A stretch of 64,000 nucleotides of DNA from NCBI GenBank assembly GCA_043228905.1, contig JBHGNT010000014.1, forward strand, positions 10,974,001 to 11,038,000, written 5' to 3'. This document shows positions 1 through 64,000 of the stretch, piece by piece. The stretch's first letter is position 1; each line of letters starts with the position of its first letter. The notes under the pieces were generated by a model. The model saw nothing but the letters and a program-made list of their open reading frames with translations. It ran no database searches and had not been told where the DNA came from. The position numbers and the translations under genes were made by a program. This stretch comes from Azolla caroliniana. Taxonomy: Eukaryota > Plantae > Polypodiophyta.

Positions 1-201
1 TTAGCTGCATATATAAGTCACTTATGTACTTAGGTAAAAAGCAAGAGTAGTAAGTGAGAGTAGAGAAGAAGAACAGAAAAACTGACGAGAGCGAGTTGAG
101 CTCTATGTGTAATGAAATAGAAGCTTTTTGGTTTGCTGCACAGAGGTAAGTCTCCTTCCCCTTCCCCTTTTTGTCTTGAGCACTAAACGATCCAGCACAT
201 C

Positions 202-657
202 TATTAGAGATCTAAGTACTAAAGTAAGCTTAAGATAAGGATAAACAAATGATAGATAGAAAGGAGAAAGAGAAAGAAGGGTGCCGATCCACCCGACCAC
301 CCCCGAGAGAAGGGATCGAGATGGACTCGAGCCTCGATCGGCGTCCCATACCACCGCCATGGCGTCGAGTCGTACCTGGTGCTGGCGCGCTCGCTACAAG
401 AGTTGACCCACCACAAGAGCAGAGTCTCGATGTAGTCAAAAAGATGCTGAAATGAGGGTAGCTAGGCCTCTTATTTATAGCGATACCCAAGGCCTCCAAG
501 CAAGTTCACACTTGACCTAATGGGTTGTCTCAATCCCGAGGATTAAAAGTAATCCTCCCTTTCTTTACACTCTCGTTTAACCCTCACACTTATCCACGTG
601 TATAGAATACTACGGTAAATTCTCACCACGGGATATTAAATGGTCATGCCCGTAACA
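202..657 (-). repeat. 3' LTR of element A
   Basis: Near-identical to 7699-8153; adjacent to the PPT. Confidence 0.95.
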
Positions 658-3456
658 TACTCCCCCTCTTTAAAACATTGCACTCTTGCAATGGAAAGTT
701 AGGGAAATTAGTTCTGAGAGTATTTTCGCGTTCCCATGTGGCATCTTTTATTGATTTATCCATCCATTTTATTTTAAATTCTCGGATTTCTTTAGTACGT
801 AATTTTTTTGTTTTAACATCGAGAATTCTTTCTGGTACATTTGGTTTAGAAGATAATTCTTCAGAAGTAACCAGAGTTTCAGTTGTAACTGTATTGTCGC
901 CAAAACCTAGAAGTTCTTTTAGACGACTCACATGGAAGACTAGATGAATTCCAACACCATCGGGAAGAGCAAGACGATAGGCTGATGACCTAATGCGTTT
1001 GACGACTATAAAAGGTCCACAAAACCGTGGGGCTAACTTAGTGCACTTACCCGTAGACAATGTCTTAGAATTGTGAGGTACACGCAAAAATACCTTCTGT
1101 CCAGGGTTGAATACATGAGGTTGCCTATGATGATTGGCATAAAAACGCGCTCTATCTTGAGCTGTTTTTATATTATCTCGTGCAATATGCAACATGTCTT
1201 GCATATCCCGAAGAAAGTTTTGCGTACTTCGCAACTCATCATGATGTATATTAACATCAATCGGGGCTCGTGGCTGAAAACCATACATCAACATAAAAGG
1301 ACTATATCACGTCGACGTATGCTTGGAGCTGTTATAAGCAAACTCCAAAATTGGGAGATAACGTTCCCATTTTGTTGGTTTTGCACCAACGTATGCTCGA
1401 AGCATGTCCTCAATAATTTGATTTACTCGTTCTGTTTGTCCATCAGATTGAGGATGATCCGTGGAGCTCATGCTCAACATAGTTTCTAACTTCTTAAAGA
1501 CTTGCGTCCAGAAGTCACTAGTAAACTTTGGATCTCGATCACTCACGATATCCATCGATAACCCATAAAAACGAAACAATTCGTCAACGAATTGGTAAGC
1601 CAATTCAGGAGCTGTTACTGTGGTTTTAGTAGCAATAAATCTGGCCATTTTAGTTAGTCGATTAACAACAACCCAGATGGCATCATGACCTTTTTGGGTG
1701 CGAGGAAGGCTAACCATAAAATCCATGGATATAATTTCCCACTTATTATTGGGAATGTCCAAGGGATGTAAAAGTCATGCGGCTTTAAGTCGCTCGGCTT
1801 TGTTAACCTGACACTGGTGACAATTAGCCACATAGTTATGTATGTCAGGATGCATCTTAGGCCAATAAAATTGAGTGGAGATGAGAACGAGTGTACGATG
1901 TATTCCAGGGTGCCCTGCTAAGGGTGCATCATGGCATTCAAAAAGAATCCTCTTTTTGACCTCGGGTAAATCTGGAACACAAACCTTCCCATTACGGTAG
2001 AGCAAACCGTTAGCAATGTGGAAGTATTCCTTCGAGGATGTGGTGGTGCCTGTTCCAGACTCAACTCTTGCCTAGTATTTTGCAAAATAACTGTCATCAG
2101 CATACTTTCCTCGAAGGTGATCATAAAGATTTGATGTTATTTCAATGAAGCTAAGCATGTTAACTTCACGGATGTGACTTAGTGCATCAGCGACAGTGTT
2201 CATGGAACCTTTACGATATCGTATGGAAAAATCAAAGTCCTAGATGAGATCAGCCCATCGTGGCCTTACGACCTTTCAGGTCTTGTTGGTCACAAAAATA
2301 TTTCAAGGACTCGTGGTCCGTAGTTACCACAAAGCGATTTCCATAAAGATAATGGCGCCATGTTTTGAGTGCATGTATAACTGCAAATATTTCCTTTTCT
2401 TGAACGATATACCAACATTGAGCAGAATCAAGTTTCTTACTCTCGAATGCTATTAGTTTACCATCTTGATACAAGACAACACCTATAGCATAATCGCTTG
2501 CATCGGTTTCAACCTCAAAAGGTTTTGAGGATCAGGTAAAAGAAGTGAAGGAGCCTTGCAAACCAGGTCCTTGAGTTCCTTAAAGGCGAGGTCTAGTGTA
2601 GCATTCCACACAATAGGTTTTGTAGACTTACGCGTTTGACCTTTTAAAAGATCAGTAAACAGCATCGTCAATTGGGAGTAATTACGAAGAGACTTTCACA
2701 AAAACCCGACAAAACCAAGGAATGATCGAACTTCTCGAATATTCCGAAGAGTGGGCCAAAGCTTGATTTTCTCAATGCGAGAAGGATCAATTTCAACTCC
2801 TCGTTCGGTTATGAGATGTCCTAGATAAATAATTGATTTCTTGAAGAACTCACATTTTGAGATCTTTGCATAAAACTGTTTGTCACGCAATGTTTGTAAA
2901 ACAAAGCTAACATGTCTAGCATGTTCTTGTAATGTACGGCTATAAACTAAAATATCATCCAAGAAAATAACGACAAATTTTCCAAGTTGTTCTCGGAAAA
3001 TGTCATTCATTTCTTGTTGAAAAGTAGCCGGAGCATTGGTCAAACCAAAAGGCATAACCAAAAACTCGTAATGCCCATAGCGCGTACGAAATGCCGTTTT
3101 AGGAACATCGTCCTCACTTATTCGTATTTGATGGTAGCTAGTACAGAGATCAAGTTTCGTAAAATACCGAGCTCCTTGGAGACGGTCAATTAGATCGTCA
3201 CCCTGGGGCAATGGGTACAAATTCTTGATCGTCACTTTATTCAAGCGTCGGTAATTAATACACATACGCCATGTGCCCTCTTTCTTTTTAACCAAGAGAA
3301 CTGGTGCACCCCATGGAGATTTACTATAACGTATATAACCCATTCGTAAATAGTCCTTGAGTTGCTTAGATACCTCATCTTCTTCGGATCGACTTAAGCG
3401 ATACGGAGGTATACTTATTGGTGCAACACCAGGTACAATATCTATACGATGGTCTA

Positions 3457-3863
3457 TATTACGTTTGGAGGTAACCCATCAGGTAGTTCACTTGGAAAAA
3501 CATCATGAAAATCATTTAAGATTTCATCAAGTTGTTGTTGTTCAAAATATGTTAATTGAACCGGGACATTATCGATATTGTAAATGTTGTCGTGCCTTTC
3601 GGCGCCGGATCGTTGTGTGAGTCGGGTGGGAACCACTGAGGTTTTGGACTAGGACAAAGTATTACGTTTAGGAGGTAACCCATCAGGTAGTTCACTTGGA
3701 AAAACATCATGAAAATCATTTAAGATTTCATCAAGTTGTTGTTGTTCAAAATATGTTAATTGAATCGGGACATTATCGATATTGTAAACGTTGTCGTGCC
3801 TTTCGGCGCCGGATCGTTGCGTGAGTCAGGTGGGAACCACTGAGGTTTTGGACTAGGAGAAAG
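3457..3863. repeat. ~203-bp tandem duplication spanning the element A / solo-LTR junction
   Basis: 3457-3659 is repeated at 3660-3863 with a few transitions and a 1-bp indel. Confidence 0.9.
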
Positions 3864-4566
3864 AAGAATATGAGATGAGGCTAGTAATGAATAGATTATT
3901 AGAAAGAGAGATAGAAATTTCGTGAATCCCACGAGTGTATTGTATTCGATTAATCAATATTTAGATAAGAATATGTATTTAGATTGAAAGAAAGATATAA
4001 GAAACTTGTGAATCCCACAAGTATAGATTATATTATTTTCGTGAATCCCATGATTATATTAATCGGTTGGTGTTTTCGGAAATATATCCAATTTCCAAAT
4101 ATTTCACACACCTTTTACATTGTGCTCCTCATCCTTATATAGAGATGAGAGAGTCTTTTCCAACCCATGCGTTTTCTCTAACTATAGACTCCATGCTTTT
4201 TCTATAGATAGACTATATGCTTTATCTAAAGTGATCATGCTTTTTCTAACTTGTGCGTTTTTTATAAACTATAGCGTTCATACACGCTAGATATGCATGC
4301 GTAGCTTTTTCTTTTAGCATGCGTTTTTTTCTTTTAACTAAAGTTTATCCTATGTGAACTTAACTTTCTTTGTGGGACATCTACTTTTTAACACTAATGA
4401 AATGCTAGTGTAATGGTAAGACATTACATTATTAACATGGAGGTGCAAGGTTCGAATCTTGCCCTATGCATGTTATATATATTTTAATATTTTCTACTAT
4501 TTATTCATATTTATTAAATCGGTACTTTATAAGTTTTTCACGTAGTGTACGAAATACACTACGACA
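3792..4566 (-). mobile_element. Solo LTR related to element D, inserted in the pol of A
   Basis: TGTCG...CGACA termini; 4-bp TSD ACGT; removing it restores the A frame (DIHV/YNIDN); reverse-complement similarity to the D LTR. Confidence 0.9.
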
Positions 4567-7500
4567 ACGTGAATGTCCGGATCAAGTACACAATAAAATA
4601 ACGTAGAACAAGACAACTCGGATATTGATGGACACGAGGAAACAATCGAGAGGGATTGTTTTTTTACACATTGAATAAATTGCGTACAATCGTTCAGTAC
4701 AAAAGAAATGGAATGGCGAACCCAATCAATAAATAAAGAAGAGTTTTTATTATAAAACCAGGGATAACCCAGTATTACATCGGTGGTACAAAGATTCATT
4801 ACATGGAAGTCTACTTCCTCTATATAAGTATCAATAGAAATTCCTAATGAATGAATCGCCCCGTTGATGTATTGTACTCTTCCATCAGCCAAGTGCACCG
4901 TGTAGGTGTGATCACTTACGGTGGGTTGGATTCCCCATATCTGAACCAAACGATCATTCACAAAATTGTGTGAGCTTCCCGAATCAAATAAAAATTGTAC
5001 GGGAGATCCATTGATATACTCGTTTGCACGTAGTAAATCATTGGGACCCAATACACAGTGAGGGAAAGAACATTGACAATTACTTAAATGATGTGTATAA
5101 ACCTGAAGGACATTAGGAATTTGACCTTTATGGTCTGCAGCTTTAGCTTTGTTGTCGTGCTCTTTCCGTTGGAGCTTTCGACATTAATCTTTTGTATGAC
5201 CCTTCTTTTTGCAGAATACGCAAAAAGGATGTTGTCGCTTACAGTCGCGATCCAGGCATTCGTTGGGTGTCTTGCGTTTCCCAACAAATTGCGACTGCTT
5301 AGTCCCGGGCGCTTCGTTGGGTTTGTTGTGGTCCTTCTTCGAAGTGTGTGGATAGCGAAGAACTATTTCAACGGCCTCTTCGAAGGATTTTGGATCCTTA
5401 TCGTGCACTATCCACTGATAGTCCGAATTGGGGATGCCATTGACAAAACAAGCTATCAACCAATTGTCCCCTTCTAGACCCGATTTTTGGATTTGGGTTC
5501 TAGCATGGTGAACATAGTCTTCTAGAGAGGAAAATTTCCTGCTAGAGAGGTTCATTAAAGCTTGTGCTGCCTCGGTTCGAGAGGGAGGTTGCAGAAATTG
5601 GCCCTTAAAAACCGTGACAAAATCTGTCCAGGTATCGGGCAATTTCCCCATAGTACGGAGCCCACGCCACCAGGCGGCGGCCTTACCCCCGAGTTCTCGG
5701 CCGACATATGCAATCTTCGTACTATCTGGCGTGGGATAGACCTCAAAATGAGACTCCCATCGTCCCAGCCATGTGCAGATGCTTCTTCGGTTCTTTCCTT
5801 TTTGTCTCCCATAAATGGCTTAACGACAAATGATGGTTCACCTTATCGCTCATCAGGTCTATTAGTCTCACGTTGTAGACTAATGACACGTGCCTCAAGA
5901 GCACTCTGAGATTGCCGAAGTTCGGTCATCTGTTGAGCGGTGAAACTAAGGTATTGGGTTATTTGTGCCAAATACATCTCAGTGGACATTTGTCCAGGAG
6001 GATTCCCTTGAGTTTCTTCCGCTTGAGCGGATGACATCAGGTCGTTAATTTGAGCCATTAAAGATTATTTCTGGAAAAGAAATAGGACAAGGTCAGAGAT
6101 ATAGTCATAACATCATGTCGTGATGTAAACATATCATGGGCGAGCATTAATCGATATCATTATCTCACGTCAATACCCCTCTAGATGTATGAGATGAGGT
6201 TCAAGATCAGGTTACTATGGTAACACAAAGGTGTTTTAAAAACCATGGGGGTGACAAATAAATGTCTTTCCCTGATCTCTATATCTATTTTTTCATGGTG
6301 GCTCCCCGAGGCTCAACCATGTATGTTCGCGTCATGAATTGTTTATACACGAAAAAAATGTTAACAATAAACTATGTTTCGGTGCTCTTTAAGTCCTATT
6401 ACGAGGACCCCAAGGTGCACTTAGAACTTAAGTCTAAACATGTGTTATAGTCATATATATCAAGGATGTTGTATGGTCTTGGTCATATTTGAACTCGAGA
6501 CCTCGAGAACAAATACATTAAACACTTGAGCCAACCAAGTAAGTTGCTCTTCTCGAATGCTTAATGTTTGATGCGTATAAGAGATATGCGAGGCAATTGA
6601 TCATATATGTTTTTTTTTAAAAGAACATATATTTCAAGGGTCCTTATTTCGCCCTCATTTACCAAAACTATGTTGGTACGTTACCTAACCTCAAGTCTCG
6701 TAATTACGATGGCATACGCCAAATTGCAACCTAATGGTTAAGCCAAATAAGCCTTCGTTTCGTAGTAGGCCCACGTGGCCCATCACATGGTCACGTCATT
6801 ACGAATGCCTCTCATAAGAACGAGCTCAGGGTGGCATCGTATCCATGTAACGAGGGAGGAATGTTGGATACGTGCGTCATTGGAGCGACCTCACTTGAAG
6901 TGGGTCAAGCCCTATGTACTCAACATCATTATGGCTATTGGCGTTTCTTTATGTAACGAAATCGAGGTCATCAACGGGGTTGTCAACAATAAAAAATTGT
7001 TGAAAAAGGGATGGTGACAACGCCATTCTCACAAAAATGTGAGGACGGTCACCAACATCCTTTTCCCGACAAGGACAACTTTCGATATAATCACGTAATA
7101 ACGAATATACACATATGTTTACTTATCACATATATACGATCAAATACGTATATATGTGACCACATATGCCTATATTAAACATATCGTTATATTAAATATC
7201 CACAAATGATGTGATTGAGATACGTAATCGAGGTATATACCTCTACGCACATGAAACATCCTCAAATAAGAGATCATCGTAATACGCAATTGAGGTATTG
7301 ACCTCTTACGCATACGAAACCAACCGCATATCGTTTACAACAAATCAAGGTATTAAACTCATACGTAATTGATGTATTAACCTTGTACGCATACGACACT
7401 CATCACATATTATTAATATGTCAAATGAGGTATTGACCTCGTGCACATATGTAAACGTTTTAGATAATCAATTAAAGACCACTACAACATCATTGACTTA

Positions 7501-7698
7501 ATGAAAAAAACTGACATATAAACTAAACACATGATTAGATGGGAGAAGAGAGAATAGAAAGAAAAATTATGGAAAGAGTTACCGAAGTTCTTTGTTGATC
7601 GTTCTCTAGATCAAGGCCGACCACACAACGATCGATCAGCATCAATCAAAAGACAAATGAAAAACAAAGAAACATTAGTACATAAATCTGATACCAAA

Positions 7699-8153
7699 TA
7701 TTAGAGATCTAAGTACTAAAGTAAGCTTAAGATAAGGATAAAAAAATGATAGATAGAAAGGAGAAAGAGAAAGAAGGGTGCCGATCCACCCGACAACCCC
7801 CGAGCGAAGGGATCAAGACGGACTCGAGCCTCGATCGGCGTCCCATACCACCGCCGTGGCGTCGAGTCGTACCTGGTGCTGGCGCGCTCGCTACAAGAGT
7901 TGACCAACCACAAGACCAGAGTCTCGATGTAGTCAAAAAGATCCTGAAATGAGGGTAGCTAGGCCTCTTATTTATAGCGATACCCAAGGCCCCCAGGCAA
8001 GTTCACATTGACCTAATGGGTTGTCTCAATCCCGAGGATTGAAAGTAATCCTCCCCTTCTTTACACTCTCGTTTAACCCTCACACTTATCCACGTGTATA
8101 GAATACTACGGTAAATTCTCACCACGGGATATTAAATGGTCATGCCCGTAACA
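7699..8153 (-). repeat. 5' LTR of element A
   Basis: Pairs with 202-657; followed on the minus strand by the Met PBS. Confidence 0.95.
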
Positions 8154-8202
8154 ATATCACGATCCATTGTGCACACAGAAGAGCCATAGTGCCTTTGTAA
8201 CA

Positions 8203-11200
8203 CAAACATAGTCATCAAGAAAGCGTCGCATATGGGGCCACCAAAAGGATCGTTGAACTAGATCCAACGTCTTAGTACTACCGAAATGTCTAGCTATATG
8301 GGTGTCGTGACAATTTTGGACAATTTGAAGGCAACAAGAGCAATCGGAAACATACCCGAGCTTTTTAAAGAATAATAAACCATCATGATATTCGAATTGT
8401 TGGTAGTCCATACCTGGTTGTTGAGACTGGGAACAGGATGGCCGAGAGGTATCAATTTGTGCTAGAATGGCTTGAGCAAAACTATTCCTCTTCAAGTTGG
8501 CACGTATGGCATCAATAATCCGGGAATCATATGTTGTGGGAAAATTCCGCATTGTGTGCAAACGTGTTGGTCCCCAAATTACCTGCTTTTGATTATCAAA
8601 TGCTGGATCACCCGGATGAGGTGCAAGATATGAATGTTGCAATAGTGCATCTGCTTTTCATTGTTGCTTCCCCCGCCGATATGTGATTTTGAAGTCAAAA
8701 TGCGTGAGGAATTGGGGCCACCGAGCTTGCCGTCGATTTAGTACACGAGCATTCTGGAAGTAAGCAAGCTTTTTGTGATCACTAAAGGCGATGACCTAAT
8801 GAGGAGAGCCCTCTAAGAAGTGCCTCCATTGCACAAACGAATCCACGATGGCTAATAACTCCTTGTCATGTATCTCATAGTTAATTTCCGTGGCATCAAA
8901 TTTGCTTGAGTGGAAAGCCACAGGATGTAACTTTTCTTTATCTCCTTGTTGTGAAAGGATGCTACCGAGGGAGAAATTTGATGCGTTGGCCTCCATGACG
9001 AATGGTTTGTTTGCATCCACATGAGCTAGAATAGGAGCTAATGTAAAGGCTTTCTTAAGATGCATAAAAGCCATGTCTGCTTCATTGGACCAAAGAAATG
9101 ACAGTCCCTTCTTGGTAAGTTGTGTGAGAGGTAAAATAATCTTCAAGTAATCTTGTATAAACTTGCAGTAGAAGTCAGCAAAGCCTAGGAAACATTGCAC
9201 ATCTCATAACTAACGTGCAGTTTTGCCACTCTAGCACAGTTTCGACTTTAGTTGGATCTATGGAGATGCCTTTTGAGGAGATGACGTAGCCTAGAAATTC
9301 CACTTGCTTGCAGTCAAAGCTACATTTTTCTAGTTTGAGGAGATGATGTAGCCATGCTCTCGGAGTCGTTTTAGTACTAATAGTACATGAGAATCATGCT
9401 CTTCCTGGGTCTTCAATAAATCAATAGATCATCCAGATAGATGATCAAATAGATATCCAAGAGATCTCTGAATATATCATTTTCCATGTGTTGGAAGACT
9501 GCGGGCGCATTGGTTAGACCGAACGGCATAACGGTGTACTCGAAGTGCCCATATCGGGTGCGTAAAGCGGTCTTCTATTCGTCTCTTGGTCGGATCCGCA
9601 CAATGTTATATGCTCCTCGTAAGTCGATTTTTGTAAAAAACTTGGCACCATTTACACGTTCTAATAGACTTGATATAAGGGGAAGTGCATACCTATTCCG
9701 AATGGTGACCTTATTCAAGCCGTGGTAATCAATGACGAGACGAAGGGATCCATCTTTCTTTTTGACAAAGAAAATGGGTGCACCGGCTGGAGATTTTGAA
9801 TGACGAATAAACCCGCTTGCTAAATTCTCTTCTATGTAGGCTCGAAGGACTTCCAACTCGGTTGGTGACAAGTTGTAAATCGGTCCCCACGGTGGCTTTG
9901 TTCTTGGTTGTAAATTGATGGGGCAATCATAGGGATGATGATGAGGAAGAGTACCAGCTCTGACCTTGTAAAATACATCGGCATAAGGATGATATTTCGC
10001 GGGAAGTTGAACTAAGGATTCCTTTTTAATAGTGCTAGAAGGATGTACTGATATTGCAAATAGAAACATTGACTCCTTGCGTCCTGCTTCGCGTAATTGA
10101 TGGAGCGAAATGGTCGAAACTCGATGAGTAGATTCTGGGGGTTGTCGATACCAGACTTCTCTTGTTCTCCAATCTATGTCTGCATTATGTACTTCAAACC
10201 AAGGTAAGCCCAGGACAATGGGATGCTCTGGACTACTAATTATATTAAATGATACCACACACACAAAGCTATCTAGGACAACCTGAATGGGTTTTGGCTC
10301 TTCTTCGATATTCCCAGAAGCAATGGGACGACCATCAATGACTACTACAGATGCTGGGCAAGGAAGTTTTCTTAAGGATATCTGAGAAGCTTGGGTAAAA
10401 TTCTGATCCATGAAACAGGAATTGGCTCCGGAATCTAAAAGTGCTAAGACATGTACTAGAGGGGTACTTTTACTACTATTCATGACTTGGGCTAACAACA
10501 CATTGCTAACTTGCTTAGAGGGAATGGAACCACTAATGGGCTGCACAAATCTAGGGTTGTCCAACCAAACAACTCCTATTTTGGCTGGACTTAGTTGTTT
10601 AACTCTTCCTTTAATTGACTAAGGATTTCAAATTTGTTTGAGATACTTGGGCTATCAGTACTATTAATACTATTAGACACTCCTAAGGGAATGGACTCAA
10701 GTTTAGTACAGGCTATGATTTGATTTACCTGTCTTCTTGGCCTATGGGGACAATTCATGGCGATATGCCCTGGTCCACCAGAATAAAGAAATAATCAATT
10801 TGCACATCGTCGTTGCTTTTCTTCTTCCGATAACGGGCCACGTCGACGCATGGTGTCGATCTGCATCATCGTCGGAGTATTTGCCTGAGATCCATCTCAT
10901 GCAACCAGTTTAGCAATGATTGAGGCGTATGTGGGCTCTAGCCTAGTCCATGGCATTTGTAATTGACATTCCGAACGTCGTTCGAAAAGGCGGTTGTGGC
11001 ATCGAACCGCTCGACTGATTGCCTCTGTAAGAGATTTTGGTTCTTCAGGGAAGGTTAAAAATAAATCTTTGATGTCGTTTCGTAGGCCATAGCGGAACTG
11101 CTCCATTAGTGCTTGATAATCCTAGGGGATATTTAAGGCAAGTAGACAAAAATTTGGTGCGTAGGTAGAGGCTGGACGATTGCCTTGACACAATCATCAG

Positions 11201-11557
11201 ATTTTGTTAATCGTCGTCCTGATGCTATCGGTATCTCCAAAGCAAGCTCTAAACTCACTAATAAAGTCTTCCAAGTTATTAAGCAAGGGAGATTGTTTTT
11301 CCAAAAGTGGAGCGAACCATGCCAAGGCTGAGCCGCTGAGCAATATGCCTATTAGGCCTACTCGGGATGCATCAATGGGGTATCGGGAAGGATGCATTTG
11401 CATGACTAAGTGTACTTGATTAAGGAATCCTCTTAATTGTGACCGCGTTCCATCGAATTTCATAGGAAGACCAATATTGGTCTCTTTATGAAGTCCTTGG
11501 GGACTTGATCCTTGTTGTTGTAACGCTACGATGGTTGCTTCGATTTGTTGTACACAT
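8203..11557 (-). pseudogene. Element B: degenerate gypsy gag-pol (Tcn1/Tf-like), host of element C; 5' part resumes at 56224
   Basis: Gag LPMKFDGTRSQLRGFLNQ..LLSGSALAW, protease LLDSGA, RT PAGAPIFFVKKKDGSLRL/KIDLRGAYN, RNase H NYEIHDKELLAIV, integrase HHCC start. Confidence 0.85.
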
Positions 11558-12755
11558 TGTCGTGAAAATCTATCACTATGTGCGGATCGTGAGGTGGAAT
11601 CGCCAGGGTCCTCAACCGGAAGGATTCGAAGTTTAAGATAGATTAAAAGAGAGAGAGAGATTGAGATAAAGATTAAACGCTTGATTTTAGATTTGAGAGA
11701 CAAGATTAATACATCACCAGATGGAATAACGAATTTTTTCTTACCTTTAATTTCTTGATTAATACATAGCCCGTTTTTCTTCTTCATCCACTCTTTTATG
11801 CATGTGAGGGTGCAAGACATGCATGTAATGGATAAAATGCATAAGATGCATGATTGCCATTTGGCACTCATGCATTACATGTGTTGCATGATAACCATGT
11901 CACTCAATCAAAGCTCTCATGTATGAGAATTTACATGTGAAAGTACAATGAAAGCTTTTTCCGTTTCACACCGAAATCTTCAAAACACCGTGTTTCGTGA
12001 TCAACCTATCCGATGGACCCGTCTATCCAGTCCATCCGGTCCGGTTCCGTCACCGTCCGGTCCCAATCCCGATCCCGATCCCAGTTTCGGTTCCGTCGTC
12101 GTCCGGTCCTAACCCCGGTTTCGGTGCCGACCGGCTTGTCCAGTTCAGTCGTCGTTCAGTCCCGGTTCCGTTGTCGTCTGATGTTGTCGCCTTTCGTCCG
12201 ATTCCGGTTCCGGTTCTGTCACCTTCCGTCTGGTTCTGGCATGTTCCGTCCAGTTGCAGCTCTGGTTCCATCGTCGTCCGGTGCTATCCACCGGTCCGAT
12301 TTCGTTGTCGTTTGTCTCGGTTCCGGTTTCGTCGTTGTCCGTTCGGATCCTTCGAAAAGGCTATTTGAATAACTTGGTCGCATCTATTTATCCAAATTAG
12401 ACAACCCAACCCTTTTGTGTTCCTAGCACATAGATTAAATATTAAGAGATATGGCTCTACTTATATAATCTTGAATCCTGATGTTGTCCTATCTATGTGG
12501 GATAAATCACAGTTTTGTTTTCCTCTTCTTCTTCTCAAACTTCACACTCACATAACTTGACACTAAGTTGTCCATTTCACATGTAGTAAAATGCATTCGA
12601 AAGCTCTTGAAGACATCCATTTTTTCGTACCAAGATATTGAACTAATATAAAATAATATTCTCACTATTATTGTTTCATATTGTGTGTGAAGAACCACAC
12701 TCGATTTTGGACATTTCATGCAATTTTCACACTATTGCCGAAAATCTTCACGACA
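11558..12755 (-). repeat. 3' LTR of element C
   Basis: TGTCG...CGACA; homologous to 55033-56223; contains a CCGG/TCCG-rich array. Confidence 0.9.
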
Positions 12756-12827
12756 TCCATCCCCACCAAACCGAACGTCCTCCAGTACGTGCCAAGAAGA
12801 GAGACTGTGAGATTTTAGCAATGGTGA

Positions 12828-15800
12828 TTAATCAGATTCCTCCAGGTCCTTGTTCACATAACTCAAGTCTGTAGGTTCAGTCTTACTATATTCATCGTCG
12901 AGGTGAACGAGGTTAGGATCCTTGTCTTGTCTTTTCTTGAAAATCTTTACTCTTTTTCCCGCAATGGGTATGGCCAACCTTGATCCGTCTAGCTCCGCAA
13001 GGTGGTAGGTGGCATTGTCGTTGGCACTTGTCACCACATATGGTTTGAACCATCTTCTTGCGAACTTTCTTGTTGTCCTGTGTTGATTGTCAAGGTTGTT
13101 GTCGTAGACCAATACCCAATCTCCTTCTTCGATCTTCTTGGGACGCAATCGATGTGTCTTATCCAACTGAATCTTGTTCTTGACTCGGCCTGCCTCGATC
13201 ATCTTTCACGCTTTTTCTAGATCTTCAGGCCTTCTTTCAAGCTGCCTTATCCGTGCCACCAATAATTCTTCTCAGCTCATCTCGTTCTCCCATGGTATCA
13301 CTACCCATGAGGCGATCGTCCTTTTGATGGCCATTACCGGCTTCTGTCCATACATAAACTCTATTGGCATATACCCTATCATTGAACTGTGTGTAGTTCT
13401 GTCGGACCACAAGGCATAGGGCAATAGTCGTGGCCAGTTCCCGACTCAACCGTTGCATGCTCGTACGATGGCTTTGACGGTTGGTCTATGACCTCGCTCG
13501 ATCTTCCCATTCGCTTCTGGATTGTAGGCAGTCATTAGGGAGAGCTTCACGCCTAGTCAATCGAAGAGCTCCGTTGCTTCGCATGCATCCAACTCCCCTC
13601 GATCAGCCACTATCTTTCCCACACATCCGTATCGGCAAACAACCTCTTCGAGTAGAAATTTGCAAACAACTGATGTCATCTTATTTGCCAAAGCCCGTCC
13701 TTCCACTTGATTTGTCAGGTCTTCTCTTGCCAGTACTAAGTACTTCATTTGTCCCACTCCCATTGGCATCGAGACCAAATCCACAATCCATTTGAAGTGT
13801 ATGGTGAGCGGGTATGTCGGTCGTAACTCATCACGATGATGTATGTTCGAATGTACTTGGCAAGTTTCGCATGTGGACACGAAATGGAGTATATCTTTGT
13901 ACATGGTTGGCCACCAGTACTTCTGCTTCAACTTTTTGAACGTCGCCCATGTTTCTCAATGACCTGCCCAAGGACTCTCGTGGAATTCGGTCATCAGTGC
14001 CATTTGCTCTTCTTTCTTCACCACCACTCGACGTGGCATTCCTGTCCTTTTTGGGTGTCGCAAGAGGAATCCTCCCTTTAGGAAGTATTGGTAAGATTTC
14101 TTCTAGATTCGTAGAGCCTCCTCTTTCATCAACGAAGCATCCGTCGTCATTGTTCTTAAGAATTTGCCAATCAATAACCACTCTCCTTCGTACTCGTCCT
14201 CGTTAAAGGCGTGGAGGGTTAGCGTGTCGTTCTCTTTCACTGATAGTCGAGAAATCTGGAAGAAGTCGAGGGTGACATCTTCATCTTCTGAAACCATGTC
14301 ACTTTCATTCTCAAATCTTGCCCTCGACAGCATATCAGCCATGACGTTCTTCTTCCTTGCAATGTGGCTGATCTCTAGGTTTAAAGACTTGATATAGGCA
14401 ATCCACCTTAGCATAGCTAGATCTGGTGTCGCACATCCTGAGATCATCCCGAGAATTGGGAGACAATCTGTCTCAATTATCACTTCTGGCCCGATCAGGT
14501 AGTCTTTGTTCATCTTCACTATAGACACAATACCCCAAAGTTCTCGCTTGACTTGGGTGTATCTTTGTTGTCGTTCACTGAGAACCTTTGCTCCGAACCG
14601 GATGGCATACCGCGCATTATCTTCTCCTTATTGGTTGATGACCCACCCGATTCCGGTTGGGCTTGTACCTACAGTCGAATAAATCGGCTTTCCTTCAGTA
14701 TAGTCGGCCTTCCTTAGCGTTAGAGCTTCAAGAAGTAGTTTCTTCAATCTTAGCATTGCGTTTGTATACTCATCTCGTCATTCGAACTTCATTATTTTCC
14801 TTAGCAATCCATATAATGGCTTGGCGACATGAGCATAGTGCGGAATCCAGATATGATAAAACACGCAACCTCCAAGGAACCTTCGAACCTCCATTTGGTT
14901 TACACATTCTTCTTTCATGTCCTGGATCGCATTCACCTTAGATGGCGAAAGCTTCCGGCCATATGCTCCACATAAGTGACCTACCACCAAGATCTTTGGT
15001 TGTCCGAATGCGGTTTTTTCTCCTGAAAATATCAATTTCGCATCTTCAAGCCTTTGGAGCACCTTCTCGCAATCTTTCATATAATCTACAACGAACTTCC
15101 TACACCCTTCCGTATTTTTCGATTCATCCTTCTCCTCATCCGAACATCCTTTTATGGGAATATCATCCAAGAATGGCATCATGATGTCCGGGATGCAATC
15201 CTTCAAAACCTTGTTCATGGCATTCACCATATGAGCCATGGAGTTCGTTGCACCTTGTGGTAAGGTACACATCCGCACAAGCCCGATCGGAGTCCTCGTG
15301 GTGGTAATGTCACGACTGTCGATCGCCAACTAGAATTGATCGTATCCAGAGTAGAGATCACCAATGGAGTAGATAGACTGGCCTGCAAACGCTTCGGCAA
15401 ATTCATCCACACTCGGACCGATTGCAGCATTCCAAATTGTCACCTTGTTGACGGGTTGAAGATCTTGGATGAATCACAATGATCCATTCTTCTTCGGCAC
15501 CGTGAACCACCTATTAGAATAGGAAGTATTCGACGATTCCCAAATTCCCATATCCGCCTTCTCCTTTAAGAGCTCGATCAGCTTCGGTAGGTGTGCTCAT
15601 AGAACCGGTAGCGGTTTCAAATTCCAAAGCACGTGCGGCACCGTGAAGATCACCATCGGTTCTATCGTCCTTTGCTCAGCACATCCAATTTCTTGGAGGG
15701 GAAATGCGAAAGCCTTCCCATGTCTTTCAAGAATTCCACGGAACATTCACTCCTCTTCAAGGAGGAGGAAATCCTCCTTCCCAACCCGTAGCTTTCTTTT

Positions 15801-16030
15801 CGTCTCTTCGGTGAAGACATGACCTATTGCCTTTGGATCCCTTAAGCTTGGATCATTAGAAACTTCCTTCATCTTTTGCCAGCTATGTTTTGGTAGCGGA
15901 ACCGCAACTGACTTGATTTTTCTATCCACTGTTTTATATTTTGTGTTGACTCCAGCTTCCTACATCAAGATGCCTCGATGATATTCATCGATGATAGCGT
16001 ACATGTTGACGGAGTTAACCGAAATCACGT
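12828..16030 (-). pseudogene. Pol (RT-RH-INT) of element C; N-terminal part at 52479-52776
   Basis: LPQGATNS, MPFLDD, ETDCLP, REDLTNQVEGRAL; broken by stops; homologous to the intact F pol. Confidence 0.9.
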
Positions 16031-17115
16031 TGTCGTAGGGTGAGTCACACACTACGTGAAATATGTAAAACACTATATCCGATTTGGAGTACGTATAATA
16101 AATAATAAATAAAATATTAAAAATATTTATTACGTGCATAGGGTAGGATTCGAACCCTGTACCTCCACATAGACAAACCCCATCCTTTCCACTATACTAG
16201 CATATTTTGAATTGTAAAGTTATACTAAACTTTATCCCATGTAAATATTCTAGATATGCATGGTACAAAAAGTTATTCATGCATACACACTCGAGTTAAA
16301 AGAAAAGATGGGATAGAAAGCTAATCATACACATGCAGTGTGCATGAAAACTAAAGTTAGGAAAAGCATGATTCTTGCATGTGATAAACTTAGACTCTTC
16401 CAACACAATATAAGGAAGAGAGAAAGATGTATAATGGTGGTTGTTTTGTTTTAGAAGGATTGATTCATACAAAATATTCGTGGGATTCTCAATTTTACAA
16501 TCTAATTCTCTCTTACAATCTAATTACCCATTGATACATTATACTCGTGGGATTCACGAGTTTCATATCTTCTTCTTATAATCTCTTCCTAATGAACATT
16601 ATCTCATATCCTTCTTGAAGTTAAAATCGTTGCCGGCCACAACCGGTTGTACGTGTGCGGAATAATAGTCAATCTAATGGAAAGGAAAAACATAATACAA
16701 AAACTTAGAATGACACAAATTTTAACGTGGAAACCCGAACTGGGAAAAACCACGTGGAGTCCACAAACTCCGAAACAGAACACTATGAGAGAAAGGAATA
16801 CAATCAGAGATCTCAGAGGCAACGACCTCGAGATCCCGCTTCGCCAACAGGCGGCTATGGAGCTCACACTCGTTCACTCTCACAGTTACAGAGGCAACAA
16901 CCTCGTCAATAGTAACTTTACAATAACGCACATATCTAACATGATTGCCCTAAGTACTTATATACTCATGTAATCTTTCGACTATTTACAAGTTTAGCCT
17001 TCCGTGTTGGCTATCTCCACGATTTCCCGTTTCTTCTCACTTCCCATCCAGAGGGACCTATTTCCTAACACTTCTTCTCACTCACGCAAACGATCCGGCG
17101 TCGAAAGGCACGACA
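16031..17115 (+). repeat. 5' LTR of element D (contains a copia solo LTR and a ~30-bp U5 deletion)
   Basis: Aligns to 51823-52478 on both sides of 16616-17070. Confidence 0.9.
16616..17070 (-). mobile_element. Copia-type solo LTR related to the element H LTR
   Basis: TG...CA termini; 5-bp TSD CTTCT; shares TTAACGTGGAAA, GGCAACGACCT and CCCATCCRGAGGGACC motifs with the H LTR. Confidence 0.85.
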
Positions 17116-17153
17116 AAATTGGTGAACCCGACGTGAACACGGGTGGCAAGGAG

Positions 17154-19422
17154 ATGGAAAATCAACCGAAGGCTAACAACATGATGATAATGTTCAAGCA
17201 GATGCTTCAAGAACAACGTGCGATGTCGGAGATAGCGGCGGCAGTAGAGTGGCTCGTGCAACGGATCGGGCAATTCAACGGAAAGGACGTATCACGCTAT
17301 CTTCAGGACTACAAGGTGGAAATGATACGGTGCGGGATTTTGGAAGGACTGCAAGTGACATCCTTCAATCCGGTAGCTACTGACGGGCTTCAAACAAGTA
17401 TCCACGGGATACGACAACAAAATCCGACATGGGAAGCATTTGAAGAGGCGCTAAAGACCACATTAGCTATCGAGGACTCCTCCAAGGCAACGCAGAGAGG
17501 ATTTGAGAATTGGGTGGAAATGCCGGACAAGGGGATGAAGGTCCTCGATGTGTTTTCGGCATTCGAAAGTCGGTTCGGGAGGTTGTCTACGAGAGATCAA
17601 GCTATCCTCGCATCCGACAAAGTTATCATGTTCTTATGAGCCGTAGACATCCGGGACCGGAAGGATCTTAGAGTGCTTCTAGAGGACACGACTACCGAGA
17701 GTGGCCTCACCGAAACATGGGAAAGCGTGCGGGATATTGTCGCACGATATACAAAGAGGGGGCAATGGCTTGCTAACGAAGAAAAGAGGGTTTCAGAACC
17801 GATTCCGAAACCGCTGGATTGGGTGGAAACACCGGACAAGGGGATGAAGGTCCTCGATGTGTTTTCGGCATTCGAAAGTTGGTTCGGGAGGTTGTCTGCA
17901 AGAGATCAAGCTATCCTCGCACCAGACAAAGTTATCATGTTCTTACGAGCCGTAGACGTCCGGGACTGGAAGGATTTTGGAGTGCTTCTAGAGGACACGA
18001 CTACCGAGAGTGGCCTCACCGAAACATGGGAAAGCGTGCGGGATATCATCGCACGATATACAAAGAGGGGGCAATGGATTCCAAAACCGAGATCCGGATT
18101 GGAAGACCATCAACCGCGGGCTCGGGAGGCTACGGCCGAGAAAGGAATCGACGCATCCACGGTGGAGCAATTGCTGAAGGGGATGGAGAATCTGAAAATC
18201 ACGATGGTAAAGAAGACGGAAGACCGTCCCATAAGTTCCAAGTACATGGACCGTCGATGCATATGGTGCGATAGCACCGAACATGACGGGATCTTATCTA
18301 CTACGAGAGAAATCAGATTCCTTCGATGGATTCTCGGAAGGAACTCCGACCGAACTTCCGGAAAGGTGGCATGAAGAAGGTCCTAGAGGACGAGATTGTG
18401 GCGAAAGACAATTATGCAACAACTGCGGGAATACGTGTGGGGGAGTCATCTGTAGCAAAGGCGTCTTTTTGGCCGGAAGTGTTAGAAATTTCGAAGAAAG
18501 CCGACCATGATGAAATCCGAAGCGCCGCAGAATGTATCCGGGAAGCTATGGGATGGGAGTGCCCCGTAGATAAGAATAGCGTACATGTGCTATGTCAATT
18601 GCATGAAGTGTATGTGGATGAAAAACAACGGCGCACGGACCATCAAAGACACCGGAAAGCTAGAACTCCGGAGGGAAGGGAAAAGAAAAGACGATTCCGG
18701 CATTCAAGCTCCCCTTGGACATTGAACAACAAACGGACTTGAAAAAGGTGTTTGAGGAGAGAATTCTCGATAGCTGGGTAGAATTTTCGCTTTGGGAATT
18801 ACTCGGAATAGCGAAGAAGGAGTTCCACGATCTTCTTGTGGATCTTGTGAAGAGAAAAAGACAAAGTACGGAGGAAAATGCTCCAAGGGTGAATGCAAAT
18901 ACCGTCTTAATGAATGACACCGAAGTGGAGGACGAAATACCGAACTCCCACTACACAAGGCCACACTGGGCACATGCAACTACGGAGACTCCGGTCCGAA
19001 TCGGCAACATCAAAGAGCCCGTGCTAGCATTGATTGATCACGGATCGGAGATCAATTTGATGTCCAAGGAGTTCTACCGGAAGGGGAAGTGGCCTATAAA
19101 CACTAACCATGGATGGAAGATCCGGGCAGCCACTAAAGCAACAGAAGATCTATTTGCGGCTAGTCCGGATGTGACGGTGAAGATCGGGGATGTCGAGATC
19201 GACCAAAATTTCTTCGTACAAGATGAGGTTTCACATTCCGTGATCCTTGGGCAACCATTTATCATGGCATCACGAATGGAGACGAAGGTGCTCGATAGCG
19301 GTGCGGCTTTCGCACGAATTCGGAGCCAAAGCGGAGGGAAATTCGTCCAATTCCTAACTGTGCCGGCAAATCATGAAAGGAACAAGAGAGATCTCTTGTC
19401 CCAAACAAGGATGGATTTTTAG
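17154..19422 (+). pseudogene. Gag-protease ORF1 of element D (disrupted)
   Basis: GQFNGKDV, CIWCDSTEH knuckle, ALIDHGSEINL protease, ILGQPF; ends DF-stop at the slippery site. Confidence 0.88.
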
Positions 19423-22400
19423 AGCGGATTGTTGCAGAGTGGGGAAGTGATAGTCCGAGAAGCCTTGATACCCCACACAGGAAGAAAACTCTCGGATCAA
19501 AACAAGTACGAATCGGTCCGGATGGGGCATCTACGTACACGGCCGTAACTGGAGGAATGAAGAAAGAATACCGAAAAGTGGAGGATAAGTTACGGTCGGC
19601 ATCAATAATAAAAGAAGACGAAGAAATTGTGGGAATAGTCGAAGAAGTGTTCTATGGGAGCACACTACAATGGCTTGAAGAGCTTGAGGAAGATACAAGC
19701 TAGGGAAACCGGGTAATTCCGGTGGAATCGGTGGAGATGTACGAGATCATTGCGAAAATGGGGCCGGATGCGCTCCGCAAAGAAGAAGCAATGGTAAGTA
19801 CGAAATACAAGACCGTGGAGAAGAAAGTGAAACCGGCCAAGGGACCATTACCCTCCGATAGCGAGCAAAAGAGGAAAGAAGTCTCGAGAGACCCGACACT
19901 TCGGAAGTCCGTGGATATCAGACATGCCTTCACGAATGAGACCCGGAAGAAACTTCGGATTGGTGGAGGTGGTTTCCATTTACAAAATGAAGAAGAACGA
20001 TTACGTGGGATGTTGGAACAACATGGGAAAGCATTTGCATTCACATTAAAGGAGATAGGGTGGGTTGATCCGAAGATAGTGGACCCGATGGTGATCTTCA
20101 CGATTGACCATGTGCCGTGGAACTTGAAGCCGATTCCGGTGCCGCGGACGCATATTCCGAAAGTCATCGACTTGCTCAAGGAGAAGGTGGCAATGGGGAT
20201 TCTAGAGCCATCAAACGCTCCATACTCAAATCGATGGTTTACAGTTCCGAAGAAGAATGGGTCACTCCGATTTATCCAAGACTTGCAACCGGTGAACAAA
20301 GTCACGATCCGGAACTCCGGAGTCGGTCCGATAGTGGACGAATTCGCGGAAGCATTTGCCCATCGTGTGACATACTCCATTGGAGACCTATACTCAGGGT
20401 ATGACCAATTCCAGCTAGTTGTGGAGAGCCGAGACATCACTACCATGCGGACACCGATAGGATTAGTCCGAATGTGCACACTACCACAAGGAGTGACAAA
20501 CTCGGTTGCACATATGATGAACGCAATGAACAAGGTGCTTCAAGACTGCATTCCGGTGATAACGATGCCGTTCCTAGATGACATTCCGATGAAAGGATGC
20601 GCGGTAGAAGAAAAAGATGAAACTATGGATGATCGGGGATGCCGAAAGTTCGTAGTCGAACATATTCGTGATTGCGAGAAAGTCCTTCGGAAGTTAGAAG
20701 ATGTGCACCTAAGCCTTTCCGATGAGAAATCCCCACTCGGGCAAGAAGACATATTGGTAGTCGGACATCTATGTGGACCCTACGGCCGAAGACCGTCACC
20801 AACCAAGATCGATGCGATTCAAGCTATGAAAGAAGTATGCGAGTCACAATCCGAAGTCCAAAGATTTCTTGGAGCATGTGCATTCTATCACATATAGATT
20901 CTGCACTATGCACATATTGCGGACCCACTCTATCACTTATTGCGGAAGGGTAAGAAGTTCGAGTGGAAATCGGAGCATACCAAAGCCATGAAGAAGCTCA
21001 AGAAATCAATACGGAGGGCAAAAGCCCTAAAGAAGCCGAACTATGACCGACCGATCATAGTAACGGTTGACACAAGTCGAACCGGAATCGGATGGGTCAT
21101 CAATCAAGCCGACTCAGATGGTTCGCGATATCGAATCTGATTCGGAGCAAAGGTTCTCAACGAAAGGCAACGCGGATATGCACAAGTCAAAAGAGAATTA
21201 TGGGGAGTCATGTCGGCAATCAAATCGGATTGAGATTATTTGATCAGAGCCGAAGTACTGATCGAAACGGATTGTCTTCTGATACTCGGAATGATGCGGT
21301 GTTGCACGATACCGGATGTGGCTATGCTAAGGTGGATTGCATATGTTAAGTCACTTAATCCGGAGGTATGACACATCTCCGGAAAAGGCAACGCGGTAGC
21401 GGATATGCTATCAAGGGCGCGGTTCGGAGATGACATAACCGAATCCGATAATGAAGAAGTTTCCGAAGACTACTTTGCTTCGGAGCACATATGCCAGGTA
21501 AACGTAATCCGAGAATTCCGAGAAGAAGAATACGAGGGAGAAAGGTTGTTGATCGGGAAAGTGCTACAAGAAATCAAGGAATCATCAGACAATAAAGAGA
21601 AGAGAGCCGATATCCGAAGTAAGAAGCGGCAAGTCCGAAAGTTCTTCTTGAAAAATGGATTAATATGGAGGGAGCCCAAAAGACTAGACGGCATACCACT
21701 TCGGGTAGTCGGGACGAAAGAGCAACGAAACCGGATAATGTCCGAATTTCACGAATCCGATTGGGCTGGACATCGAGGAACATGGGCAACTTTTGTGAAA
21801 ATCAAACAAAAATATTGGTGGAAGAATATGTACAAAGATATAGCAGAGTTCACGGAAAGCTGCGAGAAGTGTCAAATCTACTCCGGAGTTCGACACCGAG
21901 ATGAGTACATCCAACATTCTTACCGACAATCAACTTCAAATGGATGGTCGATATTGTAGCCATGCCAACCGGGATCAGACAAAAGAAGTACTTGGTGTTA
22001 GCTCAGGAAGATCTCACAAACCAAGTAGAAGGTCGAGCGCTACGGAGGAAAACGTGTTCTGTGGTATGCCAATTCCTTTTGGAAGAAGTGTTTTGCAGGT
22101 ATGGGTGCGTAGGACAAGTGATTGTGGATTGGGGAGAACTCGACTCTGATAAAGCTAAGGAATTCTTCACCCAACATGGAGTTGGGTTAACACTAACAAC
22201 GACATACAATCGAGAGGCCAACGGGAAAATCGAACGAGGACATAGTCTGACCGTCAAAGCACTTGCCAAAGCATGTGACGGAAGGGTGAAGGATTGGCCA
22301 CAGATGCTCCCGTATGCACTATGGGCGGATCAGACGACGCATAGCTTCGTAACCGGTTACATGTCAGCAAAACTCATGACCGGACAAGCATTGGTAATGC

Positions 22401-22505
22401 CAACGAAAACCGCGATCGCAACATGGACAATGCTACCGTGGAAAGAAGAGATGAGCCAGGAAGAACTACTAGCGGTCCGGATACGACAACTAGAGGGAAG
22501 ACCAG
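19413..22505 (+). pseudogene. Pol of element D (-1 frame); integrase tail resumes at 51341-51766
   Basis: RT, RH and INT motifs; frame restored across the E insertion (LEGRP/EDIVEAIR). Confidence 0.9.
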
Positions 22506-23430
22506 TGTTGTGATGTAGCGTGCTCGAGGGTGGCAAAAACCGGCGAAAGGTGGGGGGTCAAAAATGTGCATGTGCAATGTGTGTGCACACAAAAGCGATT
22601 AATTGTGCATATGCAAAATAAAAAGGAAAAGAAAGGGTAAAAAGGAGGTATAGAAGCTCGTACAAAAAGTAAGAGAGAGGAGAGATAAAGGGTAGAGGGG
22701 AGACATGCTATAAATTTATAGAGAGAGCATTATATATTATATAAGAGACAGTTAGTGGGCTAGTGGATAGTCACATTGATTACTAGTTGGAGGTGCAAGG
22801 TTCAAATCTAGTCTTACAGTGCAGTGTGATTTAAGGAATTTTATTCCTTTTTCATTGAAGACAAATTTGGCGACCCCCCCTTCTTTAATTCCTATAGAAG
22901 GAGATCGAGGGGGGCTCATTCGAGAGGACGTTTTGGGAGAGGGAGACTATCGCCAATTTTCCTTCCAAGCTCTTCATCTCCTTATTCACCACTTCTCTTC
23001 ATCTCATACCCCGTCATCCCCCCATCACCACGTGCTCGTCTTATTCGCATCGACACTCGAAGTGCTCGTGAGCCCAAGCTTCGTTGGTTAAACGTTGCTC
23101 TGCCCCGTTCGTCGTTGCGAGCCCGTGTGCTTGCAGTTCGAGTGGTCGTGGTTCGTTGGGATTGGCATTTTGGTGGTGCTCGTGTGTTCATCTTCGCCGT
23201 GTTCGGTTTTGCCTTGTCTCTAAGGGCATTTAATATATATGTTTTGATTGAGCTTATGGTTAACTATAAGTTTCCATTGTAAACAAAACCCTATTTTATA
23301 AAGGGTCCTCTTGCGTTAGAATCGAACACTATTTATCTCTTTGCTCAATATCATGCGTGTTTCTTTCTCTCCTTCTTTCTTTATTCCTGTCTTTCTTGTA
23401 CGTTCGGCCGTCTTGTGACGAGGGGACCGT

Positions 23431-24673
23431 TGTCGTGTGAATCTTCACACACTATGTAAAAAAATAATGAAATAATTATTATAGATTAGATTAGTAGCTT
23501 ACTATAGAAAGATGGATATACTCAAGAGCTTCAAAATGTATTTTACTATATACAAAATGGAGAAATACATATCAAGTTATGGGAAAATGAAGTTTGATTA
23601 GATAGAGAAATTAGAACTATCCCACATAGATAGGAAAGTTAAGGCCCTGGTTATATAAACACCTTGAGCTCCCTCATTTTTCATTTGTGTTGAGAGAACT
23701 TTGGCCACTTTGTCTTGATGGATGATGGTGGCCAAAATCCCTAAAACCGGAAATTGGCCGGTAAGCAAATCCGGAAACGGGCCGGTAATCAAAACCGGAA
23801 CCGGAACGGGTATGCAAACCGGAAACCGGCCGGCAAGCAAAACCGGAAACCGGCCGGTAAGCAAAACCGGAATCGGAATCGGCAAGCAAACCGGAACCGG
23901 AACCGGCAAGCAAACCGGAACCGGAACTGGCAAGCAAAACCGGAACCGGAACCGTAACCGGCAAGCAAACCGGAACCGGAACCGGCAAGCAAACCGGAAC
24001 CAGAACCGACCGGCAAGCAAAATGGAACCGGCTACCGGACGATGTTGGACGCGGACGGACGAAAGATTGGATCATGCAACAAACTAAAGTAAAGTGAAGA
24101 GAACTAAAGTAAAGGCCATGTGGACGCAAGCAACTAAAGAAGGGAGTGCATGGAAAAAGTAAAGGTCATGTGGACAGTCACATGCAACCAAAAGAAAAAG
24201 CTAGGGAACTAAAAGTAGAGGCCATGCAACAAAAAGTGAAAAGGCTATGATCAAGAGAGAACTCCATTTTTATTCCATTTGTTTTTTTCTACACTAGGAG
24301 AGACTCTCCATTTTTTTTATTTTATTTTTCTTCTCAACTCTCTTATCTTAGGGAAGCCATAACTCTCGAAAACCCAAAAATTCCCTACGGAAGCCATAAT
24401 ACTCATATAACCTAATCCTAATCTTCCCTACAGAAGCGATATCTCTCAAAACCCCTAATTTTTTTCTTTTCTATTAATCTTAGTAAACCTAAAACTTCTA
24501 AATCCCAATCTTGGGACATATTGTAATTTCTTTTTCCTTTGTTAATGAAAATGATTAAATTTCTTCTTTCTGTTAATTGTTAAAAATATAAACGCACACA
24601 TGTGATTATCCTTCGGTCGGAGGCCCCGGGGTCCTGCCTCAAGTTCGCGTATCCTCGTCGTATTTTCGCGACA
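23431..24673 (+). repeat. 5' LTR of element F with an AACCGG/GCAAGCA array (~23745-24035)
   Basis: Nearly identical to 35956-37337 apart from array length. Confidence 0.95.
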
Positions 24674-26280
24674 TCTTTGGTGAACCCGACGTGAAGCGAG
24701 GCAGTAGGAGGATATCAAGTACGAAGATGGCTTCGACAAGTGGAACTCAAGGAGAAGAATTGACGAAAGGCATGGTGTCCGTCGTCGAATTCATGCTGAA
24801 AGAGAGAGATCGGGAGGCTTTAGTCGACAAAGTTGTTGACCGAACTGTGGAGACAGTTGGAAGATTTGGTGGGAAGAACATCACAAATTTCCTTGCTACC
24901 TACCGGAATGAGATGCAACAAAGAGATGTCCATGATCCAAAACAAATTTCAAGCTTTAAGCGAGTGGTAGAACCCGGGATCCGTGAGCGCGTGATGGAGA
25001 TCCAAAACGAGCATGCAACTTGGGCGGAGTTCGAAAGGGCTCTTCTCACTGAATACATGCTTGAAGACGCATCGCGGATGACTCGGCATGCGTTAATGAA
25101 TTGGATCGAGAAGAAAGGGAAGAATCTATGTGCATCGGGAATTTATGCCGAATTCGACCAGAAGTACCATCGACTTCCGAGTGTCGAGCAACAAGTTCTT
25201 GACGGAGATAAAGTCTTGCTATTCCTAAAGGCAATGGATGCGAAAGATCGGCGAGAATTGGGTAGTTTCTTGGAGGATGAAACACAACCAAATGGTTTGG
25301 TAGCGGACTGGGCGGCGGTGAAGAAGGCTTGTAGCCGTTTTGATAAGCGGCGACAATGGCAAGAGGAAGCTGAGGTCGAGAATCCACAATTGTGGAAGAA
25401 GGCACCTACGACGATTGAGCCTGGTAAGCCGATCAACAATTTCGACAAGAAAGCAATGGAGGAGTCTATAATCGAAGAGCTCTCCAAGAAGTTTGAAGCG
25501 GTATCGCTAGCCAACTTAGGTCGACGCGGGCCCAAGGGAAAAGAAGCGTATAGATGTGTGTGGTGTGATAGCTTTGAACACTCATGAAGGGAATGTGTTG
25601 ACTTGCAAGATGCAATCCGCAAGAATGTCGTCTATTTGGACGGCAACATGATTCACTCAAGCGAGACCCGGAAGCCACTACGAGTGAACTTCGGAAGAGG
25701 TGGGCTGAAAAAGATTGTAGAAGAAGAAGATGCAAGGCATGTGGAGGCTATGCACTATGCCGCTTCGGCTGGGATACGAGTTGGAAAAGAGAATCTTAAA
25801 ATGATCAAGCCAGGAGCTGGGTTTTGGCCAACGGTTTTCGAGTGCGAAGAAAAAGGCAAAATCGATTCAGAGGATCTAAAACTTGCTGACCGAAACGTGC
25901 GACGAGCAACGGGATGGTCAGATCCAATCAATGAAAACACAAGCTTTGCGGAGGTTGTGTGTGACACCTATGAAGCCCTTGTTGAAGAGAAGAGGAAGAG
26001 AACTGGTGAAGAAGATGGCACATCAAAGCGACCTAACACGAGGAACGGAGGGAAAGAAGGGCCACCCCAACCTATCCCAAGAAAAGAGATTGGTGAAACA
26101 AACATGAAGCCCGGTGGATCGAGCCAACCTGCTCGGATGGAAGTCGAAGAATCAACGAAGGAAAAGAACGAGCGCCACCGACTTACAAGCTAAGGTCGGA
26201 CATAGAACAAACAACTAACTTGCGGAAGGTCCTTGAGGAGAAGGTTTTAGATAGTCATGTCGACCTTACCTTGAGAGAGC

Positions 26281-29200
26281 TGTTGAAGACAAGGCCGCGT
26301 CGATGCGGAAGATCAAGCAGCATTCGATTGCGGTGAGTACCTGCGTATGACAGTTTCAAGGTCGTTGCACAGAGATAGAGAGAGAGAGAGAGAGAGGAGG
26401 CACAAAACGACTCTTTCTATTCCATAAAGCAATAATACAACCCAACCTTACAAAAAGGTTACAAGGTCACTATATATAGTGACAGACTTAGGGCATCTAC
26501 CATTTATGCTAATTACACAAATGGCCCAAACTTGATCTATACAAAGGGATAGTGTGAATACGTCCATTATACACTTGTATTCGACACTCCCCCGTAATGG
26601 GCGTATACATGGGTTATCTAAGATTACAGGCATGAACCTAGGTTCTCGGACATATCAGTTTTGTTCGAGTCGGCAGGGTCCGAAGGCAGAAGACCGAACT
26701 GGTCGGGTCGGAAGAGTTGAAGCCGATCATTAAGGAACTGATGTCGGTTGTCGGAAACCATCCTGCGCTGTGTCCGGCTCTAACCGGACTGGTTTGTCGT
26801 TACGCCCATCTGATGCCGAAGGGACCGAAAGCGGTCTGCCGAAAGACACTTGGTCATTCCATCTGCGACATTGTCGGTTGTGGATATTTTCTCTACACCG
26901 ATTTTCCCTGAAATGACGCAGTCCCGAACGAAGTGATATCGAACGTCGATATGTTTGGAGGCGTTGTGGTGAACCGGATTTTTCGACAAGGCAACAACAC
27001 CTTGACTGTCGCTATAGACAACTGGGGCCGAGTCATGGTCGACTTGTCGAAACGTGTGCGCCAGCTGGCCGAGCCACAAAGCTTCTTTTGCAGCGTCGGA
27101 CGCAGCTACATATTCTGCTTCGGTCGTTGAGGTCGTTGTGCACTCCTGAAGTTTCGACTTCCACAAAATTGCTCCATTGCCGAATTTGAAGAAGTATCCA
27201 GTTGTTGATTTCCGACTGTCTATACAGCCGGTGAAGTCCGAGTTGGTGTAACCGACTACGCCTGTAGTTGAGTTCGGACCGAAAAGAATGCCGTGGTCTT
27301 TTGTGCCAGCCAGATATTTGAACACATGCTTGACTGCGTTCCAATGCGATCGGCCAGGATTGTGCATAAATCTGCTAACGACTCCTACGGCATGAGAAAT
27401 ATCAGGCCGTGTCGCGACCATTAGGTACATAAGGGAGCCGACTGCCGGTGCATACGGTACCGACTTCATATCTTCCCCCTCCGGACCGGATGTCGGGCAG
27501 TCTCGCTGAGAGAGCCGAAGATTCATGGGGAGCGGGGTTGAAGCAGATTTGGCTGATTGCATGTTGAAGCGTTCCAAGACACGTCCGATATAGTCGGTCT
27601 GAGACAAAAAAAGATGTCGTTGATCGCGATGCCGACTAATCTTCATGCCAGGTATGTGTCGTGCCGGACCGAGGTCCTTCATGGCAAACTTCAACCGCAG
27701 TTGCCGAATGAGATCGGCAAGTTCGCCCGCGTGGCGTCCAGAAATTAGCATGTCATCCACGTAAATGATGAGGAAGATGGGTGATCCATCTTGAGCTGTG
27801 TTGGTAAAAAGACAATGGTCCTCATCGCTTTTTGAGAAGCCGATCGATTGGATGAAGTCGTCGAACTTCTTGTACCATTGTCGCCGTGCTTGTTTGAGGC
27901 CGTATAGACTCTTCCTGAGTCGGCAGACTAGATGTTCTTGGCCAGTTGCCACGAAGCCTTTTGGCTGCTCCATATAAATTTCCTCTTCAAGATCACCATG
28001 GAGGAATGCTGTTTTGACATCTAGCTGAATCAGCTCCAAGTTGTCGGCTGCCACTACGCCGAGTAGAAAACGAAGGGTTGTCATTTTCACCACTGGTGAA
28101 AAAATCTCGTCGAAGTCGACGCCATATTCTTGTCGGAAGCCCTTCGCAACTAATCTGGCCTTGTACTTTGGGGTGGTCGAATCAGACGTCTCTTTTAGTC
28201 GATAAACCCACTTGCAAGGAAGAGCACGTCGGTTCCTAGGTAATTCGACCAGATCCCAAGTCTTGTTTGCCCGAATGGAGTGCATTTCCGACTCCATCGC
28301 CAGATGCCAGGTGGCGGAATCGACAGATGTCGATGCTTCTTCGTAAGACGTCGGTTCGCCAGTGTCGGTGAAGAAAATTCCAGGAGAATACCTCTCCGGA
28401 GGTTGCGACAGTCTCTCGGATCGTCGAGGTATGATTGGACTGGTCGCATCGGGTATCGAGGTCGGATGGTCCGAAAGCGAATTATTCTGCTGTGCCGAGT
28501 CAGAGTTGTCCGAATCGATAGTGTAAGGTTCAGCTACCCGTGAAGCTGACCGTGTGTTAAGAGCGGGGCCTTCTTGAAGGGTCGGCACATCGGAAAATGT
28601 TACCCTTCGGACTTCGATCGGTTTTTCGACTGATGGATTCATAGCCGACTCGTTGAACACAACGTCCGAACTTCGAACGATTTGTCTGCGTTCGGGGTCC
28701 CAGAGTCGGTATCCCATTTCGCCGTCTGATCCATATCCAAGGAAAATGCATTTCCTGGACCGAGGTGCAAGTTTTCGGCGATCATCTTTCGGAATAAGGG
28801 CGTATGCCTCGCATCCGAAGATCCTCAGCTTGTCATAATTCGGCTTACTGCCGATCCATAGTTCCTGAGAAATTTGAAGTCCTAGAGGTCTGCTTGGCGA
28901 CATATTGATTATGTGTACTGTCGTGAGTAGAGCCTCTGCCCAGAAGCCATCCGACAGTCCGGAGTGTTGGAGCATGGAAACTATCCGTTCTTGGATTGTC
29001 CGATTCATGCGTTCGGCAATCCCGTTTTGCTCCGGACTGTGTGGTGCCGTAAATTCACGTCGGATGCCGCGTTGTCGGCAGAATTTGACGAATTCTTCTG
29101 ATTTGAACTCTCCCCCATTGTCGATCCGAAAGCATTTCAGTTTTCGGTCGGTTTGATTTTCTACCATAGCGAGCCAATCGGAGAAGATCGAGAAGACACG

Positions 29201-31814
29201 ATCTTTGGTGCGAATTGGATAAGCCCACACCTTTCGAGTCGAATCGTCAATAAAACTGACGAAGTAAGAGGCACCGCCGAGAGACTGATGCGGCATTGGG
29301 CCACAGACGTCCGAGTGGACTAAATCGAGAGGTCTCGTTTCTCTTGGTGCTGATGTCGGGTGTGATGCGGTTGCTTGTTTGCCATACTGGCAATGCTCGC
29401 AGAATTGATGGTCGGAGAAGGAGAGTTTAGGGATGTATCCGGCTCTAGATAGATGCGTAATGCCGGCCTTGCTGAGGTGTCCTAATCTTCTGTGCCATAG
29501 TGATGACACAGGAATATCCACCAAAAACAGGTTACCCTCTCTAAGCGTAACATGTAATGGATACAGTGAGTGTATCTTGGGTCCTCTAGCAAGCAGGAGG
29601 TTCCCCCTGTGGAGTGTCCACCCTCCCGAAGAGAAACCGGCACGAATGTCGTCTTCATCTAGTTGTCCGACTGAGATCAATGGCCTTGAGAGCTCGGGTA
29701 CATGTCGGACATTGTGAAGTACAAGTGTAGAGCCACCTGCAAGGTTGAGCTCTACTGTGCCGATTCCAATGATGTCACAGTGTTGCGAGTTACCGACTCG
29801 AACTGAGTCGGAGTGACGGATCGTATATTGCCGAAATTGGGATCGATGAGGAGTCACGTGAAATGACGCGCCCGAATCTAAGAGCCATGTGCTCGATTCT
29901 TCAGTCGTGAGCAGAACTTCTGATCCGACTGGATTTTCGATTGATAGTATATTCGGGTCGTTTGGTAGCACATCAGCTGAGAAGCTGACGTAATTGATCT
30001 CCTCATGCCGGCCACTCTTCTTGTCTGATCTCTGAGACTTGTCGTTCTTGTTCTTGAGTGCGCGGCAGTCGGCTTTGATGTGTCCGGGTTTCTTGCAATA
30101 GTTGCAGATTCGATTATCCCGTGACTGGCTCCGTCTTCGCTGATTGTTCGGCGGCCATGAGGAATCTCTTCCTCGTATGTTCGATCGGTCTGTCGAACCT
30201 TGTACTACGTAAGCGTCGTCTGTTGAGTCTTTGGCGAAAGACTTTCTCCGAGCTGCTTCGGTCAGGATTGCGCTCGTGACTTCGGAGTATTTAACAGCCG
30301 TGGTTGACGCGTTGCACACGGTTGTGACGAAAGTTTCCCATGATGAGGGAAGGCTGCTCATGAGTATCATTGCTCTGAGTTCATCCTCGATTGCCGTCCC
30401 CTGTGACGAGATTTGGGAGCTTATGCTTTCGTACTCATTGAGATGTGCTTGAACCGAATCGGATTCTTTCATCCGCAAGTTGTAGAGGCGCCGGATCAGA
30501 AACATCTTCGTTGCAGCGACCTTCTTTTCGTAGGTGTCCGACAGTGTTTTCCACAGTTCGAATGCTGTCGTACACGATTGCACCGTAAAGTATACCGATT
30601 CCGATAGGTGCATCCGAATCGTGGCGCGGACGATTCTATCCAGCTTCTGCCACTCAATTGGTTTGTATCCTTCTGGAGGTTCTTCATTTTCGATGGGATC
30701 GATTTGCCCCTTGACTATGAGATAGTCCTGCATTTGCTCCTTCCAGAAGTTGAAGTTCGATCCATCGAACTTTCGTAGACTCATTTCTGACGAGCCGGAT
30801 GTTGATGCCATCAAATTTGGTTTCGGTTGACGAAGCTCGGTTCGGAGTTGACTACGAACCTTGTTGGAGTGCAGCCGGTTGGCTCACCCGATATCGTTCT
30901 AGTCGGATTTGAACCCGAGTCAGTTCGGCTTCAGATATATGTATTGTTGAACTTGCTCAAATTGACTCCGGTAACTTGAGGGACAGAACCGACTGGTCTT
31001 CCCGAATGTTGCCGAGTCGGAGTGAGCCCGGTTCGCTTCCGAATATATATGCCAAATACCGATTATTGAATCCGATTGTCTGGACCGATTCTGCTTCGGG
31101 TGACTGCAGCGACGAGAGAGACGGATCCAACTGATCCTCTCGAATGTCGATCAGCCGGATGAAGCACGAATTGGGGTTGTTGTCTTGAGACCGATCTGCA
31201 CCGAGTGGTTACAATGAGCGGCGAGCAGCGTTTGATGACCTCTTCGGATGCCGTTTAACCGAGTGGAGCACGATCGTGTCAATGTTGCACAAGGGGATTT
31301 CACCTCGAGCGGTTACGATCACAAGGAACAGAGTACAACCGGCTGGCTTACTCCAGGCGAAGATGATCTAACGCGATGAGATGCAAGCCTCGTTTTTCTT
31401 CTTCTTCTCTCTTCTTCGAATGACGCAGGAAACCGAATGCTGTGCAGGCTGAGACGACGGCCGACAGCGGATTGAAGGACCGAATACTGTGCAGGCTCAG
31501 ATACCAGATGTTGAAGACAAGGCCGTGTCGATGCGGAAGATCAAGCAGCATTCGATTGCGGTGAGTACCTGCGTATGACAGTTTCAAGGTCGTTGCACAG
31601 AGATAGAGAGAGAGAGAGAGAGAGGAGGCACAAAACGACTCTTTCTATTCCATAAAGCAATAATACAACCCAACCTTACAAAAAGGTTACAAGGTCACTA
31701 TATATAGTGACAGACTTAGGGCATCTACCATTTATGCTAATTACACAAATGGCCCAAACTTGATCTATACAAAGGGATAGTGTGAATATGTCCATTATAC
31801 ACTTGTATTCGACA
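26281..31814 (-). mobile_element. Element G: full-length Ty1/copia
   Basis: 306-bp LTRs 26281-26586 and 31509-31814 (two transitions seen); TSD AGAGC; Met-type PBS TGGTATCTGAGC at 31495-31506; PPT at 26587-26595. Confidence 0.97.
26780..30814 (-). CDS. Copia gag-pol polyprotein (Tnt1-like), 1344 aa
   Basis: Uninterrupted ORF: CNYCKKPGHIKADC, WLLDSGAS, integrase HSDVCGP/DNGGEF/NGIAER, RT YKARLVAKG/YVDD, RNase H. Confidence 0.95.
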   Translation of the reverse strand: MMASTSGSSEMSLRKFDGSNFNFWKEQMQDYLIVKGQIDPIENEEPPEGYKPIEWQKLDRIVRATIRMHLSESVYFTVQSCTTAFELWKTLSDTYEKKVAATKMFLIRRLYNLRMKESDSVQAHLNEYESISSQISSQGTAIEDELRAMILMSSLPSSWETFVTTVCNASTTAVKYSEVTSAILTEAARRKSFAKDSTDDAYVVQGSTDRSNIRGRDSSWPPNNQRRRSQSRDNRICNYCKKPGHIKADCRALKNKNDKSQRSDKKSGRHEEINYVSFSADVLPNDPNILSIENPVGSEVLLTTEESSTWLLDSGASFHVTPHRSQFRQYTIRHSDSVRVGNSQHCDIIGIGTVELNLAGGSTLVLHNVRHVPELSRPLISVGQLDEDDIRAGFSSGGWTLHRGNLLLARGPKIHSLYPLHVTLREGNLFLVDIPVSSLWHRRLGHLSKAGITHLSRAGYIPKLSFSDHQFCEHCQYGKQATASHPTSAPRETRPLDLVHSDVCGPMPHQSLGGASYFVSFIDDSTRKVWAYPIRTKDRVFSIFSDWLAMVENQTDRKLKCFRIDNGGEFKSEEFVKFCRQRGIRREFTAPHSPEQNGIAERMNRTIQERIVSMLQHSGLSDGFWAEALLTTVHIINMSPSRPLGLQISQELWIGSKPNYDKLRIFGCEAYALIPKDDRRKLAPRSRKCIFLGYGSDGEMGYRLWDPERRQIVRSSDVVFNESAMNPSVEKPIEVRRVTFSDVPTLQEGPALNTRSASRVAEPYTIDSDNSDSAQQNNSLSDHPTSIPDATSPIIPRRSERLSQPPERYSPGIFFTDTGEPTSYEEASTSVDSATWHLAMESEMHSIRANKTWDLVELPRNRRALPCKWVYRLKETSDSTTPKYKARLVAKGFRQEYGVDFDEIFSPVVKMTTLRFLLGVVAADNLELIQLDVKTAFLHGDLEEEIYMEQPKGFVATGQEHLVCRLRKSLYGLKQARRQWYKKFDDFIQSIGFSKSDEDHCLFTNTAQDGSPIFLIIYVDDMLISGRHAGELADLIRQLRLKFAMKDLGPARHIPGMKISRHRDQRHLFLSQTDYIGRVLERFNMQSAKSASTPLPMNLRLSQRDCPTSGPEGEDMKSVPYAPAVGSLMYLMVATRPDISHAVGVVSRFMHNPGRSHWNAVKHVFKYLAGTKDHGILFGPNSTTGVVGYTNSDFTGCIDSRKSTTGYFFKFGNGAILWKSKLQECTTTSTTEAEYVAASDAAKEALWLGQLAHTFRQVDHDSAPVVYSDSQGVVALSKNPVHHNASKHIDVRYHFVRDCVISGKIGVEKISTTDNVADGMTKCLSADRFRSLRHQMGVTTNQSG

Positions 31815-32432
31815 AGAGCTACTTGGGATCGTGAAGAAGGAGTTCCATGATACTATCGTGGACCTTATTAAGAGGAAGCGACAACAATCTGATGAAGAGG
31901 AGGTCAAAACAAGTGCCATAACCATGGCAAGATCGGAAGAGGAGGAGGAAGAAGAAGTGGTGGCGGATAGCCATTACTCGCGGCCTCATTGGGCAAGAGT
32001 GACAACAGAGACACCGGTGAAGATCGAGGAGAAGAAAGAGACCGTGGTCGCTTTGATTGACCATGGCTCTGAGATCAACCTCATGTCGACCGAGTTCTAT
32101 AAGAAAGGAAGATGGTCGATTAATACAAACCACGGATGGAAGATTCGAGCGGCGACGAAGGCTACGGAGGACTTGTACGGAGCTTGCCCCAACGTTAAAG
32201 TCACGATCGGGGATGTAGAGATTGATCAACACTTCTTCGTGCAAGACTCGGCTTCACATCCCGTCATCCTAGGACAACCATATATAACATCGTCCCGGAT
32301 GGAGACCAAGGTGTTCGATAATGGAGCAGCCTTCGCGCGCGTCAAGAGTCTTGATAGTAAAAGATCCGTTCAATTCCTGACGGTTCGAGCTAATCATGAA
32401 AGGAACCGAGATAGCCTTGGAGGCGAATCCTC

Positions 32433-35400
32433 GGATTTTTAAAGCGGACTATTGAAGCATGGGGCACAAATAGTCCGAGCAATCATAAGTCCCCACAAGG
32501 AAGCAAAGTGTGTGGATTGCAAGGAGAAGCAACATGCGTCACACTTGGCGGCGCATGCAAACTTAGACTACTCAATAAGAAGGAAAAGTGTCAGATACAA
32601 GACTTCGAGGAGGTGCTGAAAGAAGAAAGCATAATCGAAGAAGAAGAATTCGTGTCATATATTCTAGAGGAAGCCTCATTTAACGACACCATCGACGAAA
32701 TCGAGGAAGTCGTGGATTTGAGCTATCCTCACCATCGACATGTGATTTCGGTTAACTCCGTCAACATGTATACTATCATCGATGAATATCATCGAGGCAT
32801 CTTGATAGAGGAAGTCGAAGTCAACACAAAATATAAAACCGTGGATAGGAAGATCAAGCCAGTTGCAGTTCCGCTACCGGAAGATAGCTGGCAAAAGATG
32901 AAGGAAGTTGCAAAAGATCCAAGCTTAAGGAACCGAAATACAATTGGTCACGTCTTCACTGAAGAGACGAAGGGAAAGCTACGAGTTGGAAGGGAGGATT
33001 TCCTCCTCCCTGAAGAGGAGCAAATGTTTCGTGGAATGCTTGAAAGACATGGGAAGGCTTTCGCGTTTTTTCCACAAGAAATCGGGTGTGCTAATCCAAG
33101 GACGGTAGAACCGATGGTGATCTTCACGGTGCCGCATGTGCCTTGGAATTTGAAACCGATACCGGTTCCGAGAGCACACCTACCGAAGTTGATCGAGCTC
33201 TTAAAGGAGAAGGTGAGGATGGGAATTCTAGAACCGTCGAATGCTCCTTATTCTAATAGGTGGTTCACGGTGCCAAAGAAGAATGGATCGTTGCGATTCA
33301 TTCAAGATCTTCAACCTGTCAACAAGGTGACAATTCGGAATGCTGGAATCGGTCCGAGTGTGGATGAATTTGCTGAGGCGTTTGCGGGCCGGTCCATCTA
33401 CTCCATCGGCGATCTTTACTCTGGCTACGATCAATTCCAGTTGGCGGTCGACAGTCGTGACATTACAACCATGAGAACTCCAATCGGGTTGGTGCGGATG
33501 TGTACCTTACCTCAAGGCGCAACGAACTCGGTGGCTCATATGGTGAATGCCATGAACAAGGTCTTGAAGGATTGCATCCCGGATATCACAATGCCATTCT
33601 TAGATGATATTCCGATAAAAGGATGTTCGGATGAAGAGAAGGATGAATCAAAAGATAAGGATGGATGTAGAAAGTTCGTCATGGATCATATGAAAGATTG
33701 CGAGAAGGTGCTCCAAAGGCTCGAAGATGCGAATTTGACATTTTCGGGAGAAAAATCCGCATTCGGGCAACCAGAGATCTTGGTGGTAGGTCACTTGTGT
33801 GGAGCATACGGTCGGAAGCCTTCGCCATCCAAGGTGAATGCAATTCAAGACATGAAAGAAGAATGTGTAACCCAAACGGAGGTTCGAAGGTTCCTTGGAG
33901 CATGCACGTTTTATCATATTTGGATTCCACACTACGCCCACATTGCTGAGCCATTATATGGTCTACTAAAGAAGAAGCGGATGTTCGAATGGACGAGCGA
34001 GCATACAATCGCCATCCGAAGGCTGAAGAAAATTTTGATGGAGGCACCTGCATTACGGAAAGCGGACTATTCATACGGCAAGCCCATTTTCGTGACTGTG
34101 GATACTAGTCCAATTGGAATTGGATGGGTTATCAACCAAGAAGATGAAGATTGCAACCGATATGCAATTCGGTTTGGCGCGAAAGTGTTAAGTGACAGGC
34201 AAAGAGGGTATGCCCAAGTGAAGAGGGAGCTATGGGGGATCATCTCGGCAATCAAATCTGATCGTGATTACCTTATTGGAGCAAAAGTCATAATTGAGAC
34301 AGATTGCCTACCAATTTTGGGTATGATATCTGGTTGCAATACACCGGATATTGCCATGTTGCGTTGGATTGCATATATCAAATCACTCAACCCGGAGATC
34401 CGTCATGTAGCTGGGAAGCGTAATGTCGTTGCAGACATGCTATCACGAGCGAGATACGACGGAGAAGAAGATCGACATTCTGATGAAGATGATGTTGGCC
34501 TGGATTTCTTTGCAAGTTCCTATGCTCGGGTGTTGATTACTTTCATAGAAGAGGACTACGAAGGCGAATTCGTGGAGATCGGGAAATACTTGAGTTCTCT
34601 CCAAAAAGATGAATCATGGTCGACGGAAGACTTCCATCGAATTCGGAAGAAAGCATACAAGTATTTCCTTAAGGATGGAGCTCTTTGGAGGCATGCAAAA
34701 AAGAAGAATGGGACTCCGATGAGAGTTGTCTGCAAGCTAGAAGACCAACAAAAACTAATGTCTGAATTTCATGATAGTGTTTTTGCAGGCCATCGAGGAA
34801 TATGGGCTACGTTTGCGAAGCTTAAGGAGAAATATTGGTGGTCGGGCATCTACAAAGATGTAGCAGCTTATGTGGAAACATGTAAGGAATGTCAAATGTT
34901 TTCGAATATTCGCCATCGAGATGGACTTCATCCGACTTACCCGTTGGCTATGCATTACAAGTGGATGGTGGACATAGTGATGATGCCAATGGGACGATGG
35001 CAGATGAAGTATCTTGTGCTCGCGAGAGAGGATCTTACCAATCAAGTTGAAGGGCGAGCATTAAGAACTAAGGAGACATCATTGGTATGCCGATTCCTTC
35101 TTGAAGATGTTATTTGCAGATATGGATGCGTCGGCAAGATAGTGGCTGATAGAGGCGAGTTGGACGCCAATGAAGCTAGAGAATTCTTCTCGAGGATGGG
35201 AATCAAATTATCTCTTACCATGGCGTATAATCCGGAAGCAAATGGGAAGGTGGAGCGTGGACATGGACCGATTGTGAAGGCTCTAGTGAAAGCTTGCCAT
35301 GGGAAAATAGGAGAATGGCCACGTCTATTGCCATTTGCATTATGGGTTGACAGGACTACTCATAGCACGGTGACGGGATACATGCCGGCAGAGCTCATAT

Positions 35401-35888
35401 TCGGACAAAAGCCAATAATGCCGGTAGAACAAAGTATTATTTCATGGTTTGCATTGCCATGGCAAGATGAGATAAGTAGAGAAGATCTTCTAGCATTGAG
35501 GATTCGACAATTAGAGCGGAATTTGGAAGATGTAGAGGTGGCTAAAGCGCGGCTAAAGAATGCAAGGCTAAAGAACAAGAAAGACTTCGATAAACGACAT
35601 CGACTTCGGCCGAGGAAAATCGTTGAAGGAGATTGGGTGCTAGTCTATGACAGTAGCCTAGATAACCAACATAGTACGGCTCGAAAATTCTCACAACGAT
35701 GGTTTGGGCCATATGTGGTGAAGAAAGTGGAAGATAATGCAACATATTATTTAGTAGAACTAGATGGTACACCACTTGCCTTGCCAATTACCGGTAAAAG
35801 AATCAAGATCTTCAAGAGAAGAGATAGAATAGAAATTGGATTCGAAGCTTTTGACGATTCAGTCTTAAGCATCGATGAAAAAGTATAG
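32433..35888 (+). CDS. Intact Pol (RT-RNase H-integrase) of element F, predicted to be reached by -1 frameshift
   Basis: Open frame of >1126 codons extending back to the GGATTTT heptamer; FLDD, DTSP..ELWG..ETDC, GHRG..CKEC, DRGE, ANGKVER, GPY; no chromodomain. Confidence 0.92.
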   Translation, partial: GFLKRTIEAWGTNSPSNHKSPQGSKVCGLQGEATCVTLGGACKLRLLNKKEKCQIQDFEEVLKEESIIEEEEFVSYILEEASFNDTIDEIEEVVDLSYPHHRHVISVNSVNMYTIIDEYHRGILIEEVEVNTKYKTVDRKIKPVAVPLPEDSWQKMKEVAKDPSLRNRNTIGHVFTEETKGKLRVGREDFLLPEEEQMFRGMLERHGKAFAFFPQEIGCANPRTVEPMVIFTVPHVPWNLKPIPVPRAHLPKLIELLKEKVRMGILEPSNAPYSNRWFTVPKKNGSLRFIQDLQPVNKVTIRNAGIGPSVDEFAEAFAGRSIYSIGDLYSGYDQFQLAVDSRDITTMRTPIGLVRMCTLPQGATNSVAHMVNAMNKVLKDCIPDITMPFLDDIPIKGCSDEEKDESKDKDGCRKFVMDHMKDCEKVLQRLEDANLTFSGEKSAFGQPEILVVGHLCGAYGRKPSPSKVNAIQDMKEECVTQTEVRRFLGACTFYHIWIPHYAHIAEPLYGLLKKKRMFEWTSEHTIAIRRLKKILMEAPALRKADYSYGKPIFVTVDTSPIGIGWVINQEDEDCNRYAIRFGAKVLSDRQRGYAQVKRELWGIISAIKSDRDYLIGAKVIIETDCLPILGMISGCNTPDIAMLRWIAYIKSLNPEIRHVAGKRNVVADMLSRARYDGEEDRHSDEDDVGLDFFASSYARVLITFIEEDYEGEFVEIGKYLSSLQKDESWSTEDFHRIRKKAYKYFLKDGALWRHAKKKNGTPMRVVCKLEDQQKLMSEFHDSVFAGHRGIWATFAKLKEKYWWSGIYKDVAAYVETCKECQMFSNIRHRDGLHPTYPLAMHYKWMVDIVMMPMGRWQMKYLVLAREDLTNQVEGRALRTKETSLVCRFLLEDVICRYGCVGKIVADRGELDANEAREFFSRMGIKLSLTMAYNPEANGKVERGHGPIVKALVKACHGKIGEWPRLLPFALWVDRTTHSTVTGYMPAELIFGQKPIMPVEQSIISWFALPWQDEISREDLLALRIRQLERNLEDVEVAKARLKNARLKNKKDFDKRHRLRPRKIVEGDWVLVYDSSLDNQHSTARKFSQRWFGPYVVKKVEDNATYYLVELDGTPLALPITGKRIKIFKRRDRIEIGFEAFDDSVLSIDEKV

Positions 35889-35955
35889 CAAACAAAAATG
35901 AATCCTCACCAAAATTGGCACATACCGGTGGATGTGCAGGTTTGGTGGGGGCGAA

Positions 35956-37337
35956 TGTCGTGTGAATCTTCACACACTATGTAAAAAAATAATGAAATAA
36001 TTATTATAGATTAGATTAGTAGCTTACTATAGAAAGATGGATATACTCAAGAGCTTCAAAATGTATTTTACTATATACAAAATGGAGAAATACATATCAA
36101 GTTATGGGAAAATGAAGTTTGATTAGATAGACAAATTAGAACTATCCCACATAGATAGGAAAGTTAAGGCCCTGGCTATATAAACACCTTGAGCTCCCTC
36201 ATTTTTCATTTGTGTTGAGAGAACTTTGGCCACTTTGTCTTGATGGATGATGGTGGCCAAAATACCTAAAACCGGAAACTGGCCGGTAAGCAAATCCGGA
36301 GAACAGGTCCGGTAAGCAAATCTGGAAACGGGCCGGTAAGCAAAACTGGAACCGGAACGGGTATGCAAACCGGAAACCGGTCGGTAAGCAAAACCGGAAT
36401 CGGAATTGGCAAGCAAACCGGAACCGGAACTGGCAAGCAAAACCGGAACCGCCCAGCAAGCAAAACCGGAACTGGAACCGGCAAGCAAACCGGAACCGGA
36501 ACTGGCAAGCAAACCGGAACCGGTCGGCAAGCAAACCGGAACCGGCCGGCAAGCAAAACCGGAACCGGAACTGGCAAGCAAACCGGAATCGGAACCGACC
36601 GGCAAGCAAAACCGGAACCGGAACTGGCAAGCAAACCGGAACCAGTCGGCAAGCAAAATCGGAACCGGAACCGACCGGCAAGCAAAATGGAACCGGCTAC
36701 CGGACGATGTTGGACGCGGACGGACGAAAGATTGGATCATGCAACAAACTAAAGTAAAGTGAAGAGAACTAAAGTAAAGGCCATGTGGACGCAAGCAACT
36801 AAAGAAGGGAGTGCATGGAAAAAGTAAAGGTCATGTGGACAGTCACATGCAACCAAAAGAAAAAGCTAGGAAACTAAAAGTAGAGGCCATGCAACAAAAA
36901 GTGAAAAGGCTATGATCAAGAGAGAACTCCATTTTTATTCCATTTTTTTTTTTTCTACACTAGGAGAAACTCCATTTTTTTTATTTTATTTTTCTTCTCA
37001 ACTCTCTTATCTTAGGGAAGCCATAACTCTCGAAAACCCAAAAATTCCCTACGGAAGCCATAATACTCATATAACCTAATCCTAATCTTCCCTACGGAAG
37101 CGATATCTCTCAAAACCCCTAATTTTTTTCTTTTCTATTAATCTTAGTAAACCTAAAACTTCTAAATCCCAATCTTGGGACATATTGTAATTTCTTTTTC
37201 CTTTGTTAATGAAAATGATTAAATTTCTTCTTTCTGTTAATTGTTAAAAATATAAACGCACACATGTGATTATCCTTCGGTCGGAGGCCCCGAGGTCCTG
37301 CCTCAAGTTCCCGTATCCTCGTCGTATTTTCGCGACA
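35956..37337 (+). repeat. 3' LTR of element F
   Basis: Pairs with 23431-24673; array ~140 bp longer. Confidence 0.95.
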
Positions 37338-38025
37338 CCGTTTGGGCTTGCCCATGCACCTCTCCTCCTCATAAAGGCGTACGAGCATTTGTATGTGTGT
37401 TTGTGTCTTCCTTGTACGTTAAGTCGTCTTGTGACGATGGGACCGTTCGGGCTTGCCCATGCACCTCTCCTCCTCATAAAGGCGTACGAGCATTTTGTGC
37501 ATATGTTTGTATCTTCCTTGTACGTTCGACCGTCTTGTGACGAGGGGACCGTTCGGGCTTGCCCATGCACCTCTCCTCCTCATAAAGGCGTACGAGCATT
37601 TGTGCATGTCTTTGTGTCTTCCTTGTGCGTTCGACCGTCTTGTGACGAGGGGACCGTTCGAGCTTGCCCATGCACCTCTCCTCCTCATAAAGGCGTACGA
37701 GCATTTGTGCGTGTGTTTGTGTCTTCCTTGTACGTTCGATCGTCTTGTGACGAGGGGACCGTTCAGGCCTGCCCATGCACCTCACCTCCTCATAACGGCG
37801 TACGAGCATTTGTGTGTGTTTGTGTCTTCCTCGTACGTTCGGCCGTCTTGTGACGAGGGGACCGTTCGGGCTTGCCCATGCACCTCTCCTCCTCATAAAG
37901 GTGTACGAGCATTTTGTGCATGTGTTTTGTGTCTTCCTCGTATGTTCGACGTCTTGTGACGAGGGAGCGTTCGGGCGCGCCCATGCACCTCTCCTCCTCA
38001 TAAAGACGTACGAACATTTGTGATT
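37338..38025. repeat. ~105-bp tandem array in the 5' LTR of E (7 units; the first begins at ~23397 and is split by F)
   Basis: Unit TGTACGTTCGACCGTCTTGTGACGAGGGGACC...GTGTCTTCCT. Confidence 0.9.
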
Positions 38026-39736
38026 GTGTTATCTTCCCCGTGTGTGCTCATGTTGCGTGCTCATCTTGCTTGTACCCGTTTGGTCACTTGGCTCGTACGG
38101 TGACCTCGGAAGTTCGATGAGTTGTGATCAACAAGAGACACCGGCCTCACAAAACAAAGGGCAACGAGACCTTGCTCGGGAAGGGGTCGGGAAGTAGTAT
38201 TGTCGTAAAGCAAACCTCGGGTCTTCTCTATCCCTTGAGTACTCCCTAGTCCAAGACCCCTGTGGTCCCGCCCAAGTAACACAGGTGCACGAAACTTCGC
38301 GACATAAATTGGTAGTCGGGCAACGAGACCTTGCTCGAGAAGGGGTCGGGAAATAGTATTGTCGTAAAGCAAACCTCAGGTCTTCTCTATCCCTTGAGTA
38401 CTCCCTAGTCTGAGACCCCCGTGGTCCCGCCCCCAAGCGACACACGTGTGTGAAACTTCGCGACATAAATTGGTGAACCCGACGTGAAAGGGCAGCAAGG
38501 GAGAACTAAGATGCGAGGAGGAGAACTCGTTGAAGTGATGGCGGCAGCGGTGGACCGCTTGGTAAATGCCCGAGAAGGCATCACCGACCTAGACCGGGCC
38601 ATAGAGACGGTGGTTATCATAATGGGTCGGTTCATTGGAAGAGATATCACGAGCTACTTGGATGCCTATAAGGCCGAAATGCTTATGCGAAACGTCCCCG
38701 AAGATAGGCGGCTAACCGGATTCGCTAGAGTGGTAACGCCGAGTATCCACGCCGAGATCCCCAAATAGTGCAATCTAGGAGAGAGAGTGGCAGCCCTCAA
38801 GATCGACGTCCCCCGTTCGCGCAAAGATGTATGTGGTGCGACAACCCCGACCACCTATGAAGGGAGTGTGGAGACTTTCAAGAGGCCCTAAGAAAGAATA
38901 TTGTCTATCTTTGGAACAATAGGGTCTATTCGACGGAGACAAGGCAAAGCGCCCCTTGGGATTGAATCAAGACGGAGGGGGCATGAGAAGGCTAATGGAG
39001 GAGGCCGAAGCATGACATGTTGAAGCCGTCCACTACTCGGCGTCGGCTGGGACCCGAGTGGGGAAAGAGGTGAGGAGGCAAGAGGAGAAAGAGTTTGACT
39101 TTTGGCCGTCAATCCTTGGAAGCCTCTCTAAGGGGAAGTTCAAAAGAGAAGAAGCAGACGAAGCGGAATGAAGGGTCCAAGAAGCAACTGTGTGGAAGGA
39201 TCTGGTGGAAGAAAAGACAGGCTTAGTGGAAGTAATGGTAGAAGAGAAGAAGGTAGGAAATGTCGGGAATCAACGCTTGGATTCACCTTCACCACTGGGC
39301 CACAACCGAGTAATCGCGGATCAATGCAGCAGAAAAATAGGAAATACAGAGAAAGACGCGATACACAGGAATTAACGTGGAAAACCCTATACGGGAAAAA
39401 CCACGGGAGTGCGAGACTCCAAACCAAACTATGCACAGAGAAATATACAATGGCGAGCTGCAAGGCAACGACCTTGAGCTCGCTGTCCTCGCCACAGGCG
39501 GCGGAAATACACAGAGGCGTCTACCTCTTCGTCTCTCTCGCGCTCTATCTCTCTCTCGGCTGCTCTCACTTCGCTTCCTCTCAGTGAAAACAGAAAATGA
39601 GCAACAACGTAAAACTGTTTGCCCTAAGTCATATTTATACACATATGACTTTCGGGCTATTTACAAATATAGCCTCAAGGGCTCTTGGCAAACATATTCA
39701 CAAATATGTCTCCTCATCCGGATCTCTCTCCGGGTA

Positions 39737-39955
39737 CATTCATCATCCGGTTCCGTAACCGGGGTCTTCATCATCCGGCTCCGTGGCCGGGGTCTTCATC
39801 ATCCGGTTCCGCAACCGGGGTCTTCATCATCCGGTTCCGTAACCGGGGTCTTCATCATCCGGTTCCGTAACCGGGGTCTTCATCATCCGGTTCCGTAACC
39901 GGGGTCTTCATCATCCGGCTCCGTAGCCGGGGTCTTCATCCTACGGTTCCGTAAC
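39737..39955. repeat. 28-bp tandem array (~8 units) in U3 of the H LTR; second copy at ~44608-44826
   Basis: Unit CTTCATCATCCGGTTCCGTAACCGGGGT. Confidence 0.92.
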
Positions 39956-40028
39956 AGCCTCCGGGCTTGCCGTCATTCATCTCCGGACATCCCATCCGGA
40001 GGGACCGAAATCCCAACAAACTCCCCCT

Positions 40029-43000
40029 TCACTTCGGCATGGGATGTCCCTCCAACCCGATCCTCTTCCGGCATGCTTCCAGCTTGTCGGGTGTGAGCAC
40101 CTTGGTCAGCATATCCGACCCGTTCTCGTCCGTGTGGATCTTCGTCAGCACGAACTCCTTGTCTTCTATCCTTTCCCGGATCCAGTGATATCTTCGCTGG
40201 ATGTGTTTCGTCCGGGAGTGATAAGCCGCGTTCTTCGCAAGGTGGATGGCACTCTGACTGTCGCAGTAGAGTCGGTACTCCTCCTGCTGGATACCGAGCT
40301 CTCTAATGAAGTCCTTCATCCATATTATTTCCTTTCCGGCTTCAACAGCTGCCATGTACTCCGCCTCCGTGGTTGACAACGCAACCGTCTTCTGCAGCCT
40401 CGACTGCCACGAAACGGCTCCCCCTGCATAGGTCATCACATACCCTGATGTGGACCGGCTGGTATCTGCATCAGCCGACATATCCGAATCGGTGAAGCCG
40501 TCGAGTTCAGGCTTACCGGAGCCGAATCGGAGGCACACGTTTGCCGTGCCCTTCAGGTATCGGAGTATCCACTTGACCGCGTTCCAGTGCTCTTTGCCGG
40601 GATTGCTCATGTACCGGCTCACCACTCCGACTGCATATCCTATGTCCGGTCTTGTACACACCATTGCGTACATCAAGCTTCCGACGGCAGAGGCATATGG
40701 TACTTTCATCATGTCCTCCTTCTCAGCCTTTGTCTTGGGGCTTTGCTTGCTGGACAGCTTGCAGTTTGCCGGGAGGGTTGACCCGACCGGTCTTGCTTCC
40801 GACATGTTGAACCGTTGAAGCACCTTTGTCACGTACTTCTCCTGTGACAGCCACAACTGCTTCTTGCTCCGGTTCCGGATGATGTGCATCCCTAGTATTT
40901 GTCTCGCCGGACCCAAGTCCTTCATTGAGAAGGTTCGGTGAAGAGCCTTCTTCAGCATCCGTATCTTGACCTGGTCCCGTCCGACGATCAACATGTCGTC
41001 CACGTATAGGAGGAGTATTAGAAAGTCTCCTCCTTCGAACTTCTTCACAAACACGCAGTGATCGGACTGCGTTTTGTGGTACCCTTCGTCGGTCATGAAG
41101 GAGTCGAACTTCCGGTACCATTGCCGGGGAGCCTGCTTCAGTCCGTAAAGGCTCTTCTTCAACCGGCATACCAGGTGCTCCTTCCCTTTCTTCTCGAATC
41201 CTTCCGGTTGCTGCATGTAGATCTCTTCGTCGAGGTCACCGTGAAGGAATGCCGTCTTCACGTCCATCTGTTCTACCTCGAGGTCCATGCTTGCCGCTAT
41301 GCTCAGCACCGTCCGGATGGAGGTCATCTTCACTACCGGGGCAAATATCTCGTCGAAGTCGACGCCCTTCTTCTGCTGAAACCCCTTCACCACGATCCTG
41401 GCTTTGTATCTCGGGGGGTTTCCGGCATCTCCCGGTTTCAGCTTGAACACCCACTTGTTGCGGAGTGCCCGTTTTCCTTTCGGCAACTCCACAAGTTCAT
41501 ATGTGTGGTTCTCATGCAGGGAATCCATCTCGTCCTGCATGGCACTCAACCACCTGCGGCTCTGGGTGTCATGCTTTGCTTCTTCAAAGCTCTCCGGCTC
41601 CCCTTCGTCGGTTAGCAGCACGTGCTCTGGTTCCGGAAATCTCCGGGGGGCCCTTCTCTCTCTTAGAGGATATCTCCGTTCCGGAGCTTCGGTAACCGGT
41701 TCTTCCGATTCTTCTTCATCCGAATCCATTTCGGGATCGGGGCCGGTTCCGGTATCATTTTCATCTTCTTCGGCCGGTTCTGTTTCTTCACCGTCTTCGG
41801 CCGGATCCTCGAGTGCTAACCGGTCCTTTGCCGGTCGGGACTGCTCCTCGTAGAGTTGATCCTCACCGGTCGACTTGGAGCTCTTCACCTTCTTCTCCGA
41901 CTCCCAGTCGGCGAGTGTCTTGTCCTCCATGAAGATGATGTCTCGACTCCTGAATATCTTCTTGTCGACCGGGTCCCATACTCGGTAGCCGAACTCGTCG
42001 TCGCCGTAACCGAGGAATATGCATGGCCGGGTCTTTGGATCTAGCTTTCCTCTCCGGTCCTTTGCCACATGCACGTATGCGAGACACCCGAACACCTTCA
42101 GATGCCGGTAGGACACTTCCTTACCGGTCCACACTTTCTGCGGCGTGTCTCCGTCCAAAGGTACTGAGGGTGATCTATTTATCACATATGTCGCCGTCGA
42201 CATTGCCTCAGCCCAAAACCCCTTGGGTAATTTCGCATGCGCCAGCATACTCCGGACCCGCTCCATTATAGTCCGGTTCATCCTCTCGGCCAGCCCGTTC
42301 AGTTCCGGCGTCTTCGGCACAGTAAACTCGAGCCGGATTCCCTTCGAGCGACAGTACTCCTGGAACTGCCCTCGGTATTCCCCTCCGTTATCCGCTCGTA
42401 TCGCTTTCAGCTTCTTGCCGGATTCCCTTTCCACTCTCGCGTGGAGTTCTTTGAAGACGCACAACACTTGGTCCTTTGTCTTCATCGGTGCCGTCCACAG
42501 TTTTCGGCTATGATCATCGATGAATGTTACGAAGTACTGGGCTCCGCCATGTGACTTCGTCTCTACCTGACACACGTCAGTGTGCACCAACTCCAATGGT
42601 GCGCTACGTCTCGTCGGTGGCCTTGAGTGGAAGGAGGTTCGGTTCTGCTTACCGGCCAGGCAATCGGTGCACTTCTCCAGGTGCACATGCTTCACTGGGA
42701 TAAGGTTGTCTTCTGCAAGCCTCTTCATCCCCTTCTCACTCATGTGGCACAGTCTCTTGTGCCACAGCTCACCGGCAGTGTCGGCTGCCACATTCAGCTC
42801 TTCCGGACATAACCGGGCATTCATCAGGTACAGTGTGTTGACTTTCCGGGCCCGAGCCACTATCAGGCTCCCCTTGCTGAACTTCATTATGCCGTTCCGG
42901 ATGCTACCTGTGTAGCCTTCATCGTCTAGCCTCCCGGCCGAAATCAGGTTCAATCGAACCTCCGGAACGTGACGGACATCCTTCAGCAACATTTTGCATC

Positions 43001-44102
43001 CGGTCGGGGTTGTCAACCACACGTCTCCGATGCCGGCAATCCGGCACGTACCTTCATTTCCCATCCGAACACAGCCATGCTCGCCGGCTGTGTAGGATGA
43101 AAAGTATCTTCTCTCCGGGGTCAGGTGGAACGACGCTCCGGAATCGACCACCCAGGTCGTCTCATCGCCGGCAATGTTTAGTTCACCTTCTTCGGTGATG
43201 AGCATGATCTCCTCTTCACTTGCCGCGAGTGCCGTCGTTCCTTTCCGGTCCTGCCCTCGCCGATCCGGACCTCTCCGGTCCGTGGCTCCCCGGTATGCAC
43301 CGTTTCTCTCCGGTGACTTCTTCGAATCCGTGTCGTCGGCTCCGTTGTCCTTTCGGTAATGCCGACAATTCTTCCGAAAGTGCCCCGGCTTCCCACAGTG
43401 GAAGCATGTGGGTCTTCCTCTTGACTGCGACCGGGTCCCCGACTTCTCCCGTCTTTGCGGACTCCGGTTCCAGTGTCTTCCCCGTTCCGATTCGGTAAGC
43501 AACGCCTTCGAGTCGGAGGCCGGTTCTTTATCTCTCCGACGCGCTTCTTCATTTAGAATACTTGTCTTTACCGTTTGTAGGGACAAGTTGTCTTCCGTGC
43601 AGGAGGTGCTGAGAGTCACCACCAAGTTCTCCCAGCTGTCCGGCAGTGTACACATCAGGATGATGGCTTGCATTGCATCCTCCAACGGGAACTTGATCGC
43701 CGCAAGCTGATTCACGAATCCCATGAACGTGCTTACGTGTTCCACCATACTCTCGCCGTCCCGGTACTTGAGATTCACTATCTTCCTCATCAGGGAGGTC
43801 CGGTTCAACGCATTCTTCCTCTCGTAGAGGCCCGACAGCTTCTTCCACATCTCATATGCGTTGGTGTCGTTTGCCACATGTTGTAGGACGCTCACGTCGA
43901 CGTATTGTCGGATCGTCGCTACGGCTTTCCGGTTCAGAAGCTTCCACTCCGACTCAAGTACCCCTTTCGGTATTTCCGACCTGTCAATCGGTTCGTACAG
44001 GTCCCGAACAATCAGAAGGTCCTCCATCTTGATCTTCCAGTCGGCGTAATTTTGTGCATTCAGCACCATCATCATCGGCTGCCCGCTGCCGCCGCCTTCC
44101 AT
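40029..44102 (-). CDS. Copia gag-pol polyprotein (Tnt1/Tork-like), ~1357 aa
   Basis: ATG just after the PBS; CFHCGKPGHFRKNC, WVVDSGAS, HTDVC/DNGGEY/NGLAER, YVDD, FTDSD..TEAEY..CDSQSA..DMLTK all intact. Confidence 0.96.
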   Translation of the reverse strand: MEGGGSGQPMMMVLNAQNYADWKIKMEDLLIVRDLYEPIDRSEIPKGVLESEWKLLNRKAVATIRQYVDVSVLQHVANDTNAYEMWKKLSGLYERKNALNRTSLMRKIVNLKYRDGESMVEHVSTFMGFVNQLAAIKFPLEDAMQAIILMCTLPDSWENLVVTLSTSCTEDNLSLQTVKTSILNEEARRRDKEPASDSKALLTESERGRHWNRSPQRREKSGTRSQSRGRPTCFHCGKPGHFRKNCRHYRKDNGADDTDSKKSPERNGAYRGATDRRGPDRRGQDRKGTTALAASEEEIMLITEEGELNIAGDETTWVVDSGASFHLTPERRYFSSYTAGEHGCVRMGNEGTCRIAGIGDVWLTTPTGCKMLLKDVRHVPEVRLNLISAGRLDDEGYTGSIRNGIMKFSKGSLIVARARKVNTLYLMNARLCPEELNVAADTAGELWHKRLCHMSEKGMKRLAEDNLIPVKHVHLEKCTDCLAGKQNRTSFHSRPPTRRSAPLELVHTDVCQVETKSHGGAQYFVTFIDDHSRKLWTAPMKTKDQVLCVFKELHARVERESGKKLKAIRADNGGEYRGQFQEYCRSKGIRLEFTVPKTPELNGLAERMNRTIMERVRSMLAHAKLPKGFWAEAMSTATYVINRSPSVPLDGDTPQKVWTGKEVSYRHLKVFGCLAYVHVAKDRRGKLDPKTRPCIFLGYGDDEFGYRVWDPVDKKIFRSRDIIFMEDKTLADWESEKKVKSSKSTGEDQLYEEQSRPAKDRLALEDPAEDGEETEPAEEDENDTGTGPDPEMDSDEEESEEPVTEAPERRYPLRERRAPRRFPEPEHVLLTDEGEPESFEEAKHDTQSRRWLSAMQDEMDSLHENHTYELVELPKGKRALRNKWVFKLKPGDAGNPPRYKARIVVKGFQQKKGVDFDEIFAPVVKMTSIRTVLSIAASMDLEVEQMDVKTAFLHGDLDEEIYMQQPEGFEKKGKEHLVCRLKKSLYGLKQAPRQWYRKFDSFMTDEGYHKTQSDHCVFVKKFEGGDFLILLLYVDDMLIVGRDQVKIRMLKKALHRTFSMKDLGPARQILGMHIIRNRSKKQLWLSQEKYVTKVLQRFNMSEARPVGSTLPANCKLSSKQSPKTKAEKEDMMKVPYASAVGSLMYAMVCTRPDIGYAVGVVSRYMSNPGKEHWNAVKWILRYLKGTANVCLRFGSGKPELDGFTDSDMSADADTSRSTSGYVMTYAGGAVSWQSRLQKTVALSTTEAEYMAAVEAGKEIIWMKDFIRELGIQQEEYRLYCDSQSAIHLAKNAAYHSRTKHIQRRYHWIRERIEDKEFVLTKIHTDENGSDMLTKVLTPDKLEACRKRIGLEGHPMPK

Positions 44103-45624
44103 TTTCTGCAACAGTCGCTCTGATACCAGTTTGTCGGGAATCAACGCTTGGATTCACCTTCACCACTGGGCCACAACCGAGTAATCGCGGATCAATGCAG
44201 CAGAAAAATAGGAAATACAGAGAAAGACGCGATACACAGGAATTAACGTGGAAAACCCTATACGGGAAAAACCACGGGAGTGCGAGACTCCAAACCAAAC
44301 TATGCACAGAGAAATATACAATGGCGAGCTGCAAGGCAACGACCTTGAGCTCGCTGTCCTCGCCACAGGCGGCGGAAATACACAGAGGCGTCTACCTCTT
44401 CGTCTCTCTCGCGCTCTATCTCTCTCTCGGCTGCTCTCACTTCGCTTCCTCTCAGTGAAAACAGAAAATGAGCAACAACGTAAAACTGTTTGCCCTAAGT
44501 CATATTTATACACATATGACTTTCGGGCTATTTACAAATATAGCCTCAAGGGCTCTTGGCAAACATATTCACAAATATGTCTCCTCATCCGGATCTCTCT
44601 CCGGGTACATTCATCATCCGGTTCCGTAACCGGGGTCTTCATCATCCGGCTCCGTGGCCGGGGTCTTCATCATCCGGTTCCGCAACCGGGGTCTTCATCA
44701 TCCGGTTCCGTAACCGGGGTCTTCATCATCCGGTTCCGTAACCGGGGTCTTCATCATCCGGTTCCGTAACCGGGGTCTTCATCATCCGGCTCCGTAGCCG
44801 GGGTCTTCATCCTACGGTTCCGTAACAGCCTCCGGGCTTGCCGTCATTCATCTCCGGACATCCCATCCGGAGGGACCGAAATCCCAACAGGAAATAACGA
44901 GGGAGCCGGTCCATCAAGGAAATACAACGCTCGAGGTGCACGAAGAAGGGAAGAGCCGAACCAGTCTCAAGCACGCGATCAAAGATGGAAAGAGAAGGGG
45001 AACCCCCCCAACTTCAAGCTTTGCTCGGAGATCAAACAAGCAACGGACTTGAAGAAGGTAGTGGAGGAGAGGATCCTCGATAGTCCCGTAGAGTTTACTC
45101 TGCGAGAGGTCCTCGGAATTGCCAAGAAAGAATTCCACGAGGTCATCATCGACCTAATGAAGAGGAAGCGGCTCTCAACGAAGCAAGAAGTGGCAAAACC
45201 CACGATTGTAAATGCATTGTCAACTGAGGTCCCCGAGGAAGACGAAGACTATGTGGATAGTCACTACACGAGGCCGCATTGGGCGAGAGCGACAACGGAG
45301 ACACCGGTACGGGTTGGAGATGTAAAAGAGCCAGTGGTAGCATTGATCGACCATGGCTCTGAGATCAACCTTATGTCCATGGACTTTTATAAAAAGGGAA
45401 AGTGTCTGATCAACACGAAGCACGGGTGGAAGATTAGAGCGGCGATCCGAGCAACCGAGGAGCTATACGGGGCTTGCCCGAATGTACGTGTGAAGGTGGG
45501 GGACGTAGAAATAGATCAACATTTCTTTGTTCAAGAGCCAAGATGGGAAGCATTCGGTCCAATTCCTTACAGTGAGACCCAACCATGAGCGCAATCGAGC
45601 CTCCCTCAAAGGGGATAACCGAGA

Positions 45625-48600
45625 GGATTTTTTATTCGGGCTATTTAAGAGTGGGGCCGCAATAGCCCGAGGCAAACTAAGACCCTAAACCCTTGTAAAA
45701 CTATTAAATGTAATAGGAAACAATTTTGGTTCTCCAAAAATGGAGCTTGTAAAATTACTAGTTTAAGTGATAGAGATAAGTCTAGGGCCAAGAGATACGA
45801 AAGGTATCTCAAACAATGTAATTTATTGGGGGAAGATGACACCATAAGCGGCGCCATGGAGGCGGTCTCGTTCGACGACACTCTCAGAGAGATGGAGAGG
45901 TTAGTCGTTTCGGGCCTCAATGAAGACAAGGTAATTCCAGTCAACTCAATTCACATTTACACCGCCATCGAAGAGCTGGGGCGGTTGATTGAGGAAGCGA
46001 GGACGGTCAAGGTGCAAACAAAGTACAAGACCGTGGACAAGAAGGTGAATCCCATGGCTGCCCCATTGCCTAACGATAGTTGGGATCGGATAAAGGGGGT
46101 AGCGGCTAATCCTAGCTTGCGGGACCCACGAGGCATAGGGCACCGGTTCACCGACGAGACGCGACAGAAGCTCCGGGATGGTGGGGGGGGCTTCCTATTG
46201 CCTAGGGAGGAGGAAAGATTTAGAAGGATGATCGAAAGCCACGGAAGGGCTTTCGCCTTCTCGTCGGGTGAGATAGGGTGTGTAAACCCTAAGATCATGG
46301 AGCCAATGGTGATCTTTACGGTGCCGCATGTACCGTGGAACATCAAGCCAATCCCCGTTCCGAGAGCTCACATCCCAAAGTTGATTGAGCTACTCAAGGA
46401 AAAGATCGAGATGGGTATCCTCGAACCATCAAGCGCCCCATACTCGAATCGGTAGTTCACTATGCCAAAGAAGAACGGCACATTACGCTTCATCCAAGAC
46501 CTACAACTTGTTAATCAAGTGACAATTCGAAATGCCGAGGTCAGACCGAGCGTTGACGAATTCGCCGAGGCCTTCGCTTGAAGGTCTATTTATTCGATCA
46601 GTGATCTATACTCGGGGTATGATCAATTCCAACTAGCTGTGGAGAGTAGGAACATCACGACGATGCGGACCCCTATCGGCCTAGTGCGAATGTGTACCTT
46701 GCCACAAGGAGGCACTAACTCTATAGCCCACATGGTAAATGCAATGAACAAGGTACTAAGAGATTGCATCCCCGACATCACCATGTCATTCCTCAATGAC
46801 ATCCCCATAAAAGGGTGCTTTGAAGCAGAGAAAGATGAAACCTTGGACGAGGATGGGTGCAAACGTTTTGTGGCATATCACATCTCCGATTGCGACAAGG
46901 TTCTACAAAGACTTGAAGATGCACGCTTGACCTTCTCGGGTGAGAAATCGGCATTCGGCCAACCGGAGATCCTTGTGGTGGGACACTTGTGCGGGGCGTA
47001 CGGACGGAAGCCGTCCCCGACAAAGGTGGACACCATCACAGACATGAGGGAAGAATGTAAATCGCAAACAGAGGTGAGGCGATTTCTTGGTGCTTGTGCA
47101 TTCTACCACATCTGGATCCCGCACTATGCTCACCTAGCCAAGCCCTTGTATGGGCTACTCAAGAAGGGGCAGAAGTTCAAGTGGGAGGAAGAGCACACAG
47201 AGGCAATGAAGAGGCTCAAAGGAATGTTGGTAGCGGCACCAGCTTTACGAAAAGCTAGATACAAGTCCAACAGGGATCGGATGGGTCATTAACCAAGAAG
47301 GAGAGGATGGTACACGCTATGCCATCCGGTTCGGAGCCAAGGTCTTAAGCGAGCGACAACGAGGATACGGCCAAGTAAAACGTGAGCTTTGGGGTATTGT
47401 GTCCACAGTGAAGGCGGATAAAGATTACCTAATCGGGGCAGAGGTGGTAATAGAGACAGATTGCCTTCCAATCCTAGGGATGGTTTCGAGGTGTGCAACA
47501 CCTGACCAGCTATGCTAAGGTGGATTTCTTACATCAAATCAATGAACCCGGAGATTCACCACATTTCAGGGAAGAACAATGTTATGGCAGATATGCTATC
47601 GAGGGCAAGGTTCGAGGGCGAAAGCGACATGGTGTTTGAAGATGAGGATGTCGCTCTTGACTTCTTTAAGACGGCCCAAGCATCTATAGATGATCAAGAT
47701 GTGTGAGTACTCCACGCCTTCAACGAAAGTGAATACGAAGGGGAGTGGCTACACATTGGCAAGTTCTTAAGCTCAATGACGGTGGATAGTTCATGGACGA
47801 AGCAGGAAGCACAGAGAGTCCAAAAGAAAGCGTACAAGTACTTCCTACGAGGGGGATTCCTATGGAGGCACCCGAAGAGAAGGACGGGGACGCCACAACG
47901 AGTGGTCATAAAGGAAGAGGACCAGACAACATTGGTGTCTGAATTCCACGAGAGTCCTTGGGCGGGCCATAGAGGAACGTGGGCAACATTCGAGAAGTTA
48001 AAGGAGAAGTATTGGTGGCCGGGAATGTACAAGGATGTCGCCCATTTCATGGGGACATGTGAAAGCTGCCAGATACACTCCAACATACGCCATAGGGACG
48101 AGTTGCACCCGACCTACCCACTCACCATACACTTCAAATGGATGGTGGATTTGGTTTCGATGCCGATGGGAGTGGGCCAAATGAAATATTTGGTGCTAGC
48201 AAGAGAAGACCTAACAAACCAAGTAGAAGGGCGGGCCTTAGCAAACAAAACAACGGCGGGGGTGTGTAAATTCTTACTCGAGGATGTCATCTGCCAGTAC
48301 GGATGTGTGGGAAAGATAGTGGCCGACACAGGAGAGTTGAATGCTCACGAAGCTACAGAGCTCTTTGACTGACTTGGAGTGAAGCTCTCTCTCACGACCG
48401 CTTATAACCCGGAGGCTAATGGAAAGATAGAACACGGACACGGGCCTATCGTGAAAGCCATTGTACGAGCTTATGATGGGCGAGTCAAGAATTGGCCTCG
48501 GTTACTACCTTATACCTTGTGGGCCGATAGAAAAACTCATAGCTCAATTACAGGTTTCATGCCAGCTGAACTCATGTACGGACAAAAGCCGGTGATGCCC

Positions 48601-49095
48601 ATTGAAGACACGATTGCTTCCTGGGTAGCGATGCCATGGGAAAATGAGATGAGTCGAGAAGAGCTTCTAGCCACAAGGATAAGGCAACTTGAGAGAAGAC
48701 CCGAAGACTTGGAGTTGGAAAAGGAGAGGTTAGAAGCGGCTAGGCTAAGTAACAAAGCCCGATTCGACAAGACACACCGACTACGCCCTCGGAAGATCGA
48801 AGAAGGAGACTGGGTGATTGTATATGATAGTAGTCTCGACAATCAACATAGCTCGATGTGAAAATTCGCAAAGCGATGGTTCGGGCCATACATGGTAACT
48901 AAGGCAAACGATAATGCTACCTACCACCTCGCTGAACTCGATGGGACTAAGCTGGAAGTACCAATAGCCTGGAAGCGGGTCAAAATCTTCAAAAAGCGAC
49001 ACGACAAGGAGCCAAACCTCGATGACCTTGACGAAGATAAAGGCGAGCAAACAACAAACCACGGGGTCAATGAGGAGGAGAAAATAAACTATTGA
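45625..49095 (+). pseudogene. Pol of element E (disrupted)
   Basis: RT, RH and INT fragments homologous to F pol, with several stops and deletions. Confidence 0.9.
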
Positions 49096-49155
49096 CCACC
49101 CTCAGCCCACCATTCTTGGCACATACCGGAGGATGTGCGGTTTGGTGGAGGTGGA

Positions 49156-51340
49156 TGTCGTGATGTGGCGTGCTCGAGGGTGGGAAAAACCGGCGAAAGG
49201 GGCGGTCAAAAATGTGCATGTGCAATGTGTGTGCACACAAAAGCGATTAATTGTGCAAATACAAAATAAAAAGGAAAAGAAAGGGTAAAAAGGAGGTATA
49301 GAAGCTCGTGCAAAAAGTAAGAGAGAGGAGAGATACAAGGTAGAGGGGAGACAGGCTATAAATTTATAGAGATAGCATTATATATTGTATAAGAGAGAGT
49401 TAGTGGGCTAGTGGATAGTCACATTGATTACTAGCTGGAGGTGCACAGTTTGAATCTAGTCTTATAATGCAGCGTGATTTAATGAATGTTATTCCTTTTT
49501 CATTGAAGAAAAATTTGGCGACCCCCCTTTCTTTTTTTCCTATAAAAGGAGGTCGAGGGGGGCTCATTCGGGAGGACGTTTCAGGAGGAGGAGACTATCA
49601 CCAATTTTCCTTCGAAGCTTTTCATCTCCTTATTCACCACTTCTCTTCATCTCATACCCTTCATCCCCCATCGCCACGTGCTCGTCTTATTCGCGTCACC
49701 ACTCGAAGTGCTCGTGAGCCCAAGCTTCGTTGGTTCGACGTTGCTCCGCCCCATTCGTCGTTGCGAGCCCGTGTGTTCGCCGTTCGGATGGTCGTGGTTC
49801 GTTGGGATTGGCATTTTGGTGGTGCTCGTGTGTTCATCTTCGTCGTGTTCGGTTTTGCCTTGTCTCTAAGGGCATTTAATATTTATGTTTTGATTGAGCT
49901 TGTGGTTAACTATAAGTTTCCATTGTAAACAAAACCCTATTTTATAAAGGGTCCTCTTGCATTAGAATCGAACACTATTTATCTCTTTGCTCAATATCAT
50001 TCGTGTTTCTTTCTCTCCTTCTTACTTTATTCTTGTCTTTCCTGTACGTTCGACTGTCTTGTGACGAGGGGACCGTTCAGGCTTGCCCATGTACCTCTCC
50101 TCCTCATAAAGGCGTACGAGCATTTGTATGTGTGTTTGTGTCTTCCTTGTACGTTCGGCCATCTTGTGACGAGGGGAACGTTCAAGGTTGCCCATGCACC
50201 TCTCCTCCTCATAACGGCGTACGAGCATTTTCTGCATATGTTTGTGTCTTCCTTGTACGTTCGACCGTCTTGTGACGAGGGGACCGTTCGGGCTTGCCCA
50301 TGCACCTCTCCTCCTCATAAAGGCATACGAGCATTTGTGTGTGTGTTTGTGTCTTCCTTGTACGTTCGACCGTCTTGTGACGAGGGGACCGTTCGGGCTT
50401 GCCCATGCACCTCTCCTCCTCATAAAGGCGTACGAGCATTTGTGCGTGTGTTTGTGTCTTCCTTGTACGTTCGACCGTCTTGTGACGAGGGCACCGTTCG
50501 GGCTTGCCCATGCACCTCACCTCCTCATGAAGGTGTATGAGCATTTGTGCGTGTGTTTGTGTCTTCCTTGTACGTTCGACCGTCTTGTGACGAGGGGACC
50601 GTTCGGGCTTGCCCATGCACCTCACCTCCTCATAAAGGCGTACGAGCATTTGTGTGTGTGTTTGTGTCTTCCTTGTACGTTCGGCCGTCTTGCGACGAGG
50701 GGACCGTTCGGGCTTGCCCATGCACCTCTCCTCCTCATAAAGGCGTGCGAGCATTTTGTCCATGTGTTTTGTATCTTCCTTGTACGTTCGACGTCTTGTG
50801 ACGAGGGAGCGTTCGGGCATGCCCATGCACCTCTCCTCCTCATAAAGACGTACGGACATTCGTGTTTGTGTTATCGTCCCCTTGTGCGTTCATGTTGCTT
50901 GCTCATCTTACTTGTACCCGTTTGGTCACTTGGTTCGTAGGGTGATCTCGGAAGGTCGATGAGTCGTGATCAACAAGAGACACCGGCCTCATAAAACAAA
51001 GGGCAACGAGACCTTGCTCGGGAACGGGTCGGGAAGTAGTATTGTCGTAAAGCAAACCTCGGGTCTTCTCTATCCCTTGAGTACTCCCTAGTCCAAGACC
51101 CCTGTGGTCCCGCCCAAGTAACACACGTGCGGGAAACTTTGCGACATAAATTGGTAGTCGTGATCAACGAGACCCACCGGCCTCACAAAACAAAGGGCAA
51201 CGAGACCTTGCTTGGGAAGGGGTCGGGAAGTATTATTGTCGTAAAGCAAACCTCGGGTCTTCTCTATCCCTTGAGTACTCCCTAGTCCGAGACCCCCGTG
51301 GTCCCACCCAAGCAACACACGTGCGTGAAACTTTGCGACA
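49156..51340 (+). repeat. 3' LTR of element E with 8 x ~105-bp array (50043-50865) and duplicated U5
   Basis: TGTCG...CGACA; aligns to 22506-23430 + 37338-38465. Confidence 0.93.
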
Positions 51341-51822
51341 CCGGAAGACATAGTGGAAGCAATACGCTGACAACAAGAAGAGCGATTCCGGAATAAAAGC
51401 CTGTTCGACACAAAGCACCGACTACGACCGCAGAAGTTTGAAGAAGGAGATTGGGTGATTGTCTATGACAGTAGTTTGGATCATCAACATACAACGATGC
51501 GGAAGTTCGCGAAAAGGTGGTTCGGGCCATACGAGCTTTGGAAAGTTTTCAGCAACTGAACTTACCGACTATGCGAGTTGCATGGAACGATACTACGAGT
51601 GTCTATAGCCGGGAAACGGGTGAAGATTTTCAAAAAGCGGACTGATGAAGAACCCTATGTGATCCTAGATAAGACCGAGAAGGAGGAGCAATCGGACGAA
51701 AGTGGATTACAACTCATAGTCGACTTAAGGGGAGAATCGGAGGAAGCTTCGGATGAAGGTGAATAGCAAGCATCGGGAACTTCGGCACATACCGGAGGAT
51801 GTGTGGGTTCGGAGGGGGCGAG

Positions 51823-52478
51823 TGTCGTAGTGTGAATCACACACTATGTGAAATATGTAAAACACTATATCCAATTTAGAGTACGTATAATAAATAAATA
51901 ATAAAATATTAAAAATATTTATTATGTGCATAGGGCAAGATTCGAACCCTATACCTCCACGTAGACAAACCCCATACTTACCACTATACTTGCATATTAT
52001 GAATTTTAAAGTTATACTAAAATTTATCCCATGTAAATATTCTAGATATGCATGGTACAAAAAGTTATTCATGCATACACACTCGAGTTAAAAGAAAAGG
52101 TGGGATCGAAAGCTAATCATGCACATGCAATGTGCATGAAAACTAAAGTTAGGAAAAGCATGAGGCTTGCATGTGATAAACTTAGACTCTTCCAACACTA
52201 TATAAGGAAGAGAGAAAGATGTATAATGGTGGCTGATTGTTTTTAGAAGGATTTATTAATACAAAATATTCATGGTATTCACGATTTTACAATCTAATTC
52301 TCTCTAACAATCTAATTACCCATTGATACATTATACTCGTGGGATTCACGAGTTTCATATCTTCTTCTTACAATCTCTTCCTAACGAACATTATCTCATA
52401 TCCTTCTTTCTCCTAGTCCAAAACCCCCGCGGTTCCCACCCGACTCATGCAAACGATCCGGCGCCGAAAGGCTTGACA
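51823..52478 (+). repeat. 3' LTR of element D
   Basis: Aligns to 16031-17115; follows the PPT. Confidence 0.93.
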
Positions 52479-52766
52479 ACGTGATGATCGTGAAGATAGC
52501 TCAAGTGCATGACTTCCTCGATTTCGCCGATGGTGTCGTTAAATGGGGCCTCTTCCATAATATGAGTCACGAATTCTTCTTCTTCTATTATGTTTTCTTC
52601 TTTTAGCATCTTCTCCAATGCTTGTCCTTCTTGTTGGGTAGTACTAGTTTACATGCGCCATTAGGTGTGACACATGTTGTTTCTCCTTGCAATCCACATG
52701 CTCTACTTTCTTGTGGGGACTTGTGATCACTCGGACTATTTGTGCCCCATACTTCAATAGTCCGCT

Positions 52767-54960
52767 CTAAAAATCCGAGGATTCGCCTCCAAGACTATCT
52801 CGATTTCTTTCATGATTAGCTCGTACCGTTAGGAATTGAATAGATCTTTGATTGTCAAGACTCTTGATTCACACGAAGGCTACTCCATTATCGAACACCT
52901 TGGTCTCCATCCGGGAAGATGTGATAATCGGTTGACCTAGGATGATAGGATGCGAAGTCAATTCTTGCACGAAGAAGTGTTGATCCATCTCCACATCCCC
53001 AATCGTGACTTTAACATTGGGACAAGCTCCCTACAAGTCCTCTGTGGCCTTTGTTGCCGCTTGAATCTTCCATCCATGGTTTGTATTGATCGGCCATCTT
53101 CCTTTTTGTAGAACTCGGTTGACATGAGGTTGATCTCTGAGCCACGGTCGATCAAGGCTACCACAATCTCTTTCTTCTCCCCAATCTTCACCAGCGTCTC
53201 CGTTGTCGCTCGTGCCCAATGAGATCGAGTATAGTGGTTGTCCAACATATCTTCATCGACTTTGTCTCTTACCATTTTTATGGCATTTGGTTTTGCTTTT
53301 AGTGGCTTCTCTTCTTCCTCGTCCGATTGTTTTCTTTTTCTATTTACAAGGTTCACGATCGTATCATGGAACTCCTTCTTCGTAATGCCGAGCAATTCCC
53401 TCAAGGACAAGGTCACATGGTTATCGAGAACACGTTCTTCGAGAATATTCTTCAGATCTGTCGTTTGCTCATGTCTGACCTCAGCTTATAGGTAGGCATA
53501 GTTCTTGTCTTCCGAGCGGGGTCTTCGTCACCAACCTTCACGGCGCAAACCATTTCTTCGACTCGTTTGTTCGAATCCCCTTTTTGGCTTGATTCTCGTT
53601 CCTCCGTTTGTAAAACTCGACTCGTTTTTGGATCTTCCTTCTTTTTCACGCTACTTGTTTCATGTCTTTTTGATGGGTTGTAATGCCCTTACATTCTTTT
53701 TCTCTTTTCATCCACGAACACTTCATGTTTGTCACACATTACTTCCGCGAGTATGGTGTTGTCATCCACTGGATCCGACCATCCGGTGATACTTTGTACA
53801 CTTCGGTCTGCAAGCTCTACCTCGTTCAAAGGGACTTTTCCCTTCTTCTCATACTGGAGAACGGTAGACCAGAACTTTGCTCCCACTTTTGCAGCTTCAA
53901 TTTTGTCTTTCCCGACTCTTATTCCGGCCAACGCAACATAGTGCATCACATCCACATGAGTTTCTTTGGCATCCTCCATAGCTTTCTTCATTCCCCCTCT
54001 TCCGAAATTCACTCGTAGGGGTCTTCTTATCTCACTCAAGCAGATCATGTTGTCATCCATGTATACGATATTTTGTCGAATGGCATCTCGAAGGCTCGTG
54101 CAATCCCTTCTCATGTGGTCCATGCTATCACACCACACGCATCTAAAGGGTTCTTTTCCTTTGGGGCCCCAACGATTCATGTTGGCAAGCGTGACCATCT
54201 CGAACATCTTCGCTAGTTCTTCGATGATGTCATCATCAATCTTCTTTTCTTCCGGGTTGCTTTGTTTGGGCGGCTCAGCTACTTTCGGTTGTCTTGTTTT
54301 CTCCCTGACAGTCGATCTTGCCCAATCGGTGTCATCAACCCACTGATGACGCTTGTCGAGCCTATTGCACATCCGCTTCACCGCAATCCAATCAACCACA
54401 AGCCCATTTGCTTGGGTATCATCTTCAAGAAGAGTCCCCAATCCTCGTCTATCCTTCATATCCACAGCTTTCAAGAAGTACAAAGTCTTGTCCTCCTCAA
54501 GCAGCACTTGGTCCGTGTTGGGGAGACGACTAAACATCTGGTCGAATTCGTTGTACACCCTCGAAACGCTCATCCTCTTATTCTTCTTTTCTATCCACTT
54601 CATCAAGCCGTGTCGAGTCATCCTCGACAAATATTCCGTTGCGAACTCCGCTAATATCGCTTTCTCGAACCCGGACCATGTCCCTTCTTGAAGCTCGACA
54701 GCGCGCCTTTGGACATTGTTGGCGACCACTCTCTTGAAACTTGCGATTTGACGTGCTTCAGACACATCCCTCTGATTCATCTCCCTTTTGTGTGCATCAA
54801 GGAACTTCATAATGTTCCTTCCATCAAATTGACCCTCGAGCTCCACGACACAATCGACGGCCTTCTCCACGCTCGCATCTTTGTCCCGAGATCTCATCAT
54901 TTGTTCGACGATTAGCATCATCATTTCAAACTCTCCCGCTTGATTGCTTGAGGACGTCAT
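52767..54960 (-). pseudogene. Gag-protease ORF1 of element C
   Basis: GQFDGRNI, CVWCDSMDHMRRDC, ALIDRGSEINL; frameshifted; ends DF-stop. Confidence 0.9.
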
Positions 54961-55032
54961 CTCCAAGTATCGGTTGATCCTCGACTCGATCCTTCCTACC
55001 GCCTCTTTCACGTCGGGTTCACCACTTAATTA

Positions 55033-56223
55033 TGTCGTGAAAATCCGTCACTATGTGCGGATCGTGAGGCGGAACCGCCGGGGTCCTGGACCGGAAGGAT
55101 TCGAAGTTTGTACTAGCTTTAGCGAGAAAGTATTTAAGATAGATTGAAAGAGAGAGAAATTAAGATGGGGAGAGAGAGATTGAGATAAAGATTAAATGCT
55201 TGACTTTAGATTTGAGAGACAAGATTACTACATCACTAAATGGGATAAAGAATTTTCTTACTTTTAATTTCTTGATTAATACATAGCCCGTTTTTCTTCT
55301 TCATGTACTCTTTTATAGATGCCCCCATGCATATGATGCATGTGAGGGTGCAAGACATGCATGTAATGCATAAAATGCATGAGATGCATGATTGCCATTT
55401 GGCGCTCATGCATTACATGTGTTGCATGATAACCATGTCACTCAATCAAAGCTCTCATGTATGAAAATTTACATGTGAAAGTATAATGATAAAAATATAA
55501 CTTAAAGAAATGACTCGGCTTTTTTCGTTTCACACCGAAATCTTCAAGACACCGTGCTTCGTGATCAACCTATCCGACCAACCTATCTATCCGGTCCACA
55601 TTCGACTCGGTCCATCCGATCCGCATCCGACAGGGTGATCCGGTCTGGTTCCGGTGTCGTCTGGTCCCGATCCTTGTTCTGTCGTCGTCCGGTCCCGATC
55701 CCGATCCTGTCCGATCTGGTTCCGTCGCCGTCGCCGTCCGTTCGGTCCTATTCTGATTTCGTCGCCTTCTGTCCAGTGTCATCCGTCTCCGTTCCGGTTC
55801 CGTCGTCGTCTGTCCGGATCCTTCCAAAACACTATTTCAATAACTTGGTCGCATCTATTTATCCAATTTATACAACCCAACCCTTTTGTGCTCCTAGCAC
55901 ATAGATTAAATATAAAGAGATATGGCTCTACTTATATAATCTTGAATCCTGATGTTGTCCTATCTATGTAGGATATCTCATAGTTTTGTTTTCCTCTTCT
56001 TTTCAAACTTCACACTCACATAACTTGACACTAAGTTGTCCATTTCACATGTAGTAAAATGCATTCCGAAGCTCTTGAAGACATCCATCTTTTCATACCA
56101 AGATATTAAACTAATATAAAATAATATTCTCACTATTATTGTTTCATATTGTGTGTGAAGAACCACACTCTATTTTGTACATTCCATACAATTTTCACAC
56201 CGTTGCTGAAAATCTTCACAATA
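55033..56223 (-). repeat. 5' LTR of element C
   Basis: Followed on the minus strand by an 8-nt spacer and the Trp PBS. Confidence 0.9.
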
Positions 56224-56572
56224 GCATAACGCTAACTCCCCATGTTGTTGTTGCGTTTGTTGTTTTTCTAAAGCAATTTGTTGAAGATCACCTAACAATC
56301 ATTGGTTTTCTAGTTCCAATGCAACGAATTTTTCTTTTAGACAATGTAGCTCGGAAAAAACGTATTGATATTCCTGGGCGCTAATAGTAGCCATAGTATT
56401 GGAAAAAGGGGTAAGAGGATGAGGGAAACTGAAAAGAAGACCAAATGGAGAAATTGGGTCAAACTATCAAGAATAGTACTAAAATAGAGGGGAAATTCGT
56501 ACTAGAGAAGGGAAATACTATTAGTACTAAGAGGATAGACTACGTAAGATTCACGAGAGAGAAATAGCAAAG

Positions 56573-56609
<37 letters not shown>

Positions 56610-56830
56610 TGATGATAACAAATGATATATTATGTGAAGAGTAAGTACAAAATAGCTATGAGGTTTAAGACTGGCGTTCAACCAATTTGGTTCGAAATAA
56701 TGCCTTGTGCCTCTTTTTATAGTGTTCTCAGGAATAGTCCTGAAGCTTCTAGAATGTTCCAGAGAAATCTGGAATATACAATAATTTTCTATAGTAAAAC
56801 TTAAATGAAAATAATATTCTACATATTACA
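56224..56830 (-). mobile_element. 5' part of element B: gag start, leader and probable 5' LTR (~56543-56830)
   Basis: Frame continues across C (TWELAL/C/VQQIEAT); candidate LTR TGTAATA...CTTACG contains (CT)n; partner LTR not in the window. Confidence 0.55.
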
Positions 56831-56894
56831 ATAGATAATGTAATGGTCAAGAGCTCGACCCATATAACATAAGGTTATGGGTTCAAGTCTTGTC

Positions 56895-58733
56895 ATATCA
56901 TGACATGAAGCAGCCGAGGTGGGTCAATAGAACTTGCAATCCTTGGTCGACGATTTGCCCAACTAGCACCAAGTTCTTGGTAATTGTCGGGATGTGCATC
57001 ACATTCATGAGTCTCCCCTTTTGTCCAACATGGTTGAGGGGGACTTCACCGACATGTTCTATCAGGTGTGGAGTGTCGTTTCCGGTTTCGACCACTCTTC
57101 ATGGCTCGTCATGCGATTTGATGCTCCGGAGTCAACGTACCACACCTCGTCTGATTGTGAGGTGATTTTCTTCATCGAATTTGCCTTGTGTTTCATCACA
57201 AAGATTGACCCTTTTCTAGTTTTGGGTCATTCCAACCCTTCAGCGTAGTCGATCTTTGCCGACTCCCTTGCTCAATCTTGCCGGATCTGGATTTTTCTGA
57301 ATCAATGCGCTTCTTCCAGCACTCGCTCTCCTTTTGGCCCTTCTTGCTACAATACCATCATTCCGTGTCAGCCTTTACTTGCCGGTTTACGCCGTCGGCT
57401 TTACTCACCCCGCTCGTGAAGGGTTAGGAACTGTTTTAAGCATTTCGGGTATTCCTTTGTATTTGCTCTTGTCAGCTGCAACCATTGCGTGTCGATCCAC
57501 CTCGTCCGCCATGGCCATGGGGTCGATCCGCCTCCATGTACAGCATCTTGTCTGATTGAGTGGTCCTTGACACACTCACGTGGTTTTCTTCAACCATCAG
57601 CATCAATTGCAAGTCTACGAAGGAGGGTGGCTTCTCATGTGTCCATATTGTCGTCCGGATTGGGTTGTACCTCTACGCTAGACCATAGAGGCAAATTTGT
57701 ACCACCTCATCTTCATCCACCGTTACATTGATGGATCCCAAGGCATCGCAGATCTTCTTTATTTTGGAGGTGTAGTTAGTGACCGACATATCCTTTTTCT
57801 GGATATTGTTGAGCTCTTGCCGAAGCTGCAACTTTCGGGCCGTGGTACTTGCAGTGAAAATCTTTTTCAGATTTTCCGAGGCCTCCTTCGGCATTTTCTT
57901 TGTAATAGACTATATAATGTCTTACACGAGGAGTGCAGGCACGATACTTCTTTGGCTGCGATTAGTGATATTTGGTTAACTATATTAGGGTTTGGGTTTG
58001 AGGGTTTCGGGTATATGGGTTAACTGAGGGTTAAGGGTTAAGGGTTAACTGAGGTTTTTGGGTTAAATATCTTAAGGGTTTAGGGTTTTGTTCGGAGGGT
58101 TTAGGGCATATGGGTTTTGTTCGAAGGGTTTAGGGTTAAATATCTCTGATGTAGCCTAGCATTTGATCGTGCACACAGGAAGCAAAAGAATACAACACTC
58201 TTCTTGTTGCTTGCTCCCACACCGGGAAGTCCTTGTGTGCCGGTTCCAGCGCTACTTCATGTGCTCCTTCCACGTAACTCCAGTAACCATGCCCCAATAG
58301 GTACTAGACATCTTGAAAGACAACGATGCGTAGTTGTTCCAGTCAAGCTTTTTAGTGGGAAGTGAGCTCTCCATGTTTCTATCCATTTCTCTCTTCTTTT
58401 TCTGTTCTTACCAGGTGTTAGTTCTTGGTTTTTCTGAACGCTTTGTCGGCAACAAAGGATTCTCAACCCTCACGCTCTGATACCATGAAACAAGTAGCGT
58501 GTGGAAGCTAAACAAACACAACCGGCTCAGCCGGAAAGCAACAGAGAATGGTAAAACAGAGAGAACAATGGAGAGACATAGAGTACGCGGGAGAGACGGA
58601 GATAGAGAAAGCAGAACGCACACACAATTCTATTACAGGAATAACACTCAACACTCTATACATATAAATGTGCTAAAAGAGCACTTTTATACAAGTCTGT
58701 AAAGGACTAACAAAAGTACTGACAAGTATTTCA
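56895..58733 (-). mobile_element. Truncated copia: 5' LTR ~58486-58733, Met PBS, gag-protease remnant
   Basis: PBS TGGTATCAGAGC at 58474-58485; gag MESSLPTKKLD..NYA, ARKLQLRQELNN; protease WYVDSGAS. Confidence 0.8.
57975..58140 (+). repeat. Degenerate telomere-like (TTTAGGG/TTAAGGG) tract
   Basis: Several GGGTTTAGGG copies and variants. Confidence 0.75.
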
Positions 58734-58959
58734 ATGCTCATAACTGAGTTGTTGACACTAACTCCCAAAAATATCCCTATCTACTAGGCTAGGATCATAG
58801 GCCTCTAACGACCTACCGGTTTTCGTGGATCCGGGTCAACGATCCGGCTCTCTGATTCATCTCACCGATCCGATCCGGCTCCCAGCTTATTCAGCCGATC
58901 TAGCCCATGTTGAGCTTGCTTGCTCAATATCCCACAACTTCCGACTACAATCTTCAATG

Positions 58960-59226
58960 AAGGTCACAAAGTATTATGAACTGGTATGTGACTTAGTATC
59001 TACATAGAATATGTTTGTATGCATGAGTTCTAACGGCATTGTCTTCCTTGTCGGGGGCCTGGTTAGGAATGAGGTTTTGTTCTGCTTGTCGGTCAAGAAA
59101 TCGGTGCGCTTCTCGAGTTGCCTCCGGAATGAGGTTGTCGTTAGCAAGTCTTTGCATCCCCTTCTCACTCATGTAGCACAACCTCCTGTGCCATAGTTCG
59201 TGGACTATGTCGGCTGCCACATTCAT
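58960..59226 (-). pseudogene. Copia integrase N-terminal remnant related to element H
   Basis: NVAADIVHELWHRRLCYMSEKGM versus H NVAADTAGELWHKRLCHMSEKGM. Confidence 0.8.
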
Positions 59227-59264
59227 TTATCTCAAAAGGAAAATTAGAAGAATCTCACTAACAA

Positions 59265-60077
59265 GTGTATCAAGCAATCACTTGAAGGCTGATTGGAAAT
59301 GGATTTGGTCTTTTAGAGGACCAACAAAATACACTCTCTTCAGATGGCTTTTACTACATGCAGCACTACTTGTAGGTCAGTCTTTGAAAGGAAACGTGGC
59401 ACCAATTCTTAGACAATGTAGTTATTGTGGTGACTTGCAGGAAACTACCAAGCATGCTCCTGGTCCTGTTCAATAGCCCAACAAGTATGGAATAAAGTTC
59501 TTTCTTTATTCCTAACAATTAATGTAGGTTGCCTATTCTCCTGGGGATCAGCGGTATGAGGGGTTCTCCATTCCAATCTCTTATTGTATGAGGCAGATGA
59601 TGCTCTAGAGGCTAAGATAGTCGCCAACAAGCATCTAATATCCGTATCCCCTTTTCAGCAACCTCGAAAGCAAATGCGTGCAACCCATGTATGGAAAACA
59701 ATATCCACAGTTACATTATGGACCTTATTGAAGTATTGGTGTAAAGGACGATATGATTCTATAATTCCCCTTCTCTCAGATATATTGCTAGAATTATGGG
59801 ACAACTTATTGGTGGTAGTGCGTGGGCAATAAGACAATATGTTGGGCCCTTCGGAGGTTGTTCTTAAGAAAAGGAAAAAATTACTGCAGTTGTGGAGGAA
59901 GTTGCCTCTATTCACGGTCTCCGCTCAAGGACCTATATATGGAAATATCATCATCCTTGGCCCTTCCCCTGATTATCCTTTTTGTATATAACACTCTCTA
60001 ATTGTACAGTTTGTAGCCTTACAACGTTTTTTCTTAATACTAATGAAGGAAATCTTTTTGGAAAAAAAAAAAAAAAA
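59265..60077 (+). mobile_element. 5'-truncated L1-type LINE
   Basis: zf-RVT-like WKWIW..PTKYTLFRWLLLH..CSYC..ETTKH; A16 tail at 60062-60077; 11-bp TSD CTCACTAACAA at 59254-59264 and 60078-60088. Confidence 0.88.
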
Positions 60078-61312
60078 CTCACTAACAATGTTATATACAT
60101 ATCTTTTGTTAGGGAGATACATGCTCCAACAAATATAGAACAAAACAAAACAAACCTTTACATGTGTGTCTTCAGGATTACTAAGTAAGAGGTAGAGAAG
60201 GGATGTCATTGAGGTGTAACAAACCTTCACATGCCTTCCCTAAAGAATAGTAATCAAGAGGTCCCATTTCGTGATTCACATTATGAAGAAAGTAACCAAG
60301 AGGAGAGAAAGAGACAAAAAAGACAATGAAGGAAACCATTACATAGGTAATGGAAGAGAAACAAAGATAATGTAATCAATCAAACCATGGGGATATAGGA
60401 CCACAAAAAAAAATGAAAATCAAATGGATATTCAAGAATCAAAATAGAAAATATGTAAGTATTTATTAAGATCAAATGGATAGAGAGAGCACTATATAAT
60501 GATAAAGAATCAAAATCATTGCTTAGGAGTGTAGTAAAGATTCTCATATAAGAAACAAACCAATCAAATCAAAAGGTAGATGGAGCAAGAAAGGTAAGGA
60601 TCTATCTACTGTAGTTCATGGGTTTTTCCTTTTGGGATAACCTAAAGATTAGTTTTTATCCTTTACCAGATTCATATTTGGGTGCATTTCACAAATAATG
60701 TGAGTATGTTATATAACATTTGCAAGAATACTTTGACTTGGATTCTCTTGTGTACAAAAGTTATATAAATACATTCAAGATGAAAATGCCTATTGTATGA
60801 ATACCAACATTAAGCCAATCACACTACGAAGTTTCAAAAACTAGAGGGATGGTAAAGTAAAATGGAACCTTGCCAATGTAGCTGATGCATAGCTATTATA
60901 CACGTATTGATTGATACATCAAAGCATGTCAGATGAGCCTACTTACATTTACAGTAGGAACATATATTGATGTATGACTACAATAAGTATGTGGACACAC
61001 CCTCAAATATTTTGTGGAAAGAGAAGACACATATTCATTATCATAAGTGGGCAAAAGGAGAGAAAAAGTCGTGATAAAACCTTTCACTTTTTGTACAAGC
61101 TAACCACAAGAACGTCAAAATGAAGTGTATCTTTTTAAACCATGCATTGTTGATGTAAGCATGAACTCTTCACATGCATGCGTGGATTGCCATTAGGAAA
61201 TTTGAACCTTCATTTTTTGCTAATAAAAATAACTCACTACAAATAAAAAACTAGAAATTAAAGAAAATAATTTAAAACCTAATAACGAGTGATCTTATCT
61301 TAAAAACCCTGA

Positions 61313-61530
61313 ATGACGATATGAAGAGATGCACATACGTACAATTTGCATTCATATTTATGTTATGCATTCATATTTATGATGATATGAAGAGATGCAC
61401 ATACATACAATTTGCATTCATATTTATGACGATATGAAGAGATGCACATACATACAATTTGCATTCATATTTATGACGATATGAAGAGATGCACATACAT
61501 ACAATTTGCATTCATATTTATGTTATGCAT
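61313..61530. repeat. 47-bp minisatellite, 4 units plus partials
   Basis: Unit ATGACGATATGAAGAGATGCACATACATACAATTTGCATTCATATTT. Confidence 0.9.
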
Positions 61531-62486
61531 AAAAGAGAAAAGCAGATATAAAAGCATTTTCACTTTTCATGGTAAAGAAAATGAGTGAAAAGAACCGACA
61601 CGAGACAAAAAAACTAACTTTACTTTTAAAATCTTGTGGTCCAATAAAGATCAAGGTTCATTCACAATCATATAATAAACTTCCATTCATATTTTAGACC
61701 ACTACAAAATCACCTTTCATGAAATATTGAAAACTAATCCTATCATGAAGTTTATAAAGACAAAAATAATTTACGTTGCCTTTTTTATGTTTGAGTGACA
61801 TCTTTTTGTAGCCTTGAAACATAATCCCGTGAAGAGGTTGACAAGACACAATTCATGTTCATTTTTACATTCAATGGTACATAATCTTTTTGGTCCAAAT
61901 GAGAACTAGTATATCATCCACAATGCACACACACTAACATCTTCAAAACCTATATACATATGTGAGTGTATGTTTGTGATGAATAAGTAGTTCAACAATC
62001 GACAACTTTCTTTTGGATTAAAATAGTCGCAAGATATAGAAAATATAGCATGAGAGAGACACATACACTGTAGACGGTCTTTCATAACGGTCACACAATT
62101 TACATCCACTCATTTTATTTGATAACTTTCTTTTTCTTTTTCCAATTCAAAAAATGCTTTAAAATGTTTGACCCGAAGGCCAAAAAAAATGGCTATGTTT
62201 ACAATGGGGCTTGTTTGCTAGGTGGATTTTATGGGGTTTGCATTGTCAAAATATTTGATGAGATGAAATAAGTTCATTATTTTTGTGTGATTTCTTAGTA
62301 ACCATGACAACCTTCCAAGATATATGGCTTGGTCTGATATGGATAACAACATGAACATGGACTTGAAAAATTGGAGTACCAATGAATGACACCAAAGAAA
62401 TCGACAACAATTGATTGATTGATCAATCGATCATTTAACAAATCCGTCGATTGATGATGGTGATGGTGATAATTGAAGAGTGACAA

Positions 62487-62792
62487 TCAAGCCCAGTAAC
62501 CAATTAGAGACATCGCACCTGCACCACAAAATAGGGCACAGTAGTAGTAAAGTTGTAGCTTAAAGCTGCTTTGAAGCCTTTTGCTAAAGAAATCGGCAGC
62601 AAGAAGGTCGACCAAAGACATGTACACGAGGATGCCCGCCGAAATTGAATCGAATATTCCTGATACTAAGAGGGCAGTTGGACTATTCTCGTCATAGCCA
62701 GATGCTATGGCAATGCCAATGCCGATCCCCAATGGTGTCGTTATCATAAAGAAGAAGGCCATAAGGGATTTCGCGACTAGCTTAAATCCACC
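62487..62792 (-). CDS. ZIP-family Zn/Fe transporter, last coding exon
   Basis: AG acceptor at 62794-62793; FFMITTPLGIGIG, SAGILVYMSLVDLLAADF, MSLIGYWA-stop. Confidence 0.95.
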   Translation of the reverse strand, partial: GGFKLVAKSLMAFFFMITTPLGIGIGIAIASGYDENSPTALLVSGIFDSISAGILVYMSLVDLLAADFFSKRLQSSFKLQLYYYCALFCGAGAMSLIGYWA

Positions 62793-62814
62793 CTACACAA
62801 TAAATAACACATGC

Positions 62815-62896
62815 CTCTCTCTCTCTCTCTCGCTCTCTCTTAGAAGACGTTAATATATCTTTCTTTCTTTCTTTCTCTCTTGCACGTGTGTGCGCA

Positions 62897-62930
<34 letters not shown>
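62815..62930. repeat. (CT)n and (AC)n microsatellites in the ZIP intron
   Basis: Directly visible in the sequence. Confidence 0.9.
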
Positions 62931-62932
<2 letters not shown>

Positions 62933-63080
62933 ACTCCTATTAATGCATGTGAAGAAACTTAAAAAAAACATGTTCCCTTGTATATCAATACACAACCTTT
63001 TTTAACATATGTCTAAGATGCATAATTAAGTTTGTTCCCAAAAAAATTGCATACAAAATCTTTGTTTCTTCTTTCTTTAC

Positions 63081-63230
63081 CTGCGCAACGCATCCGCCAA
63101 GTGCAATGCCTTCGAAGAATTGATGGAACGTTAGTGCGGCAAACAATGGCCTCACGGTGCATGGGCTATATGAAGTTCCCAAGGTAACGCCGATGATCAC
63201 TGAATGAGCAACAATTCCAGCCTCTAGCAC
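63081..63230 (-). CDS. ZIP-family transporter, middle exon (TM4-TM5)
   Basis: GT-AG bounded, 150 bp; [14 protein letters not shown] and [12 protein letters not shown] signatures. Confidence 0.95.
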
Positions 63231-63680
63231 CTGCACACACACTAATAAATCCAAAATACGAACCCAAAGTCCCAAACAAAAGTAAAGAATAGAACAAAAA
63301 ACAAAGGGCAGGATAATCTTTGGGGCTCGATAGCCTTAACACATATGTGAGTGATCATGGAATGTGCATTCATTTTCAACCGACATTCTTTGGATCACAA
63401 TATCTTGACTACATGATCTTTGGTTAGGTTCCCACATGTGGGATATAGAGCCACATATTTCTCATATGTTTCACACATGGTTCCCTACCCACAAATGTCT
63501 AGAATGCTTGATTCATGAAACTTTTAAGCCTAACCTCGCTCTATTTCAATCTCACATGATGCAAAAAAGAAGAAGAAGAAGAAGATATGTCCAAGGAAAC
63601 AGAATTTACAGATGAAAGAGTTAGCAAACATGCAAAGATGAATGTTGGGTAAAAAAAAAAACATAGAATTTTGCAATCAC

Positions 63681-64000
63681 CTGAGAGATAATGCGCTGCC
63701 GAATCTGCATCTTCATAGCTTCGGCTTCGCCAGCGACGGAGACGACACCGTGACCGTGGCCGTGGCCGTGGCCGTGGCTGTGACCATGGATGGGTGAACT
63801 AACTTGCTTCTCTGATGAGCCATCAGTAGCAGTAGTGGGATGAGGAAGGTGAAGACCATTCTCATCATCATCACCATCACCATCATGTGAAGCTAGTTTG
63901 TTCTTGTTCTGGTAATAGGTGTTGGCCCAGAAGTCGATCAAGAGGGTGGTGAGGGCGGAGAACATGGAGATGAGGCCGGCGAAAGGGAATTTGCCCCACG
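63681..64000 (-). CDS. ZIP-family transporter, upstream exon (partial; TM3 and His-rich loop)
   Basis: WGKFPFAGLISM, HGHSHGHGHGHGH, RQRIISQ followed by a GT donor; continues beyond the window. Confidence 0.93.

What the first reader, a model, noticed from the sequence alone, without database searches (positions are those of the whole stretch)
3788..56227. All five insertions of the Trp-primed gypsy lineage have 4-bp TSDs centred (or inferred centred) on CpG
Seen: TSDs are ACGT/ACGT (solo LTR 3792-4566), ACGT/ACGT (D, inside the palindrome ATCACGTGAT), CCAG/CCGG (E), CCGT/CCGT (F) and ACAT/GCAT (C). The 4-bp length is confirmed by restored host frames or repeat units. Both C copies derive from GCGT by CpG deamination alone. 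The copia and chromovirus TSDs here (AGAGC, GGAAA, CTTCT, AYATC) are 5 bp and lack CpG. Four clear N-CG-N hits have probability about (1/16)^4, ~1.5e-5, under uniform base use. Known: most plant LTR elements make 5-bp TSDs with weak sequence preference. Inference: this chromodomain-less integrase reads CpG, possibly methyl-CpG, which would steer it into CpG-rich TEs and explain the self-nesting.
Basis: partly seen in the sequence, partly recalled or inferred. Interest (0 to 1): 0.85.

Follow-up and report, generated by a model that had tools for sequence, protein, structure and literature searches.

The report
CpG-centred target sites of Phygy-like retrotransposons
Five nested jumping-gene insertions sit in 4-base target duplications centred on CG, a real and strong preference that is already published for the moss Phygy lineage to which these elements likely belong, while the idea that the enzyme senses methylated CG remains untested.

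Summary
All five insertions have 4-bp target-site duplications (TSDs); 4 bp, not 5, restores the host frame or repeat unit. All five sites are CG-centred in the empty host family. In 65 further distinct junctions from metagenome contigs the centre is CG in 46, TG/CA in 16, TA in 0 (background CG 3.8%). A is favoured and T avoided as the outer base.

The rule is in print. Neumann 2019 lists Phygy as 186 elements, TSD 4 bp (100%, NCGN), PBS tRNA-Trp 81%, 7.7-10 kb, no chromodomain. These elements fit that profile, but no Phygy reference sequence was available for a tree.

Steering into CpG-rich or own-lineage DNA is not supported. CG density is flat around junctions, CG-poor flanks are hit, and only 3-5 of 65 flanks are own lineage. 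Methyl-CpG reading could not be tested; the integrase has no extra reader domain. Ordinary: a likely new member of a known lineage.

The parts
3792..4566 (-). solo LTR of the D family (775 bp), inserted in pol of chromovirus A; TSD ACGT at 3788-3791 and 4567-4570
   Evidence: 4 bp restores the host frame
3457..3863 (.). 204-bp tandem duplication across the solo LTR's left junction; the second copy of the TSD (3584-3587) reads ATGT, a CG>TG decay after insertion
11558..56223 (-). element C (LTRs 11558-12755 and 55033-56223, 91% identical; PBS 55009-55024; net 8.2 kb); TSD ACAT 11554-11557 / GCAT 56224-56227; inserted in the gag of gypsy element B
16031..52478 (+). element D (LTRs 16031-17115 and 51823-52478, 93%; PBS 17120-17135; net 7.6 kb, about 7.15 kb without the solo LTR in its 5' LTR); TSD ACGT 16027-16030 / 52479-52482; inserted in C's pol
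22506..51340 (+). element E (5' LTR 22506-23430 plus 37342-38465, 3' LTR 49156-51340, 94%; PBS 38471-38486; net 9.3 kb); TSD CCAG 22502-22505 / CCGG 51341-51344; inserted in D's integrase
   Evidence: empty site CCGG in L068 and L037, CCAG in L044
23431..37337 (+). element F, youngest (LTRs 23431-24673 and 35956-37337, 98% of aligned bases; PBS 24678-24693; net 8.4 kb); TSD CCGT 23427-23430 / 37338-37341; inserted in the 105-bp repeat of E's 5' LTR
32415..35888 (+). F pol open frame, 1157 aa: RT, RNase H, integrase (34707-35885: zinc finger, DDE core, SH3-like domain, short acidic tail; no chromodomain, no second RNase H found)
202..8153 (-). control: chromodomain-bearing gypsy element A, 5-bp TSD ACATC/ATATC; host of the solo LTR
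26281..31814 (-). control: copia element in F, 5-bp TSD AGAGC
39261..44889 (-). control: copia element in E, identical LTRs, 5-bp TSD GGAAA
16616..17070 (.). control: unrelated 455-bp solo LTR in D's 5' LTR, 5-bp TSD CTTCT; family not determined

Best explanation
These nested elements are chromodomain-less Ty3/gypsy retrotransposons, likely of the Phygy lineage, whose insertions duplicate a 4-base target centred on CG, most likely because the integrase itself reads that short sequence, probably without needing methylation. Shown: 4-bp TSD, CG at the centre, A (then C) preferred and T avoided at the outer positions, TA never used, and decay of the CG to TG/CA after insertion in several pairs. 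Inferred, by analogy with foamy-virus integrase (also a 4-bp stagger): the target is kinked at the central pyrimidine-purine step, and base contacts from the core and the SH3-like domain narrow the choice from any such step to CG; the conserved loop at integrase residues 315-328 is a candidate, untested. Inferred: the nesting reflects where insertions are tolerated and accumulate, since usable CG sites occur every 15-60 bp everywhere.
For: 46 of 65 distinct outer 5' junctions CG-centred against 3.8% background, p=2e-50; 16 of the other 19 are TG/CA against 14%, p=1.5e-11; CG is enriched only at positions -3/-2 (46 of 64, at most 6 of 64 at any other offset to -14). At 18 outer 3' junctions positions +2/+3 are CG 6, TG/CA 9, other 3, and none has CG at +3/+4, which fixes the stagger at 4 (counted). 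Outer base, both sides folded: A 56, C 19, T 9, G 8 of 92; A enriched 2.6x, T 0.26x, p=2e-16; TA 0 of 65 against 6.3% background. C-family loose ends in runs X1 and X22 have majority letters ending ACG or ACGG before the LTR (agreement 0.36-0.55). Phygy row of PMC6317226 Additional file 5: 4 bp (100%) NCGN, tRNA-Trp 81%, 7656-9968 bp, no extra domain. RTs of C, D, E, F form one clade (98/88) inside a group with Riccia and Adiantum proteins (99/98), far from the window's two chromovirus-type RTs. Integrase model pLDDT 82, best matches foamy-virus and Ty3 intasomes; foamy virus prefers a central YR step with Ala188 and Arg329 reading the adjoining bases (PMC4176367 passages). CG-centred 4-bp targets also occur in Ginger1 (CCGG 75%, CCGT/ACGG 24%) and the Drosophila ZAM subgroup (CGCG); that D. 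melanogaster has little CpG methylation is recalled.
Against: No Phygy reference protein was in the tree, so membership rests on structural features. That the PBS (TGGTGAACCCGACGTG, 4 copies) pairs with tRNA-Trp is recalled, not shown (searches gave no tRNA to test it). D's net length (about 7.15 kb) is below Phygy's range. Of 9 D-family solo LTRs with both flanks, only 3 match as 4-bp TSDs with CG decay alone (L019, L033, L057), 1 with one transversion (L049), and 5 do not match (L023, L025, L032, L059, L069); none matches at 5 bp. Two tests that TG/CA centres are older copies were inconclusive (p=0.40, one usable column, trend opposite; p=0.33), so some TG/CA sites may be primary targets. 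All 92 contigs come from 10 assemblies with neighbouring accession numbers and 61 of 65 junctions are D/solo family. All 24 classifiable flanks are retroelements and no host-gene family reached its cut-off, which a methylation preference would also give.
Confidence: 0.72

Rival explanations
1. The integrase prefers methylated CG, so new copies are steered into already silenced DNA.
For: All five window hosts and all 24 classifiable outside flanks are retroelements. The TSD CG decays often (16 of 62), so these sites are methylated at some time. Cytosine methylation created strong target preferences for an alpha-retroviral integrase in vitro (Kitamura 1992, seen only as cited in PMC11054761), so no extra domain would be needed.
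Against: Decay can follow insertion (ATGT in the 204-bp duplicate; discordant pairs E, L019, L033, L057). No reader domain: the integrase ends about 20 unconserved acidic residues after the SH3-like domain. CG-centred targets occur in unrelated lineages. TE-rich flanks are expected from selection alone. No methylation data were examined.
Confidence: 0.15
2. The integrase only needs a bendable pyrimidine-purine step; CG, TG and CA are all primary targets.
For: 62 of 65 centres are CG, TG or CA; both C copies carry CA; age tests inconclusive; foamy-virus precedent.
Against: TA is 0 of 65 although 6.3% of background; CG is 46 against 16 for TG+CA although TG+CA are 3.6 times commoner; 4 of 5 pairs with a 4-bp match and a decayed copy keep CG on the other side (E, L019, L033, L057; C is the exception).
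Confidence: 0.06
3. The elements are TatI, the only other plant lineage listed with 4-bp TSDs and tRNA-Trp, or a separate non-seed-plant lineage with the same habit.
For: TatI: 4 bp (100%), tRNA-Trp 75%, 8950-9421 bp. F pol has unassigned stretches of 282 aa before RT and about 120 aa between RNase H and integrase. No reference tree.
Against: TatI carries a second (archaeal-type) RNase H in 100%; none was found in F pol, P0001 or two full Riccia polyproteins by Pfam at E<=1 or in the two stretches against PDB sequences. No positive control for that domain was run. NCGN is reported only for Phygy.
Confidence: 0.06
4. Chance or mis-set boundaries.
For: Five sites only; motif chosen after seeing them.
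Against: Frames restored; p=2e-50 in 65 junctions found by a pattern that holds no flank letters.
Confidence: 0.01

Closest known systems
Phygy (non-chromovirus Ty3/gypsy of Physcomitrella patens; Neumann et al. 2019, PMC6317226)
   Same: 4-bp NCGN TSD, no chromodomain, no second RNase H, about 8-9 kb, PBS read as tRNA-Trp; nesting into chromoviruses as reported for P. patens, where Phygy in Tcn1 was the commonest repeated pair (PMC6911290 passages).
   Different: Host here is unnamed and probably another non-seed plant (inferred: nearest named relatives are Riccia, 68%, and Adiantum). Outer-base bias (A favoured, T avoided) is measured here; PMC6911290 already notes AT-rich bases around the GC-rich centre of 4-bp TSDs. 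Phylogenetic identity not tested.
TatI (OTA/Tat clade)
   Same: 4-bp TSD, tRNA-Trp, about 9 kb.
   Different: TatI has an archaeal-type RNase H; none found here. No NCGN reported for it.
Ginger1 DNA transposons (PMC2836005)
   Same: Gypsy-type integrase, TGT ends, 4-bp TSD CCGG or CCGT/ACGG.
   Different: Cut-and-paste elements with inverted repeats in animals; C, not A, is the preferred outer base.
Drosophila ZAM subgroup (PMC5408687)
   Same: Ty3/gypsy integrase with a palindromic CG-containing target (CGCG among TATA, CGCG, ATAT).
   Different: Insect errantiviruses with AGT ends; the centre of CGCG is GC, not CG.
Prototype foamy virus integrase
   Same: Best structural match; 4-bp stagger, central pyrimidine-purine step.
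   Different: Weak preference for any such step; here CG in 71% and TA never.

Membership tests
Phygy | Ty3/gypsy domain order PR-RT-RH-INT | tested here: met
   (protease hit weak, E 0.004)
Phygy | 4-bp TSD with NCGN motif | tested here: met
Phygy | PBS complementary to tRNA-Trp | tested here: inconclusive
   same 16-nt PBS in C, D, E, F; identity as Trp is recalled; no tRNA found to test it
Phygy | no chromodomain | tested here: met
   the same scan finds the chromodomain of element A
Phygy | no archaeal-type RNase H | tested here: met
   no positive control
Phygy | length 7656-9968 bp | tested here: inconclusive
   C 8214, E 9290, F 8368 within; D about 7150 below
Phygy | groups with P. patens Phygy in RT/RH/INT trees (the formal definition) | not testable with these tools
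   no named P. patens protein among the listed hits (120 of 249; 120 of 329); tree without references
Phygy | no extra open reading frame | not tested
   not examined systematically
TatI | archaeal-type RNase H present | tested here: not met
Chromovirus | chromodomain; RT in the chromovirus clade | tested here: not met
methyl-CpG-targeted integration | preference for methylated over unmethylated CG | not testable with these tools
   no methylation data or assay available

The most novel reading that the evidence does not exclude
The Phygy-type integrase is a built-in methyl-CpG sensor: with no reader domain it cuts preferentially across methylated A-CG-T, so a retrotransposon targets silenced DNA through the DNA mark itself rather than through histones. 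Nothing here excludes it: every identifiable target is a retroelement, and methylation is known to create hot spots for a retroviral integrase in vitro.
Probability: 0.12. Interest if true: 0.75.

Novelty: new member of a known kind. Interest (0 to 1): 0.2.

Why it matters
The rule is published, so the window adds a clean example and a sharper motif (A-CG-T best, T-CG-A and TA avoided) in a second, unnamed host, with relatives in liverworts and a fern. Phygy is the one plant LTR lineage reported with a target sequence, and no mechanism for it turned up in four searches. F offers an open pol frame to test one. If methylation mattered, it would be a histone-independent route into silenced DNA. 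Practical point: tools that demand identical TSDs and intact TG...CA ends will under-count this lineage because its TSD and LTR ends decay.

Tried and rejected
No whole genome is held, so no genome-wide logo. Viral contigs held no match to the LTR pattern. Earlier findings of the scan: none. Age tests for decay were inconclusive: CpG decay in LTRs of CG versus TG/CA copies 20:8 versus 9:1 on one usable column, p=0.40; overall 17 of 56 decayed, close to 16 of 62 at TSDs; contigs running through the LTR versus breaking early 16:9 versus 17:4, p=0.33. Flank CpG o/e did not differ between CG and TG/CA sites (medians 0.78 and 0.84). Fungal host considered because of DUF4100/DUF4939 hits and rejected as less likely: nearest named pol relatives are Riccia and Adiantum; Ylt1-like fungal elements were not compared by sequence (one search gave passages only). 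No tRNA could be found to test the PBS. PMC7466625, PMC6839031, PMC12810828 and PMC12477314 (passages) added nothing on Phygy targets. No reads were laid on D-family LTR ends, so D-family counts rest on contigs alone. GCGT as C's target rejected. CpG-density steering rejected.
Full report
WHAT IS THERE. Bases 202-56227 are a nest of LTR retrotransposons. Four elements of one chromodomain-less Ty3/gypsy lineage are stacked: C (11558-56223, minus) holds D (16031-52478), which holds E (22506-51340), which holds F (23431-37337). LTR identities rise inwards: 91, 93, 94, 98%. A solo LTR of the D family (3792-4566) lies in chromovirus A. C lies in the gag of a second gypsy element, B, whose RT groups with A. 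C, D, E and F share the PBS TGGTGAACCCGACGTG; that it pairs with plant tRNA-Trp is recalled. No genome is held. The host is inferred to be a non-seed plant: named pol relatives are Riccia (68%) and Adiantum.

THE OBSERVATION. Four bp keeps the host frame for solo, D, E and C; F restores a 105-bp repeat unit. The four other insertions have 5-bp TSDs without CG. With the window's CG frequency (4.9%), 4 of 5 has p=2.8e-5, or 4.5e-4 allowing for the motif being chosen afterwards.

THE TWO UNCLEAR SITES. E: of 5 D-family relatives without E, two read CCGG (L068, with an identical left flank, and L037), one CCAG and two differ; one F-family row was out of register. C: 46 of 47 gag homologues of B that align at the site have Arg where the window gives Cys (57 hits; 7 lack the region, 3 align off-site), which implies a CG-containing codon. 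Reads and contigs of uninterrupted B copies give the site as ACGT (219 reads in X22, agreement 0.87; contigs in X2 and X3). So C is CG-centred in its family, but GCGT is not supported. Since both C copies show CA, that host copy may have decayed before it was hit.

OUTSIDE TEST. A pattern for the LTR start of the D, solo and F families, holding no flank letters, found 92 metagenome contigs. I dropped 22 junctions preceded by the element's own polypurine tract and 5 duplicates, leaving 65. Centres: CG 46, TG 12, CA 4, GG 2, GT 1. Background CG is 3.8% (p=2e-50); TG/CA make 16 of the 19 others (p=1.5e-11). ACGT alone is 17. Folded outer bases show A 2.6x and T 0.26x against local NCGN sites; TCGA, the commonest NCGN in the flanks (14%), is hit once; TA never. 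At 18 outer 3' junctions CG or its decay products sit at +2/+3 in 15 and CG is never at +3/+4 (counted), so the stagger is 4. Against: of 9 two-sided D-family solo LTRs only 4 match at 4 bp (3 with CG decay only) and 5 do not match; none matches at 5 bp. Short-read chimeras or recombination between copies are likely causes, not shown. Limits: 10 assemblies with neighbouring accessions, probably the same or a close host (L030 is 99.1% identical to F over 1500 bp); 61 of 65 junctions are D/solo family, 4 are F; C family is covered only by majority letters; the exact-match pattern favours young copies.

IT IS KNOWN. Neumann et al. 2019 (PMC6317226; passages, section 9 and Additional file 5 read) state that Phygy elements have an insertion preference for NCGN, unlike other plant lineages, and list 186 elements, 4 bp (100%), tRNA-Trp 81%, 7656-9968 bp, no extra domain. 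Their element table (Additional file 1) was not seen and may already hold the outer-base bias. Jedlicka et al. 2019 (PMC6911290, passages) report GC-rich centres with AT-rich neighbours in 4-bp TSDs and Phygy nested in Tcn1. Phygy is also named in a liverwort genome (PMC12885004, passages). TatI shares 4 bp and tRNA-Trp but has a second RNase H, not found here (no positive control). Membership by tree could not be tested; my tree (44 rows, none dropped, 38 of them picked by hand from the hits) only shows C, D, E, F together among Riccia and Adiantum proteins.

MECHANISM. The F integrase folds like foamy-virus and Ty3 integrases: zinc finger, DDE core, SH3-like domain, then a short disordered acidic tail, with no chromodomain or other reader. 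Foamy-virus integrase also staggers by 4 bp, prefers a central pyrimidine-purine step and reads neighbouring bases with core and C-terminal residues (PMC4176367, passages). The inferred model is the same bend with tighter base reading. Pure bendability is unlikely because TA is absent and CG beats the commoner TG/CA. Ginger1 (PMC2836005, passages) and the ZAM subgroup (PMC5408687, passages) show that gypsy-type integrases reach CG-containing 4-bp targets repeatedly.

STEERING AND SELF-NESTING. CG density is 0.037-0.041 from 10 to 2000 bp away from the junctions, and flank CpG o/e spans 0 to 1.66 (60 flanks of at least 200 bp). CG per kb: own lineage 44-62, copia 69-74, A and B 33-38, right end 18-24. 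A CG requirement could bias at most two- to fourfold towards TEs and not towards self. Of 65 flanks, 24 hit a retroelement (12 copia-like, 7 chromovirus-like or other gypsy with two weak, 5 own lineage with two uncertain) and 41 are unclassified. No host-gene Pfam family reached its cut-off in 103 frames from 57 loci. Short-read assembly disfavours repeated flanks, so self-nesting is under-counted.

METHYLATION. Not testable here. Decay of the TSD shows methylation at some time, and in four pairs and the 204-bp duplicate it happened after insertion. A retroviral precedent exists (Kitamura 1992, seen only as cited in PMC11054761). Searches found no test of it for Phygy. I give it 0.12-0.15.

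VERDICT. Real, strong and already published for the lineage these elements most likely belong to. Interest 0.2.

Noticed in passing
window 3457-3863: A 204-bp tandem duplication spans the solo LTR's left junction and copies 72 bp of LTR end; the copies differ at several CGs including the TSD (ACGT versus ATGT).
   Followed up: partly
window 37337-38030 and 50034-50872; 23743-24030 and 36268-36697; 39739-39955: [quoted passage not shown] The E-type 105-bp array is hit by F here and by a D-family LTR in L057/L079.
   Followed up: partly
L014:4237-5100 and L047:296-1000: An LTR preceded by the polypurine tract and followed by a PBS: tandem elements sharing one LTR.
   Followed up: no
window 7689-7696 and 647-1306 (minus): Chromovirus A has a chromodomain and a TGGTATCA primer site (initiator-Met type, recalled), so it is not a self-priming Tcn1-type element; clade not determined.
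   Followed up: no
window 11197-11553 (gag of B): Its named distant homologues are from arbuscular-mycorrhizal fungi (Cetraspora, Dentiscutata; 51-58% identity), in line with reported moss-fungus links of Tcn1-like elements.
   Followed up: no
window 18664-19422 and 44770-45588: Gag region of D and E hits DUF4100, also seen in the Riccia polyproteins; possibly a marker of the lineage.
   Followed up: no
window 26780-30883 and 40029-44153: Two copia elements with uninterrupted 1366-1374 aa frames and 99-100% identical LTRs: very recent insertions.
   Followed up: no
window 57999-58066; 58478; 58932-59225: Degenerate TTTAGGG-like repeats, a minus-strand TGGTATCA site and a copia-like fragment right of the nest.
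   Followed up: no
L079:143-1255 (minus): Probable E-family solo LTR with flanks AGGT/ACGT; and a C-family 5' junction ATGT in L060.
   Followed up: partly

What the first reader, a model, noticed from the sequence alone, without database searches (positions are those of the whole stretch)
24607..24716. Covarying three-way RNA junction enclosing the tRNA-Trp PBS in four divergent families
Seen: U5 pairs with the leader just beyond the PBS in two stems. Inner stem: F CTGCCTC(24634)/GAGGCAG(24698), C CCGCCTC/GAGGCGG, D CCACCCG/CGGGTGG(17140), E CCGCCC/GGGCAG. Outer stem: F TATCCTTC/GGAGGATA, C ATCCTTCC/GGAAGGAT, D TCTCCT/AGGAGA, E CTCCCT/AGGGAG. Between them lie a conserved RGTC linker and a 4-bp hairpin (AACC..GGTT in D, GACC..GGTC in E, GACC..GGTT in C, GGCC..GGTC in F). 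For D the U5 half is read from the 3' LTR because the 5' LTR lost it by deletion. Sequence changes while pairing is kept. Known: avian sarcoma-leukosis viruses use a U5-leader stem for tRNA-Trp priming. Inference: an undescribed priming or packaging element.
Basis: partly seen in the sequence, partly recalled or inferred. Interest (0 to 1): 0.78.

Follow-up and report, generated by a model that had tools for sequence, protein, structure and literature searches.

The report
Conserved primer-site RNA junction in retrotransposons
In one lineage of plant jumping genes, paired sequence changes point to a predicted three-armed RNA fold around the site where a tRNA primer binds, and the fold likely helps start their reverse transcription, as a similar stem does in retroviruses.

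Summary
The stems are in the window as described. They flank the tRNA-Trp primer-binding site (PBS) of four nested Ty3/gypsy elements with Phygy hallmarks. These are sibling families (RT 81-89% identical to F's), so they are one inherited structure, not four independent cases. A metagenome scan gave about 80 relatives. In a sequence-only alignment of 50 distinct sequences, 89% of cells pair. The outer stem is the strongest covarying helix anywhere in the alignment, above all 600 tree-aware simulations. Hairpin and inner stem pass only at their own columns, and no single pair reaches E<0.05. Fifteen held-out loci pair 263 of 289. Three distant loci fold unaided into the same junction with rewritten helices and the same CCNGY loop. 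New here: CACGCA is the commonest hexamer in U5 and complements tRNA-Trp nt 48-53, where the HIV-1 primer activation signal acts. It is also predicted to pair with the PBS itself, and family C mostly lacks it. Best reading: a priming platform like the retroviral U5-leader stem, function untested. No Rfam family or paper found describes it. Verdict: real, a new variant of a known kind.

The parts
24607..24614 (+). F outer stem P1, 5' arm (U5)
   Evidence: covariation
24615..24621 (+). F linker (RG + 5 nt); U and purine positions fixed in the near set only
   Evidence: column counts; differs in distant loci
24622..24633 (+). F side hairpin P2, 4 bp, loop CCGG (lineage pattern CCNGY)
24634..24640 (+). 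F inner stem P3, 5' arm
24646..24651 (+). PAS-like / anti-PBS word; this copy has a private G at 24647 where most copies have A
24678..24695 (+). 18-nt PBS complementary to the 3' end of tRNA-Trp(CCA); 5' LTR ends at 24673
24698..24704 (+). F inner stem P3, 3' arm (leader)
24707..24714 (+). F outer stem P1, 3' arm; first ATG of the gag-like frame at 24727
38399..38503 (+). Same junction in element E (PBS at 38471, ATG 38511)
54989..55100 (-). Same junction in element C (PBS 17-mer 55008-55024); no clear PAS-like word in this copy
17083..17156 (+). Element D: PAS-like word (17083), PBS (17120), leader arms (17140, 17149) running into the ATG at 17154; U5 arms missing from this LTR
52409..52442 (+). 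Element D: U5 half of the junction in the 3' LTR
23431..37337 (+). Element F, Ty3/gypsy, TSD CCGT, LTRs 98% alike, with a copia insertion at about 26280-31810
22506..51340 (+). Element E (holds F in its 5' LTR and a copia at 39261-44889), TSD CCAG/CCGG
16031..52478 (+). Element D (holds E), TSD ACGT
11558..56223 (-). Element C (holds D); flanks ATGC/ATGT, no exact TSD

Best explanation
The U5 end of the LTR and the leader just past the tRNA-Trp PBS are complementary and covary across a Phygy-type retrotransposon lineage, and are predicted to fold into a three-way RNA junction that likely serves as the platform for starting reverse transcription. Shown: the complementarity, helix-level covariation, the PBS identity, the conserved hairpin loop and the CACGCA word. 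Inferred steps: (1) in genomic RNA, P1 and P3 close a loop that holds the PBS, with hairpin P2 at the junction; (2) before priming the CACG word covers the 3' end of the PBS; (3) the tRNA 3' end would anneal and open its T-stem, and the released CACGYA word would capture tRNA nt 48-53, a swap of partners like the HIV-1 PAS:anti-PAS pairing; (4) RT would then copy through and destroy the U5 arms, so the fold is used once per cycle.
For:: 89.3% of 1032 cells paired, 16 of 21 pairs with two-sided change, slid controls 38-57%; best 8-pair run among all column pairs is P1 (194 against a largest null maximum of 99.7; 0 of 600 tree-based simulations); P2 and P3 0 of 600 at their own columns; 15 held-out loci pair 263 of 289 (slid 42-55%); distant L070, L099, L043 fold unaided into the junction with different helix sequences. 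P2 57 of 60 cells, 3 of 4 pairs with two-sided change; hairpin in 75 of 82 family loci against 1 of 32 other PBS loci; PAS-like word 53 of 82 against 2 of 32. CACGCA is the top hexamer (16 of 50); duplex score >=6 with the tRNA motif in 23 of 50 against 3 of 50 upstream controls; the two letters after YACG fit tRNA G49/U48 and not the PBS. The tRNA sequence is from a supplement of PMC13128298 (flowering plants). The fold brackets the PBS exactly, as in retroviruses (PMC3675109, PMC1865047, PMC13191261, passages).
Against: No structure pair reaches E<0.05 singly (best 0.07). RNAalifold finds P1 and P2 but not P3. All three helices exceed probability 0.5 in only 22-23 of 50 sequences, and in the window's F copy P1 and P3 drop to 0.04 when the PBS is blocked. 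Folding z-scores are unremarkable. The PAS-like word is absent from 29 of 82 loci, including most of family C; its CACG core is also explained by pairing with the PBS (18 of 32 words) and by descent, and CpG decay can produce the same pyrimidine-purine pattern. The host's own tRNA was not seen.
Confidence: 0.55

Rival explanations
1. The junction is mainly a packaging or dimerisation signal: P1 and P3 present the P2 hairpin, whose CCNGY loop binds Gag or kisses a second RNA; it forms only on RNA that carries U5 plus leader.
For: The P2 closing pair and loop are the most conserved features, kept in distant loci where the linker and all helices change. CCGG, a palindrome, is in 27 of the 75 loops.
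Against: The third loop base varies freely (C 20, G 23, A 5 of 50), so about half the loops are not self-complementary. In RSV the packaging signal lies downstream of the PBS domain (PMC7291142, passages).
Confidence: 0.2
2. The fold mainly controls access: it masks the PBS from abundant tRNA-Trp 3' fragments (the reads filed as miR894) and/or sets translation at the gag AUG that lies at the foot of P1.
For: The CACG word pairs with the PBS 3' end in 18 of 32 predicted ensembles and in distant L070 and L099. The first ATG lies within -6 to +5 nt of the end of P1 in 37 of 50. miR894 reads match the TrpCCA 3' fragment, are complementary to this PBS and map to gypsy repeats.
Against: The 5' half of the PBS is held only by short, weak pairings in the predicted folds. 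The first ATG was not verified as the gag start in every locus. It does not explain the P2 loop or the CA after CACG.
Confidence: 0.15
3. No selected RNA structure: a pyrimidine-rich U5 and purine-rich leader inherited from one ancestor, with matching changes from template switching or relatedness.
For: One lineage; a loose junction pattern hits 151 of 295 shuffled leaders and 79% of swapped U5/leader pairs; no single-pair significance; most loci bear accession numbers of one series.
Against: Tree-aware helix test, held-out set, and distant loci from other collections with wholly rewritten helices.
Confidence: 0.07

Closest known systems
Phygy lineage of non-chromovirus Ty3/gypsy LTR retrotransposons (Neumann et al. 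2019, PMC6317226)
   Same: tRNA-Trp PBS (81% of Phygy), 4-bp NCGN target duplication, 7.7-10 kb length, no extra domain seen in Pfam
   Different: The passages and supplement rows I saw describe no RNA structure; Phygy was defined from Physcomitrella alone, while named RT relatives here come from Riccia and Adiantum
ASLV/RSV U5-leader stem and U5:TpsiC pairing (Rfam RF00467 RSV_PBS)
   Same: tRNA-Trp primer; a U5:leader helix closes the PBS loop; a U5 word is proposed to pair with the T arm (PMC13191261, passage)
   Different: Score 15.2 bits against a threshold of 47; the Rfam model has one stem, with no side hairpin or second stem; similarity is mostly the PBS itself
HIV-1 primer activation signal (PAS)
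   Same: U5 word complementary to tRNA nt 48-55, masked by pairing until the primer anneals (PMC3675109, passages)
   Different: 6-7 nt rather than 8; about 30 nt upstream of the PBS rather than about 50; predicted mask is the PBS itself; missing in about a third of loci; untested
Ty1 extended primer pairing (box 0, box 1)
   Same: A retrotransposon uses pairing beyond the PBS (PMC3592414, passages)
   Different: Ty1 has a 10-nt PBS inside gag with extra boxes beside it; here an 18-nt retrovirus-like PBS in a U5:leader junction

Membership tests
Phygy lineage | PBS for tRNA-Trp | tested here: met
Phygy lineage | 4-bp target duplication NCGN | tested here: met
   F CCGT/CCGT, D ACGT/ACGT, solo LTR ACGT/ACGT; E CCAG/CCGG with one change; C ATGC/ATGT not exact
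Phygy lineage | Length 7.7-10 kb | tested here: met
   After removing nested inserts about 8.4 (F), 9.3 (E), 8.2 (C) kb; D about 7.6 kb, at the lower edge (arithmetic)
Phygy lineage | No chromodomain and no archaeal RNase H | tested here: inconclusive
   No chromodomain in the Pfam scan of F, D, E frames; C's pol not scanned; aRH not tested specifically
Phygy lineage | RT/RH/INT fall in the REXdb Phygy clade | not testable with these tools
   No REXdb sequences on hand; C, D, E, F group together far from the window's chromovirus-type RTs
Rfam RSV_PBS (RF00467) | Score at or above 47 bits | tested here: not met
   15.2 bits, E 3; no Rfam match at threshold in the window or at E<=1 in 10 loci
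Retroviral U5-leader stem (works-like) | U5:leader helix enclosing the PBS | tested here: met
   Covariation, (prediction, not probing)
Retroviral U5-leader stem (works-like) | [quoted passage not shown] | not testable with these tools
   Needs a bench assay
PAS:anti-PAS | U5 word complementary to primer nt 48-55 | tested here: inconclusive
   Top hexamer matches nt 48-53; 53 of 82 loci; family C mostly lacks it; partly explained by PBS pairing
PAS:anti-PAS | Covaries with the primer when the tRNA changes, or stimulates initiation | not testable with these tools
   All loci were selected for the same PBS
tRNA-derived LTR sequence (Helenus-type box B) or T-loop mimic | Box A and box B / tRNA fold in the LTR | tested here: not met
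   No tRNA found in the window or loci; the GTYCRA linker is not kept in distant loci; box A was not searched for separately

The most novel reading that the evidence does not exclude
A plant retrotransposon lineage spanning non-seed plants has its own retrovirus-grade initiation module: a three-way junction in which one U5 word first masks the PBS and then swaps onto the opened T-stem of tRNA-Trp, an almost energy-neutral exchange (predicted -7.2 against -7.6 kcal/mol) that gates priming and shields the site from tRNA-Trp fragments, while an invariant CCNGY hairpin docks RT or Gag.
Probability: 0.25. Interest if true: 0.72.

Novelty: new variant of a known kind. Interest (0 to 1): 0.5.

Why it matters
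RNA structure at the priming site is well studied in HIV-1, RSV and yeast Ty1 but, as far as my searches reach, not in plant LTR retrotransposons, which make up much of many plant genomes. A PAS-like pairing has been suggested for all retroviruses; a natural series of about 80 divergent copies lets it be tested outside them. The junction is about 110 nt, so it can be probed directly. It is also an island of conservation in otherwise unrelated LTRs, which makes it a marker for finding and classifying this lineage.

Tried and rejected
No host genome was held, so no genome-wide copy set. A loose pattern search for the junction was uninformative (53 of 59 gag-positive loci, but 151 of 295 shuffles). 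Single-pair tree-aware test: nothing under E 0.05; the top pair overall (columns 72-82, E 0.055) lies outside the proposed helices, in the variable U5 hairpin. Viral contigs gave 6 PBS matches, none of this family; scans for a tRNA-Trp gene or more elements in viral and prokaryote collections found nothing. No RNA holder was listed and the RNA-guess runs are contigs with little or no cover: no statement on expression or start site. A TATAAA 20 nt before P1 in F, which would put P1 outside the transcript, is not shared: 1 of 50. T-loop/box B mimicry: suggestive in the near set, not kept in distant loci. Ribozyme or other Rfam family: no match. The L096 fold used wrong coordinates and is ignored; L038 and L067 did not fold into the full junction there. 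Supplement searches in PMC13578239 and PMC11700998 gave no tRNA-Trp sequence (4 files of the latter were not searched). Earlier scan findings: none returned.

Full report
Setting. The window is a stack of nested LTR retrotransposons: Pfam shows two copia polyproteins, chromovirus-type frames at the left, and gypsy RT/integrase frames. An exact PBS 17-mer occurs four times against 0.17 expected: D 17120, F 24678, E 38471, C 55008-55024 (minus). It is the complement of the tRNA-Trp(CCA) 3' fragment listed in a supplement row of PMC5389709. Self-comparison and flanks give the nesting C > D > E > F. Target duplications are CCGT (F), ACGT (D), CCAG/CCGG (E) and inexact for C. Neumann et al. (PMC6317226, passages and supplement rows) give tRNA-Trp, NCGN and 7.7-10 kb for the Phygy lineage. 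RT relatives named by their sources come from Riccia and Adiantum. RT cores are 81-89% identical to F's and group together. I file the elements as Phygy-type; the defining tree test could not be run and the host was not determined.

Observation. E's inner stem has one mismatch. D's 5' LTR lacks 33 nt of U5 because a 462-nt piece, partly like the copia LTR, stands in their place; intact relatives such as L003 show the whole D junction.

Larger set. A metagenome scan for the PBS returned 120 loci from 19 of 64 parts of the collection. I selected by gag similarity downstream, which is independent of RNA structure: 57 of 120 loci plus the 4 window sites, 59 long enough. After seeing the first alignment I dropped 8 of 59 by eye (L016, L087, L098 and window D, broken or chimeric; L043, L067, L070, L099, distant and out of register), leaving 51 rows, 50 distinct, mean identity 62%, 30 clusters at 85%. 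Most loci carry accession numbers of one series, so the sampling of hosts is narrow.

Covariation. On this sequence-only alignment 89.3% of 1032 cells pair and 16 of 21 pairs show two-sided change; 0 of 500 shuffles reach it, slid controls give 38-57%. That control ignores kinship, so I simulated independent columns on the tree with matched step counts. Singly, no structure pair reaches E<0.05 (best 0.07), although 11 of 20 tested pairs rank at E<14 among 8001. As helices, the best run of 4, 6 or 8 stacked pairs anywhere in the alignment lies in the outer stem and exceeds the maximum of all 600 simulations (194 against 99.7 for 8 pairs); P2 and P3 exceed 600 of 600 only at their own columns. 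This is my stand-in for R-scape and assumes independent columns. Fifteen loci not used so far pair 263 of 289 cells (slid 42-55%); ten distant or broken loci pair P2 38 of 40 but P1 44 of 71 and P3 33 of 62 at those columns. Folded alone, distant L070, L099 and L043 give the same three-way junction with different helix sequences; L067 and L038 do not fully. With distant loci included, P2 pairs 57 of 60 cells with 3 of 4 pairs changed on both sides. A hairpin closed by C-G with a YYNR(Y) loop is in 75 of 82 family loci and 1 of 32 other PBS matches (pattern set after looking; many controls look like chance matches in unrelated DNA).

Against. RNAalifold recovers P1 and P2 but not P3. The full junction is the minimum-energy fold in 5 of 8 sequences and energies are not unusual. 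All three helices pass probability 0.5 in 22 of 50 with the PBS free and 23 of 50 with it blocked; the window's F copy loses P1 and P3 when blocked. A loose pattern is matched by half of the shuffles.

Between P3 and the LTR end the commonest words are ACGCA, CACGC and CACGCA. Plant tRNA-Trp sequences in a supplement of PMC13128298 show that CACGCA complements nt 48-53, the strand freed when the PBS opens the T-stem; the HIV-1 anti-PAS is nt 48-55 (PMC3675109, passages). A duplex score of 6 or more occurs in 23 of 50, against 3 of 50 upstream segments; a PAS-like word is in 53 of 82 family loci and 2 of 32 others. Contigs of four runs show that most F-like copies have A at 24647, which restores CACGTA. 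The same CACG is predicted to pair with the PBS 3' end in 18 of 32 cases, so part of its conservation needs no tRNA; the following CA fits the tRNA and not the PBS, but kinship and CpG decay weaken that point, and most of family C lacks the word.

Mechanism. The fold brackets the PBS as the U5-leader stem does in retroviruses, where it bears on initiation (PMC1865047; PMC13191261; passages only; the original ASLV papers were not read). I therefore favour a priming platform with a partner swap between PBS-masking and T-stem capture (0.55). Packaging or dimerisation through the CCNGY hairpin (0.2) and control of PBS access or gag translation (0.15; first ATG within -6 to +5 nt of P1 in 37 of 50) are live rivals and can coexist. 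All functional steps are inferred.

Known or new. Rfam has no match at threshold; RSV_PBS is the best weak match; ten loci give none at E<=1. Paper searches listed nothing on such a structure in Phygy or other plant elements; I saw listings only (20 per search at most), the library lacks most subscription papers, and bioRxiv supplements were closed. Passages of PMC3601003, PMC3592414, PMC7291142, PMC3185528 and PMC10886601 cover LTR stem-loops, Ty1, RSV, HIV-1 and tRNA-derived LTRs without it. It works like a known retroviral element and is not a member of its Rfam family: a new variant of a known kind, interest 0.5.

Noticed in passing
PBS, window 24678-24695: The small RNAs filed as miR894 match the tRNA-Trp 3' fragment (with an A-to-T difference at the position of m1A58, my inference) and are complementary to this PBS; PMC5846777 maps them to gypsy repeats and calls their role open (passages).
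   Followed up: partly
window 38120-38474 and 50962-51340: Both LTRs of E carry a tandem copy of the U5 end that includes the spacer and the first four PBS bases, so sequence from beyond the LTR end was copied into the LTR; it gives a second set of U5 arms.
   Followed up: partly
window 3792-4566 (-) and 3457-3863: A D-type solo LTR with ACGT target duplication sits in the chromovirus-type element at 202-8153; a 204-nt tandem duplication repeats its U5 end.
   Followed up: partly
window 16617-17078: Foreign 462-nt piece in D's 5' LTR, partly 74% like the copia LTR at 39261, exactly replacing the U5 arms of the junction.
   Followed up: partly
window 39261-44889 and 26278-31814: Two copia elements with unbroken polyprotein frames (1374 and 1367 aa) and LTRs 100% and 99% alike, so recent insertions.
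   Followed up: no
window 23719-24031, 36268-36705; 37299-38045, 50019-50891: Tandem arrays inside the LTRs: 24-nt AACCGG-rich units in F and 105-nt units in E.
   Followed up: no
L009, L027, L032, L066, L075, L089: AT-rich loci with the same PBS behind a shared TGTAAACA end but without the junction or PAS-like word: apparently another element group using tRNA-Trp.
   Followed up: no
L096, L002, L087: A variant group; L096 keeps a CCGGC-loop hairpin in a different helix arrangement (read by eye; the fold of L096 used wrong coordinates).
   Followed up: no
window 17096-17108 and D relatives L003, L012, L098: D family has a short hairpin with a GNRA-like tetraloop just before the LTR end.
   Followed up: no
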